Assembly: GCA_036351155.1 (NCBI GenBank)
Contig: JAZBOO010000374.1
Span: 1 to 55,881, forward strand
DNA: 55,881 bases
Direction: 5' to 3'
Source of the DNA: Candidatus Krumholzibacteriia bacterium
GTDB taxonomy: Bacteria > Krumholzibacteriota > Krumholzibacteriia > LZORAL124-64-63
A program made the position numbers and the translations under genes. The notes below the pieces were generated by a model. It was not told where the DNA came from. It was given only the letters and a program-made list of their open reading frames with translations, and searched no databases. Of this stretch, positions 1 to 55,881 are shown piece after piece. Position 1 is the stretch's first letter. Each line of letters begins with the position of its first letter.

Positions 1-2
1 AA

Positions 3-293
3 GGGTTTGCCAGCATCACCCTGGACAATGCTTTTGTGGTTCGGGGTCTGAAGATTATCGAAGGCGCCTCCGGCTTGTTCATTGCCATGCCCAGCAGGAA
101 ACGCAAGGATGGCACCTTCCAGGACATTGCCCATCCGATCAACATGGCCACGCGGGAATGGATGGAAAACCAGGTCATTGCCGCCTACCGCCAGGAAATC
201 CAGAAGGTGGAAAACGGTGAAATACCGCCGCCTTCCCGGCACGGATCCTATGATGACGATGATCATGGATCCATGATGGAACAGGGCTTCTGA
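3..293 (+). CDS. spoVG: SpoVG-family protein, 5' end outside window
   Basis: Frame-3 translation from nt 3 reads GFASITLDNAFVVRGLKIIEGASGLFIAMPSRKRKDGTFQDIAHPIN, the conserved SpoVG core. The ORF track only shows it from the internal GTG at 36. Classic spoVG-prs-ctc-pth neighbourhood. Confidence 0.85.
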   Translation, partial: GFASITLDNAFVVRGLKIIEGASGLFIAMPSRKRKDGTFQDIAHPINMATREWMENQVIAAYRQEIQKVENGEIPPPSRHGSYDDDDHGSMMEQGF

Positions 294-351
294 CGGTATT
301 TCTTGCCGAATCCCGTTGCCCTGACTTCTTTGGGTACGCATCTGGATCGGG

Positions 352-426
352 TGGGGCGTCGTCAAGTGGTAAGACACATGGTTTTGGTCCATGCATTCGC
401 GGGTTCGAATCCTGCCGCCCCAACCA
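352..426 (+). tRNA. tRNA-Gln (anticodon UUG), CCA encoded
   Basis: Cloverleaf read by eye: acceptor TGGGGCG/CGCCCCA, D arm GTC-AAGTGGTAA-GAC, anticodon stem CATGG/CCATG with loop TTTTGGT (TTG), T arm GCGGG-TTCGAAT-CCTGC, then A+CCA. Parallels E. coli tRNA-Gln arm for arm. Confidence 0.9.
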
Positions 427-466
427 TCCACCCATCCTTCCCCTTCCCCTCCGGAGGATTTGATCG

Positions 467-1405
467 ATGTTCAACGAGCTGGTGGTCATCAGTTGCTCGG
501 CGCACCGAGAAATAGCTCAGAAGATCGCCGATAACCTGAACGTCAGCTTGCTCGACGTGGAAACCTCGCGGTTCTCCGACGGGGAAATCAACATCAAGAT
601 CCAGGAAAATATCCGTGGCACCGATGTCTTCATCGTGCAGCCCACGCATCCTCCTGCCGAGAACATGATGGAACTGTTGCTGATGATCGATGCGGTCAAG
701 CGCGCCAGTTGCCGTCGGGTCACCGCCGTGATTCCCTATTTCGGATATGCACGCCAGGACCGGAAAGACCAGCCGAGGGTGCCCATCGGGGCCAAGCTCA
801 TGGCCAACCTGATTGTCACCGCCGGAGCTGACCGGGTGCTGACCAGTGACCTGCATGCCCCGCAGATCCAGGGCTTTTTCGACATCCCTCTGGATCACCT
901 TTACGCCGCTCCGGTTCTCCTGCGGCATTTCGAGAATCACAGCCAGGAAAATCTGGCGGTGGTCTCTCCCGATGTGGGGTCCATCAAGATGGGGCGGGCT
1001 TTTGCCAAGCGGTTGAATGCCCGGCTGGCCATCATCGACAAGCGGCGGCCGGGCCCCAACCGGGCCGAAGTGATGAATTTCATCGGTGATGTGGAAGGCA
1101 TGGACGTCATCATTTTCGATGACATGATCGATACCGCCGGGACCTTGACCGATGCCGCCCGGGTCTGCGTCGAGCGCCAGGGGGCCAAGTCGGTGACGGC
1201 CTGCTGCACCCATCCGGTTCTGTCGGGACCGGCTCTGCAGCGCCTGAACGATTCGCCCCTGAAGGAGGTGGTCGTGACCAACACGATTCCCTTCAGCCGG
1301 TTCGATGAGTGCCCCAAGATCAAGGTGCTGGACCTGAGCGCTCTGCTGGCCGATGCCATCGAGCGCATCCACCTCGAAAAAACCGTCAGCGCCCTGTTCG
1401 TCTAG
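467..1405 (+). CDS. prs: ribose-phosphate pyrophosphokinase
   Basis: 312 aa. Motifs DLHAPQIQGFFDIPLDHL and IIFDDMIDTAGTL (PRPP-binding loop). GGAGGA about 9 nt upstream of the ATG. Confidence 0.95.
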   Translation: MFNELVVISCSAHREIAQKIADNLNVSLLDVETSRFSDGEINIKIQENIRGTDVFIVQPTHPPAENMMELLLMIDAVKRASCRRVTAVIPYFGYARQDRKDQPRVPIGAKLMANLIVTAGADRVLTSDLHAPQIQGFFDIPLDHLYAAPVLLRHFENHSQENLAVVSPDVGSIKMGRAFAKRLNARLAIIDKRRPGPNRAEVMNFIGDVEGMDVIIFDDMIDTAGTLTDAARVCVERQGAKSVTACCTHPVLSGPALQRLNDSPLKEVVVTNTIPFSRFDECPKIKVLDLSALLADAIERIHLEKTVSALFV

Positions 1406-1637
1406 TCCAAAAGCACCGCCCCGGCTTGACAGATTTCCTCAGGGGTGCTTCTTTAGGCTGTCATTTTCCGGCGCCTTGCGCCGTGTCCGGAGTAGCTCTC
1501 CCCTGGTCGTGACACGTTGCTCGGTGCCATGGGGCCCCGCTGGCCCCGCCACATGGAGGATCCTTGCCGCAACCGGCGGTGAGCCCCTTCATCTCGCCCT
1601 GGGATTTCCCGGGCGTGAAATTTTTGGAGTGAGTGTC

Positions 1638-2294
1638 ATGGGTCTCGTTAACCTGGATATCAAGCCGCGTTCCACCTTCGGCAAGAACGCCAACCGCCGC
1701 AATCGTGCCTCCGGGCACATTCCCGCCGTGCTGTACGGCCAGGACCGAGAAACCGAAAGCATCGAGCTGGATACGCATGCCTTCAGCGTGGCCCTGATGC
1801 ATCTGGCCGGTCGTACCGCTCTGTTCGCCCTCAACGGCGATGAGGACAACATCGCCCTGGTGCGCGAAGTCCAGCGGAACCCCGTGACCGATGAGATCCT
1901 GCACGTGGATCTCATGTCCATTCCCCGCGGTGTGCCCGTGACCGTTCCGGTGACCCTCGAGGTGGTGGGTGAATGTGCGGCCGTCAAGGCCGGTGACGCC
2001 TCGGTGGCCATGAGCCTCGATCGCGTGGACATCAGTGTCCGTCCCCGCGACCTGCCCGAGTACCTGGAGATCGATATCTCCGAGATGGACGTCAACGACA
2101 AGGTGTTTGTCGGCGACATCAAGCTGGAGACCGGTGAAGTGATCACCGACCCCGAACTGCTGGTGCTGAACATCAAGCCCTCGGCCCTGGTCCTGGATCT
2201 GGGTGAAGAAGGCGAAGAGGGTGAAGAGGGCGCCGAAGAGGGTGCCGAAGAAGGTGCTTCCGAAGAAGGTGAAGACAAGAAGGACGACGCCTAG
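1638..2294 (+). CDS. rplY: 50S ribosomal protein L25 / general stress protein Ctc
   Basis: MGLVNLDIKPRSTFGKNANRRNRASGHIPAVLYG... is a Ctc-type L25, with an acidic GEEGEEGEEGAEEG tail. The ATG at 1638 is preceded by GGAG. The track ORF from 1353 is an upstream in-frame extension typical of GC-rich DNA. Confidence 0.9.
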   Translation: MGLVNLDIKPRSTFGKNANRRNRASGHIPAVLYGQDRETESIELDTHAFSVALMHLAGRTALFALNGDEDNIALVREVQRNPVTDEILHVDLMSIPRGVPVTVPVTLEVVGECAAVKAGDASVAMSLDRVDISVRPRDLPEYLEIDISEMDVNDKVFVGDIKLETGEVITDPELLVLNIKPSALVLDLGEEGEEGEEGAEEGAEEGASEEGEDKKDDA

Positions 2295-2320
2295 CGTCGG
2301 TTGTCTTCCGTGCGATCCTG

Positions 2321-2354
2321 CCCCCGGTTGCCTTGCGGCGGCCGGGGGTTTTTT
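2321..2354 (+). terminator. intrinsic terminator after rplY
   Basis: CCCCCGG..GCC-ttgc-GGC..CCGGGGG hairpin followed by TTTTTT (2349-2354), 27 nt after the rplY stop. Confidence 0.6.
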
Positions 2355-2371
2355 CCAGAGGTGCAGACGAT

Positions 2372-2998
2372 ATGTGTGACCATGAGGACAGCATCATCCG
2401 CGTGGCTTTCCCCCGCCTGGTGGTGGGGCTGGGGAATCCCGGGTCCAGGTATGCTCCCACCCGACACAATCTGGGGTTCCGGGTGGTGCAAGAGCTGGCC
2501 GCCCACCTGAAGCTGGAATTCTCGGAACAGGACCGCGCCTTTCTGGCCACGCCCATGGCCACGGGGCCCGATTCCTGGGTCCTGATGCAGCCCCAGACCT
2601 ACATGAATCTGAGCGGCGAGGCCGTTTCCGCCTGGCTGGACCGCCATGAGGTGGAACCGGATCTTTCACGAATCCTGGTGGTTTGCGACGATCTGGCCTT
2701 GCCGCTGGGGCATCTTCGCCTGCGCGGCAAGGGGACCAGCGGGGGCCAGAACGGCCTCCTGTCGATCATCGAGCACCTGGACAGCACGGACTTTGCCCGG
2801 TTGCGGCTGGGGATCGACGGGACGGAGGGGGCTCTTTTGCCCGAAGACTGGGCCGATTATGTGCTGGACCCCTTCCCCGAAGGCGAAAGGGAGTCGGCGG
2901 CAAGTCTGGTCGCCCGTGCGGTGGAGGCGGTGCTGGGGTGGGGGCAGGATGGCCCTGCCATCACGGCGTCCAGGTGCAACGGGCCCGCCCCGGATTGA
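2372..2998 (+). CDS. pth: peptidyl-tRNA hydrolase
   Basis: RLVVGLGNPGSRYAPTRHNLGFRVV hallmark N-terminus. Start taken as the first ATG (2372); the track start at 2333 is an alternative. Confidence 0.9.
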   Translation: MCDHEDSIIRVAFPRLVVGLGNPGSRYAPTRHNLGFRVVQELAAHLKLEFSEQDRAFLATPMATGPDSWVLMQPQTYMNLSGEAVSAWLDRHEVEPDLSRILVVCDDLALPLGHLRLRGKGTSGGQNGLLSIIEHLDSTDFARLRLGIDGTEGALLPEDWADYVLDPFPEGERESAASLVARAVEAVLGWGQDGPAITASRCNGPAPD

Positions 2999-3228
2999 CC
3001 GCGTCTGTTCACTTCTCTCCGTTTCTTCCTTGCGCGTGTTCCCCTGGAGCAATATATTGCCCTTTCGCCATTTTCGGATGGCCGACGGATATTTTTGTCC
3101 AAAAAACCGAATACTCAGCGTAAAGCTGTGTGCTCACATCCCTACCCGGGCTGACGCTCATGCGACCACTTCTGGTCGACGCGGCGAATAGGGACCCGGG
3201 TCGTTCTGTCCGAGGGGAGGTGTTACCA

Positions 3229-3588
3229 GTGAAAAAGTATGAACTTATCTTCATTCTGCGGGCCGAGCTGCCCGAGACGGAGATGACCGCGCGTGTGGAT
3301 CGGGTCAAGGAGATCCTGTCCGCGCACGACGGCGAAATCACCCAGGAAAACCACTGGGGGGTGCGGCGTCTGGCTTACGAGATCCAGTACGAGACCCGCG
3401 GCAATTACATGTTCTTGAAATTCAAGTCCAATGGCACGGTCGTGGCTGATCTCGACCGCTACCTGCGTCTTGATGACCAGGTTCTGCGTCATCTGATCGT
3501 CGTTGATGAGGAATGGGAAGAACGCAATCGCGTGTCCATGGCCAAGCGTCGTCAGGCGCAAAGTGGAGCCGAGGATACGGCCGAGTAG
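3229..3588 (+). CDS. rpsF: 30S ribosomal protein S6
   Basis: VKKYELIFILRAELPETE...HWGVRRLAYEI is typical S6. GTG start at 3229 preceded by GAGGGGAGG. The track ORF from 3130 is an upstream extension. Confidence 0.92.
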   Translation: MKKYELIFILRAELPETEMTARVDRVKEILSAHDGEITQENHWGVRRLAYEIQYETRGNYMFLKFKSNGTVVADLDRYLRLDDQVLRHLIVVDEEWEERNRVSMAKRRQAQSGAEDTAE

Positions 3589-3677
3589 CGGATCTTTCAC
3601 CGGGATGATCCCGGGGTCTTGACTCACGACGCTGCCTGGCCCACGGGCCCGCAGCGAAGCAAAAAAAGGAGAATCCG

Positions 3678-3944
3678 ATGGCACGTAAGAACCTTCGGAT
3701 CAAGAAGAAGAAGAAAAAAAGAAGGCATGGCAAACAGAAGGTCTGCTTCTTCAGCAAGACCGGAATGATTGCCATCGACTACAAGGATGAGGAGTTTCTG
3801 CGCCGGTTCGTCACCGAACGCGGCAAGATCGCTCCCCGCCGCAACACCGGCACCAGCCCCAAGTTCCAGCGCCCGTTGGCCATCGCCATCAAGCGTGCTC
3901 GGCACCTGGCCCTGCTGCCGTTCGTCAAGGAATACTACCGGTAG
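3678..3944 (+). CDS. rpsR: 30S ribosomal protein S18 (lysine-rich N-terminal extension)
   Basis: [50 protein letters not shown] is canonical S18. AAAGGAG RBS. N-terminus carries a KKKKKKRR run. Confidence 0.93.
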
Positions 3945-3971
3945 ATCGTTGCCGGAGGAGGGGAGCGGGCC

Positions 3972-5009
3972 GTGCCCAGGTCCTGGCCAGGATACGCTGC
4001 ACCCCTGGTCGCCTCGGTGGCGACCCTGTTGCTGGTCTGGATCCAGGAACTGCTGATGGGTCGGGCCGTGGCTCAGGGTGAGATGATCTCGCTGGACCTG
4101 GTCCTGGTGATCCTGCTGAGCCTGGCCATTCCCCTGGGACTACCCGCTGTCTGGGGTGGTGCCGTGTTGCTCAGCCGCCCCGCCACATCGGGGTTGCTGG
4201 CCGCAATACTTTGTCTGGGCGCATCCTTCGGGATCGCGGGACACCTGCTTTTCTGGTCCACGGTGGGGCATGTACTGGCCGGCGTGGCCTGTGGGTGGTC
4301 CCTGGGCAGGCGCTGGCGGCTCGATGCCGCCTTGATCCTGGTGACGCTTGCCCTGGCGCCGGTTTTCCTGGTGTCTCTGCAGGAGATGTCCCCCCGGGAC
4401 AGCTACGACCAGATGATCGAACAGTACCTTGAAGCCCGCCGGGAAATGCTGGCCGGAACGGCCGATGACCGGGAAATCGAGCGGACGCTCGAGGCCGAAA
4501 GGCGTCAACAGGAAGAGATTGCCGAGCAGGCTCTGAAGATCGTTCCGGCAGCGTTCGGTCTGGGGGCTCTGGGGTACTCGGGATTGCTGCTGGTGCTGAC
4601 CTGGCTGGTGTCCCGGTTGCTGAGGTTGAAGGTGGGCCTGGCCAAGTGGCCGCCTTTCGCTCGCTGGCGATTGCCGTTCTACCTGGTCTGGATCCTGGTC
4701 ATCGGACTGGGAATGTTCATCACCCGGGTTTCCGGGCTGACCACGGTGGGATTGAACCTGGCCCTGGCGGTGGGAACACTGTTCAGCATCCAGGGGGCCG
4801 CCGTCCAGTGGTCGGTGACCGGCCGGTTCATGGGAGCGTTGCCCAGGGTGCTTTACCTGCTGGTGGCCGGGTTCCTTTTCTTCCCGCTGGTGGTGCTGGG
4901 ATTGGCCGATCAGTGGCGTGATTTTCGCAAGCTGGACCATCCCTCCGATGAGGATGATCCGCAAGACAGCAAAGGGGCCGGCAGGGCTCCGGATGACGAG
5001 GCCGGGTGA
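3972..5009 (+). CDS. polytopic membrane protein, DUF2232/YybS-like
   Basis: Multiple hydrophobic spans around a charged central loop. C-terminal GLADQWRDFRK resembles the DUF2232 tail. The position between rpsR and rplI matches yybS synteny in Firmicutes. Confidence 0.6.
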   Translation: MPRSWPGYAAPLVASVATLLLVWIQELLMGRAVAQGEMISLDLVLVILLSLAIPLGLPAVWGGAVLLSRPATSGLLAAILCLGASFGIAGHLLFWSTVGHVLAGVACGWSLGRRWRLDAALILVTLALAPVFLVSLQEMSPRDSYDQMIEQYLEARREMLAGTADDREIERTLEAERRQQEEIAEQALKIVPAAFGLGALGYSGLLLVLTWLVSRLLRLKVGLAKWPPFARWRLPFYLVWILVIGLGMFITRVSGLTTVGLNLALAVGTLFSIQGAAVQWSVTGRFMGALPRVLYLLVAGFLFFPLVVLGLADQWRDFRKLDHPSDEDDPQDSKGAGRAPDDEAG

Positions 5010-5069
5010 TCTCGGCAGAGGGGACCTTTAGCGCCCCACCGCCCGCGGGCGGAAAACCCATAAAGGTGG

Positions 5070-5519
5070 TTGATGATGGACGTGATCCTCATGGAAAGCG
5101 TGGATAACCTGGGCGAAATGGGCGACACCGTGACGGTGGCCCGTGGCTTTGCCAGGAATTACCTGATCCCGCAGGGCAAGGCCGTTCTGGCCACTGACGG
5201 GCACCGGAAAATGGTCGCAGAGCACATGAAGCTCGAAGCCAAGCGGGACGATTTGCGCCGGGCCGGGGCCGAAGAACTGGCGGCCAAGCTGGGCGAGCTG
5301 TCCTGCACCATCACCGTCCAGGCTGGTGACGACGACAAGCTCTTCGGCTCGGTGACCGCCCGTGATATCGCCGAGGCCCTGGAAAGCGATGCACTGGAAT
5401 TCGATCACAAGATGATCCAGCTCGAAGAAGCGATCAAGCAGCTGGGTGTCTACTCGGTTCCCGTGAAACTGCACTCCCAGGTCGAGGTGACCGCGAAGGT
5501 GTGGGTCGTCAAGGGCTAA
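5070..5519 (+). CDS. rplI: 50S ribosomal protein L9
   Basis: MDVILMESVDNLGEMGDTVTVARGFARNYLIPQGKAV is canonical L9. The start could be ATG 5070 or 5073. Confidence 0.93.
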   Translation: MMMDVILMESVDNLGEMGDTVTVARGFARNYLIPQGKAVLATDGHRKMVAEHMKLEAKRDDLRRAGAEELAAKLGELSCTITVQAGDDDKLFGSVTARDIAEALESDALEFDHKMIQLEEAIKQLGVYSVPVKLHSQVEVTAKVWVVKG

Positions 5520-5535
5520 CTGGAGGGTTTGGCTC

Positions 5536-6642
5536 ATGACGATGGAACGCGGCAAAGAGACGACCAACGGGAGCAGCCAGGGGATCTGTGTGATCATGGC
5601 CGGAGGGCGTGGCACGCGATTCTGGCCCCTGAGTCGTCGGAATCGGCCCAAGCAGCTGCAGGCCCTCAGCTCCGAGAAAAGCCTGTTGCGGGAGACCTAC
5701 GAACGGGTGGCGCCTCTGGTGGGGCCCGCTCGTGTGCTGGTGGTGACCAGCGGCGAACTGGCGGAGGCCACGGCCAGGGAATTGCCCGAATTGCCGGCCG
5801 AAAACGTCATCACTGAACCGGTGGGCCGCAACACCGCTCCCTGCGCCGTGCTGGGGATGGGGGTGGCCGGTCGGATTGACCCCCTCGCTCCGGTGGCCCT
5901 CTTGCCTGCGGACCACCATATTCCCGACGGCCGCCTGTTTCGCGACCAGCTCCAGAAAGCGTTCTCCTACGCTGCCGAGCAGCCGACCGTGGTGACCATC
6001 GGCATCCCTGCCGTCCGACCTGAAACAGGGTATGGCTACCTCAAGGTTTCCCCCGACGATGCCGGCAAGGACCTCCGCGCGGGCATTTCCTTCGTCGAAA
6101 AACCCGACTTCGCCACGGCCGAATCTTACGTACGCGATGGGAACTTTTTCTGGAATAGCGGTATATTTATCTGGAATCCGGCATGGTTTGCCGAGTCGGC
6201 GGCCCGGCACGTTCCGGCCGTCACCAGGCTGATGGCTCCGGCCATTCAATCTTTTGGTACGGCGTCCTTTCCCGACGAGTTGAACAGTGCCTACGCGGAC
6301 TGCCCGGCCGATTCCATCGATTTCGCGGTGATGGAGAAACTGCCGGGATACTCCATGCTGGCGGCGGCATTCCGCTGGTCTGATATCGGGAGCTGGGACG
6401 CCTGGGGCGACCTGGCCTCGTCGCTGGCCGATGGCAATCGTGGCCAGGCCCGGTTGCTGGCACTGGACAGTCGCGATAATATTGTACGGTCGACCGACCG
6501 CCTGGTGGCCTTGCTGGGAGTGGACAACCTGATTGTGGTGGACACCCCCGATGCCCTGCTGGTCTGCCGCAAGGATGACGCCCAGCGTATCAAGGAAATC
6601 ATTTCCCGGCTGGAGTCCGAAGGGCACGAAGAGTTGCTCTGA
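5536..6642 (+). CDS. manC: mannose-1-phosphate guanylyltransferase (no PMI domain)
   Basis: VIMAGGRGTRFWPLSRRNRPKQLQAL nucleotidyltransferase P-loop, later FVEKPD and WNSGIFIW motifs. GGAGGG RBS. Confidence 0.85.
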   Translation: MTMERGKETTNGSSQGICVIMAGGRGTRFWPLSRRNRPKQLQALSSEKSLLRETYERVAPLVGPARVLVVTSGELAEATARELPELPAENVITEPVGRNTAPCAVLGMGVAGRIDPLAPVALLPADHHIPDGRLFRDQLQKAFSYAAEQPTVVTIGIPAVRPETGYGYLKVSPDDAGKDLRAGISFVEKPDFATAESYVRDGNFFWNSGIFIWNPAWFAESAARHVPAVTRLMAPAIQSFGTASFPDELNSAYADCPADSIDFAVMEKLPGYSMLAAAFRWSDIGSWDAWGDLASSLADGNRGQARLLALDSRDNIVRSTDRLVALLGVDNLIVVDTPDALLVCRKDDAQRIKEIISRLESEGHEELL

Positions 6643-6646
6643 CCGT

Positions 6647-6838
6647 GGCCTGGCCCGGATTATTCATGAGGGAGTTACTGCGGATGGTTAAATCCGCTTC
6701 AGAGAAGGTGTTCTCGGATTTGCTCGATCGACGTACCGCATCGGGTACGCCTTCCTCGCAAATCCTTGTGACCCCCTTCTCTGAAGCGATTTTTCCTCAT
6801 CCTCGTCACACTCCCTCATGAATAATCCGGGCCAGGTC
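6647..6838. repeat. about 192-nt nested imperfect palindrome (MITE/REP-like element or long structured RNA)
   Basis: Perfect 26-bp terminal inverted repeat, 6649-6674 CCTGGCCCGGATTATTCATGAGGGAG against 6811-6836. Inner complementary pairs share one centre near 6741: 6695-6708/6775-6788 (14 bp), 6716-6723/6758-6765 (8 bp) and 6732-6737/6744-6749 (6 bp). Visibly lower GC than the flanks. Confidence 0.7.
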
Positions 6839-6889
6839 CCATGGATCTCCTCCGGATCACCTCCGTTCATCTGGCAAGGAGTTGTTTTC

Positions 6890-8125
6890 ATGCAAGCTTC
6901 CCGTCTTTTCGTCGTTTCCGTGACCCTGTTGCTGGCCGCGGTCCTGCTTGGTGCCTGTCAGGGGCCTTCAGGCAGTGATCAGGCCTTTCAGTGGCAGCCG
7001 CTGTTCGGCAACGGGCTTCATGATTCTTCCCCCGTCATCGCCACGGTGGGCGACATCGCCATCACCCAGAAGGACCTGGACCTCAGGTACAAGGAACTGC
7101 CCCGCAACGCCCAGGCACGCTACGAGGGAGAAGAAGGCAAGCGGCTGCTGCTCGAGGACATGGTGAACCAGGCCCTGATGGTGATCGGGGCGGCCGAAAA
7201 AGAGCTCTTCAATGATCCTGAAGTGGCCCAGACGCTTATCTCGGTGCGTCGCCAGGTCATGGACTCGGCCATGCGGGAAAGGGGACTGGACTTGAATCAG
7301 GACCCGCCGGAAGAGGAAATTCGCAGCTTTTTTGACAAGAATCGGCAGCATTTTCGACAGGAAGCCCTGCTGAATGCCCGCCATATCGAATGTCTTTCGG
7401 AAAAAGAAGCCCAGGAAGCTTACGACCGTCTGAAGCGGGGGGGGATGGACAACGATTTTGCCAGCGTGGCCGCCGACTACACCCGCAACCTGGAAACCGC
7501 CAAGGAAAACGGAGATCTGGGCTGGTTCAACAAGGGCGGCTTTCTGCCCCACGTGAGCAACGCCAAGGCCTTCACCGAGTTGGCCGGTGATTTCGAAGTG
7601 GGACTGCATCCTCCCTTCCGTCTGGTGGACCGCTGGCATGTGGTGGAGATCCTGAACAAGGAGCGCAGCCGCCCCATGACCTACAAGGAGGCCAGAGGCC
7701 AGGTGGTCAACGCCATGAAGCCCGGCCATCAGGAGCGCATTGTCCAGGATTTCCTGGCCGAGGCACGGCAGCGCCACACCGTGAAGCTGGAAGGACGCTT
7801 TGCTCCCGGTCAGGGCCTGACTCCCGAGGCTCTTTTTGCGCGCGGCATGGCCCTTGCTGATCCCCAGGCGAAACTGGACATGTTTGCCCTGGTGTACACC
7901 GACTTTCCCGACCATGAAAAGGCCGACGATGCCCTGTTCATGAGCGCCATGGTGACCCTGGACAAATGGCAGGACGGCCGGGCGGTCCAGAACCTGCTGA
8001 ATCGGCTGATCAGGGAATACCCCGACAGTGAACTGGTCGAGGATGCCCAGTTTCTGCGGGATAACCAGCACAATCCCAAGGCGTTGAACCCGACATCGAT
8101 CGAGGAATTACGCCAGAACCAGTAA
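6890..8125 (+). CDS. parvulin-type peptidyl-prolyl isomerase lipoprotein (SurA/PpiD/PrsA family)
   Basis: Signal plus lipobox MQASRLFVVSVTLLLAAVLLGAC. Parvulin core ARHIECLSEKEAQEAYDRLKRGG..DFASVAADYT...NGDLGWFNKGGF. The start at 6890 fits the signal peptide; the track start at 6818 lies inside the palindrome arm. Confidence 0.8.
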   Translation: MQASRLFVVSVTLLLAAVLLGACQGPSGSDQAFQWQPLFGNGLHDSSPVIATVGDIAITQKDLDLRYKELPRNAQARYEGEEGKRLLLEDMVNQALMVIGAAEKELFNDPEVAQTLISVRRQVMDSAMRERGLDLNQDPPEEEIRSFFDKNRQHFRQEALLNARHIECLSEKEAQEAYDRLKRGGMDNDFASVAADYTRNLETAKENGDLGWFNKGGFLPHVSNAKAFTELAGDFEVGLHPPFRLVDRWHVVEILNKERSRPMTYKEARGQVVNAMKPGHQERIVQDFLAEARQRHTVKLEGRFAPGQGLTPEALFARGMALADPQAKLDMFALVYTDFPDHEKADDALFMSAMVTLDKWQDGRAVQNLLNRLIREYPDSELVEDAQFLRDNQHNPKALNPTSIEELRQNQ

Positions 8126-8139
8126 TCGAGGGGGACGCG

Positions 8140-8568
8140 ATGGCACGCTCGTCAGGGATCAATCGCCGGTGGAGTTTACCGGTTGTCACGATACTGTTTA
8201 TGCTCCTGGTGGCGCCTGCTGCCATGGCCCAGGACGACACACCGACCTGGGATGTGCAGCTGGGATTCGGCACCGGAATGGACCGTGAGACCCGGGCCTT
8301 GACCGGTGAGGCGACCACCTTTCCCGCCGGCACCGAGCGGGTGTTTTGCCGCATGCACATCACCGGTGTGGCCGCCCCCACCCAGGTGACCCACGTCTGG
8401 TACCTGGACGGCAAGACCATGGCCCAGGTGGACCTCCAGGTGGGGTCCAGCAACTGGCGGACCTGGTCCTCCAAGCGCCTGTTGCCCAGCTGGACCGGTT
8501 TCTGGGAAGTCAAGGTTCTGGACCAGACGGGCAAGGTTCTGGCCACCTCTTCCTTCACGGTGGAATGA
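8140..8568 (+). CDS. secreted small protein, DUF2914-like
   Basis: Signal peptide ...LLVAPAAMAQ. C-terminal pattern HVWYLDGK...VGSSNWRTWSSKRL..WTGFWEVKVLDQTGKVL resembles DUF2914. GAGGGGGA RBS. Confidence 0.55.
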   Translation: MARSSGINRRWSLPVVTILFMLLVAPAAMAQDDTPTWDVQLGFGTGMDRETRALTGEATTFPAGTERVFCRMHITGVAAPTQVTHVWYLDGKTMAQVDLQVGSSNWRTWSSKRLLPSWTGFWEVKVLDQTGKVLATSSFTVE

Positions 8569-10520
8569 CCACCATGGACCAGGCTGACGGGAAGGAAACC
8601 GCAATGGCCGCCCTGACCACACGGACAATGTCCAGGATCTTGATGATCCTGCTCTTGATCACCGCCACGGCTCTGGTGGTTGGCTGTGGAGGCAAGGCCT
8701 CAACTCCGGCCACCGGCGAAGTGCGCCTGGCCGAGGAAGATCTGGAACAGGCCCAGCGTCTGTATGCCCAGCTCAAACGTGAATTCAGCCTGCGCCGGGA
8801 CCGCAAGACCCTGGAGCTGGCCGGCAATCTCCTGGACTACTATCGTGGATTCGAACGCAACGACGAGGTGCTGTCCCTGGCCATTCAGTCGGCTTACCGC
8901 CTGGGTGATCTGCGCCAGGCTCTGGCCTTGACCGATGAGTTCATGGCGAAATTCCCCAGCAGCCCCCTGGTGGACCAGCGCTTGAGTCGGGGCGCGGAAA
9001 TCGCTCTGGCCGCCCAGGATACCCTGGCGGCTGCCGACTACCTGATCCGTCACTACAATCGCGGGCCGGAACGGGCCACCCGCAGCAACGGCGAGCCCGC
9101 TGCCGGCTCCGTTCTGGAAACCCTCACGGTGGACCAGCTGGACACTTTCAGCGATCGCGACCGAGCTCTGCCGGTCTGGCCCTACCTGCAGTACCTGCAG
9201 GTGCGGAAGCTGCTGGAACAGGGAAAATATGCCCAGGCCGAGGCCGTGGGAGATGAAATGGTCCTTCTGGGGGAGGACAACACCTGGATGGGCAAGGTGC
9301 GGGATCTCCTGCGGGGGGGACACGACCAACCTGCCATGTTCACCCGCCCCAGCGGCCCGGTGAACGTGAACCGCGTGGGGGTGCTGGCCCCGTTGACCGG
9401 GCGGTATGCCGTGCTGGGCAATGCCTTTGTCGATGCCTGCCTGATGGCCCTGGACCAGGCCAACAACGAAACCGGCCGCCAGTTCGAACTCCTGGTGGAA
9501 GACACGGCGGGCAATCCCGTCAACAGTGCCCTGGTGACACGCCGCCTTTCCGGTGAAGAGGGCTGCATGGCCCTGTTCGGGGCCCTGATGAGCGATCCCA
9601 CCGCCACCGCCGCTGTGGTGGCTGATCAGTACGGGGTGCCCCTGGTTTCCCCGACGGCCACCAACGACCGCGTGTGGCAGCTGGGCGAGCGTATTTTCCA
9701 GACCAATCTGACGGGGTTCTACGAGGTGCGACTGCTGGCGCAGCTGGCCACCACGGTCCTGCTGAAGGAGCGGTTTGCCATCATATTCCCGGATGATCCG
9801 GAAGGCCGACGCAACGCCGAGGTTTTCACTGCCGAGATCGAGGCCTTTGGCGGCGAGGTGGTGGCCACGGCTTCCTTCCCGCCCCAGGGGACGGATTTCC
9901 GGGAGGCCATTCTCGAGGTCAAGGAACACCGCCCCGAGGTGGTGTTCTGCCCCGCCTCGGTGGATCAGATGGTCCTGCTGGGGCCCCAGCTGGACTTCTA
10001 CCACATGGGAGCCCTGCCTCTGGGCCTGAGCAACTGGAATTCACAGAAGTTGAAGGAACGGGCCGCCACCCAGCTGGAGCGGGCTCTCTTTCCCAGCGAT
10101 CAGGCTCTGATTCCGCCCGAATGGACCGCGGAATTCGAGATGCGCTGGGATGGCAGCAACTATCCCCGCGAGGCCTCGGCTCTGGCCCTGCGGGCCTACC
10201 AGTCCCTGCGGATGTTGCTGGACACCATGGCTTCGAGCGGGGCGGCCAATCGCGGGCAGCTGGCCGAGGCCCTGACCCGGCGCCTGGCCAACCGGGACTT
10301 CGAAGCCGAGGGGCCTGATTCGTTCGCCTCGGTGGTCCGGACCTTCCGCTCCCAGCAGGTCGTGCCTTTTCCTGCAGGACTGTTCACCGAATCCTGGGAG
10401 TTGACCGAGGGGGCCTGGGCGCCTGCCGATTCCACCGATACGGGACCGGGGGATCCTCCGGCACCTCTCGGGACCGAGGAGGGGACCGGGTCCAGCGAAG
10501 CTAGCCCTGATTCCCGGTGA
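8565..10520 (+). CDS. lipoprotein with N-terminal TPR-like helical region and C-terminal type-I periplasmic-binding (LivK/LppC-like) fold; LpoA-like architecture
   Basis: Lipobox LLITATALVVGCGG. PBP core VGVLAPLTGRYAVLGNAFVDACLMALDQANNETGRQFELLVEDTAGNP...GVPLVSPTATN. The ATG at 8565 overlaps the upstream stop (ATGA). ATG 8628, immediately before the signal peptide, is an alternative start. Confidence 0.7.
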   Translation: MTTMDQADGKETAMAALTTRTMSRILMILLLITATALVVGCGGKASTPATGEVRLAEEDLEQAQRLYAQLKREFSLRRDRKTLELAGNLLDYYRGFERNDEVLSLAIQSAYRLGDLRQALALTDEFMAKFPSSPLVDQRLSRGAEIALAAQDTLAAADYLIRHYNRGPERATRSNGEPAAGSVLETLTVDQLDTFSDRDRALPVWPYLQYLQVRKLLEQGKYAQAEAVGDEMVLLGEDNTWMGKVRDLLRGGHDQPAMFTRPSGPVNVNRVGVLAPLTGRYAVLGNAFVDACLMALDQANNETGRQFELLVEDTAGNPVNSALVTRRLSGEEGCMALFGALMSDPTATAAVVADQYGVPLVSPTATNDRVWQLGERIFQTNLTGFYEVRLLAQLATTVLLKERFAIIFPDDPEGRRNAEVFTAEIEAFGGEVVATASFPPQGTDFREAILEVKEHRPEVVFCPASVDQMVLLGPQLDFYHMGALPLGLSNWNSQKLKERAATQLERALFPSDQALIPPEWTAEFEMRWDGSNYPREASALALRAYQSLRMLLDTMASSGAANRGQLAEALTRRLANRDFEAEGPDSFASVVRTFRSQQVVPFPAGLFTESWELTEGAWAPADSTDTGPGDPPAPLGTEEGTGSSEASPDSR

Positions 10521-11250
10521 AATAGGGACTGTTGAAATTGTAGGGGAGCTGGATCCAGCGTCCGGCTCCCGGCTCCACCCGCCAGCCGAACTTCCATTGC
10601 TGTACCGCTTTCAGCACCTCGTCGGCGAACAGCCGGCCTCCCGTGTTGGCCATGACCATGGCCTCGGTCACCTCGCCCTGAGGGTTCACAAACACCGCCA
10701 CCAGAACGTAGATCGAGGGGATACGCCGATCATCCTCCGAGGCCTCCAGAGGGTATTCGGGGTGCACCTGGTGCAGGATGAACAGGTCGGGATTGGACTG
10801 GCGCGGCATGCTCAGCTCGACCTGGGCTCTGGTGGCCAGGTCGGCATCGGGGTTGAACTGGGTCACCGGCGTGATGACGTCGTTGGGAGGGGCCTCGGTG
10901 GCCGGGGGAACCGGCACCGTGCCTTCCGGGGAAATGTCCTCTTCCTCGATTTCCATGCGGGCCGGGGGAGGGGGGAGTTGCAGGCTCTTGGGGAGTCGGT
11001 GGACCTGATCCGGCCCTTCCTTGATGGTCACCTGCGGCATCAAAACCAGCTCCCCGGGGGCGCCGTAATGGGCCAGAGGATCTTCCTCGGGGTTGTACTC
11101 CGGTCCCAGCATGATCACCAGAACCACCAGCAAAATCGCCCCGATGGTGGCCCCCAGAATTCTTTTTCCGCCCGCCCGTTTGAAACTATCCTGGGCCTGA
11201 GTGGAGAACGATGAGGGCAGGGAGGGGCCTTGTGGTCGGAAACCGGTCAT
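10501..11250 (-). CDS. TonB-like energy transducer (TM anchor, Pro-rich linker, TonB_C domain)
   Basis: TM ILGATIGAILLVVLVIMLG, linker QLPPPPARMEIEEE..VPVPPATEAPP, C-terminus VHPEYPLEA...VFVNPQGEVTEAMVMANTGGRLFADEVLKAVQQWKF. The ATG at 11250 overlaps the amidase stop (ATGA). The track start at 11319 would overlap the amidase by 73 nt. Confidence 0.7.
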   Translation of the reverse strand: MTGFRPQGPSLPSSFSTQAQDSFKRAGGKRILGATIGAILLVVLVIMLGPEYNPEEDPLAHYGAPGELVLMPQVTIKEGPDQVHRLPKSLQLPPPPARMEIEEEDISPEGTVPVPPATEAPPNDVITPVTQFNPDADLATRAQVELSMPRQSNPDLFILHQVHPEYPLEASEDDRRIPSIYVLVAVFVNPQGEVTEAMVMANTGGRLFADEVLKAVQQWKFGWRVEPGAGRWIQLPYNFNSPYFTGNQG

Positions 11251-13661
11251 TTCAAGGGGCCTTCCAGCATCAGTCGGGGCTGTTGTCCGGGAGCCTGGTC
11301 CACGAACCAGAGCTGCCACTCCTTGCCCTGGTGCAGTTCCAGGGTGTGCCAGGGTACCAGATGGGGCAAGCCAGGATATCCCTCATATGCCTGCTCGTTC
11401 AAAGATAAGGAATCCAGCCCGGTGTCCAAAAACGATGAAGACGGATCCGGCCAGAAGAAGTTGCCGTCCACCAGGACCCAGTCCACCTCAGCCAGTGCCT
11501 TGTCCGGAGGAAGGGAAGCCATCAAACGCGGCAGATTCAGGGGCTGATCCAGAACGCGCTCTTCGCCCAGCGCGGCAGCACAGCCCAGCAAGAGGGCGCG
11601 GGCTTCGCGCTGGGAATAGGCCAGGGTGGCGGCCTGGAGTTCCCGATCCACGCTGAAAAGGCCCGGTAGGCGAACCTCCAGAGCTGGACAGGCGGTATGG
11701 CGCAAAAGGTACCCGTACGATTCCTCGATGACCGAGGTGAGGCCGGATTCCCCGACATTCCAGGGAGCCAGGGCCTGCTGCTGGGCCAGGGCCCACTTCT
11801 GCCCGGTGACGCTGCCTGGGTGGTGCCGGAGGGAAAGCCGGTCGATCTGGTCCGAGCGCCCGATGGTCAAGAACAGCTGAGCGCCCACCTGTTCGGCCAG
11901 CCGGACCTTGTCGTGGGGGAAGGGGGCCACCTCGCCCTGCCGGGTCAGGTGCACAGTCGCTCCGGCGCCTTCCAGAAGCTCCCTGGTGGCCTGGGCCACC
12001 GCGAGGTTCAACTCGCTGCCGCGCAGTCCCAGCGGACCGCGTCCCTCGCTGTCGGGGCCTCCCCCGGCGGGATCCAGGACGATCACGGCCCCCAGCAGGG
12101 ATGGCACCAGCGTTTCTGTCTGCCAGAATCGCCCGGTGGCGTCCACGGTGCGGGCGGTGTCCGGAACTCCCGGCGCAGGATCGACCAGGGGCAAAACACC
12201 CCGAGCCTCGATCCAGACGGGTTCCCGGGCTGCCACGGCCAGCATGGGGGCGGGGCCCGGGAAGTCAGGGTGCCCTTCACCGAATTGCCGGCGGTCCTGC
12301 CAGCCACCGGGAGGAATCCAGTCGGTCACATCGGGACGGCTTCCCCGCAGGGTCAGGAGGCGCCAGCTGTGCCCCGGAGCCGGTGGTTCGGCCAGGACCC
12401 CGCCGACCAGGTCCACCTTGGAAATCTGGGTCAGAAAAGCTCGCCCTTGCTCCAGGGGATCATCACCCTGGGCCGGCATCAGGGCCCACTGGCGGTGGAG
12501 GGTGGAGGCCTCAACGGAGCGCAAGCTGACCAGCTGGTGCGGCTGGACGCTGTGGTCGGCAGTTTCGCGGCTGACCCGCCAGGAAGGCCGAGAGTGCAGG
12601 GCGGGTAAAAGATGTGTATTTCGAGGCGGAGTGGAACGCCCGGCCAGATTTTTTCCCGTCAGGGTGAGAGTGGCCGGGTGGGACAATGGACGCCGCAGCC
12701 CTGGCCGCCAGGACACCTGGTATCCATCCGGGGAAATATGGACCAGCTGGGGATCTCCATCGAGGGTCAGGACAATGGATTGTGGGTCGGGGCCCGGTGC
12801 GTGCTCATCGAGGCCTGGCGCGAATTCCCAGTGTAAAACGGCAGGTGATGCGCCGGCGGCCAGGGACAGGGTGTCGGGCTGGCTGGGCCGCCAGGTGGGG
12901 GAACCGCCGGCAAAGTAATCCAGCAGTCCCAGAAAATAGGCCTGGGCTTCCAGCTCGTGGCTGGCCGCCAGACTCAGGCGCCCTTCCATGACCGGATTGC
13001 TGATCATGGCGGGTTCACCCAGCACGGCGGGCACCTGGGCATGGCGCAGTACGTGGAAATTCCCCGGGAGAATGCTGGCCGGGCTGATTTCCAGCTTCAG
13101 CACCAGCTGCCGGTGGATGCTCCGCGCCAGATCCAGGGCGGCCCCCTCGGCACCCAGAGGATAGTAGGTCTGGGTTTCGTTGATGGTGGGGTCGGCCGAA
13201 GCGGTGCTGTTGTGGTGAATGGAAAGGAAGACATCGGGTTGCCGCTGGTTGGCGAAGTCGACCCTGAAGGCCAGATCGGTACTCAGAAGGCTGTCCTCGG
13301 GGCTCAGGAAATCGTAATCGGCCGTCCTGGTCAGAAAAACCTCGGCCCCGGCCCATTCCAGCAGGCCGCGCAGGTAGAGGGCCACCCCCAGGTTAACTTC
13401 CGCCTCGGTCAGGCCTTCCGGCCCCACTGCCCCTCGAAAAAAACCTCCGTGGCCGGGGTCCACCACAATTCGCCGACCTTTCAGGGGCAAAAAGTCCCGG
13501 GTCCCGAAGGTTTCTCTGAGCTGATGGTAGCCGGGGATGTCCTGTGGAGCGGAGAGAGGAGCCGGAGGAGGTCCACCACATCCGGAAAAGGTGCCCAGGG
13601 CCAGGCCGACCAGAAGCAAAAAAAACAGGCGAATCAGGGGATTGAAAGTCATCAGCCACAT
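11247..13661 (-). CDS. N-acetylmuramoyl-L-alanine amidase lipoprotein with two Amidase_3-like domains (second appears catalytically dead)
   Basis: Lipobox LALGTFSGCGG. Domain 1: VVDPGHGG, TEAEVNLGVA, FLSIHHNS (metal ligands present). Domain 2: VLDPAGGG, SELNLAVA, FLTIGRSD (both His replaced). Confidence 0.85.
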   Translation of the reverse strand: MWLMTFNPLIRLFFLLLVGLALGTFSGCGGPPPAPLSAPQDIPGYHQLRETFGTRDFLPLKGRRIVVDPGHGGFFRGAVGPEGLTEAEVNLGVALYLRGLLEWAGAEVFLTRTADYDFLSPEDSLLSTDLAFRVDFANQRQPDVFLSIHHNSTASADPTINETQTYYPLGAEGAALDLARSIHRQLVLKLEISPASILPGNFHVLRHAQVPAVLGEPAMISNPVMEGRLSLAASHELEAQAYFLGLLDYFAGGSPTWRPSQPDTLSLAAGASPAVLHWEFAPGLDEHAPGPDPQSIVLTLDGDPQLVHISPDGYQVSWRPGLRRPLSHPATLTLTGKNLAGRSTPPRNTHLLPALHSRPSWRVSRETADHSVQPHQLVSLRSVEASTLHRQWALMPAQGDDPLEQGRAFLTQISKVDLVGGVLAEPPAPGHSWRLLTLRGSRPDVTDWIPPGGWQDRRQFGEGHPDFPGPAPMLAVAAREPVWIEARGVLPLVDPAPGVPDTARTVDATGRFWQTETLVPSLLGAVIVLDPAGGGPDSEGRGPLGLRGSELNLAVAQATRELLEGAGATVHLTRQGEVAPFPHDKVRLAEQVGAQLFLTIGRSDQIDRLSLRHHPGSVTGQKWALAQQQALAPWNVGESGLTSVIEESYGYLLRHTACPALEVRLPGLFSVDRELQAATLAYSQREARALLLGCAAALGEERVLDQPLNLPRLMASLPPDKALAEVDWVLVDGNFFWPDPSSSFLDTGLDSLSLNEQAYEGYPGLPHLVPWHTLELHQGKEWQLWFVDQAPGQQPRLMLEGPLK

Positions 13662-13902
13662 TCCCGAAGTTACGGATTACCAGTGAATAAACCTTTCGGG
13701 GGCCATGGTAGCGCACATCCCCGCTCTTGCAAAGCGGGGGTGGGAATTCTGGACATTCCGTCCGGGTTCTGATACATTCTGCCGGAAACAAAAGCCGGTC
13801 GGGGGCGCCCACCAGCGCCCGTCCGATGCCGGCTCTTTCTTGTTCCCGGGTGTTCCCGGCACATTCGGAAAATTCGAGCCATCCAGAAAGTTCCTTGGCC
13901 TC

Positions 13903-15339
13903 ATGACAGATCTCCAGGCGCGTTTGCGTGAAATCCCACAGGTCAGTGCCTTGCTGGAAGACCAGCGTATGGTCCCCTTGCTGACCGGTCGCCGGGCCCG
14001 GTGGATGACCAGGGTGGTCCAGCGGGTCGTGGAGCAATTGCGCGAGGAACTGAAAGCTGCCCAGGGGCCGATCCTGTTGCGCGACCAGCTGCTGGACCTC
14101 GCGGTGCAGCGCCTGCAGAAGGAGCACGCACGCCTGGTGGGTCCTTCCTGGCGTCGCGTTCTCAACGGGACCGGAGTGGTGGTCCACACCAATCTGGGGC
14201 GTTCCAATTTCCCCGAACCCGCCGCCGATGCGGCGCGGCAGGTGGCCCTTTTCAACAGCGACCTGGAATACGATCTGGCCGCCGGCACCCGGGGTCACCG
14301 GGGACGTCTGGTGGAGGAGAAGGCGGCCCTGCTGGCGGACGCCGAGGACGCCCTGATCGTCAACAACAACGCTGCGGCCTTCTGGCTGGCGGTGCGGTAT
14401 TTCAGTCAAGGTGGACCGGTGATTCTGAGCCGGGGTGAAGTCGTGGCCATTGGCGGTTCGTTCCGCATGCACGAAATCCTGGCCGAGACCGGCTGCCAGC
14501 TGGTGGAAATCGGCACCACCAACCGCACCAGCCTGGAGGATTACCGCCAGGCGATGGTGCCCGGGGCCACGGTCCTGAAGGTGCACCGCAGCAACTTCGT
14601 GGTCGAAGGATTCACCGAGGAAGTGGAGCTGCCCGAGCTGGCCGAACTTTGTCGCCAAAACGGGTGCCCGCTGGTATACGATGCGGGGAGCGGCGCGCTT
14701 TACCCGTATGGCGAGCTGGGTCTGCCCGACGAGGAACGTCTCCTGGCGGAAGATATGGCCACCGGCGCCGATCTGGTCACCTGCAGCGGGGACAAGCTGC
14801 TGGGGGGATGTCAGGCCGGCATCATTTTCGGGTCGCGGAAACATGTGGCCGGCCTGCGCAAGCACCCCATGCGCCGGGCTTTCCGGGTGGACAAGACCAC
14901 GCTGGCGGCTCTCGATACCGTCCTTGGCCTTTACCTGGAAGCCGAGGATTGCCCGGATATTCCCACCCTGTGCCAGCTGGGCAGCAGCCGGGAGTATCTG
15001 GAAGATCGGGCCAACCGTCTTCTGGCTGATCTTGCCGGGTCGGCCCCCGCCGGCTGGCAGGGAAAAGTGGTTCCGGGGCGGTCCAGCGTGGGTGGCGGAT
15101 CGTTTTCCGACACGCAGCTGGAATCGCGGCTGGTTCTGTTCACCGGCCCCAAGGAAGAACTCGAGGCCTGTCACCAGCTCCTGCGCCAAGGTGATCCGGC
15201 CCTGGTCGGCCGCATGAACCAGGAGGGCCTGGCCGTGGATGTGCGCACCTTGACCGAGCAGGAATTGCCCCTGGTTGTCGCGGCCTTCACGAAGGTATGG
15301 AAGAATCTGAACTCTCGCCGAGGAGATCATCGAGCATGA
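13903..15339 (+). CDS. selA: L-seryl-tRNA(Sec) selenium transferase
   Basis: MTDLQARLREIPQVSALL N-terminus, VLNGTGVVVHTNLGRS, NNNAAA, and FRVDK with the PLP lysine context (SGDKLLGG). The track ORF from 13705 is an upstream extension. Confidence 0.9.
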   Translation: MTDLQARLREIPQVSALLEDQRMVPLLTGRRARWMTRVVQRVVEQLREELKAAQGPILLRDQLLDLAVQRLQKEHARLVGPSWRRVLNGTGVVVHTNLGRSNFPEPAADAARQVALFNSDLEYDLAAGTRGHRGRLVEEKAALLADAEDALIVNNNAAAFWLAVRYFSQGGPVILSRGEVVAIGGSFRMHEILAETGCQLVEIGTTNRTSLEDYRQAMVPGATVLKVHRSNFVVEGFTEEVELPELAELCRQNGCPLVYDAGSGALYPYGELGLPDEERLLAEDMATGADLVTCSGDKLLGGCQAGIIFGSRKHVAGLRKHPMRRAFRVDKTTLAALDTVLGLYLEAEDCPDIPTLCQLGSSREYLEDRANRLLADLAGSAPAGWQGKVVPGRSSVGGGSFSDTQLESRLVLFTGPKEELEACHQLLRQGDPALVGRMNQEGLAVDVRTLTEQELPLVVAAFTKVWKNLNSRRGDHRA

Positions 15340-16868
15340 CCGAAAGCAGGGAATATCCCGGAAACTTGCCGCTGTTGCCCATGGGGCTGGGCGGTGCCCG
15401 TCTCGATTTCGACGCGGCCGAGGACTTCTGGCAGGCGGCTCGGAAAGTGACGGATGAATCTTCCCTGAAGGAGCACCTGGATCTGGCCATGTCCGGGGAA
15501 TCTTCCCCGCGCATCTGGCTTTTTCTGCATGAGCCCGGCGCTGCCAGCTTGAGCTGTGCGGCGGCTCTGGATATTGCCCGTGAACTGGGAGCCCGTGATC
15601 AGGCCGTCCTGATGCTGGACTGTGACGATCGCGAGTACGGGCTGACCCGCTGGGCGGGCCGCCAGGAAAAAGAGGGGTGGATCGACCTGGTCCTCTACGG
15701 GGCCTCGGTTCTGACCAGCGGAGTGGCCTTGCCCTTCGGCGGACGTCGCGGCTACGTGCTGGGAGTGGGGTCCTTCGTGCCCACGGATATCGAGCCTCAG
15801 GAGGCGCAGGATCTGATCCATCGCCTGAAGCGGCAGGCCGATGATCTGCTGCTGGTGGCCCCGGCCGATGACCTGGGCCAGATGTGGGCCAGGATGGCGG
15901 ATATCCGCTTGCTGTGCTGGGACAGGGCCCGGACCTCGGCGGCGGCCGTCGAGGAGATCTGTACGGCGTTCGAGGACTCGGGCGATCCGCTGACGGGGCT
16001 GATCGGTTTCGGACTGCCCGGGGAAGAGCTGCTTCCTGAGGTGGCTCCCGTGCAGGCCGATGATTCTCCAGCTGAGAAGGACGAAGTCCCCGGCCACGGT
16101 TTCGGTGACGAGGAACTCGTGGATCCGGTCCTGGCCGAAGAAACTCCTGCCGAATTTGAGAAGGAAGAAGTCGAGGAGGATGAGCCCGCTGAGCCCGCGC
16201 TGGCCGGCAGTGCTCCGGGTTCGGGCTCTTCCCGGGTTTTCTGGGTGATTGCCCTGGTGTGCTTGAGCGTCATCGTGGCGGCTTCATTTTTCTACTGGAA
16301 CAATATGCGGGTGACCGATCCGACCCTGGACAGGGGACGCGAGCCGGTGGTGGCATCGGCCGAACAGGCCGTTCCCGATTCCCCTCCGGAAGAGGTCGTG
16401 AACCAGCCCACCGAAGGGCCGCAGGATCTCCCCGAAGCCGGGGACACCACCGACCAGGAGACCATGGCCGCGGTGGATCAGGATCCCCCGATCACGAGTC
16501 CGGCCCAGGCCGATGTGGAGCAGCCCCCCCTGGTGCAGGACAGGCCCGAGGAGCCGATGGAGTCTTCTCCGTCCTCCGCTGCGCCCGAAACCCGTTTCAG
16601 CATGGACCCCTATCTGCAGGAAGTGGGCAGCGACGGCTGGGCTCTGCATCTCTACTCGCTGCCGGACCGCCCGTCGGCCGAGCAGCAGGCGGCCGCCCTG
16701 GAGAGGCGCGGCTTCCGCACCGAAATTCGTCCCTTTGTTCTGAAGGACAAGGGGCTGTGGTATCGGGTCTATGTGGGGAGCTTCCTGACCCGCCGCGAGG
16801 CGCTCGAGGCCAAGGATCCACTCCTGGAAACCCTGAACATCGATTGGGCTCGGGTGACGGAATTTTGA
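15336..16868 (+). CDS. bitopic membrane protein: cytoplasmic degenerate MinD/ParA-like domain, TM, acidic/Pro-rich linker, C-terminal SPOR domain
   Basis: C-terminus GWALHLYSLPDRPSAEQQAAALERRGFRTEIRPFVLKDKGLWYRVYVGSFLTRREA is a SPOR fold pattern. TM VFWVIALVCLSVIVAASFFYW. The ATG at 15336 overlaps the selA stop (ATGA). Confidence 0.75.
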   Translation: MTESREYPGNLPLLPMGLGGARLDFDAAEDFWQAARKVTDESSLKEHLDLAMSGESSPRIWLFLHEPGAASLSCAAALDIARELGARDQAVLMLDCDDREYGLTRWAGRQEKEGWIDLVLYGASVLTSGVALPFGGRRGYVLGVGSFVPTDIEPQEAQDLIHRLKRQADDLLLVAPADDLGQMWARMADIRLLCWDRARTSAAAVEEICTAFEDSGDPLTGLIGFGLPGEELLPEVAPVQADDSPAEKDEVPGHGFGDEELVDPVLAEETPAEFEKEEVEEDEPAEPALAGSAPGSGSSRVFWVIALVCLSVIVAASFFYWNNMRVTDPTLDRGREPVVASAEQAVPDSPPEEVVNQPTEGPQDLPEAGDTTDQETMAAVDQDPPITSPAQADVEQPPLVQDRPEEPMESSPSSAAPETRFSMDPYLQEVGSDGWALHLYSLPDRPSAEQQAAALERRGFRTEIRPFVLKDKGLWYRVYVGSFLTRREALEAKDPLLETLNIDWARVTEF

Positions 16869-16935
16869 TTCCCGGCCATCTTGTATCTTGCAGCCATCAT
16901 CCAGCGAAGACCGTGACGCACCGGAAGGTTCCCAA

Positions 16936-19900
16936 GTGAAACTGAAAACCATAGAGATCCAGGGCTTCAAGTCCTTTGTCGATCGCACCCGTCTGGAATT
17001 CGATGAGGGCATCACCGCCATCCTCGGCCCCAACGGTTGCGGCAAATCCAACGTGGTGGACGCCATCCGCTGGGTGCTGGGCGAGCAGTCGGCCAAGCAG
17101 CTGCGTGGTGGAAAGATGGACGACGTCATCTTCAAGGGCACCACCAAGCGGCGGCCCGTGGGCATGGCTGAAGTCACCCTGATTTTCAGCAACGAGGACC
17201 GCGGGCTGGCCATCGAATTCAACGAGGTGGCCATCAAGCGTCGGGTCACGCGCGATGGGGGCAGCGACTATTTCCTCAACGGCTCGCCCTGCCGGCTCAA
17301 GGACCTGAAAGATCTGTTCTACGACAGCGGCGTGAACAACACCAGCTACAGCATCATCGAGGAATCGATGATCAAGCAGATCCTGAACGAGAACAACACC
17401 GAGCTGCGGCAGCTGCTGGAAGAGGGCTCGGGCATCACCAAGTACAAGGCCCGGCGCAAGGAAACGCAGCGCAAGCTCGACCGCACGCAGAACGACCTGA
17501 CCCGCCTGTACGACATCATCGAGGAAATCAGCCGCGAGGTGCGCTCCCTGCAACGGCAGGTGGGCAAGGCTCGTCGGCATCAGCGGCTGTTCAAGGAGAT
17601 CCGCAGCCTGGATCTGTCGGTGGCCGCCCGCCGCCACATGTCCCTGGACAACCAGGAGACCGAGGCCCGCGAGAAGCTGGAACTGTTCCGCACCGAGGCC
17701 GAAACCGGCGTGGGAGAGCTGGCCGAACTGCAGGCCAGGATTGAAGCGGTGCGGCCCCGGATCGATGAGCGGGAGTCCGAACGCCAGGGGCTGGAAGGTG
17801 CCCTGCAGGCTTTCGAAGAGGAGCTGCAGGAGACGGAACGCCAGGTGCTGGTGCTTCAGCATCGCATCGAGGAGCACGAGCGTCGGATCGAGGAGAACAC
17901 CAGCGGCATCGGTGAGGCCGAGCAGCGCCAGAAGGATATCGAGGGTCAGATCACCCGTCTGAGCGAGAATCTGAAGATCATCGAAGCCGAACTGGAAGGG
18001 GCGGAGGGTCTGCTGCTGGAAAAGGCCGAAACCCTGCAGGTGATGGAGGACCGGCTGGAGAGCGACCGTGCCGCCCTGGACCAGGCCACGGCGAAGAACC
18101 TGGAGGTCATCGAGAGCGATGCCAGCCAGCGCAGCCGGCTGCGTGAGCTTCAGGTCAAGCAGGAGAATCGCAAGGAACGCATGACCATCCTGACCGAGGA
18201 CCGGGAAACCATCCTGCTCCGCGGGCAGGAGGCTGCCGGTCAGCTGGCTCAGCTGGCCCAGCAGGGTGAAGTGCTGGCCCATCAGCGGCGGGAGCACCTG
18301 GAGGGCCTGGCCGACCTGGAAAAGCGGGAAACCGAACTGGAAATGCAAGGTCCGGATCTGCAGGAAGAAGTGTCCGCCCTGCTGGCAAGACGCGAGGCGG
18401 CCAGGTCGACCCGGGACCTGCTTCAGAAACTGCACGAGGATTACGAAGGCTACGGTCAGGGGCCGCGTGAAATCCTGAAACGTCACGGCGAAGAACCCCG
18501 GGTCAACGGGGGCCTGGCCGACCTTCTCAAGGTCGAACCCCGGGATACTGTGGCCCTGGAGCTGCTGCTCGATGAGCTGCTGGACGCCGTGGTGGTGGAT
18601 GAGGCGGACACCGCCCTGGACCTGGTTCGCGAGCTGCGGGCCGAGGAAATCGGCGAGGTGCGTTTCCTTTGCGGTCAGGGATTCGGGTTGCAGGATGCGC
18701 CGCAGCTGGGTGACCTGGCCGGCGGCCGTTCGGCCACCGAGGTGGTCTCCGGGCCTGGTGCCGACCTGCCGGTGATGAAGAACCTTCTGGCCCGTTCCGT
18801 GGTTTTCGACACCGATGAACTGGCGCTGCGGGCCGCCCGCAATCATGCCGGCCCGGGCGTGGTGATCTGTGTCAGCCGTGAAGGTCTGCTGGCCACCAGC
18901 GAGGGGACCGTGCGCGGGGGCCGCGGAGATCGGGCCGACAGCAACCTCCTGGGACGCCGGGAAAAGCTGGACGAGTTGACCCGGGACATCGCCGGGATTG
19001 AAACCCGCCTGACCGCCGCTCAGGAAAAAGTGGCCGCGAACCGTTCCCATCGTGAGGAGCTGCGGGAAGGATTGATCCGCGGCCGCGGAGAGCTGACCAG
19101 GCTGGATGACCAGCTGGGCAAGCTTCAGGTCCAGTCGGCCCAGCTGGAACATCAGCGGGACAGTGCCGGAACCCGGGCCGAGGAAATGGAAGCCGAGAAG
19201 GTGCGTCTGGCCGAAGAGGTGGCGGTGCTGGCCGGCCAGGAACAGGAGCTGACCGACCAGCTGGACGAGAGCGGAAAGCTGCGGGCCAGCAGCACCATTC
19301 ATCGCGACGAACTGCGGCGGCAGGTCCACGAGGCCGAGATGGCCCGAGATGAGGCGCGGGCCGAGGCCGAGGAATTGCGGCTGTCCCGCCAGCGGAGCGA
19401 GAGCCAGAAACGGGAAACCGAAACGGCCCTGGTGCATCTGCGCGAGAACGTGGCCGAGCAGTTCTCGCGGCGGGAGCGGCTGGCCCAGGAGATCGAGGTC
19501 GGCCGTGAGTCGGTGGCCGCCCTGTCCGAGGAACTGGGCGAGAAGCGTCAGATCCTGAGCAAGGGCATGGACGAGCGGGAGCGTCGCCGGCAGGTTCTGC
19601 GGGCTGCCACCGAGGGCATCCAGAAGCTGCACGAGGAAACCGCCCAGTGGCACGACCGCGTCCAGATCATCGAGAAGCAACGGGGCGGGTACCGCGATCA
19701 GGCCCACGAAATGGAAACCCTGCTGGCCACTCTCGATATCAAGCGGAACAACCTCGAGGAACGCATCGAGGAGCAGTACAAGGGGAACTTCCAGGACCTG
19801 GTGTCGGCCATCAACGAGGACGATCTGCCCAGGGAGCTGGAACGTGAGGAGGGGGTGTTCCAGTACGAGCAGGCGGAGAAGATTCTGCACCAGAAGCGGG

Positions 19901-20781
19901 ATCAGCTCAATTCGCTGGGACCCATCAACCACCTGGCCCTCGAGGAGTTCGAAACCAAGAAGGAGCGTCTCGACTTCCTGGAGAAGCAGCGGGACGACGT
20001 GGAGCAGGCGCGTGACGATCTGGTCAAGGCCATCACCGAGATCAATCGCACCGCCAAGAAACGGTTCGTGGAAACCTTCGAGAACGTGCGTCGCAATTAC
20101 ATTGCCGTGTTCGGCACCCTGTTCAAGGGCGGGCGGGCCGATCTGCAGCTGGTCAAGACCGACGACCCGCTGGAGAGCCATCTCCACGTGACGGCCCAGC
20201 CCACGGGCAAGGTGATTGACACGGTGTCCTTGCTGTCGGGCGGCGAGCGCTGTCTGACCGCACTGAGCCTGCTGTTTGCCGTTTACCTGGTGAAGCCTTC
20301 GCCGTTCTGTGTGCTCGATGAGGCCGATGCGCCGCTGGATGACGCCAACATCGGGCGCTTCGTCAACATGCTCCGCGAGTTCAGCCGCAACACCCAGTTC
20401 CTGGTCATCACTCACAACAAGCTGACCATGGAAACTGCCAATCATCTGTACGGCGTGACCATGATGGAGCCCGGGTGCAGCAACATCGTCTCGGTGAGCT
20501 TCAATGATGTGGCCGACAGCCAGAGTGACCGCGACCTGGGCAACGCCATCGCCAACCGTCGTCAGATGGTGGACACGGTGGAGGATGAAAAGCGCAGTCA
20601 GGAAAGCCTGGCCTTTGCTGATGTGCCGGTTGCCGAGAACGAGGTCGTTGCTGAAGCCGAGGTCCAAGAGGCCGAGGTTGAAGAGGTCGAGGTTGAAGAG
20701 GCCGAGGTTGGAGAAGCCGAGGTGGACGAGACCGAGGGGGAAATCATCGACGACGAGGACACCATGGAGGCGAGCCAATGA
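16936..20781 (+). CDS. smc: chromosome segregation protein SMC
   Basis: VKLKTIEIQGFKSFVDRT...ILGPNGCGKSNVVDAIRWVLGEQS (Walker A), long coiled coils, a hinge, LSGGERCLTALSLLFAV (signature) and CVLDEADAPLDD (Walker B). GTG 16936 gives the canonical N-terminus; ATG 16888 is an alternative. Confidence 0.95.
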   Translation: MKLKTIEIQGFKSFVDRTRLEFDEGITAILGPNGCGKSNVVDAIRWVLGEQSAKQLRGGKMDDVIFKGTTKRRPVGMAEVTLIFSNEDRGLAIEFNEVAIKRRVTRDGGSDYFLNGSPCRLKDLKDLFYDSGVNNTSYSIIEESMIKQILNENNTELRQLLEEGSGITKYKARRKETQRKLDRTQNDLTRLYDIIEEISREVRSLQRQVGKARRHQRLFKEIRSLDLSVAARRHMSLDNQETEAREKLELFRTEAETGVGELAELQARIEAVRPRIDERESERQGLEGALQAFEEELQETERQVLVLQHRIEEHERRIEENTSGIGEAEQRQKDIEGQITRLSENLKIIEAELEGAEGLLLEKAETLQVMEDRLESDRAALDQATAKNLEVIESDASQRSRLRELQVKQENRKERMTILTEDRETILLRGQEAAGQLAQLAQQGEVLAHQRREHLEGLADLEKRETELEMQGPDLQEEVSALLARREAARSTRDLLQKLHEDYEGYGQGPREILKRHGEEPRVNGGLADLLKVEPRDTVALELLLDELLDAVVVDEADTALDLVRELRAEEIGEVRFLCGQGFGLQDAPQLGDLAGGRSATEVVSGPGADLPVMKNLLARSVVFDTDELALRAARNHAGPGVVICVSREGLLATSEGTVRGGRGDRADSNLLGRREKLDELTRDIAGIETRLTAAQEKVAANRSHREELREGLIRGRGELTRLDDQLGKLQVQSAQLEHQRDSAGTRAEEMEAEKVRLAEEVAVLAGQEQELTDQLDESGKLRASSTIHRDELRRQVHEAEMARDEARAEAEELRLSRQRSESQKRETETALVHLRENVAEQFSRRERLAQEIEVGRESVAALSEELGEKRQILSKGMDERERRRQVLRAATEGIQKLHEETAQWHDRVQIIEKQRGGYRDQAHEMETLLATLDIKRNNLEERIEEQYKGNFQDLVSAINEDDLPRELEREEGVFQYEQAEKILHQKRDQLNSLGPINHLALEEFETKKERLDFLEKQRDDVEQARDDLVKAITEINRTAKKRFVETFENVRRNYIAVFGTLFKGGRADLQLVKTDDPLESHLHVTAQPTGKVIDTVSLLSGGERCLTALSLLFAVYLVKPSPFCVLDEADAPLDDANIGRFVNMLREFSRNTQFLVITHNKLTMETANHLYGVTMMEPGCSNIVSVSFNDVADSQSDRDLGNAIANRRQMVDTVEDEKRSQESLAFADVPVAENEVVAEAEVQEAEVEEVEVEEAEVGEAEVDETEGEIIDDEDTMEASQ
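20656..20745 (+). repeat. six tandem 15-nt units (GCCGAGGTTGAAGAG-like) inside the smc 3' end
   Basis: Units at 20656, 20671, 20686, 20701, 20716 and 20731 encode the (E-A/V-E-V-x) acidic repeat EAEVQEAEVEEVEVEEAEVGEAEVDETEGE. Confidence 0.7.
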
Positions 20782-21824
20782 TCAAGGGTGCCCTCGGCAG
20801 ATTCCGGCAGGGACTGCGCAAGACCAGGGACTCCGTGGTGGGTCGCCTGCAAAATATTTTCGGTGGCCGGATCCGGCTCGATGAAGACACGCTCGATCAG
20901 ATCGAGGAACTGCTCATCTCTGCCGACATGGGTGTCAGCTCGGCCGTGGCGATCACCGCGAACATCGAGCAGCGCCTGAAAGAGGAAGGTGGCGAGGCCT
21001 CGCTGGAATCGGTGCTCGAGGTCATCCGCAACGATGTGAAAAAGATTCTGACCGAGGCCGAGCCCAAGGTTCGCCCCCTCAGCTGGGATGCCGAAGAAGA
21101 CACGCCGAAGAAGAAAAAGAAGAAGAAAAAAGGACCGCAGGCCGAGCCGGAGGAAATCCTCGCCGAACCCGTGACCGATGCCCCGCGCGTCATCTTCGTG
21201 GTGGGGGTCAACGGGACGGGCAAGACCACGAGTATTGCCAAGCTGGCGCTGCTGTTGAAGAACGAGGGGAATAGCGTCCTGCTGGCCGCCGGGGACACCT
21301 TCCGGGCAGCGGCCGTGGAGCAGCTGGAAATCTGGGCAGAACGTATCGGTGTGGACTGCGTGCGGCAAGGTGCGGGTGCCGATCCCGCGGCCGTGGTGTT
21401 CGACGCCCTGAGTGCCGCCGAAAGCCGGGGAACCGATGTGGTCATCGTGGACACGGCCGGACGTCTGCACACCAAGACCAATCTGATGGATGAGCTGGGC
21501 AAGGTGGCCCGGGTCATCAAGCGAAAAACTGGCCGGGATCCCGAAACCCTGCTGGTGGTCGACGGCAACACCGGCCAGAACGGTCTCTCGCAGGCCAAGG
21601 TGTTTGCCGAGACGATTCCGGTGCAGTCCCTGGTGTTGACCAAGCTGGACGGAACGGCCAAGGGCGGCATCGTGGTGGCCATTGCCGAAACCCTGGGCTT
21701 GCCGGTGTCCTACGTGGGCATGGGCGAAAAGGCCGAGGATCTGGCCCGCTTCGATGTCGACGCCTTTGTGGACGCCCTGTTCTCCGACTGGTCCGGCGAT
21801 GAGCCGACCGAAGAAACCCCTTAA
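20778..21824 (+). CDS. ftsY: signal recognition particle receptor FtsY
   Basis: VIFVVGVNGTGKTTSIAKLA, DTAGRLH and TKLDGTAKGG form the SRP-GTPase NG domain. The ATG overlaps the smc stop (ATGA). Confidence 0.95.
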   Translation: MIKGALGRFRQGLRKTRDSVVGRLQNIFGGRIRLDEDTLDQIEELLISADMGVSSAVAITANIEQRLKEEGGEASLESVLEVIRNDVKKILTEAEPKVRPLSWDAEEDTPKKKKKKKKGPQAEPEEILAEPVTDAPRVIFVVGVNGTGKTTSIAKLALLLKNEGNSVLLAAGDTFRAAAVEQLEIWAERIGVDCVRQGAGADPAAVVFDALSAAESRGTDVVIVDTAGRLHTKTNLMDELGKVARVIKRKTGRDPETLLVVDGNTGQNGLSQAKVFAETIPVQSLVLTKLDGTAKGGIVVAIAETLGLPVSYVGMGEKAEDLARFDVDAFVDALFSDWSGDEPTEETP

Positions 21825-21839
21825 ATCGCCGGAGACTGT

Positions 21840-23183
21840 GTGCGCAGAAGGCGAGACAACAGAAAACGCCGAGGCCGCCGGGTCGAGGAGCTGCTGGTCC
21901 GGATGCGGCCCGGTCGTGGTAGGCCCCGCAAGGAGGCCACGGACTCCGACGCCCGGGATCACCGTTCCGACAAGCGCTGGCAGGGTTTTCGGACCCTGGA
22001 CTACCACCGCAACCGGGAGCTCTTCGACAAGCTGGTCACCCTGGACTACGATTTTCTGCTCGCCCAGAATTTCACGGCCACACCCCGGGTGCTGGCCGAC
22101 CTCTTGCCCCAGTCGGTGGTGGGACGGGCCCAGAATGGGCACGGCTGGTTCACCGACGAATTCGGCACCTCCCTGCACTTTCCCGATGCCACCTTCGAAC
22201 GTGTCTTGACTGTCCTGGAAGCGGCCGACCCCAACTTGAAGGGCCAGCTGGTGCGTCACCGCCGGGGGCGCATGCTGGATCGGTTTGCCTCCTGGCTGTT
22301 CGAACGTCTGGACCAGCCCGAGCTGGAACTGGTGATCGACGGCCAGCCCCTTTTCGGGGTGACCTTTCTGCCCGAGGGCAAGGTGGACACGCGCGCTTTC
22401 CTGACCGGTCTGGTCCTGGCCGGATTCATGGACGACTGGTCCTACCGCCGGACCACCATGCTCCAGCACAAGCGCACGTTCGCCGGCATGCCGTTCCACA
22501 TGGGGGGCGGGGAAATCCTGATCGTCGATCGTGCCGCCTTCGAACTTTGCGGCCTGGGGGACACCGGGGCGACCGTCTTTCTGGACGATCAGCTGCGTAC
22601 CCTCAAGGACATCGGCGTGGTGTGCTCCAATCGCCACGCCACCTACAGCTTTCCCGATTTCGACCAGGCCTTCTTCCGCCGCCAGATGGGCGATGGTGTG
22701 TGCGACGATCTGGCCCTGATCTACGTGGGGGCCAGGTACGGGTACGGGGCCATGCTGGGCGCCTTTGTCATGGACGCCATCGACACTTACGACAAGTACC
22801 TGCTGGATCTGACCTGGGGAGGTTTCGACACGGCTCTGGCCGGCCGCATCCAGAAGCACTTCCGGCAAACCGAGGATGCCCCCCTGGTGTGCGACAGCGC
22901 CATCCTGGATCTCATCCATTTCGCGGCCAAGCGCAACGATCCCCCGATCAACCTGAGCAGCAGCCATCGCCGGCTGATCCAGGTGGAAAAACACAGCGCC
23001 GTGCCCACACTGCTGAACCACTGGCGCTTCCTGCAGGGCAAAGAGGTCTACGAAATCGAGCTTGGCTTCAGCCGGGTGCCTGCCCGCGAATTCTACAAGA
23101 TGGCCTGGAAGCGGCTGAAGTCTGCCGACCTGCCCTGCCCCGAACCCACCTACACCAAGGCGAAACCCACTCCTCGATCTTGA
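21840..23183 (+). CDS. hypothetical protein, no family recognised; Arg-rich N-terminus
   Basis: 447-codon ORF with clear GC3-rich codon pattern (e.g. ctg gac tac cac cgc aac cgg gag ctc ttc gac aag ctg gtc acc). N-terminus RRRRDNRKRRGRR...GRGRPRK. No motif I can assign. Start uncertain: GTG 21840 or ATG 21903. Confidence 0.6.
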   Translation: MRRRRDNRKRRGRRVEELLVRMRPGRGRPRKEATDSDARDHRSDKRWQGFRTLDYHRNRELFDKLVTLDYDFLLAQNFTATPRVLADLLPQSVVGRAQNGHGWFTDEFGTSLHFPDATFERVLTVLEAADPNLKGQLVRHRRGRMLDRFASWLFERLDQPELELVIDGQPLFGVTFLPEGKVDTRAFLTGLVLAGFMDDWSYRRTTMLQHKRTFAGMPFHMGGGEILIVDRAAFELCGLGDTGATVFLDDQLRTLKDIGVVCSNRHATYSFPDFDQAFFRRQMGDGVCDDLALIYVGARYGYGAMLGAFVMDAIDTYDKYLLDLTWGGFDTALAGRIQKHFRQTEDAPLVCDSAILDLIHFAAKRNDPPINLSSSHRRLIQVEKHSAVPTLLNHWRFLQGKEVYEIELGFSRVPAREFYKMAWKRLKSADLPCPEPTYTKAKPTPRS

Positions 23184-23255
23184 CGAGGCGGGTTCATCCT
23201 GCTAATTTTGGCCTGACAACCCAATAGGATCCACCTTTGCGGTGGACCCAAACCT

Positions 23256-23390
<135 letters not shown>

Positions 23391-23432
23391 GCGGTTCCTG
23401 CTTTCCGCTTGCCTTCCGGTTGCCCGGTGGGT

Positions 23433-23457
23433 GGCGGTGCTCCGCCTTGCTTTTCCC
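23433..23457 (+). terminator. possible riboswitch expression-platform terminator
   Basis: GGCGG-tgct-CCGCC hairpin followed by the T-rich TTGCTTTTCCC, between the aptamer and the ribD start. Short stem, so weak. Confidence 0.35.
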
Positions 23458-23480
23458 TCAAGCCATGCCCCTGTGATGCC

Positions 23481-24668
23481 ATGTCCACCAAGGACTCCGT
23501 CGGCGATGCCCTTTCGAACCCCGAAGGGGATCTCACCACCCGTGATCAGCGCTACATGCGTGAAGCCCTGGCCATGGCTCGGCGTGCTCAGAATCGCACC
23601 TGGCCCAATCCCCCGGTGGGTGCGGTGGTGGTCAAGGGCGAACGGATCATCGGGCGGGGGACCCATGAAGGCTGTGGACAGCCCCACGCCGAACCGGGCG
23701 CCCTGCAGGAAGCGGGAGAACAGTCCTGCGGGGCCACTCTCTACGTGACCCTGGAACCCTGCAACCACCAGGGCCGGACTCCGCCCTGTGCGCCGGCCGT
23801 TTTTGCGGCGGGCATCAAGCGGGTGGTGGTGGGCATGCGCGATCCCAACCCATCGGTCGGCGGCGGCGGCTGCCGCTATCTGCGTGACCGGGGCGTGGAA
23901 GTGGTCTGCGGCGTTCTGGCCGAGGAATGTCTCGAACTCGCCTGGCCTTTCGTGGCCACCGACAATTTCACCCGCCCCTACGTGGAACTGAAAACCGCCG
24001 TCAGCCTGGACGGACGTTTCGCTCCCGACCCGGCCCAGCGCTCGGCTGCCCAGCCCGTGTATTTGACCGGCCCGGTCGCCAGGCATGACGTGCATCTCCG
24101 CCGCCGCCGCGTGGACCTCGTCCTGGTGGGGAAGGGGACGGCGCTGGCCGATCGGCCCCGCCTCGATGGGCGGATGGTGACCTGCAGCGACCTGGTGCCC
24201 TCGCCGGATCCTCGAGCGGGCTACGTGGACACCCACCTGGAATGTGAGGGCGGACTGGATGCTGCAGCGTTCATGGTCTTCGCGGGGCAGTCGGCCCAGG
24301 ACAATCCCCGGCGCCACGCGCTGGAGAAGCTGGGGGCTGACATCGTTTTTTGCCGGGAAAAAGATGGCCGGGTGGATCCCCGCAGCCTGGTGGAGCAGGC
24401 GGCCCAGCGCGGCCTGCTGACCCTGATGGTCGAAGGCGGGCCCACCCTGGCCCGCTCCTTTCTGGCCCATGGGCTGGTCGATCGCTGGTTGGCCTACACG
24501 GCCCCCGTGGTTCTGGGGCGGGGCGTGGGCTGGGCCACGGCTGACCATGACCCCATCGTGCAACCCATGCGCTTCCAGCTGACCCGGACCGAGGTGCTGG
24601 ATCGAGATCTCCTGGCGGTTTACGACCAGCGGGATTTTGCGTCCGAGCTGGGCCACGTCACCATCTAG
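23481..24668 (+). CDS. ribD: bifunctional riboflavin biosynthesis deaminase/reductase RibD
   Basis: [12 protein letters not shown]...NPPVGAVVV...HAEPGAL...[14 protein letters not shown] is the CMP/dCMP deaminase zinc motif, followed by a reductase domain. First ATG after the riboswitch. Confidence 0.9.
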
Positions 24669-24682
24669 AGAGGAGGGCGACA

Positions 24683-25411
24683 ATGTTCACGGGTTTGATC
24701 AAGGAAATCGGCAGAATCCGGGCGCTGACTCCTCGCCAGGGTGTGGTGCGCGTGGATGTGGATGCCCCCCGGACCGCGGGCGCCGCCTCCCTGGGCGACA
24801 GCATTGCCCTCAACGGCATCTGCCTGACGGTGACGGCGGTCAAGGGACGGGTGTTCAGTGTGGAAGCGGCCACCGAGACCCAGAGGCTGTCCACCCTTTC
24901 CAGCTGGCGACGTGGCGACCCCGTGCACATCGAGCCCGCCCTGCGCGCCGGAGACCCCCTGGACGGGCACCTGGTGCAGGGGCACATCGACGGCACGGGG
25001 ACCATCAGCGCCATCCGCAAGAGCGGGGGCAGCGTGTTGCTCACCGTCAAGCTGGCCGATCACCTGGCGCGCTTTCTGACCCCCAAGGGTTCGGTGGCCG
25101 TCGACGGGGTGAGTCTGACGGTGGACGAGGGGCCCTTTCACACGGGCTGCTTCACCGTGAATCTCATTCCCCTGACCTTGCAATGGACCACCTTCGGGAA
25201 AGCCCGTGTGGGCCGTCTGGTGAATCTGGAAATGGACGTCCTGGTCAAGGCGGCGCGTGGCGCGGCCACCTGGGGCGATGTTCCCTCGCTGGATCGGTCC
25301 CCTGGCGGGGCCACATCACCCGAAACACCCGAGGGATGGACCCTCGACCGCCTGCTGGCCAAGGGCTTCGGCAACCGCCGGCCCGGCCGCATCGGGAAAG
25401 GACGCTCATGA
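24683..25411 (+). CDS. ribE: riboflavin synthase (alpha chain)
   Basis: [12 protein letters not shown]...[13 protein letters not shown]...[14 protein letters not shown]...[12 protein letters not shown] shows the duplicated lumazine-binding repeats. Confidence 0.92.
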
Positions 25412-26634
25412 CCGATTCTCCCACCAACAATGGTCACCTCGACACCATCGAGGAGGCCCTGGCGGCAATGAAGCGCGGCGAGATGATCATCGTGGTCGAT
25501 GATGAAGACCGTGAGAACGAGGGCGACTTCATCATGGCCGCGGAAAAGGTCACGCCGGAAGCGGTGAACTTCATCACCAAGTATGGGCGCGGTTTGATCT
25601 GTCTGGCCGCCACCGGCGAGCGGCTGGATCAGCTGGATATCCAGCCCATGGTGGCGCGCAACACGGCCAGCCTGGGCACCAATTTCACTGTCAGTATCGA
25701 CGCCATCCAGGGGGTGACCACCGGCATCAGCGCCAGCGACCGGGCGCGAACCGTGGAGGTGTTCATCGATCCGGGCAGCAAACCCCACGATCTGGCCCGA
25801 CCCGGTCACATCTTCCCGCTCGAGGCCCAGGCCGGGGGCGTGCTCAAGCGCGCCGGCCACACCGAGGCGGTGGTGGACCTGTGCGAGGCGGCGGGACTGT
25901 ACCCGGCGGGATTGCTGTGCGAGATCATGGACGACAACGGGGAAATGGCCCGTCTGCCGCGACTGCGGGAGATGGCCCGGGAGCACGATCTGAAGCTGAT
26001 CTCCATTGCCGATCTCATCCGCTGGCGGCGCAACAACGAGCAACTGGTCCAGCGTGAGGCCGAGGTGCCGCTGCCCACGGTTTTTGGCGATTTTCGCATG
26101 ATCGCCTATTCGACTCCGGTGGAAAGCGTGACCCACGTGGCCCTGGTCAAAGGCGAGCCGGACCCGGAAACGCCCACTCTGGTGCGGGTGCACAGCGAAT
26201 GCATGACCGGCGACCTCTTCCACAGCCTGCGCTGCGATTGCGGCCAGCAGATGGAAGCCGCCCTGCAGGCCATCAGCGCGGAGGGCACAGGGGTGTTTCT
26301 GTACATGCGGCAGGAAGGGCGCGGCATCGGCCTGATCAACAAGATGAAAGCGTACAAGCTGCAGGACCTGGGAGCCGACACCGTGGAAGCCAACGAGAAG
26401 CTGGGCTTTGCGCCGGACCTGCGCGACTACGGCATCGGCGCGCAGATCCTGCGGGACCTGGGCGTGCGCCGCATGCGACTGATGACCAACAATCCCCGCA
26501 AGATCGTGGGGCTGGAAAGTTACAAGCTGGAGATCACCGAACGGGTGCCGGTGGAGATCGAGCCCAATATCAAGAACGCCAGGTATCTGCACACCAAGAA
26601 GGCCCGCATGGGTCATATTCTGGATCACCTCTAA
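25408..26634 (+). CDS. ribBA: bifunctional 3,4-dihydroxy-2-butanone-4-phosphate synthase / GTP cyclohydrolase II
   Basis: [22 protein letters not shown] (DHBP synthase) and [21 protein letters not shown] (GCH II zinc site). The ATG at 25408 overlaps the ribE stop. The 665-aa track ORF from 24637 is an out-of-context extension across ribE. Confidence 0.93.
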
Positions 26635-26646
26635 AAGGAGAAGACC

Positions 26647-27120
26647 ATGGGAAGGAAATTCGAAGGCAAGTTCGATGCGCGGGGCAAGAAGATTGCCATC
26701 GTCGGCAGCCGCTTCAACGACTTCTTCACCAGTGAACTGATGGACGGGGCACTGGATTGCCTGCACCGTCACGGGGTAGATGACGAGCAGATCGACACGG
26801 CATGGGTGCCCGGTGGTTTCGAGATCCCCATCGCCGCCAAGCGCTTCGTGCAGACCGGGCGCTATGCGGCGGTCATCTGCGTGGGCTGTATCATCCAGGG
26901 CGACACTCCGCACTTTCACTACGTGAGCAGCGAGGTGACCAAGGGCATTGCCCAGGTCAGTCTGGACTCGGATATTCCCGTCGTTTACGGTATTGTCACG
27001 GCCGAAACCCTGGACCAGGCCATCGAGCGCAGCGGGACCAAGGCCGGAAACAAGGGCTTCGATGCGGCTCTGACTGCTCTGGAAATGATCGACCTCTGCG
27101 CTGTCATCGATGAGGGGTAA
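26647..27120 (+). CDS. ribH: 6,7-dimethyl-8-ribityllumazine synthase
   Basis: IAIVGSRFNDFFTSELMDGA...WVPGGFEIP...VICVGCIIQGDTPHFHYV...GIVT. Confidence 0.95.
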   Translation: MGRKFEGKFDARGKKIAIVGSRFNDFFTSELMDGALDCLHRHGVDDEQIDTAWVPGGFEIPIAAKRFVQTGRYAAVICVGCIIQGDTPHFHYVSSEVTKGIAQVSLDSDIPVVYGIVTAETLDQAIERSGTKAGNKGFDAALTALEMIDLCAVIDEG

Positions 27121-27123
27121 CAC

Positions 27124-27654
27124 ATGAACAAGTATCCACGACCCACTGCGGGCCTGTACAACCCATACTTCGACCGGTACCTCGACCTGGTGGACACCGG
27201 CAACGTTCTGGGCCTGCTGAAGAAGCAGGGCCTGGAAATCATGTACTTCCTGCGCGGCCTTTCCGAGGAGCAGGGCAACTACCGCTATGCCGAGGGCAAG
27301 TGGACGGTCAAGGAAGTCATCGGCCACCTGATCGACATGGAGCGCATGCTGGCTTTCCGTGGCCTGTGGATGGCCCGAGGTGCCAGCTTTCCCCAGCCCG
27401 AGGTCGATGAGGACGCCTGGGCTGCGGTCAGCAATGCCGCGACTCGTCCCTGGCCAGAACTCTGGCGTGAGCAACACGTGGCGCGGACCGATCACGTCTA
27501 TCTCCTGCGCAGCCTGGACGAGGCAGCCATTGCGCGGGTGGGGGAAGTCAACGGCCAGCCTTTTTCGGCCGCCGTGGTGCCCTGGATCATCGCCGGGCAC
27601 GAGCGGCACCATCTGGATGTTCTGTATACCACTTACGGCCTGAAGCAAGGTTGA
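27124..27654 (+). CDS. DinB-family (DinB_2-like) four-helix-bundle metalloprotein
   Basis: KWTVKEVIGHLIDMER near the N-terminus and IAGHERHHLDVL at the C-terminus, the His-triad pattern of DinB/YfiT-like proteins. Confidence 0.7.
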   Translation: MNKYPRPTAGLYNPYFDRYLDLVDTGNVLGLLKKQGLEIMYFLRGLSEEQGNYRYAEGKWTVKEVIGHLIDMERMLAFRGLWMARGASFPQPEVDEDAWAAVSNAATRPWPELWREQHVARTDHVYLLRSLDEAAIARVGEVNGQPFSAAVVPWIIAGHERHHLDVLYTTYGLKQG

Positions 27655-27689
27655 TTTGCGCCCTGCGGGTCCAGATGGTAACATTGGCG

Positions 27690-27719
27690 GGGGAAGGGAA
27701 AACCCTTCCCCTGTTTCTT
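27690..27719 (+). terminator. intrinsic terminator closing the rib-dinB transcription unit
   Basis: GGGGAAGGG-aaaa-CCCTTCCCC perfect 9-bp stem followed by TGTTTCTT. Confidence 0.65.
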
Positions 27720-27798
27720 GCGCATCGTATCGGGCGAAACGCGTCCGGGCCTCTGCGGAAGCACCTGTTCCCCGCGATCTTTGACAGGAGAATAAACC

Positions 27799-28320
27799 TT
27801 GGGCAAGCGCAGAAAAGGCCGGGAAATCGTGTTGCAGGCATGCTACGCCGCCGCGATCAGCGGCGCCAAGCTGGATGACACGCTGGAAGATCAGTTCGCC
27901 CGAAGGACCTCCGCCCCGGAAACGGTCACCTTCGCCCGTCGCCTCATGGCCCTGATCCGCGACCACCGGCAGGACCTCGACGTCAAGGTCAAATCCATCA
28001 TCAGCAAGAACTGGAACCCCGACCGCCTGGGCGCGTTGGAGAAGGTCATCCTGACCATGGGGGTGGCCGAACTGGTGTACAGCAAGGATGTGCCGGTGCG
28101 GGTGGTGATCAACGAATGCCTGGAATTGACGCGGCGCTACTGCGATGAAGACGCGGTGCCCTTTGTCAACGGCGTGCTGGACACCGCCGCCAAGAAGGTT
28201 TACCCCGACGGCATTCCCACCCTGGACGGCCACGTTTTCGAGGAAGAAATCCCGGACGACGGGCCCGAGGAAACAGACGAGCTGGATGCCGATTTCGGCC
28301 CGGACAAGGATCTGCATTGA
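27799..28320 (+). CDS. nusB: transcription antitermination factor NusB
   Basis: RRKGREIVLQACYA...LDRLGALEKVILTMGVAELVY..DVPVRVVINECLELTRRY..FVNGVLD. TTG start 7 nt after AGGAGA. Confidence 0.88.
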   Translation: MGKRRKGREIVLQACYAAAISGAKLDDTLEDQFARRTSAPETVTFARRLMALIRDHRQDLDVKVKSIISKNWNPDRLGALEKVILTMGVAELVYSKDVPVRVVINECLELTRRYCDEDAVPFVNGVLDTAAKKVYPDGIPTLDGHVFEEEIPDDGPEETDELDADFGPDKDLH

Positions 28321-29141
28321 GAACTTCGACCCCCGAACACTGGCAACGCTTCTGGGAGCAGGCCGACACCCTGGATCTGGACGATGTCTACGGGACCGAT
28401 GGCCGCATGGTGCGGGAAATCTGCGCGGCCCTGGACCCGGCCGGGACCGGGGACCTGACCGGGCGCCGCATCCTGGAGGTGGGGGCCGGCACCGGCCGTG
28501 ACGCGGTCACGCTGGCCGCCATGGGAGCCGAGGTCCTGACCCTGGACTACGTGCAGGGATCCCTGGGGCTGACCCTGAAGGCCGCCGGCCAGGCCCAGGT
28601 GAAGGTGGCTGCCATCTGCGGCGACGGCATGGGCTCTCCCTTCGCCGACAATTCGTTCGATGCCGTGTTCCACCAGGGGCTGCTTGAACACTTCCGTGAC
28701 CCTTTGCCCATGATTCGCGACAACCAGCGCATCCTCAAGCCGGGCGGGTGTGCGGTCATCGACGTGCCCCAGACTTTCCACTACTACACCTTGGGCAAGC
28801 AGTTGCTGATCGCCCTCGACAAGTGGTTCGCCGGCTGGGAAACCCAGTTCACCATAGCCCAGCTGGAAAAACTGGTCCGGCAGGAGGGCCTGGAGGTGGA
28901 CCGCAGCTACGGAGACTGGATGGTGCCCGGCCTGTGGTATCGCGCCCTGCGCAAGATCCTGCTGACCCGCCTGGGTGTGAAGCTGCCCATGTTTCCCGAG
29001 CCCGTGCCTTTCCTCGCCCGTCTGGGAGAATCCTGGCGCCGGGCCTTCGGGCGCACCCGGCTGTCTCTGTACACCACGCCGACCATCGGGGTGATCGCGC
29101 GCAAGCCGCTCAAGGGCGGTCAGCCGGAGGCGGGAAGCTGA
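28317..29141 (+). CDS. class I SAM-dependent methyltransferase
   Basis: ILEVGAGTGRDAVTLA (motif I), FDAVFHQGLLEHF, LKPGGCAVIDVP. The TTG start overlaps the nusB stop (TTGA). An internal ATG (MVREI) is an alternative start. Confidence 0.8.
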   Translation: MRTSTPEHWQRFWEQADTLDLDDVYGTDGRMVREICAALDPAGTGDLTGRRILEVGAGTGRDAVTLAAMGAEVLTLDYVQGSLGLTLKAAGQAQVKVAAICGDGMGSPFADNSFDAVFHQGLLEHFRDPLPMIRDNQRILKPGGCAVIDVPQTFHYYTLGKQLLIALDKWFAGWETQFTIAQLEKLVRQEGLEVDRSYGDWMVPGLWYRALRKILLTRLGVKLPMFPEPVPFLARLGESWRRAFGRTRLSLYTTPTIGVIARKPLKGGQPEAGS

Positions 29142-30271
29142 GAATCCTCGCGGTCAACTGGCGGGACATCCGGGATCCCCTCGGGGGCGGGGCCGAGTTG
29201 CACCTGCACAGCATCCTCAAGGAGGCCGTGGCCCGCGGCTGGGAGGTGGACCTGGTCTGCTCCCGGTACAAGGGCGCCCCGCAGCGCGACACCATCGACG
29301 GCGTGAACATCTTCCGGCATGGTCACTGGGCCGTGGCCAACTTCGTGTTGCCCGGCCTGGTCAAGAGGCTGCTGTCGGCCCAGCCTTATGACCTGATCGT
29401 CGAGGACATCAACAAGATCCCCTTCTACACTCCGCTTTACGCCGGCGATACTCCGGTGCTGGCCGTGGTGCCGCACCTGTTCGGCGCCACCGTGTACCGG
29501 GAGGCCAATCCCCTGGTGGCCACCTACGTGTACCTGGCGGAGAAGCTCATCCGCTGGGTTTACCGGGATGTGGATTTCGAGGTGATCAGCCCCTCGACTC
29601 GCGACGATCTGATGCGGCGCGGTCTGAAGGGGGATCGCGTGACCACCATCTATTGCGGGATGGATCACGCACGCTTCACCCTGGCCGATCCTCCTCCTCG
29701 CGATACCACGCCCCTGGTGGTGGCCTGGAGCCGCCTGCGCAAGTACAAGAGCAACGACGTGGCTCTGAGGGCCTTCGCGGAGATCCGGGTCCAGATGCCC
29801 GAGGCCCGCATGATGGTCCTGGGGCGCGGCCCGGACGAGAAGCGACTGCGCCGTCTGACCACACGGCTGGGACTGGACGATGCGGTGGAATTCAAGGGCT
29901 TCATGCCCTGGCAGGAACTGGTGGAAACGCTGCATCGGGCGCACGTATTCCTGAATCCCAGTCCCAAGGAGGGGTGGGGGTTGACGGTGATCGAGGCCAA
30001 CCAGTGCGGACTGCCCGTGGTGGCCAGCGATCGCCCCGGCCTGAAGGATTCCGTGCGGCACGGGGAAACCGGAGCTCTGGTGCCCTATGGCGATCATGCC
30101 GCGTTTGCCCGGGAAGCCCTGTTGTTGCTCAACGATCCGGATCTGTGGCGGCAGCGCAGCGAGGCGGCCCGCCGCTGGGCCGCGACCTTCAGCTGGTCGC
30201 GCTGTGCCGAGGAATCCCTGGACCTGATGACCCGGGTGGCCGGGCGGGACCGACCGGAGCTGCGCCCATGA
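29138..30271 (+). CDS. GT-B glycosyltransferase (GT4-like)
   Basis: RILAVNWRDIRDPLGGGAELHLHSILKEAVARGWEV (GT4 N-domain) and C-domain PSPKEGWGLTVIEANQCGLPVVASD. No ATG/GTG/TTG lies upstream of the domain in frame. The nearest candidate is CTG 29138, overlapping the MTase stop (CTGA). Confidence 0.75.
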   Translation: MRILAVNWRDIRDPLGGGAELHLHSILKEAVARGWEVDLVCSRYKGAPQRDTIDGVNIFRHGHWAVANFVLPGLVKRLLSAQPYDLIVEDINKIPFYTPLYAGDTPVLAVVPHLFGATVYREANPLVATYVYLAEKLIRWVYRDVDFEVISPSTRDDLMRRGLKGDRVTTIYCGMDHARFTLADPPPRDTTPLVVAWSRLRKYKSNDVALRAFAEIRVQMPEARMMVLGRGPDEKRLRRLTTRLGLDDAVEFKGFMPWQELVETLHRAHVFLNPSPKEGWGLTVIEANQCGLPVVASDRPGLKDSVRHGETGALVPYGDHAAFAREALLLLNDPDLWRQRSEAARRWAATFSWSRCAEESLDLMTRVAGRDRPELRP

Positions 30272-31272
30272 ACCGCACCGGCACCAGCCCTCGTGATGTA
30301 GGCGTCTTCCTGGCCAAGCTGGCCGTGTCGGCGGTTCTGATCACCGTCGTGGTCCGGCGGTTGTCCCTGGACGAGATCCGCCTGGCCATGTCCGCACCCC
30401 ACTGGGGCTGGCTGGTCGCCGCCCTCGGTGTCTATGCCCTGTCGGCGGTGGGCGGCGCCACGCAATGGGCCTGGATTCTCCGCGCTGCGGGGATCCAGGC
30501 ACCGGGGCGGGAAATCCGCCGCCTGTACTTCATCGGCCTGTTCTTCAACAACTTCCTGCCCGCCAATATCGGGGGAGACGCCTACAAGATCGTGGACCTG
30601 GGCCGCCGGGAAAAGCGCGGGCTGGGCGTGTTTGCCGCGACGGTTCTGGACCGACTGATGGGGCTGGGGGCGTTGACCTTCCTGGCCATCCTGTTTCTGG
30701 CCGCCGCCTCGGTGGCGGGGATCGAGCTTCCCGCCATTTCCCTGTTGCTGGTGCCGGTCATGTTTCTGCTGGCTGTCCTGGCCAGCTTGCTGATCTCCCG
30801 CCGCCTCGGTCTGGTGGTGGGCGGAGCTCTGCGGCGCCTTCACCTGACCGGTCTGGCCGACCGGATGGAGCACCTGTCCGCGGAATTTGTCCGTTTTCGC
30901 CAGCAGGTCCCCTGGCTGGGGCGCATTTTTCTTTTCAGCGTGCTGGTGCAGGGCTTACGGCTGTTGACCCACCTGGTGGTGGCCCGGGGCCTGGGTTTGC
31001 CCCTGGATTTCAGCCAGATGGTCCAGCTGATGGTCCTGATTCCCATGCTGGCGGTCAGCCTGACCCTGCCCGTGGCCATCAACGGCATCGGATTGCGTGA
31101 AGAGATCTCGGCCAAGCTGTTGACCTGGGCGGGGTTGACCGAAACCCAGGCGGTGGCCATGGAGCTGGTGGCCTTCCTGGTGATGGTGGTTTTCAGCTTG
31201 CAGGGAGGTCTTCTGCTGTGGCTGGGACGGTGGGGACGAAATCCCCGCAGCTCATCCGGATCTCCCGAATGA
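30268..31272 (+). CDS. UPF0104 / LPG-synthase-TM-like 'flippase-like' polytopic membrane protein
   Basis: About 8 hydrophobic spans. FFNNFLPANIGGDAYKI motif typical of this family. The ATG overlaps the GT4 stop (ATGA). Confidence 0.7.
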   Translation: MNRTGTSPRDVGVFLAKLAVSAVLITVVVRRLSLDEIRLAMSAPHWGWLVAALGVYALSAVGGATQWAWILRAAGIQAPGREIRRLYFIGLFFNNFLPANIGGDAYKIVDLGRREKRGLGVFAATVLDRLMGLGALTFLAILFLAAASVAGIELPAISLLLVPVMFLLAVLASLLISRRLGLVVGGALRRLHLTGLADRMEHLSAEFVRFRQQVPWLGRIFLFSVLVQGLRLLTHLVVARGLGLPLDFSQMVQLMVLIPMLAVSLTLPVAINGIGLREEISAKLLTWAGLTETQAVAMELVAFLVMVVFSLQGGLLLWLGRWGRNPRSSSGSPE

Positions 31273-31345
31273 GGTTTCGGCCGGAACCGATTCAGAGCAC
31301 AGTTGTTACCTGCCCGATGGTGTGTTATTTTTTCAATCGGATTGA

Positions 31346-31392
31346 CCGGGTTTCGTCGTGAACGAGGGCGTTCATGAAACCCGGCCGTTTTG
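31346..31392 (+). terminator. hairpin plus short T-tract (possible attenuator/terminator) just before the DUF2723 gene
   Basis: CCGGGTTTC (31346-54) / GAAACCCGG (31376-84) with inner GAACG/CGTTC, then CCGTTTTGG. It sits inside an otherwise gap-free array, so its function is uncertain. Confidence 0.3.
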
Positions 31393-34353
31393 GTGTCTTG
31401 CCCATCCCGCAAAGGTGTTGACTTGAACAAGCAATGGTATCTCCGGCCCCAGGTGCTGGTGGCGGCCGGGATCTTTGTCCTGACGCTGGCCGTTTACACG
31501 GCCACCCTGGGCCCCACCACCGATTTCTGGGATTGTGGTGAATTCATCACCACCAGCCACATCGTGGGCGTTCCCCACCAGCCGGGGACACCGCTCTACG
31601 TCCTGGTGGGTCGGGTGTTCGACATCTTCCTGGGCGACGCGGACATCACCCAGCCGGCCATGCGCACGGCCTGGGCCATCAACTTCATGAGCGCCTTCTT
31701 CAGTGCCCTGGCCGTCATGATGCTGTACCTGGTGATCTGGGAGCTTGCCCGCCGCATGCACCCTGATTCCGGGGTTTTCGCCCACCTTGGCGGGGCCGTG
31801 GGGGCCATCTTCCTGGCCTTCTCCGACACCTTCTGGAACAACGCCATCGAGGCCGAGGTCTACGGGCTGGCGGCCTTCATGATCATCCTGCTGACCTGGC
31901 TGGTCATCCGCTGGTATGAGCACATGGCCCACCCCGGCAGCAACAATCTGCTGCTGCTGATGATCTACCTGCTGGGTCTGGGCGTGGGCTTCCACCTGGG
32001 ATCGGTCCTGGTTTACCCCGGCATCTTCATCCTGGTGTTCCTGATGAGCTATCAGAAACGGGCCACCTTGCCCTGGGTGGATCTGCTGATCATGAGTGGC
32101 GGGCTGGGCATTTTCCTGCTCAGCACCATGCACCGGGAAAACGGTCTGATCCTGGGTCTGCTGGCGGTTTACCTGCTGGTGGTGGTTTTCCGGGCCGTGA
32201 CCGGGCATCGCTTCGCTCTCTGGGGCAGCGCTCTGTTCTTCCTGGGGCTCACCGTGCACATCATGATGCTCATCCGGGCCGGTGCCAATCCCGAACCATT
32301 CATCAACCAGACCGCCCCCGACAATTTCGAAACCCTGATGTCCGTGATTCGCCGCGAGCAGTATCCCACCCTGAGCAGCCTGGATCGCAAGGCGCCCCTG
32401 GCCTTCCAGTTCGGGTACTACTACAAGTTCCTGCTCAAGCAGTTCTACTTCCTGGGTGACGGGACCAGCGCCCTGTCCGTGGCCTCGACCCTGATCGGCC
32501 CCCTGCTGCTGGCGGTGGTGGGGCTGGTGCAGGGACTGCGCCGCATCTTCCCTTTGATGCTGGTGCCGGTGGTGAACTACATCTTCAACGGTGAGATCCT
32601 GACCCTGGTGCTGAACTTCGCCAACCCCGAGGTGCGCGACCGGGATTACTTCTACTTCGCGGCTTTTCTTTTCGTGGCCATTTTCATTGGCCTGGGCGTC
32701 ACCGCCCTGCTGCGTTTCTACGTGGGCAAGGAGGGGTTGTCGGCCGAGGCCATGAAGAAGGCCGGCCAGGCCTGGCGCTCCGCCACGCAGATCAAGCCCA
32801 CCGGGCTGGTCCTGGTCTCGGCGGGCGTCCTGCTGGTCATTTCCCTGGCGCCCATCCTGCCCAGTCACCAGAAATTCTTCGAGCATGACCGCAGCGAGAA
32901 CCGCATCGCCTACGAGTACGCCTGGAATATCCTGGCGGGGCTCGATGACAATGCCATCATCTTCACCAACGGGGACAACGACACGTTCCCCATCTGGTAC
33001 CTGCAGGCGGTGGAACATTTCCGGCGCGATGTGACGGTGGTCAACCTGTCGCTGATCAACCTGCCCTGGTACATCAAGCAGCTGAAGAATGCCGACCATC
33101 CCCTCGATTTCGGAATGACCGAGGAGGAAATCGACGCCATCGATGCCCGGGCCCGGAGATATCAGGAGATGTTCCGGGATCTCCGCACCGGACGCATTGG
33201 CTTGCGGTTGCCCCGGTCGGACACGCAGATCGAGGCCATGAGCCAGGCCGAACGGGAAAATTTCCTGCTGTCCTGCATCTGGGAGCTGAAGAATGGCGAT
33301 CACCGCAAGGTGCTGCGGTCGGCACCGGTCAGCCCGCAGCCTTCGCGCTACGTGCAGTCGGTGCTGTATGAGTCCCTGCTGGTCAAGGACTACATCCTGC
33401 CGCGCATCATCGCCACCAATCAGGACAACCTGCAGCGCCCGGTCTTCTTTGCGGTGACCATCCCGCAGGAAAACATGGACCGCTGGTTCTCGCGACTGCA
33501 GATGGAGGGCATGGCCTATCGCTTGCTCGACACGCCGTCGGAAGACGGTATTCCCGTCACCGACGCGCGCAAGGTCCTGGAAAACATGCTGGGCGTGTAC
33601 CGGATGGATGCGCTGATGGACGGTAATACCGCCGAACGTCAGTCGGCCTATGCCGAGATGGCCGGGCTGGCCGGCGACCAGGGGCAGCTTATCCTGGGAC
33701 AGGAGGGGCGCCAGCTGAGCTCCGGCGATCTCTCCAGGCTGTCGGGGATGTTCGGGCAGAAACGCCGCGACGTGTTCCGGAACCAGAATGCCACTCATCT
33801 GCTGGGGAACTATCCGGCCGCGTTCAATCGCGCCGGGTACGAATCCTACCAGCTGGCCAACGAGGTGGCTCTGACCGACACGGCCGCTTACCAGCGCTAC
33901 CTGGACGATGCCATGGTGGCCTTCGAAACCTGCCTGCGGGTGGAACCCTTCAACCCCCAGGCCATGGAATTTTACCCCCTGTTGCTGGTGCAGGCCTACC
34001 GCGACAACGAGGCCAAGGCCTTCCTGAGCTCCCTGGCCGGCAACGTGCCCTGGGAAACCGAGCAGCGCATCGTGGTCAGCACCATCCAGGGTTTCGTGCG
34101 CGGCGGCGTGACCAGCCTGGCGCTGGAGTGGGTGGGCGAGCAGGTCTCGGCCCGGCCCGAGCGTCAGTTCTACCGGCAGTTGCTGTTCAGCATTTATCAG
34201 TCCCTGGGGAGGGTGGCCGAAGCCCGCATGGTCATGGATGAGTGGACGGCCTACCACGGTTCCGAGGATCCGGAAATGCGCCGCGGCTACGAAGAGATGT
34301 TGCAGCAGGCGCCGCCGGCTGCACAACCGCCCAACAACAACCCGGGGGAATGA
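31390..34353 (+). CDS. DUF2723-family GT-C-fold glycosyltransferase (TMEM260/PMT-like) with C-terminal TPR region
   Basis: VYTATLGPTTDFWDCGEFITTSHIVGVPHQPGTPLYVLVGRVF is the DUF2723 signature N-terminus. More than 10 TM spans, a large periplasmic region, and TPR-like helices at the C-terminus. Start uncertain (TTG 31390 / GTG 31393 / TTG 31423). Confidence 0.8.
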   Translation: MVSCPSRKGVDLNKQWYLRPQVLVAAGIFVLTLAVYTATLGPTTDFWDCGEFITTSHIVGVPHQPGTPLYVLVGRVFDIFLGDADITQPAMRTAWAINFMSAFFSALAVMMLYLVIWELARRMHPDSGVFAHLGGAVGAIFLAFSDTFWNNAIEAEVYGLAAFMIILLTWLVIRWYEHMAHPGSNNLLLLMIYLLGLGVGFHLGSVLVYPGIFILVFLMSYQKRATLPWVDLLIMSGGLGIFLLSTMHRENGLILGLLAVYLLVVVFRAVTGHRFALWGSALFFLGLTVHIMMLIRAGANPEPFINQTAPDNFETLMSVIRREQYPTLSSLDRKAPLAFQFGYYYKFLLKQFYFLGDGTSALSVASTLIGPLLLAVVGLVQGLRRIFPLMLVPVVNYIFNGEILTLVLNFANPEVRDRDYFYFAAFLFVAIFIGLGVTALLRFYVGKEGLSAEAMKKAGQAWRSATQIKPTGLVLVSAGVLLVISLAPILPSHQKFFEHDRSENRIAYEYAWNILAGLDDNAIIFTNGDNDTFPIWYLQAVEHFRRDVTVVNLSLINLPWYIKQLKNADHPLDFGMTEEEIDAIDARARRYQEMFRDLRTGRIGLRLPRSDTQIEAMSQAERENFLLSCIWELKNGDHRKVLRSAPVSPQPSRYVQSVLYESLLVKDYILPRIIATNQDNLQRPVFFAVTIPQENMDRWFSRLQMEGMAYRLLDTPSEDGIPVTDARKVLENMLGVYRMDALMDGNTAERQSAYAEMAGLAGDQGQLILGQEGRQLSSGDLSRLSGMFGQKRRDVFRNQNATHLLGNYPAAFNRAGYESYQLANEVALTDTAAYQRYLDDAMVAFETCLRVEPFNPQAMEFYPLLLVQAYRDNEAKAFLSSLAGNVPWETEQRIVVSTIQGFVRGGVTSLALEWVGEQVSARPERQFYRQLLFSIYQSLGRVAEARMVMDEWTAYHGSEDPEMRRGYEEMLQQAPPAAQPPNNNPGE

Positions 34354-34354
34354 C

Positions 34355-35416
34355 GTGGACCTCAGCGAGCGCAAAGAGATCATCGCCGGATTGCCCGACA
34401 AGGTGACCGCCATCCTGGCGCCCGGTGCCGCCACGGTGGTCACCGGATGTGCCGGTTTCATCGGCAGCACCTTGACCGAGGCCCTGCTGCAGCTGGGATG
34501 CAAGGTCACGGGCGTGGACTGCCTGACCGATTACTACGACACGGATTTGAAGAGGGAAAACCTGGCGGGGTTTGCCGACCATCCGGACTTCACGTTCCTG
34601 GAAAAAGACCTGAACGACCTGGATCCCGTGGATCTGCTGACGGGCAAGGTGGCCTGCTTTCATCTGGCTGCCCAGGCTGGTGTGCGGGCCAGCTGGGGTG
34701 ATTATTTCAGCGAGTATCTGGCCCGCAATGTCATGGCCACCCAGCGTTTGCTGGAAGGGGCCAAGAATCCACAGGTGGCCGGCACCCTGAAGCGCTTCGT
34801 GTATTCCAGCAGCAGCTCGGTGTATGGCGACCAGCCGGAACTGCCGGTGACCGAGCAGGCCCTGCCTCAGCCCCGCTCTCCTTATGGCGTCACCAAGATG
34901 GCTGCCGAGCACCTCTGTGTGCTGTACAGCATGAACTTCAAGGTGCCTACCAGCAGCCTGCGTTACTTCACGGTGTTCGGACCGCGCCAGCGGCCGGACA
35001 TGGCCTTCCGGATCTTCATCGAACGGGCCCTGGATGGGCAGCCCTTCGAGGTCTTCGGCGATGGCTCCCAGACGCGCGACTTCACCTACGTTGGGGATGC
35101 CGTGCGCTCGAACCTGCTGGCGGTGGCCTGCGACCGGGACTGGGAAGTGTTCAACACCGGCGGCGGCAGTCGCATGGTGTTCAGTGATACGCTGGACATG
35201 CTGGCTGACCTGCTGCGGGCCCGGGTGCCCGGGATCGATCCCGTGGTCACCTACACGGCCACGGCCAAGGGCGATGTGAAGGACACCTTTGCCGATCGTC
35301 AGCACGTCGAAGCGGTGATCGGTTACAAGCCCACCCTGGCCTTCGCCGAGGGACTGGCCCGCGAAGTCGACTGGGCCATTGCCCGGCGACAGGACCGAAA
35401 GGATGCCGGTGTCTGA
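34355..35416 (+). CDS. NAD-dependent nucleotide-sugar epimerase (UDP-glucuronate/UDP-glucose 4-epimerase-like SDR)
   Basis: VVTGCAGFIGSTLTEALL (GxxGxxG), SSSSSVYG, SPYGVTKMAAE (YxxxK). GTG start 1 nt after the upstream stop. Confidence 0.88.
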   Translation: MDLSERKEIIAGLPDKVTAILAPGAATVVTGCAGFIGSTLTEALLQLGCKVTGVDCLTDYYDTDLKRENLAGFADHPDFTFLEKDLNDLDPVDLLTGKVACFHLAAQAGVRASWGDYFSEYLARNVMATQRLLEGAKNPQVAGTLKRFVYSSSSSVYGDQPELPVTEQALPQPRSPYGVTKMAAEHLCVLYSMNFKVPTSSLRYFTVFGPRQRPDMAFRIFIERALDGQPFEVFGDGSQTRDFTYVGDAVRSNLLAVACDRDWEVFNTGGGSRMVFSDTLDMLADLLRARVPGIDPVVTYTATAKGDVKDTFADRQHVEAVIGYKPTLAFAEGLAREVDWAIARRQDRKDAGV

Positions 35417-36374
35417 TTCCCTGCCCGTCTCTGCGCCCGACGAGGTGCGGTGCGATATCGCCGTGGTGGTCCCGGCCTTCAACGAGGCCGAGAGCCTGCC
35501 CGAGCTGGTGGATCGGATCGGCACCACCCTGGCCGGCATGGGCCGCTCCTACGAGGTGTGGATCATCGATGACGGAAGCACCGACGCCACCTTCGCCGTG
35601 GTCGAGGAACTGGCCCAGGCCAGGCCCCAGGTGCACGGACTGTGCTTCGGCCGGAATTTCGGCAAGGCCGCGGCGCTGGCCGCGGGGTTCGAGGCGGCAG
35701 CCGCCCGCATCGTGGTGACCATGGATGCCGACCTGCAGGACGACCCCGCCGAGATCCCGGCCCTGGTGGCCCTGATCGAGAACGACGGCTGGGACCTGGT
35801 GTCGGGCTGGAAACAGGACCGCAAGGACAGCTTCATCAAGAACAACACCAGCAAGGTGTTCAACTGGTTCACCAGCCGCATGTGCGGCCTTTCCTTGCAC
35901 GATTTCAACTGTGGCCTCAAGGCCTACCGGGGTGAGGTGACCCGGCGGGTCAAGCTCTACGGAGAGATGCACCGCTACGTGCCGGCGCTGGCGCACCTGG
36001 ATGGTTTTCGGGTCACCGAGATGCCCGTCAAGCACTTCGCCCGCAAGTACGGCCAGACCAAGTACGGGATGGACCGTTTCGTCAACGGCTTCCTGGATCT
36101 GCTGACGGTGTACTTTCTGCATGCCAAGCAGGCCTCGCCGCTGCACTTCTTCGGTCGGCTGGGGCTGGGATTCCTGACGGTGGGCGGAGCCATCAGCCTG
36201 TACCACCTGATCTACTGGATCATGGGGCACGCCCTGCGGCCGCGGCCCAGCTTGATCCTGGGCCTGGTGCTCATCGTGGTGGCTTTCCAGTTCATCAGCC
36301 TGGGCCTGATTGCCGAGCTGGTGGTGGCGGTCCGCAATCCTGAAACTGGCTATCGAGTGGCACGCCGTGTCTGA
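35403..36374 (+). CDS. GT2 polyprenyl-phosphate glycosyltransferase (GtrB/CsbB/ArnC-like, C-terminal TM pair)
   Basis: VVVPAFNEAESL, IIDDGSTD, RNFGKAAALAAGF, TMDADLQDDP, then two C-terminal TM helices. This is the architecture of lipid-P-sugar synthases. Confidence 0.85.
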   Translation: MPVSDSLPVSAPDEVRCDIAVVVPAFNEAESLPELVDRIGTTLAGMGRSYEVWIIDDGSTDATFAVVEELAQARPQVHGLCFGRNFGKAAALAAGFEAAAARIVVTMDADLQDDPAEIPALVALIENDGWDLVSGWKQDRKDSFIKNNTSKVFNWFTSRMCGLSLHDFNCGLKAYRGEVTRRVKLYGEMHRYVPALAHLDGFRVTEMPVKHFARKYGQTKYGMDRFVNGFLDLLTVYFLHAKQASPLHFFGRLGLGFLTVGGAISLYHLIYWIMGHALRPRPSLILGLVLIVVAFQFISLGLIAELVVAVRNPETGYRVARRV

Positions 36375-37311
36375 GGCCCACACCGAAAACCTGCCGCCGC
36401 TGGCGGTGGTCGTGGTCAACTGGAATGGCCGGCACGACCTGGAAGATTGCTTCCGGACCTTGCATGACACGGGCTATCCCGGCTTGCGGATCATCATGGT
36501 GGACAACGGATCCGAGGACGATTCCATCGCCTGGACCGAAGCCCACTATCCGGAAGTGGAGATCATGCCGACGGGCAGCAATCTGCGCTGGGCCGGAGGC
36601 AACAATTACGCTCTGCGCCGGTTGCGGGACGAATCCTATCCCGGACACATTCTGCTGCTGAACAACGACACCCTGGTGCCCGAAGGCAGTCTGCGGCGAC
36701 TGGTGACCGCGCTGGAAGAAGATCCGTCGGCCTGGGCGGCCACACCCCGCATTTGTTTTGCCTCCGATCCTTCCCGGGTCTGGTATGATGGAGGTCGAGT
36801 CGGGCATTACACCGGCTGGATCAAGCATCATGGAATCAGGCAGCTGGCCGGCAAGTTGCCCATGGATTCCCGCTACGTGGACTATGGCACCGGGTGCGCG
36901 CTGCTGCTGGCCCCGGGGCTTTGCCTCCGGATCGGTCTGCTGGACGAGCAGTACCATTTTTACGGGGAAGATGCCGACTTCTCCCTGCGCATCACGGCCG
37001 CCGGTGGACGGATCAAGCACGTGCCCAAGTCCCTGGTGCTGCATAAGGTGAGTTCCTCGGTGGGGCGCCAGAGCCCCCGCCGGGCCTGGTTGCGCTCGCG
37101 AAGTCATGTGCGGCTGTTGAAGACCCACTGGCCCAGGCACTGGTGGCTTCCTCTGGTGGCCAGCCAGGCGGTGTTCCTGGCCGGCCACTCGGCCTGGAAC
37201 CTGTGGATCGGCAAGCCTGATACGGCATTTGCCGTCTGGAAGGGCGCCCTCGACGAGCTGGTCGACCGTCCTTATCGCGAGGAACTCAAAACCAAACCAG
37301 GAGACAGCTAG
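36367..37311 (+). CDS. GT2 glycosyltransferase (rhamnosyltransferase-like, soluble)
   Basis: LAVVVVNWNGRHDLEDCFRTL, MVDNGSEDDS, NLRWAGGNNYALR, FYGEDADFSLR. The GTG at 36367 overlaps the upstream stop by 8 nt. Confidence 0.8.
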   Translation: MSEAHTENLPPLAVVVVNWNGRHDLEDCFRTLHDTGYPGLRIIMVDNGSEDDSIAWTEAHYPEVEIMPTGSNLRWAGGNNYALRRLRDESYPGHILLLNNDTLVPEGSLRRLVTALEEDPSAWAATPRICFASDPSRVWYDGGRVGHYTGWIKHHGIRQLAGKLPMDSRYVDYGTGCALLLAPGLCLRIGLLDEQYHFYGEDADFSLRITAAGGRIKHVPKSLVLHKVSSSVGRQSPRRAWLRSRSHVRLLKTHWPRHWWLPLVASQAVFLAGHSAWNLWIGKPDTAFAVWKGALDELVDRPYREELKTKPGDS

Positions 37312-39912
37312 GTGGCCCGAAGTAACCGCAGAAAATCTCCCGTTTCGCGTGCAGAGGTGCGGCCCGGAAGCCGGGGCTGGCCAGGCCTCGACCTGAGCCG
37401 TGGTCCCTGGCGCTGGGTGTTGACCGCGGGCGTGTTGCTCATCTTCCTGGCCGTGCTGTACCCCGAGCCCATGTTCCAGGGGAAAGTTTTCCAGAGCGCC
37501 GACAGCTCCAACGCCGAGGCCTTTTCTGCCGTGGGCGAGGCTTCCCTGGCCGAGGGGCATTACCCCCTGTGGAATCCCTACCTCTTCGGGGGCATGCCCA
37601 CTTTCGGTTCCACCGCTTTCGTGAAGTATATCTATCCGGTGACGGCGGTTTTCAACTTTCTGCAGGGAACGCTGGGCTTTCCCCCGATGACCTGGATGCT
37701 GGGGCACCTCCTGTTCGGAGGCCTGGGCATGGCCTGGCTGCTGGGACGGTGGAAGCTTCCCCTGGGTGCGGTGCTGCTGGGCGCGGTGGCCTTCCTGCTG
37801 TTTCCGCGGATCGTGGCCTGGGGCGTGCACGGCCACGGGACCAAGCTGGGCGCCGCCATGTATCTGCCCTGGATCCTGGGCTGGGCCTTGCGGGTGCTGG
37901 ACGGTCGCGGCTGGCGGGCCGTGGGCATGACGGGGCTGCTCCTGGGGCTGCAGCTGCTGCGGAGTCATCCGCAAATCACCTACTACACCCTGTTGACCGT
38001 GGGGTGGCTGGCCCTGTGGCTGACGGTTTTTCCCGCGGAAGAGTGGACGCGGCCAAAGACTCCCCGCTGGCGCTGGCTCCGCCTGGGTCAGCTGGGTCTG
38101 GGGCTGGGGCTGGGATTCATGATCGGGGCCATCCTGCTTTTGCCGGTGCACGAGTACTCGGGTCTTTCCATCCGGGGACAGGACACCGCCGGTGGAGGCG
38201 GTGTGGGCCTGGACTACGCCACCGCCTGGAGCCTGGCTCCTGCCGAGATGGGCACCTTCGTGCTGCCGGCGGCCGCGGGTTTCGGCAAGGCCACCTACAT
38301 GGGGCACATGCCCTTCACCGATTACCCCAACTATTTCGGGATTCTCCTGCTGGTCCTGGCGTTGGTGGGGTTCTGGCATGGCGCCCGCAGCTGGTTTGGC
38401 GCCTTGCTTTCCCTGGCCTTGCTGGCCTTGCTGGTCAGCTTCGGGAATTTCGGTTTCGGGTTTTACGAGTTGCTCTACGACCACCTGCCCTTCTTCAACA
38501 AGTTTCGCGTGCCTTCGATGATCCTGGTGTTGACCGCCCTGGCCGTGGCTCTGCTGGCCGCCCGCGGTGTGACCGCCTGGATCCGGTGCCTTCAGGCGGA
38601 AGGGGACAGCACCGTGTCCTGGCCCCTGGGGGATCGCCGGGTTTTGCCGGGCGCACTGGCTCTGACCGGGCTGTTCATCCTGTTGCTGGGCATGAGCGGC
38701 GCGGGCCGGGAAGGCTATCTGAGCAGCTTGCAGACCATGGCGGCCCAGTCGGGCAAGCAGGCGGCCGATGTGCTGCTGAAAGAAGCCTGGTACTTGCAGA
38801 AGTCCAGCCTCATTCGCATTGGCTTGTTGCTGCTCACCGCGGGGGCGGCCTTCTGGGCCTCGGTGCGCCAACCCGGCCGTCTGGCCCCGGCGCTGCCCTG
38901 GATCTTGCTGGTGCTGGTGGGGATGGATCTGGGCGGAATCAATCGTCTGATCGTGAACCCGGACCAGGGTCTATTCTCCGTGGCCCGGGACAGTCAGGGT
39001 CGGGGGCAGCTGGTGACCGCACCGCCCCTGTTGCAGACGCCCAGAACCGTCCGCGCCGAGCAGTCCGGGCCTGCCGCCGACCAGCTGGCCAAGCTGACCG
39101 AGCACGATCGCCTGTGGCCCCTGGGGCAGTACAGTGCGGGCAACTTCTGGATGGCTGACCGTATCCGCTCCCTGGGCGGCTACCATCCGGCCAAGCTGGC
39201 GGGTTTTGAGCAGATCCGCCGTCGGCTCTTCGATCAGCAGCAGCCTTCCGGGCACCTGGCCAGCTGGCTGGCTGGACGTGTGGTGGTCTTCGACCGGGCG
39301 CTCTCCGACAATGACCTGGGTTTTCTGGAGCAAGTGGGGGCCCGCCTGGTTCCCGAAGGTGCCAACGTGGCGGCCCCCTTCATCTATCGCAACATCTCCG
39401 CCTTGCCCCGTGCTCGCCTGGTCTCCCGGTGGCTGCCGGTGGAGGCGTTGCCTGAAAAGGACGCTCTGGAGCCCTTTCTGGACGCTCTGGCCGCGGGGGC
39501 CATCGATTATCGGGAGGTTGTTCACCTGAACGCCAGGCCGGACCCTGAGCCCGCCGAGGCCCCAGGGGACCTGACTCCGCCCGTTTTCCTGACCGACGGC
39601 CTGGATGAAGTGGTTCTGGAGGTGGATATCCCCCGCTCGGCCCTGCTCTTGCTTGCTGATATGAATGCTCCCGGCTGGGCGGTCGAGATCGACGGCCAGC
39701 CGGCCCAGCTGTTGACCGCCGACCTGGTGCTCAGGGCGGTGGCCTTGCCTGCCGGTCGCCATGAGGTCCGGTTCCATTTCAGCGATCCCGCCGTGGGACG
39801 GGGCCTTGCCCTGACCATTGCCGGCGTTTTGTTGGCCCTGGCCCTGGTGATCTGGCCCCTGGTGGCCGCTCGTCTGGGTAAGAAGCCCGCGGGGGAGGTG
39901 GCCCATGTCTAG
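37312..39912 (+). CDS. YfhO-family GT-C-fold membrane glycosyltransferase
   Basis: HYPLWNPYLFGGMPTFGSTAF, the YfhO N-terminal signature, then many TM spans and a large C-terminal extracytoplasmic domain with a final TM. GTG directly after the upstream TAG. Confidence 0.75.
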   Translation: MARSNRRKSPVSRAEVRPGSRGWPGLDLSRGPWRWVLTAGVLLIFLAVLYPEPMFQGKVFQSADSSNAEAFSAVGEASLAEGHYPLWNPYLFGGMPTFGSTAFVKYIYPVTAVFNFLQGTLGFPPMTWMLGHLLFGGLGMAWLLGRWKLPLGAVLLGAVAFLLFPRIVAWGVHGHGTKLGAAMYLPWILGWALRVLDGRGWRAVGMTGLLLGLQLLRSHPQITYYTLLTVGWLALWLTVFPAEEWTRPKTPRWRWLRLGQLGLGLGLGFMIGAILLLPVHEYSGLSIRGQDTAGGGGVGLDYATAWSLAPAEMGTFVLPAAAGFGKATYMGHMPFTDYPNYFGILLLVLALVGFWHGARSWFGALLSLALLALLVSFGNFGFGFYELLYDHLPFFNKFRVPSMILVLTALAVALLAARGVTAWIRCLQAEGDSTVSWPLGDRRVLPGALALTGLFILLLGMSGAGREGYLSSLQTMAAQSGKQAADVLLKEAWYLQKSSLIRIGLLLLTAGAAFWASVRQPGRLAPALPWILLVLVGMDLGGINRLIVNPDQGLFSVARDSQGRGQLVTAPPLLQTPRTVRAEQSGPAADQLAKLTEHDRLWPLGQYSAGNFWMADRIRSLGGYHPAKLAGFEQIRRRLFDQQQPSGHLASWLAGRVVVFDRALSDNDLGFLEQVGARLVPEGANVAAPFIYRNISALPRARLVSRWLPVEALPEKDALEPFLDALAAGAIDYREVVHLNARPDPEPAEAPGDLTPPVFLTDGLDEVVLEVDIPRSALLLLADMNAPGWAVEIDGQPAQLLTADLVLRAVALPAGRHEVRFHFSDPAVGRGLALTIAGVLLALALVIWPLVAARLGKKPAGEVAHV

Positions 39913-40663
39913 CTTGCCGCAGGACCAGTCCGGATTGCCCGTTCTGGGACCCATCCGCACCGCGGTGGTGGTGGTGCCGACCTACAACGAGGCCGAAAAT
40001 GTGGGACGGCTGATTCCCCTGATCCTGGCCCGTGACCCTCGTCTTTCGGTGCTGGTGGTCGATGACAATTCGCCGGACGGCACCGGTGCCGTGGTGAAGG
40101 GATTGCCGGGTTTCGGGGACCGGGTCCTTCTGCTGGAGCGACCGGGCAAGGCCGGGCTGGGTGCGGCCTATATTGCCGGCTTTCAGTGGATCCTCGAGCA
40201 TACCGAATTCGACGCGGTGTTCGAGATGGATGCGGACTTCAGCCACCAGCCCGAAGCCCTGGACCATTTTCTGGAGGAGATCGACAGCCATGACCTGGTC
40301 CTGGGGAGCCGGTACCTGGAAGGCGTGACGGTGGTCAACTGGCCCCTGAGGCGGTTGATTCTCAGCGTGGGGGCGAACATCTACGCGCGCTTCGTCACCG
40401 GGATGCCCATCAAGGATTCCACCGGTGGGTTCAAGTGCTTCCGCCGGGCAACCCTGGAGCGGTTACCCCTGGACAGCATCAAGAGTGACGGGTACTCCTT
40501 CCAGATCGAGATGAACTACCACTGCTGGCGTCGTGGACTGAGGATCAAGGAGATTCCCATCATGTTCGTCGACCGCGCGGTCGGCGTGTCGAAGATGAGC
40601 AAGAAGATCATCGTCGAAGCCATGTGGATGGTGTGGGCACTGCGCCTGCGCCGCATACCCTGA
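39905..40663 (+). CDS. polyprenol-monophosphomannose synthase (Ppm1/DPM1-like GT2)
   Basis: VVVPTYNEAENV, VVDDNSPDGTG, GLGAAYIAGF, MDADFSHQP, DSTGGFKCFRR, GYSFQIEM closely matches the dolichyl/polyprenyl-P-mannose synthase pattern. Confidence 0.88.
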   Translation: MSSLPQDQSGLPVLGPIRTAVVVVPTYNEAENVGRLIPLILARDPRLSVLVVDDNSPDGTGAVVKGLPGFGDRVLLLERPGKAGLGAAYIAGFQWILEHTEFDAVFEMDADFSHQPEALDHFLEEIDSHDLVLGSRYLEGVTVVNWPLRRLILSVGANIYARFVTGMPIKDSTGGFKCFRRATLERLPLDSIKSDGYSFQIEMNYHCWRRGLRIKEIPIMFVDRAVGVSKMSKKIIVEAMWMVWALRLRRIP

Positions 40664-40676
40664 CCGGGGAGATCGG

Positions 40677-42830
40677 GTGAAACTGGCCGTCGTCATCGTC
40701 CACTACAACGCGAGTGCCGATCTGGATCGGTGCCTCGAGTCGCTGACTGCCTGTGCTCCCCGTTTTGCCCACGAGATCATCATCGTCGACAATGCTTCAC
40801 AGGATGAGGGCCTGGCCGAGGTGCACCGCAACTACCGTGAGTTTCGCTGGGTTTTCAGCCAGGAGAACACGGGCTACTCGCGGGGTGTGAACCTGGGCAT
40901 GGAGCAGGTGGAGGCCGAGTACTACCTGGTCTTGAACCCGGACATCGTGGTGCAGCCCGGGGCTCTGGATCGGCTGGTGGAATTTGCCGATCAGTCCCCT
41001 CGAGCGGGGATCATCGGGCCCCAGCTTTTGAACGAGGATGGGTCGCTTCAGGAATCGTGTCGGCGTTTCTACACATTGAATACCCTGCTTCTGCGGCGGA
41101 CCTTCCTGGGCAAGATCTTTCCCAACAGCGAGACCGTGCGTCGGTATCTGATGCAGGATTTCGATCATCAATCCAGCCGTCCGGTGGACTGGGTGCTGGG
41201 CGGGTGTATCCTGGTGCGCCGGTCGGCCATGGACCGCACCGGACCCATGGATGAACGCTTTTTCCTGTATTTCGAGGACGTGGACTGGTGCTACCGGATG
41301 TGGCAGGCCGGGCACGAGGTGCTGTACACACCCGATGCCCGATTCATGCACCGGCATCGGCGCGACAGTGCCCGGGGCACCTTCAATCGCACGTTCTGGA
41401 TGCATCTGGGCAGCCTCATTTCCTTCTACGAAAAGTGGGGTATGCTGGTCTGGCTGGCCAAGAAGTGGCGAGGACCGTTGATGGTCACCTTGCTGTGGGC
41501 CGCGGATATGCTGGGCCTGCTGGTGGCTTTCGGGGCGGCCTACGGCCTGCGCGGGATGGCCGACCGGCTGATGCCCGGTCTGTTTGCCGAGGACCTTTTT
41601 CCCTTCGGGGAGTATCGCCCGCTCCTGCTTTTCTCGATGCTGGTGGCCTCGGTCACCTTCCTGATGACCGGGCGGTATCGGGCCCGGCGTCAGCGGCGAC
41701 CGCGTCCCTTCGCCGAGCATTTCAAGCAGATGGGAGCCGTGGCTCTCCTGTTGATGGCCAGCAGTTACCTGGGCCACCTGGAGGTGGTCAGTCGGGCCGT
41801 GTTGCTGGCCTTCGTGCCCTTGCTGGCGGTGACCACGCTGCTGGCCGAGCTCACCTTCCGCACCTTGATGGGGCGCCTGGAAAAAGGACGCCTGTCTCTG
41901 GAGAGAACCCTGCTGGTGGGCTCACCGGCGGTGCTCGGATCGTGGCTTGCCGAGACTCCCGACCTGTCCGACACTCTGCTGGAGCAGGGCGTGGATGTGG
42001 CCGGCTATCTGGGCACCATGGAATCGGCCACGGCCGGCTTGCCTCCCCTGGCCGGCGGCGCCATCCCCTGGTTGGGCCATGCCGACGAGATCCTGGAAGT
42101 GGTGCGCCGGTACCGGATCAGCCAGGTGGTATTCTGGAGCGGTCCCGATGGCTCGGAAGCTTCCTGGAAGCAGCTGGCTGGATTGCGCCGATTGCGGGTG
42201 CGTCTGTGCTGGCAGGTGCCCGAGGTCTGGCTCCTGGCCGCCCGTTCACGGACCGAGGTGTTCGGTTCCGGGCTCAGTGCGGTCAAGGAAAGCAGTGGTG
42301 GAGCCTTTCTTCAGACTCTGGGACGCAGGATGCTCGGGATCCTCACGGCCCTGGTTCTGGGGCTGCTGTCCTGGCCCTTCTGGCTGCTGCTCAGGGTCTG
42401 GCGCCTTCCCCGAGGCTCCGCCCGCCGGGAAAAAGTCACCCTGACCGACGTCTGGGGTCACGATCCCACGGTCTCTCTGGTGCAGGGTGCTCAAGGGAAT
42501 CTGCTGCCTCTGTGGTGGCAATGGGGACTGGTTTCGGCCTTGTGGCGCGGGAGCTTGGCGCCCTGGGGCCCTCGGGCCGTTCCCGAAGGTGAAGTGGAAG
42601 TGCCCCGTGATTCGGCGCAAATTCTGGCGTTCTGGCAAGCTGAGCCCGCCGCTCCGGGGTTGACGGGACCGTGGGCCACATCCGAGGAAAGAGGATGGCT
42701 GCGATTCAAGGCTATCTGGTGTCAATTCTGGAAATCTCCGGCCGGCCTGGACCATTCCGGTTCCCGCCGGCTGCAGGAAATGGACATACTCACTCCATCC
42801 CGTTCCACGGGGGAGGTTGAAGAAACATGA
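40677..42830 (+). CDS. fusion: N-terminal GT2 + WbaP-like large phosphoglycosyl-transferase scaffold whose catalytic domain looks degenerate
   Basis: GT2: VVIVHYNASADLDRCL, VDNASQDEG, ENTGYSRGVN, YFEDVDWCYR. Then 4-5 TM spans and a Rossmann-like TLLVGSPAVLGSW...RYRISQVVFW. Then a Bac_transf-like stretch (RRMLGILTALVLGLLSWPFWLLL ... LWRGSLAPWGPRA ... APGLTGPWA) without an obvious Asp-Glu dyad. Confidence 0.65.
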   Translation: MKLAVVIVHYNASADLDRCLESLTACAPRFAHEIIIVDNASQDEGLAEVHRNYREFRWVFSQENTGYSRGVNLGMEQVEAEYYLVLNPDIVVQPGALDRLVEFADQSPRAGIIGPQLLNEDGSLQESCRRFYTLNTLLLRRTFLGKIFPNSETVRRYLMQDFDHQSSRPVDWVLGGCILVRRSAMDRTGPMDERFFLYFEDVDWCYRMWQAGHEVLYTPDARFMHRHRRDSARGTFNRTFWMHLGSLISFYEKWGMLVWLAKKWRGPLMVTLLWAADMLGLLVAFGAAYGLRGMADRLMPGLFAEDLFPFGEYRPLLLFSMLVASVTFLMTGRYRARRQRRPRPFAEHFKQMGAVALLLMASSYLGHLEVVSRAVLLAFVPLLAVTTLLAELTFRTLMGRLEKGRLSLERTLLVGSPAVLGSWLAETPDLSDTLLEQGVDVAGYLGTMESATAGLPPLAGGAIPWLGHADEILEVVRRYRISQVVFWSGPDGSEASWKQLAGLRRLRVRLCWQVPEVWLLAARSRTEVFGSGLSAVKESSGGAFLQTLGRRMLGILTALVLGLLSWPFWLLLRVWRLPRGSARREKVTLTDVWGHDPTVSLVQGAQGNLLPLWWQWGLVSALWRGSLAPWGPRAVPEGEVEVPRDSAQILAFWQAEPAAPGLTGPWATSEERGWLRFKAIWCQFWKSPAGLDHSGSRRLQEMDILTPSRSTGEVEET

Positions 42831-45253
42831 TGAATCTTTTTTCCAAGATCCGATGGGTCCTGGGTACATTGTTGCTCTGCCTGATGACCCTGTCCTCTCT
42901 GGCGTATGGCCAGTCGGTGGACTTCACACCCTATCTCAATGCGCGCAGCGTGGTCTCCCTCTGGGACAGTGGGTCACGCATATTCGCTGGTCTGGATGAG
43001 GGCGGACTGGTGATCTGGGAGCACGATGACATGGATGCTCCCCGCCGCCTCGTCGCCGGCAGCGGTCTTTCCGGAAACCAGATTGCCGACATGGCCTGGT
43101 CCGGCCGCCACCTCTGGGTGGCCACTCGCGAAGGGGGCTTGACCCGGATCGGCAATCCCGACGGTGAGCTGGAGTTCCGGCAGTATTCCTCGAACCTGGG
43201 TGACCTCGCCTTGACCGCGGTGGCGGCCACTTTGCTGGGAGAGAGCGAGCGTGTGTTCTACGCCATGGATGGGGCGGGGATCGGCCGCATTGTCGATGGC
43301 CTGCCCGGGGCGCTCTACAGTGCAGAACAGGATGGCCTGATCGACAACAACGTCAATGCCCTGGCATTCTTCGAGGACCGGCTGTTCGTGGCCACCCCCT
43401 CGGGGATTTCCCGCTTCGTCAACAATGCCTTCACCGATGTCAATGATGGTCTGGGCAATCTGGTCATCAACGACCTGATCGTGGACACCGCGGGTGATCT
43501 GCTGGCTGCCGGCAACGGGGGCGTGTACCGATGGGATGCCGAGGAAGAATTCTGGACCACGATTTCCAGTTTCGGTAGCTGGGCACTTGAGCTGGCCAGT
43601 GGTCCCCTGGGGACGTTTGGTCTGGGGCTGGGGGCCGGCAATACGGGTATTGTACGCCAGTTCACCGGAGGAGAATGGGTGACCCTGACGCGGCCTTATC
43701 CTCGGACCCGCTCTCTCTGCGCCGACCACGACCTGTTGATCGGCGGCCAGTATGTTCCCGATGGTATGACCGGGGCCGTGGGTTTTGGTTTCCTCGGCCG
43801 CTACGACGAAGCCATGGCCATCGAGACCTGGGAGATGGAAGCTTCTCTGGTCCGGAATGCCCACGGCATCACTTTCGGCCTGGACGGGACGCCCTGGATC
43901 GGGTCCCACAACGCGGACGCCGTATCCAATCTGCAACCTGACGGGTGGGCCAGTATCTACGAACTGGCTTCGGCGGAGAACGATTCCTCCGGTTTGATGA
44001 ACTTCAGCTCGAACTTCCTGTGCATGGCCACCGGCACCGATGGCGTCATTTACGGCGCCCAGTATACGGCCGGGGTGATACGCCACGACCCGGTGGCGGG
44101 ACGCAGCCATATCATGATGCCATCCAACTGCGGGCTCACCGATGGAAATGTCGTGAACATGGTGGTGCACCCGGCAGGCCCGGTTTTCTTTCTGTACGAC
44201 TGGGGAAATGATATCACCAAGGTGGATATCCTGGTGAATCCGGACCAGTGGCGCAATCCCGAAAGCTGGGTTTCTCTGCCCCTGGGGGAAGGAGGACTGG
44301 GCACCGGCCCGACCTGCTGGGACGTTCTGTTCGAGCGCAACGATGTGATGTGGTTTGCCATGGAAGGCACAGGGCTGGTGCGCTGGGATCTCAATAGCGA
44401 TTTGCAGGGCCCCGACGATTCCTTGACCTGGCAGAACATGGCCGATGACCGATGGGATGAACCGGTGGCCGAGTTCCCCGGCACGTTCAATGACCCCCTG
44501 GATGCCGTGGCGCTGGCTCCGGGGCCGGACGGCACCATGTGGGTGGGAGGAAACGGGGTGACCCGGATCAGCTATGGTGAGTTTTCCCGGATCGTGGTGG
44601 TGGAGGAGCATTTCAGCCAGAAAAACAGCCCCTTTGGCGAGGGCCTGGTCAACGGTAATGTCGAGGACCTGGCCATCGATGCCAATGGACATCTCTGGGT
44701 GGCCACCCGGGCAGGACTCAACCGCGGGATCACCGAGGAGGGTGTCACCACCTTCCAGGCCTGGTTCGATCTCGGAAACTACCTGTCGGATTCCAGCTAT
44801 GCTTCGTTGTACTCTCCCGATGCCATCACGGTGTTGCCCGGCGGCCTGTACCGCAAGTTGCTGGCCAATCCCGACGGCACCGATCTGTTGTTGAGCTCTG
44901 ATCGGGGTGCCGTGCTGATCGAACCGGGGGCTGGATCAAGCGGAGGCGGCACCAGCGACAACCAGTCACGGGCCTATCTCTATCCCAACCCCTTCAAGCC
45001 CGCCGAAGGGCAAGGCAGCCTGAAGCTGGGCGGATTGGCGGCCGATGCGGTCAACGGAGATCCGGCCGAGGTGCAGATCTACAACATGGAGGGCCAGCTG
45101 GTTTTTGAAAACCTGGCGGTGTCCGCCGATGTCGGGTTCTGGGACGGGCGCAACATTTCCATCGAGCGCAATGACGTGACGACGGGTATGTACGTGGTCC
45201 GGATCACTTTTGCGGGACAGACTGTGGTCAAGACCCTGGCCATTCTGCGTTAA
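42827..45253 (+). CDS. secreted beta-propeller repeat protein (two-component-regulator-propeller-like) with C-terminal T9SS/FlgD-Ig-like sorting domain
   Basis: Signal MMNLFSKIRWVLGTLLLCLMTLSSLAYGQ. Recurrent V..L..D..G.LWVAT..GL.R repeats. C-terminus YLYPNPFKP...VQIYNMEGQLV...GFWDGRN...TGMYVVRITFAGQTVVKTLAILR. The ATG overlaps the upstream stop (ATGA). Confidence 0.75.
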   Translation: MMNLFSKIRWVLGTLLLCLMTLSSLAYGQSVDFTPYLNARSVVSLWDSGSRIFAGLDEGGLVIWEHDDMDAPRRLVAGSGLSGNQIADMAWSGRHLWVATREGGLTRIGNPDGELEFRQYSSNLGDLALTAVAATLLGESERVFYAMDGAGIGRIVDGLPGALYSAEQDGLIDNNVNALAFFEDRLFVATPSGISRFVNNAFTDVNDGLGNLVINDLIVDTAGDLLAAGNGGVYRWDAEEEFWTTISSFGSWALELASGPLGTFGLGLGAGNTGIVRQFTGGEWVTLTRPYPRTRSLCADHDLLIGGQYVPDGMTGAVGFGFLGRYDEAMAIETWEMEASLVRNAHGITFGLDGTPWIGSHNADAVSNLQPDGWASIYELASAENDSSGLMNFSSNFLCMATGTDGVIYGAQYTAGVIRHDPVAGRSHIMMPSNCGLTDGNVVNMVVHPAGPVFFLYDWGNDITKVDILVNPDQWRNPESWVSLPLGEGGLGTGPTCWDVLFERNDVMWFAMEGTGLVRWDLNSDLQGPDDSLTWQNMADDRWDEPVAEFPGTFNDPLDAVALAPGPDGTMWVGGNGVTRISYGEFSRIVVVEEHFSQKNSPFGEGLVNGNVEDLAIDANGHLWVATRAGLNRGITEEGVTTFQAWFDLGNYLSDSSYASLYSPDAITVLPGGLYRKLLANPDGTDLLLSSDRGAVLIEPGAGSSGGGTSDNQSRAYLYPNPFKPAEGQGSLKLGGLAADAVNGDPAEVQIYNMEGQLVFENLAVSADVGFWDGRNISIERNDVTTGMYVVRITFAGQTVVKTLAILR

Positions 45254-45276
45254 ACAGTCGGAGACAAGGAGCATCC

Positions 45277-46761
45277 ATGGCGAAAGACCATAGCGACACC
45301 TTGCACCCTGAAGGGGAGGCCACCCGCCTCCTGGTGGTGGGGGCCGGGGCCGCGGGCCGGGCTCTGGTGGAGCAGCTGCAGCAAAGTGGGCTCCCGGTGA
45401 AGCCGGTGGCTTTTGTCGATGACGACCCTGAACTGATCGACACCGAGATCCTGGGTTTACCGGTCCACGGGGGCACCGCAGAGGTGGTGGCGATCGCCCG
45501 TCAGATGCACGCGCGTGAAGTCTTGCTGGCCATCCCTTCGTCGGGCGGTGGGCTGTTGAGGCGCCTGATCCTCGAGTGCAAGGGTGCGGGGCTGCCGGTG
45601 CGGATCGTGCCGGGGGTGCGCGACATCATCCGGGGCGATGTCACCATTTCACAGATCAGCGAGATCAAGCCCGAGCACCTGCTGGGGCGCGAGACCGTGG
45701 ATTTCAATGTGGACCGGGCCCGAAAACTGGTGGCGGGCCGCACGGTGCTGGTGACCGGGGCGGGCGGCAGCATCGGCGGCGAGCTCTGTCGGCAAATTCT
45801 CCCCCTGGAACCGGCGGAACTTATCCTGCTGGGGCGGGGCGAGAACAGCATCTTCGAGATCGCCGGGGAACTGGCCAACACCAATCGGGGCACCCGGATC
45901 CGGCAGGTCATTGCCGATGTGCGAGATGCCGGTCGCCTCGAGGTGCTGGCCAAACGGCATCGGCCCGGTCTTATCTTGCACGCCGCCGCCCACAAGCATG
46001 TGCCGCTCATGGAGGATAACCCGGAGGAGGCCGTGCTGGTCAACATCGGGGGCACGGCCAACATGATCCGGTTTGCGCGGCGGGTTGAGGCCGAAAGATT
46101 TGTCCTGATCAGCACCGACAAGGCCGTGGCGCCTTCCAGTATCATGGGGGCGACCAAGAAGGTGGCCGAGCTGCTGGTGGCCCGGGCTGCGGCCCGGCAG
46201 GAAAAGACCAGATTCATGTCCGTCCGCTTCGGCAACGTTCTGGGCAGCCGGGGCTCGGTGGTGCCCTTTTTCATGAAGCGGATCGAGGCGGGTTTGCCTC
46301 TGCCTGTGACCCACGAGGACATGACCCGATTCTTCATGACCATCAAGGAAGCGGCCCAGCTGGTGGTGGAGGCCATGCTGCTGGGGGACCCCGGGGCCAC
46401 CTACATCCTGGAGATGGGAAACCCCGTGCCGATCATTGAACTGGCGCGCAACCTGCTGGCTCTTTCCGGTTTCGACCCCGCGGGGGGAGACACCGGTCCC
46501 GGTATCACGGTGACCGGTCTGCGTCCCGGAGAAAAGCTGCACGAGGCTCTCCATGAAAGTTACGAAACGCTGGTGGCCAGCGAGCACCCCCTGATCATGA
46601 AAGCTGATGGGACAGGACAGGAAACCGAGCAGGTTCTTGAAGCCCTGGACGAGCTGCTGGACCTGGCTCAGCGGGGACGCGTGGCCCCCTTGCGTGAACT
46701 TCTGGCGGAAGTGCTGAAACAGCCGGGGCTGGCCCTGGTGGCTTCCGGAAAGGAATCCTGA
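45277..46761 (+). CDS. nucleotide-sugar 4,6-dehydratase, CapD/PglF/WbpM family (soluble form)
   Basis: VLVTGAGGSIGGELCRQI, LHAAAHKHVPLME, ISTDKAVAPSSIMGATKK, VRFGNVLGSRGSV. Confidence 0.88.
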   Translation: MAKDHSDTLHPEGEATRLLVVGAGAAGRALVEQLQQSGLPVKPVAFVDDDPELIDTEILGLPVHGGTAEVVAIARQMHAREVLLAIPSSGGGLLRRLILECKGAGLPVRIVPGVRDIIRGDVTISQISEIKPEHLLGRETVDFNVDRARKLVAGRTVLVTGAGGSIGGELCRQILPLEPAELILLGRGENSIFEIAGELANTNRGTRIRQVIADVRDAGRLEVLAKRHRPGLILHAAAHKHVPLMEDNPEEAVLVNIGGTANMIRFARRVEAERFVLISTDKAVAPSSIMGATKKVAELLVARAAARQEKTRFMSVRFGNVLGSRGSVVPFFMKRIEAGLPLPVTHEDMTRFFMTIKEAAQLVVEAMLLGDPGATYILEMGNPVPIIELARNLLALSGFDPAGGDTGPGITVTGLRPGEKLHEALHESYETLVASEHPLIMKADGTGQETEQVLEALDELLDLAQRGRVAPLRELLAEVLKQPGLALVASGKES

Positions 46762-46763
46762 CC

Positions 46764-47945
46764 ATGAGCGAGGGACGTCGGTACATCGAGCGCCAGGAGG
46801 TCCTGCCCTTTTTTCGGCCGGACCTGGGCGATGCGGAAATCGATGCGGTGAGCCAGGTTCTCCGTTCCGGCTGGTTGACCTACGGGGCGCAGGTGCGGGA
46901 GTTCGGCCAGCGCTGTGCCGACTATCTGAAGGTGGAGCACGCCGTGCCGGTGGCCAGTGCGTCGGCCGGTCTTTTCCTGGCGCTCAAGGCGCTGGGGGTG
47001 GGCGAAGGAGACGAGGTCATCCTCCCTCCGATCACCTTCATCTCCACCCTGTCGGCCGTGGTCCACTGCGGGGCCACTCCGGTCCTGGCGGACATCGAAC
47101 CCCGGTATCTGGGGCTGGATCCGGAAGCGTTCGCGCGCGCCATCACTCCGCGGACGCGCTGTGTGATTCCGGTGCACATGGCGGGTCATCCCTGCCGTCT
47201 GCCAGAAATCCTGGCCACGGCGCGGCAGAACGGGATCAAGGTGGTCGAGGATGCCGCGCACAGCTTCGGCTCTCGACTGGACGGCACCCTGCTGGGGGGC
47301 TTCGGCGATGCCACGGTGTTTTCATTTTACGCCACCAAGAATTTCACCACCGGTGATGGGGGACTCGTGACCACGCAGGACCCCGACCTGGCGGAGAAGG
47401 TGCGCATGCTGAGCTTTCACGGCATGGACGGCAATGCCTGGCAACGCTATTCCGGGCGGGGCAGCTGGTACTATGAGGTGGTGGAATACGGATTCAAGTA
47501 CCACCTGGGCGATCCGGCCGCAGCCCTGGGGCTGGTCCAGCTGGGCCGAGCCGACGAATTCCTGGCCCGACGAACGGAAATTGCCGCGCGGTATTCTGAG
47601 GCGCTGGCTGATCTGCCTGGAGTGCTCTTGCCCGAGGAGGCCGACTGGGCCACCCATGCCTGGCACCTGTATGTTCTGCGGGTGGATCCCGAACGGATCC
47701 GGGAGGGCCGAGATGGCCTGATCGAGGATTTGCAGGTCAACCGGCTGGGCAGCTCGGTGCACTTCATCCCTCTGTACAAGCATCCGGTCTGGACCCGGGG
47801 TGGGCTGCCCGCCGAGGGGATGGCCGAGGCGGAGAAATATTTTCAAAGCTGTGTCAGCTTGCCCCTGTTCCCGGCCATGACCGAGGGCGAGATCGAGGAC
47901 GTGATCACGGTGGTTCGCCGCAGCTTGTCCGATCGCCAGTCATGA
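46764..47945 (+). CDS. DegT/DnrJ/EryC1/StrS-family PLP aminotransferase (PglE/WecE-like)
   Basis: LPFFRPDLGDAEIDAV, GDEVILPPITFIST, VVEDAAHSFGS, SFYATKNFTTGDGG (PLP lysine). Confidence 0.9.
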   Translation: MSEGRRYIERQEVLPFFRPDLGDAEIDAVSQVLRSGWLTYGAQVREFGQRCADYLKVEHAVPVASASAGLFLALKALGVGEGDEVILPPITFISTLSAVVHCGATPVLADIEPRYLGLDPEAFARAITPRTRCVIPVHMAGHPCRLPEILATARQNGIKVVEDAAHSFGSRLDGTLLGGFGDATVFSFYATKNFTTGDGGLVTTQDPDLAEKVRMLSFHGMDGNAWQRYSGRGSWYYEVVEYGFKYHLGDPAAALGLVQLGRADEFLARRTEIAARYSEALADLPGVLLPEEADWATHAWHLYVLRVDPERIREGRDGLIEDLQVNRLGSSVHFIPLYKHPVWTRGGLPAEGMAEAEKYFQSCVSLPLFPAMTEGEIEDVITVVRRSLSDRQS

Positions 47946-49042
47946 CCTCCTCCCCTCCTGAGACTGTGACCATGAAGATCACACACCAGGAGGATGCCCC
48001 TGCCGGCTGGGATGCCCTGGTGGACGCCGACCCCGGCGCCGATTTCTTTCACACAGCGGACTGGACCCGCCTGGCCGCACGTTGTTATCCCGGCCTGAAA
48101 CCCTTCTGGATCGAGGCCCGACAGGGTGACCGCACCGTGGGGGGAATGGCCGGGTTTGATCGAGTGGGCCGGGTTCCCTTGCTGGGGCCTTTGGTGCGCC
48201 TGGAGAGCAATCTGGAGGGTGTGTCCGGGGGGCCTCTGGTGGTGGGAGAACTGGATGAAACCGCCCGTGACCATATTTTCCGGGCCCTGGTGGAGGAAAT
48301 GCTGCGCCTGGCCACGGGATCCTTTTCCCGCTGCGCCATATCCCTGAACACATTCCAGGAAAACCGATTTGGCCACCTCCTGGCTGACCAGCCTCTGTGG
48401 CAGCGCTTTTCTGTGCCGGGGTCGGTGGTCGATCTTTCCCAAGGGCGCGAGCACGTCGAAGCCCACCTGATGAGCATGAACAAGCGCAACGAACGCAACC
48501 GCGCCCTCAAGCGCGGGGTCGAGGCTTGCACCACCAGTGACCCTGCCCTCCTGCGTGCTTATTACCCGCTGTATCTCGCCGCGAGCCAGGTTTGGGGCCA
48601 GTCCCCGGTCCCTCTGGAGTTCCTGGAGGCTCTGCTGGGCCTCGGTCCCGAGAAGTGCTTTTTTTCGTGTGTGCGGTTCGAGGATCAGGTGATCGGCGGC
48701 CATCTCAACCTGGTCCACGGCGATCGGGTGTTCGCCTGGAACGGGGTGACCGACCCGGCCCACGCGCGCAAGCATTTTCCCGCCACAGTGGTCATGTGGT
48801 GGGACATCGTGGAAAGTTGCGCTCGGGGCGCGCGCTCCCTTGATCTGGGTGCCAGTGGCGGAGTGGTCAGTCTAGGTGGCTTCAAGCGCAATTTCGGAGC
48901 TGACCTGGAGGAGCGCGGGTTCTATGTTCGTGAAAGCGCGGGAATGAAGCTCCTCAAGCAAGGACAAACTCTGTGGTCCCGGGTGCGACGGTCCGGTGCC
49001 AAGGGCGGCAGGCGCTGGCATGATCGGAAGGGGCGGACATGA
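47942..49042 (+). CDS. FemAB / BioF2-like GNAT-fold (Acetyltransf_6-like) acyl- or aminoacyl-transferase
   Basis: N-terminus FFHTADW, mid MSMNKRNERNRALKRGVE, C-terminus GGHLNLVHGDRVFAWNGVTD...LDLGASGGVVSLGGFKRNFGA. This is the FemAB-like pattern as I recall it. The ATG overlaps the upstream stop. Confidence 0.6.
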   Translation: MTSSPPETVTMKITHQEDAPAGWDALVDADPGADFFHTADWTRLAARCYPGLKPFWIEARQGDRTVGGMAGFDRVGRVPLLGPLVRLESNLEGVSGGPLVVGELDETARDHIFRALVEEMLRLATGSFSRCAISLNTFQENRFGHLLADQPLWQRFSVPGSVVDLSQGREHVEAHLMSMNKRNERNRALKRGVEACTTSDPALLRAYYPLYLAASQVWGQSPVPLEFLEALLGLGPEKCFFSCVRFEDQVIGGHLNLVHGDRVFAWNGVTDPAHARKHFPATVVMWWDIVESCARGARSLDLGASGGVVSLGGFKRNFGADLEERGFYVRESAGMKLLKQGQTLWSRVRRSGAKGGRRWHDRKGRT

Positions 49043-50346
49043 GGCTTTTCAAGGCCGGCGCCCGCATTCTGTTCAGCCGCATCGGACAGGTCCTGGCCAA
49101 CGCCGCCGTGGTCATGGTCATTGCCAAGACCCTCGGACCTTCCGGACAGGGGCACTACAGCCTCACCGTGGCCGGCGTGCTGCTGCTGGCTTCCTTGCTG
49201 GGAGGGGGCATGGGTCTATCTGCGGTTCCGCCTTTGCGCCAGGACAAGATCCGCCCCGCTCGGATGTTCCGGGTCCAGATGACCTGGGTGGCCGGGATGG
49301 CCGTGGTCCTGGGAGTTCTGGCCTGGCTGTCGACCACGCCTGCTCCTGCTGCTTTCCTGGCGGACCACCTGGGATGGCGTCCGGGCTGGGGCTTCCTGGC
49401 CGCTCTGGCCGCCCTGGCCGTCCTGGTGTTCGAGGTTTTCAGCTACAACCTCCTGGCCCGGGGGCGACTGGTCATCGGAGCGGCCGTCAACGGCTATCGT
49501 GCCATGGGACATCTGGCCGTGGTGCTGATGGTGTGGGGTGTGGGGTCCCTGACCCTGGGGCTTTCGGTGGCAGCCTTTGCCGTGGCCCAGACCGCCGGCG
49601 GAGCCGCCATGCTGATCCTGGTGCTGCGCGAATTTCGCCGGCCCTTGCGTGAACTCCCCGGGATCTCGGGGGTGGGGGTCTCGGATTCCGATGTTCCCGA
49701 TGATCTCGATCGGCGGTCTCTCCTCGCCTTGATCGGTTACAACCTGCGGCGCGGCTGGATCGGTCAGATTTCTGCCGTGGCCTATTTCCTTCTCTTGCGC
49801 CTGGATCAAGGCCTGCTGGAGCACTTCCGCGGAGCGGCCGAAGTGGGGATTTACTCGGTGGCCGTGTATGTAGGGGAAATGCTCTGGCTGCTGCCCGGGG
49901 CCATCACCCCCTTGCTGGTCCATTCCTCGGCCGATGACGGTGGGAGCCGACGCCGGGACACCACCGCGGTGCGAGCTGTCCAGTTCGGGTTCCTCCTGAC
50001 CCTGGCGGCGGCCTTGCCTCTGTTCTTTCTGGCGGAACCCTTGCTGAAACTCCTGGCCGGGGGCGAGTACGCCGGGTCAGGCCCCGCCTTGCGCGCCCTT
50101 TTGCCGGGCATTGTCTTGTTTGCGCCCGGGGCTGTCCTGGCCGGCGATTTCATCGGCCGGGGCAAGCCTCACTGGAACACCCAGGCCAGTGCGGCCACCG
50201 TGGCGGTCAACTTGCTGGTGGCCTGGCAGTTGATTCCCCTGTACGGCCCCGTGGGAGCGGCCTGGTCCAGCACCATTGCCTATGCGGTGGGGGGGGGAAT
50301 CATGCTGATCCGTTTCCGGTCGGTGCTCCGGAAGGAAAAACGATAG
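49039..50346 (+). CDS. Wzx-type polysaccharide/oligosaccharide flippase (MOP superfamily)
   Basis: 435 aa, about 12 predicted TM spans. N-terminus ARILFSRIGQVLANAAVVMVIAKTLGPSGQGHYSL is typical of Polysacc_synt proteins. The ATG overlaps the upstream stop. Confidence 0.75.
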   Translation: MRLFKAGARILFSRIGQVLANAAVVMVIAKTLGPSGQGHYSLTVAGVLLLASLLGGGMGLSAVPPLRQDKIRPARMFRVQMTWVAGMAVVLGVLAWLSTTPAPAAFLADHLGWRPGWGFLAALAALAVLVFEVFSYNLLARGRLVIGAAVNGYRAMGHLAVVLMVWGVGSLTLGLSVAAFAVAQTAGGAAMLILVLREFRRPLRELPGISGVGVSDSDVPDDLDRRSLLALIGYNLRRGWIGQISAVAYFLLLRLDQGLLEHFRGAAEVGIYSVAVYVGEMLWLLPGAITPLLVHSSADDGGSRRRDTTAVRAVQFGFLLTLAAALPLFFLAEPLLKLLAGGEYAGSGPALRALLPGIVLFAPGAVLAGDFIGRGKPHWNTQASAATVAVNLLVAWQLIPLYGPVGAAWSSTIAYAVGGGIMLIRFRSVLRKEKR

Positions 50347-50380
50347 CGTAACCCAAAGCCAGACAGATGGTTTGACCGTT

Positions 50381-50405
50381 CCGGGCCCTCGGCCCGGTTT
50401 TTTTT
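50381..50405 (+). terminator. intrinsic terminator ending the glycan array
   Basis: CCGGGCC-ctc-GGCCCGG followed by eight T. Confidence 0.8.
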
Positions 50406-50427
50406 GTCCTGAAATGAAAAAAGAGGG

Positions 50428-50456
50428 TTGACCACCTGGTGGAGAAAAGTTACTCT
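50428..50456 (+). promoter_or_regulatory. candidate dcw (mraZ) promoter
   Basis: TTGACC (50428-33), 17-nt spacer, TACTCT (50451-56). Overlapped and followed by GGTGG/GGTGA direct repeats. No experimental support. Confidence 0.35.
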
Positions 50457-50667
50457 CCGGTGGTGGCTGGTGGAGGAAAAAGGCGAAAAAAGGTGACTTT
50501 CAAGTCATGATTGGTGAAGATGGCGGCGGCCCACGGAGGGGCCAGAACCGCGCAAAGGATTGCCGAAACGCCGCCTTCTTTCCCAAAACCTCGCAGGACA
50601 AGGACTTCTGCCTTTTCCTCCCCAGCCGGACCAGGGCCATCGCTTCGGGAAGGACGTATCCCAGACC

Positions 50668-51159
50668 ATGAACTTCGATCCGCAGGCAGCCGGTGCCGGA
50701 GATTTCCCTTTCACGTTCCACGGATCGTATACCCGTGCTGTGGACGCCAAGGGCCGGTTTCATCTGCCTTTCCGCTTCCGGAACCAGAGCCCGGCGGCTG
50801 TGGTCGAGGAAGAGGAGCGCGAGAAATACATGATCTCGCCGGGTCTGGACGGTTCGGTGACCCTGACTCCTCATGCGGTTTGGATGGAAAACTTCAACCG
50901 CTTGCGGGCTGAAGAGCCCAGCCCTGAAAAAACACGCGATCTGCGTTTGATGAGCCTGAACAGCCGCATGTTGAGCCCGGATGCCCAGGGGCGCGTGGCT
51001 GTTCCGGCCGAGATTCTGGAGTTCTTGAAGGTGGCCAAGAAGGTGACGGTGGTGGGGATGGGATCACATATGGAACTGTGGTCGCCCGAAGCCGTGGCCC
51101 AGATCAGTCCCGAGGGTCAAGGACCCAGCCAGGATTTCATGTACCGATTCTACCGCTAG
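50668..51159 (+). CDS. mraZ: transcriptional regulator MraZ
   Basis: Two SpoVT/AbrB-like halves: HGSYTRAVDAKGRFHLPFRFR and LSPDAQGRVAVPAEILEFLKV..VTVVGMGSHMELW. Start uncertain (ATG 50668, or TTG 50560 from the track). Confidence 0.85.
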   Translation: MNFDPQAAGAGDFPFTFHGSYTRAVDAKGRFHLPFRFRNQSPAAVVEEEEREKYMISPGLDGSVTLTPHAVWMENFNRLRAEEPSPEKTRDLRLMSLNSRMLSPDAQGRVAVPAEILEFLKVAKKVTVVGMGSHMELWSPEAVAQISPEGQGPSQDFMYRFYR

Positions 51160-51208
51160 GCGGTCAAAGAGATAGCCCACGGATGGGCGAAGCTGGGAAG
51201 GAGCCCAC

Positions 51209-51631
51209 ATGCCGAGAGAGATGGCCCGACAGTCTGTGAGGCAGGAGGCCGCAGGCAGTCACCGGAATACCTTGGAAGTTGAAGTCAGGCAAACGGACCA
51301 GACTGTCAGGGTCACTCTCTCGGGGATACTGGACCGCCAGGGCGTGGGGAAATTGATCAGCCGGGTGACGCCGGCTCTGCGTGGACGCGGAGACCGGATC
51401 ATCCTGGACGGATCACGCTTGACTCATCTGGACTACCGCGCCACCGGGCAGCTCGTGGCCTGGAACCGTCGGCTTCGTCTGTTCGGGCACCAGTTGATGC
51501 TGCTGCAATGGAGCTCCTACCTCAAGGCCATTCTCCTGATGGAAGACTGGGACGGCGAACTGGCCGGCCGCCCGTCGGCGGCTCTGGATCAGGATCTTGT
51601 GCCTCGCAGTCGTCCCGAAGCAATGCCATGA
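51209..51631 (+). CDS. STAS-domain-like (anti-sigma-antagonist fold) protein inserted between mraZ and rsmH
   Basis: VRVTLSGILDRQGVGKLISRV...RIILDGSRLTHLDYRATGQLVAWNRRLRLFGHQLMLLQWSSYLKAILLMEDW follows the SpoIIAA/STAS beta-alpha pattern. GGAAGGA RBS. The stop overlaps the rsmH ATG. Confidence 0.55.
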   Translation: MPREMARQSVRQEAAGSHRNTLEVEVRQTDQTVRVTLSGILDRQGVGKLISRVTPALRGRGDRIILDGSRLTHLDYRATGQLVAWNRRLRLFGHQLMLLQWSSYLKAILLMEDWDGELAGRPSAALDQDLVPRSRPEAMP

Positions 51632-52563
51632 CCGATGATCTTCATGTCCCGGTTCTCAAGGAAGAGACCCTGAGGCTGCTGCAGCCGAAGGAGGGCATGC
51701 GGATCATCGACGGCACGTTCGGGTTTGGCGGTCACAGCCGCGCCTTTCTGGAGTCCGGGGCCGAGGTTCTGGGTCTGGATCTGGATGCGGTGGCTCAGGA
51801 CGCCTGCGCCGAGCTTTCCACCGAGTTTCCCGGACTATCCTGCCGCCGCAGTTCCTTCAAGGATCTGGAGGCGGCGCTGTCGTCCGTGGGCTGGAAGCAG
51901 GTAGATGGTGTGTTGCTGGACCTGGGGGTCAGCAGTTTTCAGCTGGACGACCCGGACAAGGGCTTCAGCTACCGGACCGACGGCCCGCTGGATCTGCGTT
52001 TCAACCAGGAAGCGGGTCAGAGCGCGGCCGAGTTGATTGCCCGATCCGACGAGACCACTCTGGCCAATCTGATCTGGCAGTTTGGCCAGGAGCGGGCCAG
52101 CCGCCGCATTGCCCGCGCGGTGATGAGGGCCCACCGGGAAGAGCCCGTGGAAACCACGGGGCGTTTGCGTGACATCGTTGTGGGTGTCCTGCCTCGCGGC
52201 ATCAAAACAGCGCCCACGCTGAGTCGGGTTTTTCAGGCCTTGCGGATCGTGGTCAACGACGAGATGGCCGCCCTGACCGAGACCTTGCAGAAGTTGCCCC
52301 GGGTGATCAAGCCGGGCGGATGCTTCGTGGTGATTTCCTATCATTCTCTGGAGGATCGACTGGTCAAGCAGTTCATCGACCGAGAGAAGCGTGACTGTCT
52401 GTGTCCGCCTCAGCTGCCCATGTGTGTCTGCGGGCATACGCGGCTGCTGAAGCCTCTGACCAAGGGTGCGGTGCAGGCCGACGAAAACGAACAGCAGAGG
52501 AATCCGCGGTCGCGGAGCGCCCGGTTGCGCGCCGCCCGGATCCTGTCCGGAGGAAAGCCATGA
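51628..52563 (+). CDS. rsmH: 16S rRNA (cytosine1402-N4)-methyltransferase
   Basis: HVPVLKEETL, IDGTFGFGGHS, LLDLGVSSFQLDDPDKGFSY, ISYHSLEDRLVK. Confidence 0.93.
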   Translation: MTDDLHVPVLKEETLRLLQPKEGMRIIDGTFGFGGHSRAFLESGAEVLGLDLDAVAQDACAELSTEFPGLSCRRSSFKDLEAALSSVGWKQVDGVLLDLGVSSFQLDDPDKGFSYRTDGPLDLRFNQEAGQSAAELIARSDETTLANLIWQFGQERASRRIARAVMRAHREEPVETTGRLRDIVVGVLPRGIKTAPTLSRVFQALRIVVNDEMAALTETLQKLPRVIKPGGCFVVISYHSLEDRLVKQFIDREKRDCLCPPQLPMCVCGHTRLLKPLTKGAVQADENEQQRNPRSRSARLRAARILSGGKP

Positions 52564-53084
52564 TCGGATGGCGTAGTGCGGCTTTTGGCAGTGGCCACGG
52601 GGAAAGCCCGGTGGCGAGGCGTGCCGACAGCATGGCCCATCGCAAGGGACTGTGTTCCCGCCGTGTCACGGCCATGCTGATGGTGTTTCTTCTGATCGCC
52701 CTGTTGCTGGGAGGAAGGGTGCTGGTCCTCAACCAGATGACGGTCATGCGCACCAACATCAGTGTGCTGGAAGATCGACAGGGGTTCCTGGAGACGCGTG
52801 CGGCCAGCTTGCTGGAACAGTGGAACCGAGCCACTTCTGCCCTGGTCATTCGCGATCGCGCGGAGAAGGAACTGGGCCTGATCATGAGTCCGGAGCCGGG
52901 GTTGGTTCTGGTTCGAACCCCCGATGCCCGCGACCGCCACGGCTGGTCCCTGCCGGACTGGCTGGGAAATCTGGCCGCCGGCAGCGATGTCCAGGCGGCG
53001 ACTCCGGCCACCATCGTCAGCGACATGATCTCCCTGCAGCCGCGGCCTCGGGGTGAACCCCTGGGGCAGGTGTCCACGCCATGA
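52560..53084 (+). CDS. ftsL: cell division protein FtsL-like (bitopic, coiled-coil)
   Basis: Position between rsmH and ftsI. Single TM AMLMVFLLIALLLGG followed by a coiled-coil-like segment and ...IRDRAEKELGLIMSPEP. ATGA overlaps at both ends. Confidence 0.6.
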   Translation: MIGWRSAAFGSGHGESPVARRADSMAHRKGLCSRRVTAMLMVFLLIALLLGGRVLVLNQMTVMRTNISVLEDRQGFLETRAASLLEQWNRATSALVIRDRAEKELGLIMSPEPGLVLVRTPDARDRHGWSLPDWLGNLAAGSDVQAATPATIVSDMISLQPRPRGEPLGQVSTP

Positions 53085-55198
53085 GCCACCGGCCGGCGGG
53101 ACCCTCGCGTTTTCTCATCTTGCGCCTCTTCATTCTGTCCCTGGGATTGATCCTCCTGGGGCGCGCGGTTCAGATCCAGGTGTTTCGGCACGAGGAGCTG
53201 AAGGCGCGAGCTCAGGATCTGTGGACCGATGACGAAACCTTGCCTGCTGATCGTGGCAATATCTATGACAGGAACGGCCGTCCACTTGCACTTTCGGTGA
53301 CCCGCTGGCAGGTGGGGGTGGCCCGCTCTCAGATCAAGAATACCGCCGACCTGGCCCAGAAGCTGGCCGACATCCTGGACCTGGATCGGGTGTCCCTGGA
53401 AAAGCGCCTGGGGAAAGGCCAGGGCCACGTGGTGCTGGCCAAGAACGTGGTGCTGGGGCGGGATCAGAAACTTTCCCTGGAAAGCATGCCCGCCGTCACC
53501 CTGGAAGATCTGCGCTCGCGCATCTACCCCTTCGATGGGCTGGGTGCCTCGGTGATCGGCACCTACCGGCATAGCCAGGGCCAGAACCTGTCGACGGGAA
53601 TGGAGAAGGGGCTGGACCTGGAGCTGGCCGGTAGCGCCGGACTGGCTCGCGTGATCAAGCGGGCCGGCAGCAGTGAAAGTCTGGGCAAGGTCATGCTGCA
53701 GAATCCGGTCCACGGACGCAGCCTGGTCCTGTCTCTGGATGCGGATCTGCAGGCCATCTGCGAGTCACGGCTGGCCGCAGCTGTGAAGGACAAGAACGCC
53801 AAGGGGGGTTCGCTGCTGGTCGTCGATCCCCGGACGGGCGATGTCCTGGCCGCCGCCTCCTGGCCCTTGCTGGATTCACGGGTGCGCATTCCCGGCGATC
53901 AGCGCATCTGGCAAAACACCAATTTCACCGGAGTTTTCGAGCCGGGTTCGGTGTTCAAGATCTTTTCGACGGCCTCCTTGATGCGTAACGGAGCCATCGA
54001 TACCTCGACCGTTTTCGACTGCAGCAACGGGGACATCGGGTCCTGCGTGATCCGCAACGACGACGGGCACAAGTACGGCAACCTGCCTCTGATGCGTGCC
54101 TTCACCAAGTCGTCCAACATCTATTTTGCCCGCGCCGTGGGCAATCTGAGCAACGAAGAGTTTTACCGGGACCTGGTGGATTTCGGGTTTGGCCAGAAGA
54201 CCACCCTGCCATATCCGGGCCAAGCTGATGGAATCCTGCACAATCCGACCCGGTGGTCGGACAGGTCCCGGCCCACCCTTTCGATCGGCCAGGAAATGGC
54301 CGCCACTCCCTTGCAGCTGGCCATGGCGCTCGGGGCCGTGGCCAACGGGGGCACTCTCTATGCGCCTCGGCTGGTGCGTGAAGTGCGTGATCACGAGGGT
54401 CATATCCTCGAGACACGGGACCCTGTGCCTCTGCGCAGGGTGATGTCCGAACCTCTGGCGGGATTACTGCGCGAGGCCATGCGGCGCGTGGTGGCCGAAG
54501 GGACGGCGCAAGGGGCGCGCACCGACTGGATCGAAACCGGGGGAAAAACCGGGACCGCCCAGAAGGTGACGCACCCCGGTCAGGGTTATGCTCCGGGGGC
54601 CTATGTGGCCAGCTTTGCCGGACTGGTGCCCATCGATCAGCCCCGCCTGGTGATCCTGGCGGTTCTGGACGAGCCTCAGGGATATCGACAGTACTATGCC
54701 GCTCAGAGCGCGGTTCCTCTTTTCAGTCAGGTGGTGCGTGATATCCGGCAGTCCACCGACTGGCTGGATGACGTGCCCGGCGGACGCACGGCTCCCCTGG
54801 CTCAGGCCCCGTCGGTGCGGACGGTCCGGGTTCCCGACGTGATTCACCTGAACGTGGACAAGGCGGCCGGGCGACTGTCCCGGGCCGGCCTGGGGATCAC
54901 GGGAACACCGGGCACCGGAGTGGTGGTGGAGCAAGTTCCCGCCGCAGGTTCCCAGGTGCCTTACGGGCAAACGGTGCGCCTGTCCGTGGCGGCCAGGCCG
55001 GCCGAAGCCACGGCCCCGGCACCCATCTGTCCCGACTTTCTGGGACTGAGCAATCGTCAGGTTCGCAGTCTGGCGGCGAGGCTGGGTGTGGCCCTGGATC
55101 TGGCGGGGCAAGGCTATGTGGTGAAGCAGGATCCGCCACCGGGAACGACCCTGAAAGATCGCCGGATTTCGGTACGGATGGAGGGCGCATGGCGATGA
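53081..55198 (+). CDS. ftsI: peptidoglycan D,D-transpeptidase FtsI (class B PBP) with two C-terminal PASTA domains
   Basis: TM anchor, RGNIYDRNGRPLA, SVFK (SxxK), KSSN (SxN), KTGTA (KTG). Two PASTA-like repeats: VPDVIHLNVDKAAGRLSRAGL...VVVEQVPAAGSQV and CPDFLGLSNRQVRSLAARLGV...YVVKQDPPPGTTL. Confidence 0.9.
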   Translation: MSHRPAGPSRFLILRLFILSLGLILLGRAVQIQVFRHEELKARAQDLWTDDETLPADRGNIYDRNGRPLALSVTRWQVGVARSQIKNTADLAQKLADILDLDRVSLEKRLGKGQGHVVLAKNVVLGRDQKLSLESMPAVTLEDLRSRIYPFDGLGASVIGTYRHSQGQNLSTGMEKGLDLELAGSAGLARVIKRAGSSESLGKVMLQNPVHGRSLVLSLDADLQAICESRLAAAVKDKNAKGGSLLVVDPRTGDVLAAASWPLLDSRVRIPGDQRIWQNTNFTGVFEPGSVFKIFSTASLMRNGAIDTSTVFDCSNGDIGSCVIRNDDGHKYGNLPLMRAFTKSSNIYFARAVGNLSNEEFYRDLVDFGFGQKTTLPYPGQADGILHNPTRWSDRSRPTLSIGQEMAATPLQLAMALGAVANGGTLYAPRLVREVRDHEGHILETRDPVPLRRVMSEPLAGLLREAMRRVVAEGTAQGARTDWIETGGKTGTAQKVTHPGQGYAPGAYVASFAGLVPIDQPRLVILAVLDEPQGYRQYYAAQSAVPLFSQVVRDIRQSTDWLDDVPGGRTAPLAQAPSVRTVRVPDVIHLNVDKAAGRLSRAGLGITGTPGTGVVVEQVPAAGSQVPYGQTVRLSVAARPAEATAPAPICPDFLGLSNRQVRSLAARLGVALDLAGQGYVVKQDPPPGTTLKDRRISVRMEGAWR

Positions 55199-55881
55199 CT
55201 CTGGGTCAGTTGCTCGCCCCCTGGCCGCGCCTGGCTTTGCAGGGGAATCTTGATCTGATGGTGGACCGGATCACAGTGGATTCACGGCAGGCGGGACCGG
55301 GTGCCCTGTTCGTGGCGGTGAGAGGATCGTCGGGCGACGGCCACCGCTATCTGGACAAGGTCCAGGCGACCGGATGTCAGGCCGTGATGGTGGAAGATAT
55401 CCAGGAAACCGCGGGATTCGCGGCTGTGGTCCTGGCCGACAACACCCGGGCTGTTCCGGCACTGCTGTCTCGACGGCTGGAGGGCAACCCTGACCTTTCC
55501 CTGGTCACGGCGGGCGTGACAGGAACCAATGGCAAGACGACGGTGTCCTACCTCCTGCGCCAGATGCTCGGACACCTGCATGGGCCTTGCGGTCTGATCG
55601 GCACCATCAACTACGACGATGGCGTGCAGACGGAGCCGGCTCCCCTGACCACCCCCGGCGGCACGGTGTTCTACCACTGGCTGGGACGCATGCGTGACCA
55701 CCGGTGCGGCAGTGTGGCCATGGAAATCTCCAGTCACGCCCTGGATCAGGATCGCACCGCCGGCCTGGGGCTGGACGTGGCGATCATGACCAACCTGGGG
55801 CGGGACCATCTGGACTACCATCAAGACCTGGAGCAGTATCTGCAGGCCAAGGCGGGCATCATCAGCTTGTTGCGTGCCGAG
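55195..55881 (+). CDS. murE: UDP-N-acetylmuramoyl-L-alanyl-D-glutamate--2,6-diaminopimelate ligase, 3' end outside window
   Basis: Open frame to the window end, so absent from the ORF track. ITVDSRQAGPGALFVAVRGSSGDGHRYL, VTGTNGKTT, MEISSHALDQDR, MTNLGRDHLDYH. ATG 55195 overlaps the ftsI stop (ATG 55189 also in frame). Confidence 0.9.
   Translation, partial: MTLGQLLAPWPRLALQGNLDLMVDRITVDSRQAGPGALFVAVRGSSGDGHRYLDKVQATGCQAVMVEDIQETAGFAAVVLADNTRAVPALLSRRLEGNPDLSLVTAGVTGTNGKTTVSYLLRQMLGHLHGPCGLIGTINYDDGVQTEPAPLTTPGGTVFYHWLGRMRDHRCGSVAMEISSHALDQDRTAGLGLDVAIMTNLGRDHLDYHQDLEQYLQAKAGIISLLRAE

Follow-up and report, generated by a model that had tools for sequence, protein, structure and literature searches.

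A conserved envelope-glycan gene array with a PorZ-like protein between nusB and the cell-division genes of a Krumholzibacteriota-like bacterium

The window analysed here, a stretch of 55,881 nucleotides from a Candidatus Krumholzibacteriia bacterium (contig JAZBOO010000374.1), harbors 15 forward-strand ORFs located between nusB upstream and the cell-division (dcw) genes downstream (Table 1). All ORFs lie where the original prediction had placed them, from a TTG codon overlapping the nusB stop (shared sequence TTGA) to an intrinsic terminator. Relatives have GTG or ATG at the ORF1 start codon, with VRxSTPxHWQxF as common N-terminus. The CTG start of ORF2 (junction overlap CTGA) has GGAGG upstream, an arrangement common to 7 relatives. 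Further overlaps comprise 4 nt (at 30268, 42827, 47942 and 49039, of which the last two are ATGA sequences joining ORF13, ORF14 and ORF15), 8 nt (36367 and 39905) and 14 nt (35403). The remaining junctions are gaps of 0-23 nt, the maximum being the 117 nt after ORF3 (31273-31389), in agreement with the predicted limit of about 120 nt. GC content is uniform and the terminator is the sole strong terminator-like site within the array. Because all genes identified downstream of about 13.7 kb in the window are on the + strand, co-directionality by itself is unremarkable; what goes beyond chance is the close coupling of the genes, their one terminator and their conserved synteny.

Table 1. Features of the array and its surroundings, with the main evidence for each assignment.
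Feature	Position	Strand	Evidence or remark
manC-like gene	5536-6642		NTP_transferase and ManC beta-helix
nusB	27799-28320	+	Pfam NusB E 3e-25; upstream boundary
ORF1, SAM-dependent methyltransferase (class I)	28317-29141	+	Methyltransf_11 E 5.5e-18
ORF2, GT4 (GT-B) glycosyltransferase	29138-30271	+	Glycos_transf_1 E 1e-37
ORF3, LPG_synthase_TM/UPF0104 'flippase-like' membrane protein	30268-31272	+	PF03706 E 3e-33
ORF4, TMEM260/DUF2723-family GT-C glycosyltransferase	31390-34353	+	PF11028 (TMEM260-like) E 1.5e-46
ORF5, SDR	34355-35416	+	top PDB matches 6zl6 E 8e-68, MoeE5 6kv9 E 2.5e-59
ORF6, ArnC/GtrB-type polyprenyl-phosphate glycosyltransferase	35403-36374	+	GT2 and C-terminal TM helices
ORF7, soluble GT2 glycosyltransferase	36367-37311	+	Glycos_transf_2 E 7e-15
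ORF8, distant YfhO-family GT-C glycosyltransferase	37312-39912	+	weak Pfam YfhO and GT-C fold
ORF9, DPM1/Ppm1-type soluble polyprenyl-phosphate hexose synthase	39905-40663	+	Pyrococcus DPMS 5mlz E 3.9e-25
ORF10, WbbL-like GT2 (intact) fused to WbaP-like phosphoglycosyltransferase	40677-42830	+	family profile
ORF11, PorZ-like protein	42827-45253	+	signal peptide, two Reg_prop beta-propellers, T9SS C-terminal domain
ORF12, PglF/PseB-type UDP-HexNAc 4,6-dehydratase without TM domain	45277-46761	+	Polysacc_synt_2 E 2e-102; PseB 184 bits
ORF13, DegT/PglE/PseC/ArnB-type sugar aminotransferase	46764-47945	+	DegT_DnrJ_EryC1 E 7e-117
ORF14, Fem-type (VimA-like) aminoacyl-tRNA-dependent transferase	47942-49042	+	Acetyltransf_6 E 1e-16
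ORF15, MOP-superfamily lipid-linked glycan flippase (Wzx/PST-like)	49039-50346	+	Polysacc_synt E 5.5e-6
Intrinsic terminator	50381-50405	+	hairpin 50381-50397, 7 G-C pairs, loop 3 nt, then T8; upstream of mraZ

The sequences compared all come from MAGs, and in uncultured Krumholzibacteriota-like bacteria the array is deeply conserved. The whole array is colinear, rather than scattered, in 27 of 27 close loci (related loci with a YfhO identity of at least 40%), and nusB precedes it in 14 of these. Colinearity holds where protein identity has dropped to about 30%, and the array, interrupted by insertions, is retained in deep Krumholzibacteriia and in Eisenbacteria. The comparison supports an operon-like, syntenic arrangement in relatives in which adjacency is not fortuitous. 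Across the close loci the array genes show 44-81% identity, with 63% for nusB and 54% for mraZ; being as conserved as these neighbors, the array is a core locus and not a variable O-antigen island. ORF9 is its most conserved gene (median identity 81%); ORF1 has a median identity of 76% across relatives.

The motif-based family assignments of the original prediction were all recovered with Pfam and NCBIfam models, with caveats for YfhO, Bac_transf, TPR and Polysacc_synt discussed below. ORF3 additionally matches the TIGR00374 flippase-like domain (E 5e-10) and contains five hydrophobic segments in a simple hydropathy scan (threshold 1.6), and is a candidate flippase for polyprenyl-P-sugars. MoeE5, one of the top matches of ORF5, is a UDP-GlcA 4-epimerase (PMC7984243), and judged by sequence ORF5 is most likely a UDP-glucuronate 4-epimerase producing UDP-GalA.

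The presence of two lipid-P-sugar synthases (ORF6 and ORF9) and two unrelated GT-C enzymes (ORF4 and ORF8), as originally proposed, is supported by HMM, PDB-profile and AlphaFold/Foldseek comparisons. ORF6 aligns over its full length with ArnC structures (E 5e-51) and also with GtrB sll0501 (E 1e-25), and scores 179 bits on NF007986 and 120 bits on PgfS; ORF9 also matches the AglJ and PpgS models. In the alignment of ORF4 with the cryo-EM structure of human TMEM260 (9rql, E 5.8e-15), D48 corresponds to the catalytic D52, and the protein has a large periplasmic domain at the C-terminus. The predicted DUF2723 GT-C identity thus stands, but the TPR region announced with it gives only a faint signal (E 0.037). 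The Eisenbacteria locus L035 begins with a TPR-rich partial ORF directly 5' of the ArnC-like gene, which may, from its position only, make this ORF the ORF4 counterpart. For ORF8 the Pfam YfhO score of the window protein is only 22 bits, under the Pfam cut-off, and 25 of 26 family members match this model weakly. Its AF2 model (pLDDT 82.6, pTM 0.84) gives AftD, ArnT, PglB, Emb and STT3 as best Foldseek matches, and D64 in the first periplasmic loop is invariant.

TMEM260 O-mannosylates proteins in a Dol-P-Man dependent manner (PMC10214176). The array could accordingly encode a Bacteroidota/FCB-type machinery for general protein O-glycosylation, in which ORF9 would form polyprenyl-P-mannose, ORF4 and/or ORF8 (as in streptococcal Pgf) would O-glycosylate periplasmic or surface proteins, the glycosyltransferases and flippase would build an outer glycan added on top, and ORF11 would be a glycoprotein substrate or glycan-binding accessory. 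We regard this as rather unlikely, even with a true TMEM260 homologue retaining the catalytic Asp, a DPM1-like ORF9 and, in the same window, the manC-like gene already predicted as a GDP-mannose source. ORF6 resembles PgfS, and ORF5-ORF6-ORF8 mirror PgfE/PgfS/PgfM of the streptococcal Pgf system. One ORF15 family member matches a Bacteroidota O-glycosylation Wzx model, and a review on Bacteroidota, which likens the pathway to eukaryotic O-mannosylation and lists the core-glycan OTase, flippase and ligase as undiscovered, fits as well (PMC12871550). Such a machinery leaves the mid-array PorZ-like gene and the Fem-type transferase unexplained; the faint TPR signal of ORF4 also speaks against it, and a literature search gave no reported acceptor for any bacterial DUF2723 protein. 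It is not mutually exclusive with the interpretation that we tentatively prefer, a glycan anchor for type IX secretion (T9SS) cargo.

Several of the matches would also fit an LPS-related locus. The polyprenyl-P-GalA expected from ORF5 and ORF6 could be used by a GT-C enzyme to modify lipid A or core (Rgt/Arn logic), with the other genes building a conserved outer core or single O-unit and ORF11 being there incidentally. The rhizobial LpsL/RgtE/RgtA-D enzymes follow exactly this logic of polyprenyl-P-GalA and GT-C transfer. Next to the UDP-GlcA 4-epimerases as top matches of ORF5, ArnC is the closest relative of ORF6, ArnT is among the top fold matches of ORF8, and ORF13 reaches 343 bits with the ArnB model (341 bits with PseC). 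Nevertheless an LPS-related locus appears improbable: both ORF4 and ORF8 fall outside the ArnT/Rgt family (PMT_2, GT83), none of the ArnE/F, WaaL or Lpx/Kdo genes is found nearby, and the PorZ-like gene keeps its position across deep lineages, which argues against incidental placement.

ORF10 had been described as a GT2::WbaP-like fusion. The GT2 domain and the WbaP homology are both present, but the WbaP-like half, although full-length, is by its sequence catalytically degenerate. Pfam does not detect Bac_transf in ORF10, and homology to WbaP emerges at full length only with a family profile (WbaP residues 6-471, E 9e-24; PglC E 6e-9). In all 21 aligned family members other residues take the place of the Asp-Glu dyad, and about 35 residues upstream of it are deleted, with the GPRP and PGLTG motifs retained. 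Because of the lost dyad, the array contains no active initiating phosphoglycosyltransferase.

The propellers of ORF11 were found as predicted, as was its T9SS C-terminal domain (TIGR04183 30 bits, cut-off 23; PorZ model E 2e-12), but the protein is more than the mere secreted substrate proposed initially. A family profile matches PorZ (5m11, E 3.8e-20) past the C-terminal domain into propeller 2. The AF2 model (pLDDT 88) has 5m11 as best Foldseek match over the whole chain (E 4e-24, TM 0.61/0.65, compared with 0.33 for HTCS sensors), a likeness at the level of fold and partial sequence (16% identity). The model thus presents ORF11 as a structural counterpart of PorZ, which in Porphyromonas gingivalis passes bound A-LPS on to PorU, the T9SS sortase (PMC8545088). 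In 14 close loci the gene follows ORF10 and precedes the Fem/flippase genes, and this place is kept in divergent members (33-38% identity) and in an Eisenbacteria chromosome.

The only NCBIfam match of ORF14 is TIGR03019, a family also matched by VimA, which attaches Ser or Gly to the amine of a linking sugar (PMC7468200). The ORF14 family profile matches an aminoacyl-tRNA-dependent peptide synthase (9wqy, E 3e-20) and FemX (E 4e-10). The claim that ORF15 is Wzx held for the MOP superfamily only: the sequence is that of an ambiguous MOP flippase, with Wzx and MurJ models matched equally weakly. Its own Polysacc_synt score is below cut-off (26.5 vs 28.2 bits), and in the family Polysacc_synt (8 of 13 members), Polysacc_synt_3 (6 of 13, best 3e-12) and MurJ models (7 of 13 in Pfam, 11 of 13 in NCBIfam) all score far under their cut-offs.

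These MurJ matches, together with an unmarked one in locus L083, would fit several independent modules held together by their position beside the dcw cluster, with ORF14 and ORF15 as a FemX-like/MurJ-like pair working on peptidoglycan precursors. The PDB relatives of ORF14 include FemX enzymes acting on UDP-MurNAc-pentapeptide or lipid II, the pair lies directly 5' of mraZ in every lineage examined, and the 117-nt gap divides the array. This arrangement is nonetheless highly improbable. In the ORF15 family MurJ scores reach about 20-40 bits, far from the equivalog cut-off of 235. ORF15, a protein of 435 aa for which the hydropathy scan gives 10 hydrophobic segments, has about 12 TM segments, fewer than the 14 of MurJ. 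The ATGA coupling of ORF13-14-15, the strong terminator between ORF15 and mraZ, and colinearity even at about 30% protein identity also oppose it.

We read the array as a core operon, probably co-transcribed, for an envelope glycan in a Krumholzibacteriota-like diderm (FCB). Since it holds both a PorZ look-alike and a VimA-like enzyme, its product could be a lipid-linked linker glycan that contains an aminoacylated amino sugar, receives its decoration in the periplasm and serves as T9SS cargo anchor, an assignment that we make tentatively. The enzyme classes, gene order, tight coupling and deep synteny are established by the comparisons above; the pathway that we propose is as follows. ORF12 and ORF13 would form a UDP-4-amino-4,6-dideoxy-HexNAc, and ORF14 would load an amino acid onto its amine, leaving the alpha-amino group free. 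A short oligosaccharide would be assembled on undecaprenyl-PP by ORF2, ORF7 and the GT2 domain of ORF10, after initiation by a transferase encoded outside the array, with the dead WbaP-like half acting as membrane and lipid-carrier docking module and ORF1 contributing a methylation step. ORF15 would export the lipid-linked product, which would be a single unit because the array has no Wzy or Wzz. In parallel, ORF5 and ORF6 would provide polyprenyl-P-GalA and ORF9 a polyprenyl-P-hexose (probably mannose); these donors, perhaps flipped by ORF3, would be used by ORF8 and ORF4 for sugar addition at the periplasmic side. ORF11, exported via T9SS, would bind the completed glycan and, by analogy with PorZ and A-LPS, present it to the sortase, which would couple cargo C-termini to the free amine.

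If so, the operon product would correspond to the 'A-linking saccharide' anchor. In P. gingivalis the linker consists of a single pentasaccharide built on Und-PP, and its production involves four glycosyltransferases, the Wbp/Vim enzymes and PorS as flippase (PMC13086638); ORFs 2, 7, 10 and 12-15 make up the same set of parts. Unlike in P. gingivalis, neither WbpA/B/D nor the deacetylase VimE is present here and the amino sugar would differ, which counts against an anchor function. So do the absence from the window of T9SS core genes, PorU/PorV, WaaL and an active initiating transferase, the variable presence of ORF12 and ORF13 (several relatives lack them in the array), the higher sequence-profile scores of HTCS glycan sensors than of PorZ for ORF11, and the MurJ matches of ORF15. 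The TMEM260 homology of ORF4 likewise suggests protein O-mannosylation over glycolipid decoration.

A literature search found no paper describing this locus, and the composition, for which novelty had been claimed, is new. The claim does not extend to the modules, which are known, nor to the principle: several lipid-P-sugar/GT-C systems embedded in one glycan cluster are established logic in other bacteria, as covered in two reviews (PMC8035078, PMC11127046).

The array consists of 15 open reading frames (ORF1-ORF15) on the forward strand between nusB and mraZ, and its description in the original prediction, as 15 ORFs with tight junctions closed by a terminator, was accurate: the ORFs, their starts and the hairpin were all recovered. 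Starts were set by start-codon analysis and comparison with relatives. ORF1 starts with a TTG inside the nusB stop (TTGA), where relatives have GTG or ATG with the N-terminus in common, and ORF2 with a CTG in a CTGA overlap with ORF1. The other junctions are overlaps of 4 nt (four), 8 nt (two) and 14 nt (one), the remainder being gaps of 0-23 nt; the sole larger gap lies 5' of ORF4. Behind ORF15 stands a terminator with seven G-C pairs, a 3-nt loop and T8, and the remaining terminator-like matches within the array are weak. From about 13.7 kb onwards, all genes identified in the window are on the + strand, so co-directionality is uninformative and it is coupling and synteny that inform. The G+C content is about 63% and stays between 0.61 and 0.67 throughout, with no compositional break, and core genes lie on either side; horizontal acquisition as an island was rejected on these grounds.

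Positions of the array, its boundaries and further features in the window and in two related loci (L081 and L083, from the genome scan)
Feature	Sequence	Positions	Strand	Remarks
tRNA-Gln (anticodon TTG)	window	352-426	+	window start, upstream of prs
ORF	window	11697-12608	+	
ORF	window	12957-13772	+	
selA	window	13705-15339	+	L-seryl-tRNA(Sec) selenium transferase, E 3e-112
ORF, 447 aa	window	21840-23183	+	directly 3' of ftsY
FMN riboswitch	window	23253-23393	+	Rfam RF00050, 121.7 bits; upstream of ribD
Terminator-like site	window	27696-27710		weak; between DinB-family gene and nusB
nusB	window	27799-28320	+	
Array, ORF1-ORF15	window	28317-50346	+	
ORF1 start (TTG)	window	28317	+	
ORF2 start (CTG)	window	29138	+	GGAGG 7-9 nt upstream
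Gap 5' of ORF4	window	31273-31389		117 nt
Terminator	window	50381-50405		after ORF15
STAS-domain ORF	window	51209-51631	+	STAS_2, E 1.8e-9; between mraZ and rsmH
FtsI/PBP3 counterpart	window	53081-55198	+	
Gene at position of STAS ORF	L083	18397-18810		weak STAS_2 match
FtsI/PBP3 homologue	L081	20255-22372		PASTA (precomputed Pfam)
FtsI/PBP3 homologue	L083	20281-22473		PASTA (precomputed Pfam)

The CTG of ORF2 is also found at this codon in seven related loci from the scan (L001, L004, L012, L016, L017, L020 and L034), others having ATG, GTG or TTG, and the N-terminus (M/L/V)(R/K)ILAVNWRDI is conserved. It appears to be a conserved non-canonical start, which gene callers may miss. Further upstream, an FMN riboswitch is followed on the same strand by rib genes, a DinB-family gene, nusB and the array, with only a weak terminator-like site between the DinB-family gene and nusB; it is conceivable that a flavin-regulated transcript runs on into nusB and the array.

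A genome scan with one genome per species gave 80 loci, against which the 15 array proteins and nusB, mraZ and rsmH were searched by tblastn. Homologues of ORF8 with 48-91% identity come from MAGs, the named ones being Candidatus Krumholzibacteriota or Krumholzibacteriia. The original prediction had considered that the genes might be scattered in relatives, but colinearity holds in each of the 27 loci with an ORF8 identity of 40% or more (19 with at least eight genes, contig ends limiting the others) and in 25 of the 26 loci with 30-40% identity, a group that takes in Eisenbacteria as well as deep Krumholzibacteriia, the latter with almost the complete array. Gene tables of one 90%-identical relative and two divergent relatives show the same order down to mraZ. 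On an Eisenbacteria chromosome the order is ArnC, four genes (NTP-transferase, GHMP kinase, GT4, unknown), GT2, MTase, GT4, YfhO, DPM1, GT2::pseudo-WbaP, Reg_prop propeller, FemAB, flippase, GT4 and mraZ. The invariant core is YfhO - DPM1 - GT2::pseudo-WbaP - PorZ-like - Fem - flippase, directly before the dcw cluster of cell-division genes from mraZ on; the presence of ORF12 and ORF13 varies among relatives. Median identities to close relatives are 81% for ORF9 (DPM1-like), 77% for ORF6 (ArnC-like), 76% for both ORF5 (SDR) and ORF1 (MTase), 74% for ORF2 (GT4) and 44% for ORF11 (PorZ-like); the array range of 44-81% is comparable to nusB (63%) and mraZ (54%). The array is a core locus under purifying selection, not a variable O-antigen island or a chance adjacency. 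Its conservation at the nusB/mraZ level and its fixed position before the dcw cluster suggest that it makes a core component of the envelope in these uncultured lineages. Among distant FCB phyla, the YfhO-like gene (26-38% identity) is the only gene of the array found, joined in 9 of 27 loci (L041, L045, L047, L051, L052, L057, L067, L076 and L077) by an ArnC-like GT2 gene 2-8 kb upstream. This suggests that, of the donor/transferase pairs, ORF6 and ORF8 are the older one, and that ORF9, with its 8-nt overlap with ORF8, either joined later or serves ORF4.

The families that had been named from motifs were all recovered by Pfam and NCBIfam, the below-cut-off cases being described with the ORFs concerned. 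The two proposed polyprenyl-P-sugar synthases held at family level: ORF6 aligns end to end, C-terminal TM helices included, with three ArnC structures (E 5e-51) and also matches GtrB (E 1e-25), and ORF9 matches the catalytic domain of the Pyrococcus Dol-P-Man synthase (DPMS, E 4e-25). Both are predicted GT2 enzymes that charge polyprenyl phosphate with one sugar. The closest relatives of ORF5 are UDP-glucuronate 4-epimerases (6zl6, E 8e-68; MoeE5 6kv9, E 2.5e-59), MoeE5 being a UDP-GlcA 4-epimerase (PMC7984243), so that the ORF5-ORF6 pair probably gives polyprenyl-P-GalA.

The two GT-C enzymes were likewise confirmed, by different evidence. ORF4 scores 158.9 bits against the Pfam TMEM260-like model PF11028 (cut-off 24.2) and aligns with the human TMEM260 cryo-EM chain 9rql (E 6e-15), D48 falling on D52, which is catalytic in TMEM260 (PMC10214176); its C-terminal half gives only a faint TPR signal in Pfam. 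ORF8 reaches 22.1 bits with Pfam YfhO PF09586 (cut-off 28.5) over the C-terminal 50 residues only, and the weak match recurs in 25 of 26 relatives. Searching the PDB with the ORF8 family profile yielded no relative by sequence, which made a fold prediction necessary. With the AlphaFold model (pLDDT 82.6, pTM 0.84) the best 14 Foldseek matches are all GT-C enzymes (AftD, ArnT, PglB, EmbC, EmbA/B, STT3, Pmt1-Pmt2), and D64, the acidic residue of the first extracytoplasmic loop, is invariant. ORF8 is best called a distant YfhO-like clade.

As in the three-component systems GtrA/B/C, CsbB-GtcA-YfhO and the streptococcal PgfS/E/M1/M2, a cytoplasmic GT2 for polyprenyl phosphate (ORF6, ORF9) goes together with a GT-C transferase outside the membrane (ORF8, ORF4), and as in Pgf an epimerase (ORF5) adjoins the synthase. 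The location of these parts within a larger glycan cluster is also established for such systems, according to two reviews (PMC8035078, PMC11127046). Unlike them, the array has two systems side by side, one using a TMEM260-family GT-C, its YfhO, of a very distant clade, stays under the Pfam cut-off, and the host is a diderm of the FCB group. No GtrA-like match was found among the 15 ORFs with Pfam and NCBIfam, and the array instead has the 'flippase-like' UPF0104/LPG_synthase_TM protein ORF3, the only candidate flippase for the lipid-P-sugar donors, which might replace GtrA/GtcA.

To our knowledge the TMEM260/DUF2723 family has no characterised bacterial member, and the locus gives such proteins a first functional context, as it does for YfhO-type GT-C enzymes of diderm bacteria. 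The resemblance of ORF4 to TMEM260, with the TMEM260_N domain, the loop-1 catalytic Asp and a C-terminal extracytoplasmic domain, and of ORF9 to DPMS recalls metazoan TMEM260/DPM1 O-mannosylation and actinobacterial Ppm1/Pmt, and makes ORF4 a candidate protein O-mannosyltransferase with putative Ser/Thr mannosylation. In contrast to TMEM260, ORF4 has 987 instead of 707 amino acids with a faint TPR signal, and the putative transferase is encoded inside a 15-gene operon that also has a route via lipid-linked oligosaccharides. An attractive explanation of the array is protein O-glycosylation driven by the TMEM260 homologue together with the DPM1-like synthase; the Bacteroidota field, where the core step is proposed to be O-mannosylation-like and the core OTase and other enzymes are still missing, expects such a system (PMC12871550). 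The locus offers candidates for this missing step in FCB/Bacteroidota protein glycosylation. Like the Bacteroidota general O-glycosylation locus (LFG), the array belongs to the FCB superphylum and combines a Wzx-type flippase with a set of GTs, but the LFG starts with metG, is species-variable and holds no GT-C, DPM1-like or PorZ-like genes, whereas the array is a conserved one, lying between nusB and mraZ. O-glycosylation may also coexist with the anchor function considered below. An LPS modification of the Rgt/Arn type is suggested by ORF5, ORF6 and ORF13: as in Rhizobium LpsL-RgtE-RgtA/B/C/D and Arn, a UDP-GlcA 4-epimerase-like SDR lies directly upstream of an ArnC-like synthase, and a GT-C acceptor-side enzyme and an ArnB-like aminotransferase are present. 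The GT-C families differ, however, being YfhO and DUF2723 and not PMT_2/ArnT, and ArnA, ArnD and ArnE/F are absent from the array.

ORF10 had been described as a GT2::WbaP-like fusion. The homology stands, with a family profile that aligns to full-length WbaP (E 9e-24) and to PglC, but none of the 21 family members retains the Asp-Glu dyad of the SLDELPQL motif, which is replaced throughout. Its counterparts are GNLLPLWW in the window, SDFVNLPLFW in a deep clade and GLSTFPQL in the related locus L048. Some 35 residues upstream of the dyad motif are absent as well, while the GPRP and PGLTG motifs are kept; Pfam gave no Bac_transf match, even for the isolated C-terminus at E <= 1. The GT2 half has its usual motifs intact, and the dead WbaP half plausibly docks it to the lipid carrier. 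With the dyad lost in all members, the array has no active initiating transferase. Neither this activity (WbaP/WecA) nor the variable gene content of Wzx/Wzy-type clusters is found, and there is no Pfam match to Wzy, Wzy_C or Wzz in the array. A variable O-antigen or capsule cluster was therefore rejected, given the deep conservation, the lack of Wzy/Wzz and the dead initiating transferase.

The protein assigned as Wzx, ORF15, is indeed a MOP flippase (435 aa, about 12 TM segments), but its subfamily is ambiguous, since relatives match the Polysacc_synt, Polysacc_synt_3 and MurJ models about equally, all far below cut-offs. A canonical MurJ is unlikely in view of length, TM count and scores. 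The same size and scores, the overlap with ORF13 and the terminator before mraZ mean that a peptidoglycan-related Fem/MurJ pair, as which ORF14 and ORF15 might otherwise be read, fits poorly.

A profile of the ORF11 family (15 members) matches double-propeller periplasmic sensors of Bacteroides hybrid two-component systems, and also PorZ (5m11, E 3.8e-20) over the end of propeller 2 and the CTD; ORF11 alone did not reach PorZ in a phmmer search of the PDB, and family profile and structure comparison were needed. For the AlphaFold model (pLDDT 88.3) the top Foldseek match is PorZ 5m11 over the whole chain (E 4e-24, TM 0.61/0.65), as compared to a TM of only 0.33 for the hybrid two-component sensors, and the T9SS CTD is recognised by TIGR04183 above cut-off. 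Thus the earlier label of a T9SS-tailed propeller is upheld by the CTD and two propellers, while its reading as no more than a possible substrate gives way to PorZ as the best whole-chain match. By its predicted structure ORF11 is PorZ-like, with two beta-propellers and a T9SS CTD. PorZ belongs to the T9SS attachment complex, where its role is to bind A-LPS and pass it on to the PorU sortase (PMC8545088, PMC5121618).

In P. gingivalis the A-linking saccharide is a single pentasaccharide built on Und-PP (PMC13086638), to whose terminal sugar VimA adds Ser or Gly (PMC7468200); the linker is flipped by PorS and joined via the free amine to cargo C-termini (PMC7468200, PMC13086638). The only NCBIfam match of ORF14 is TIGR03019, the family reported for VimA (PMC7468200), and its family profile matches only aminoacyl-tRNA-dependent transferases; on these two grounds we term it VimA-like. 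Together with the cytoplasmic GTs, ORF11-ORF15 would thus make up a parts list equal to that of the A-linking saccharide. Compared to the Wbp/Vim pathway, WbaP, GtfC/F, VimF, PorS and T9SS PorZ of P. gingivalis and T. forsythia, the array similarly has a PorZ-like double propeller with CTD, a Fem-type transferase that is a candidate counterpart of VimA, a DegT aminotransferase adjoining a MOP flippase (cf. porR-porS) and several cytoplasmic GTs including a GT4, and lacks Wzy as expected for a single non-polymerised unit. Unlike the scattered P. gingivalis genes it forms one operon, in a Krumholzibacteriota-like phylum and not in Bacteroidota, with a GT2-fused, catalytically dead WbaP homologue and two additional lipid-P-sugar/GT-C systems. 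WbpA/B/D, WbpS and VimE are absent: the only amino-sugar genes are those of the DegT-family aminotransferase ORF13 and the 4,6-dehydratase ORF12, and Pfam and NCBIfam showed no UDP-GlcNAc 6-dehydrogenase, WbpB, WbpD or CE4 deacetylase in the array. The amino sugar would then be a 4-amino-4,6-dideoxy-HexNAc instead of a 2,3-diamino uronic acid, and its fresh 4-amine would make a VimE-type deacetylase unnecessary.

Enzyme classes, coupling and synteny are established, and from these we infer a mechanism in which ORF12 and ORF13 would supply the 4-amine on the sugar, while the role of the two lipid-P-sugar systems would be periplasmic decoration or extension of the glycan, or of proteins. That the array product is a T9SS cargo-anchor glycan is in our view a serious possibility, just short of an even chance. 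None of the T9SS core, PorU, PorV or PorQ is encoded within the 55.9-kb window, and literature searches linking Krumholzibacteriota to T9SS gave nothing relevant. Much more secure is the general reading as a conserved operon for an envelope glycan, in which a route via lipid-linked oligosaccharides is combined with two GT-C steps in the periplasm. We consider it rather unlikely that all elements hold jointly, namely a phylum-wide single pathway for a glycolipid that covalently anchors T9SS proteins outside Bacteroidota, with an aminoacylated 4-amino-6-deoxy sugar as sortase acceptor, periplasmic finishing by two GT-C enzymes, one a bacterial homologue of TMEM260 and one YfhO-like, which draw on polyprenyl-P-GalA and polyprenyl-P-Man, a dead phosphoglycosyltransferase domain as lipid-carrier docking scaffold, and the PorZ gene inside the biosynthetic operon of its ligand.

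The original prediction knew of no described system of this composition, and our literature searches found no paper on the locus and nothing relevant on DUF2723 in bacteria or on Krumholzibacteriota glycosyltransferase loci. Each module is of an already known kind, and the evidence is all computational, from uncultured genomes. New are the specific, deeply conserved combination and its fixed nusB-mraZ position, the PorZ-like gene within it, the bacterial TMEM260 homologue and the pseudo-WbaP fusion, a conserved case of a phosphoglycosyltransferase become a non-catalytic module. The anchor-glycan genes of the Porphyromonas T9SS are scattered and their assignment took two decades; a compact conserved operon with PorZ-like and VimA-like proteins, aminotransferase, flippase and GTs would amount to a catalogue of cargo-anchoring components for other FCB phyla, and to genomic evidence for co-evolution of PorZ and its glycan ligand.

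Beyond the array, a small STAS-domain ORF lies between mraZ and rsmH in the dcw cluster, and the divergent relative L083 has a gene at the same position; an anti-sigma-antagonist-like gene is unusual at this place. The FtsI/PBP3 homologues after rsmH carry a PASTA domain in the copies of the relatives L081 and L083, a domain more typical of Gram-positive PBPs. The window also starts with a tRNA-Gln gene, and three of its ORFs, one of them next to ftsY, have coding-like GC3 with no Pfam match at E <= 1e-4. The presence of selA indicates that the organism uses selenocysteine.
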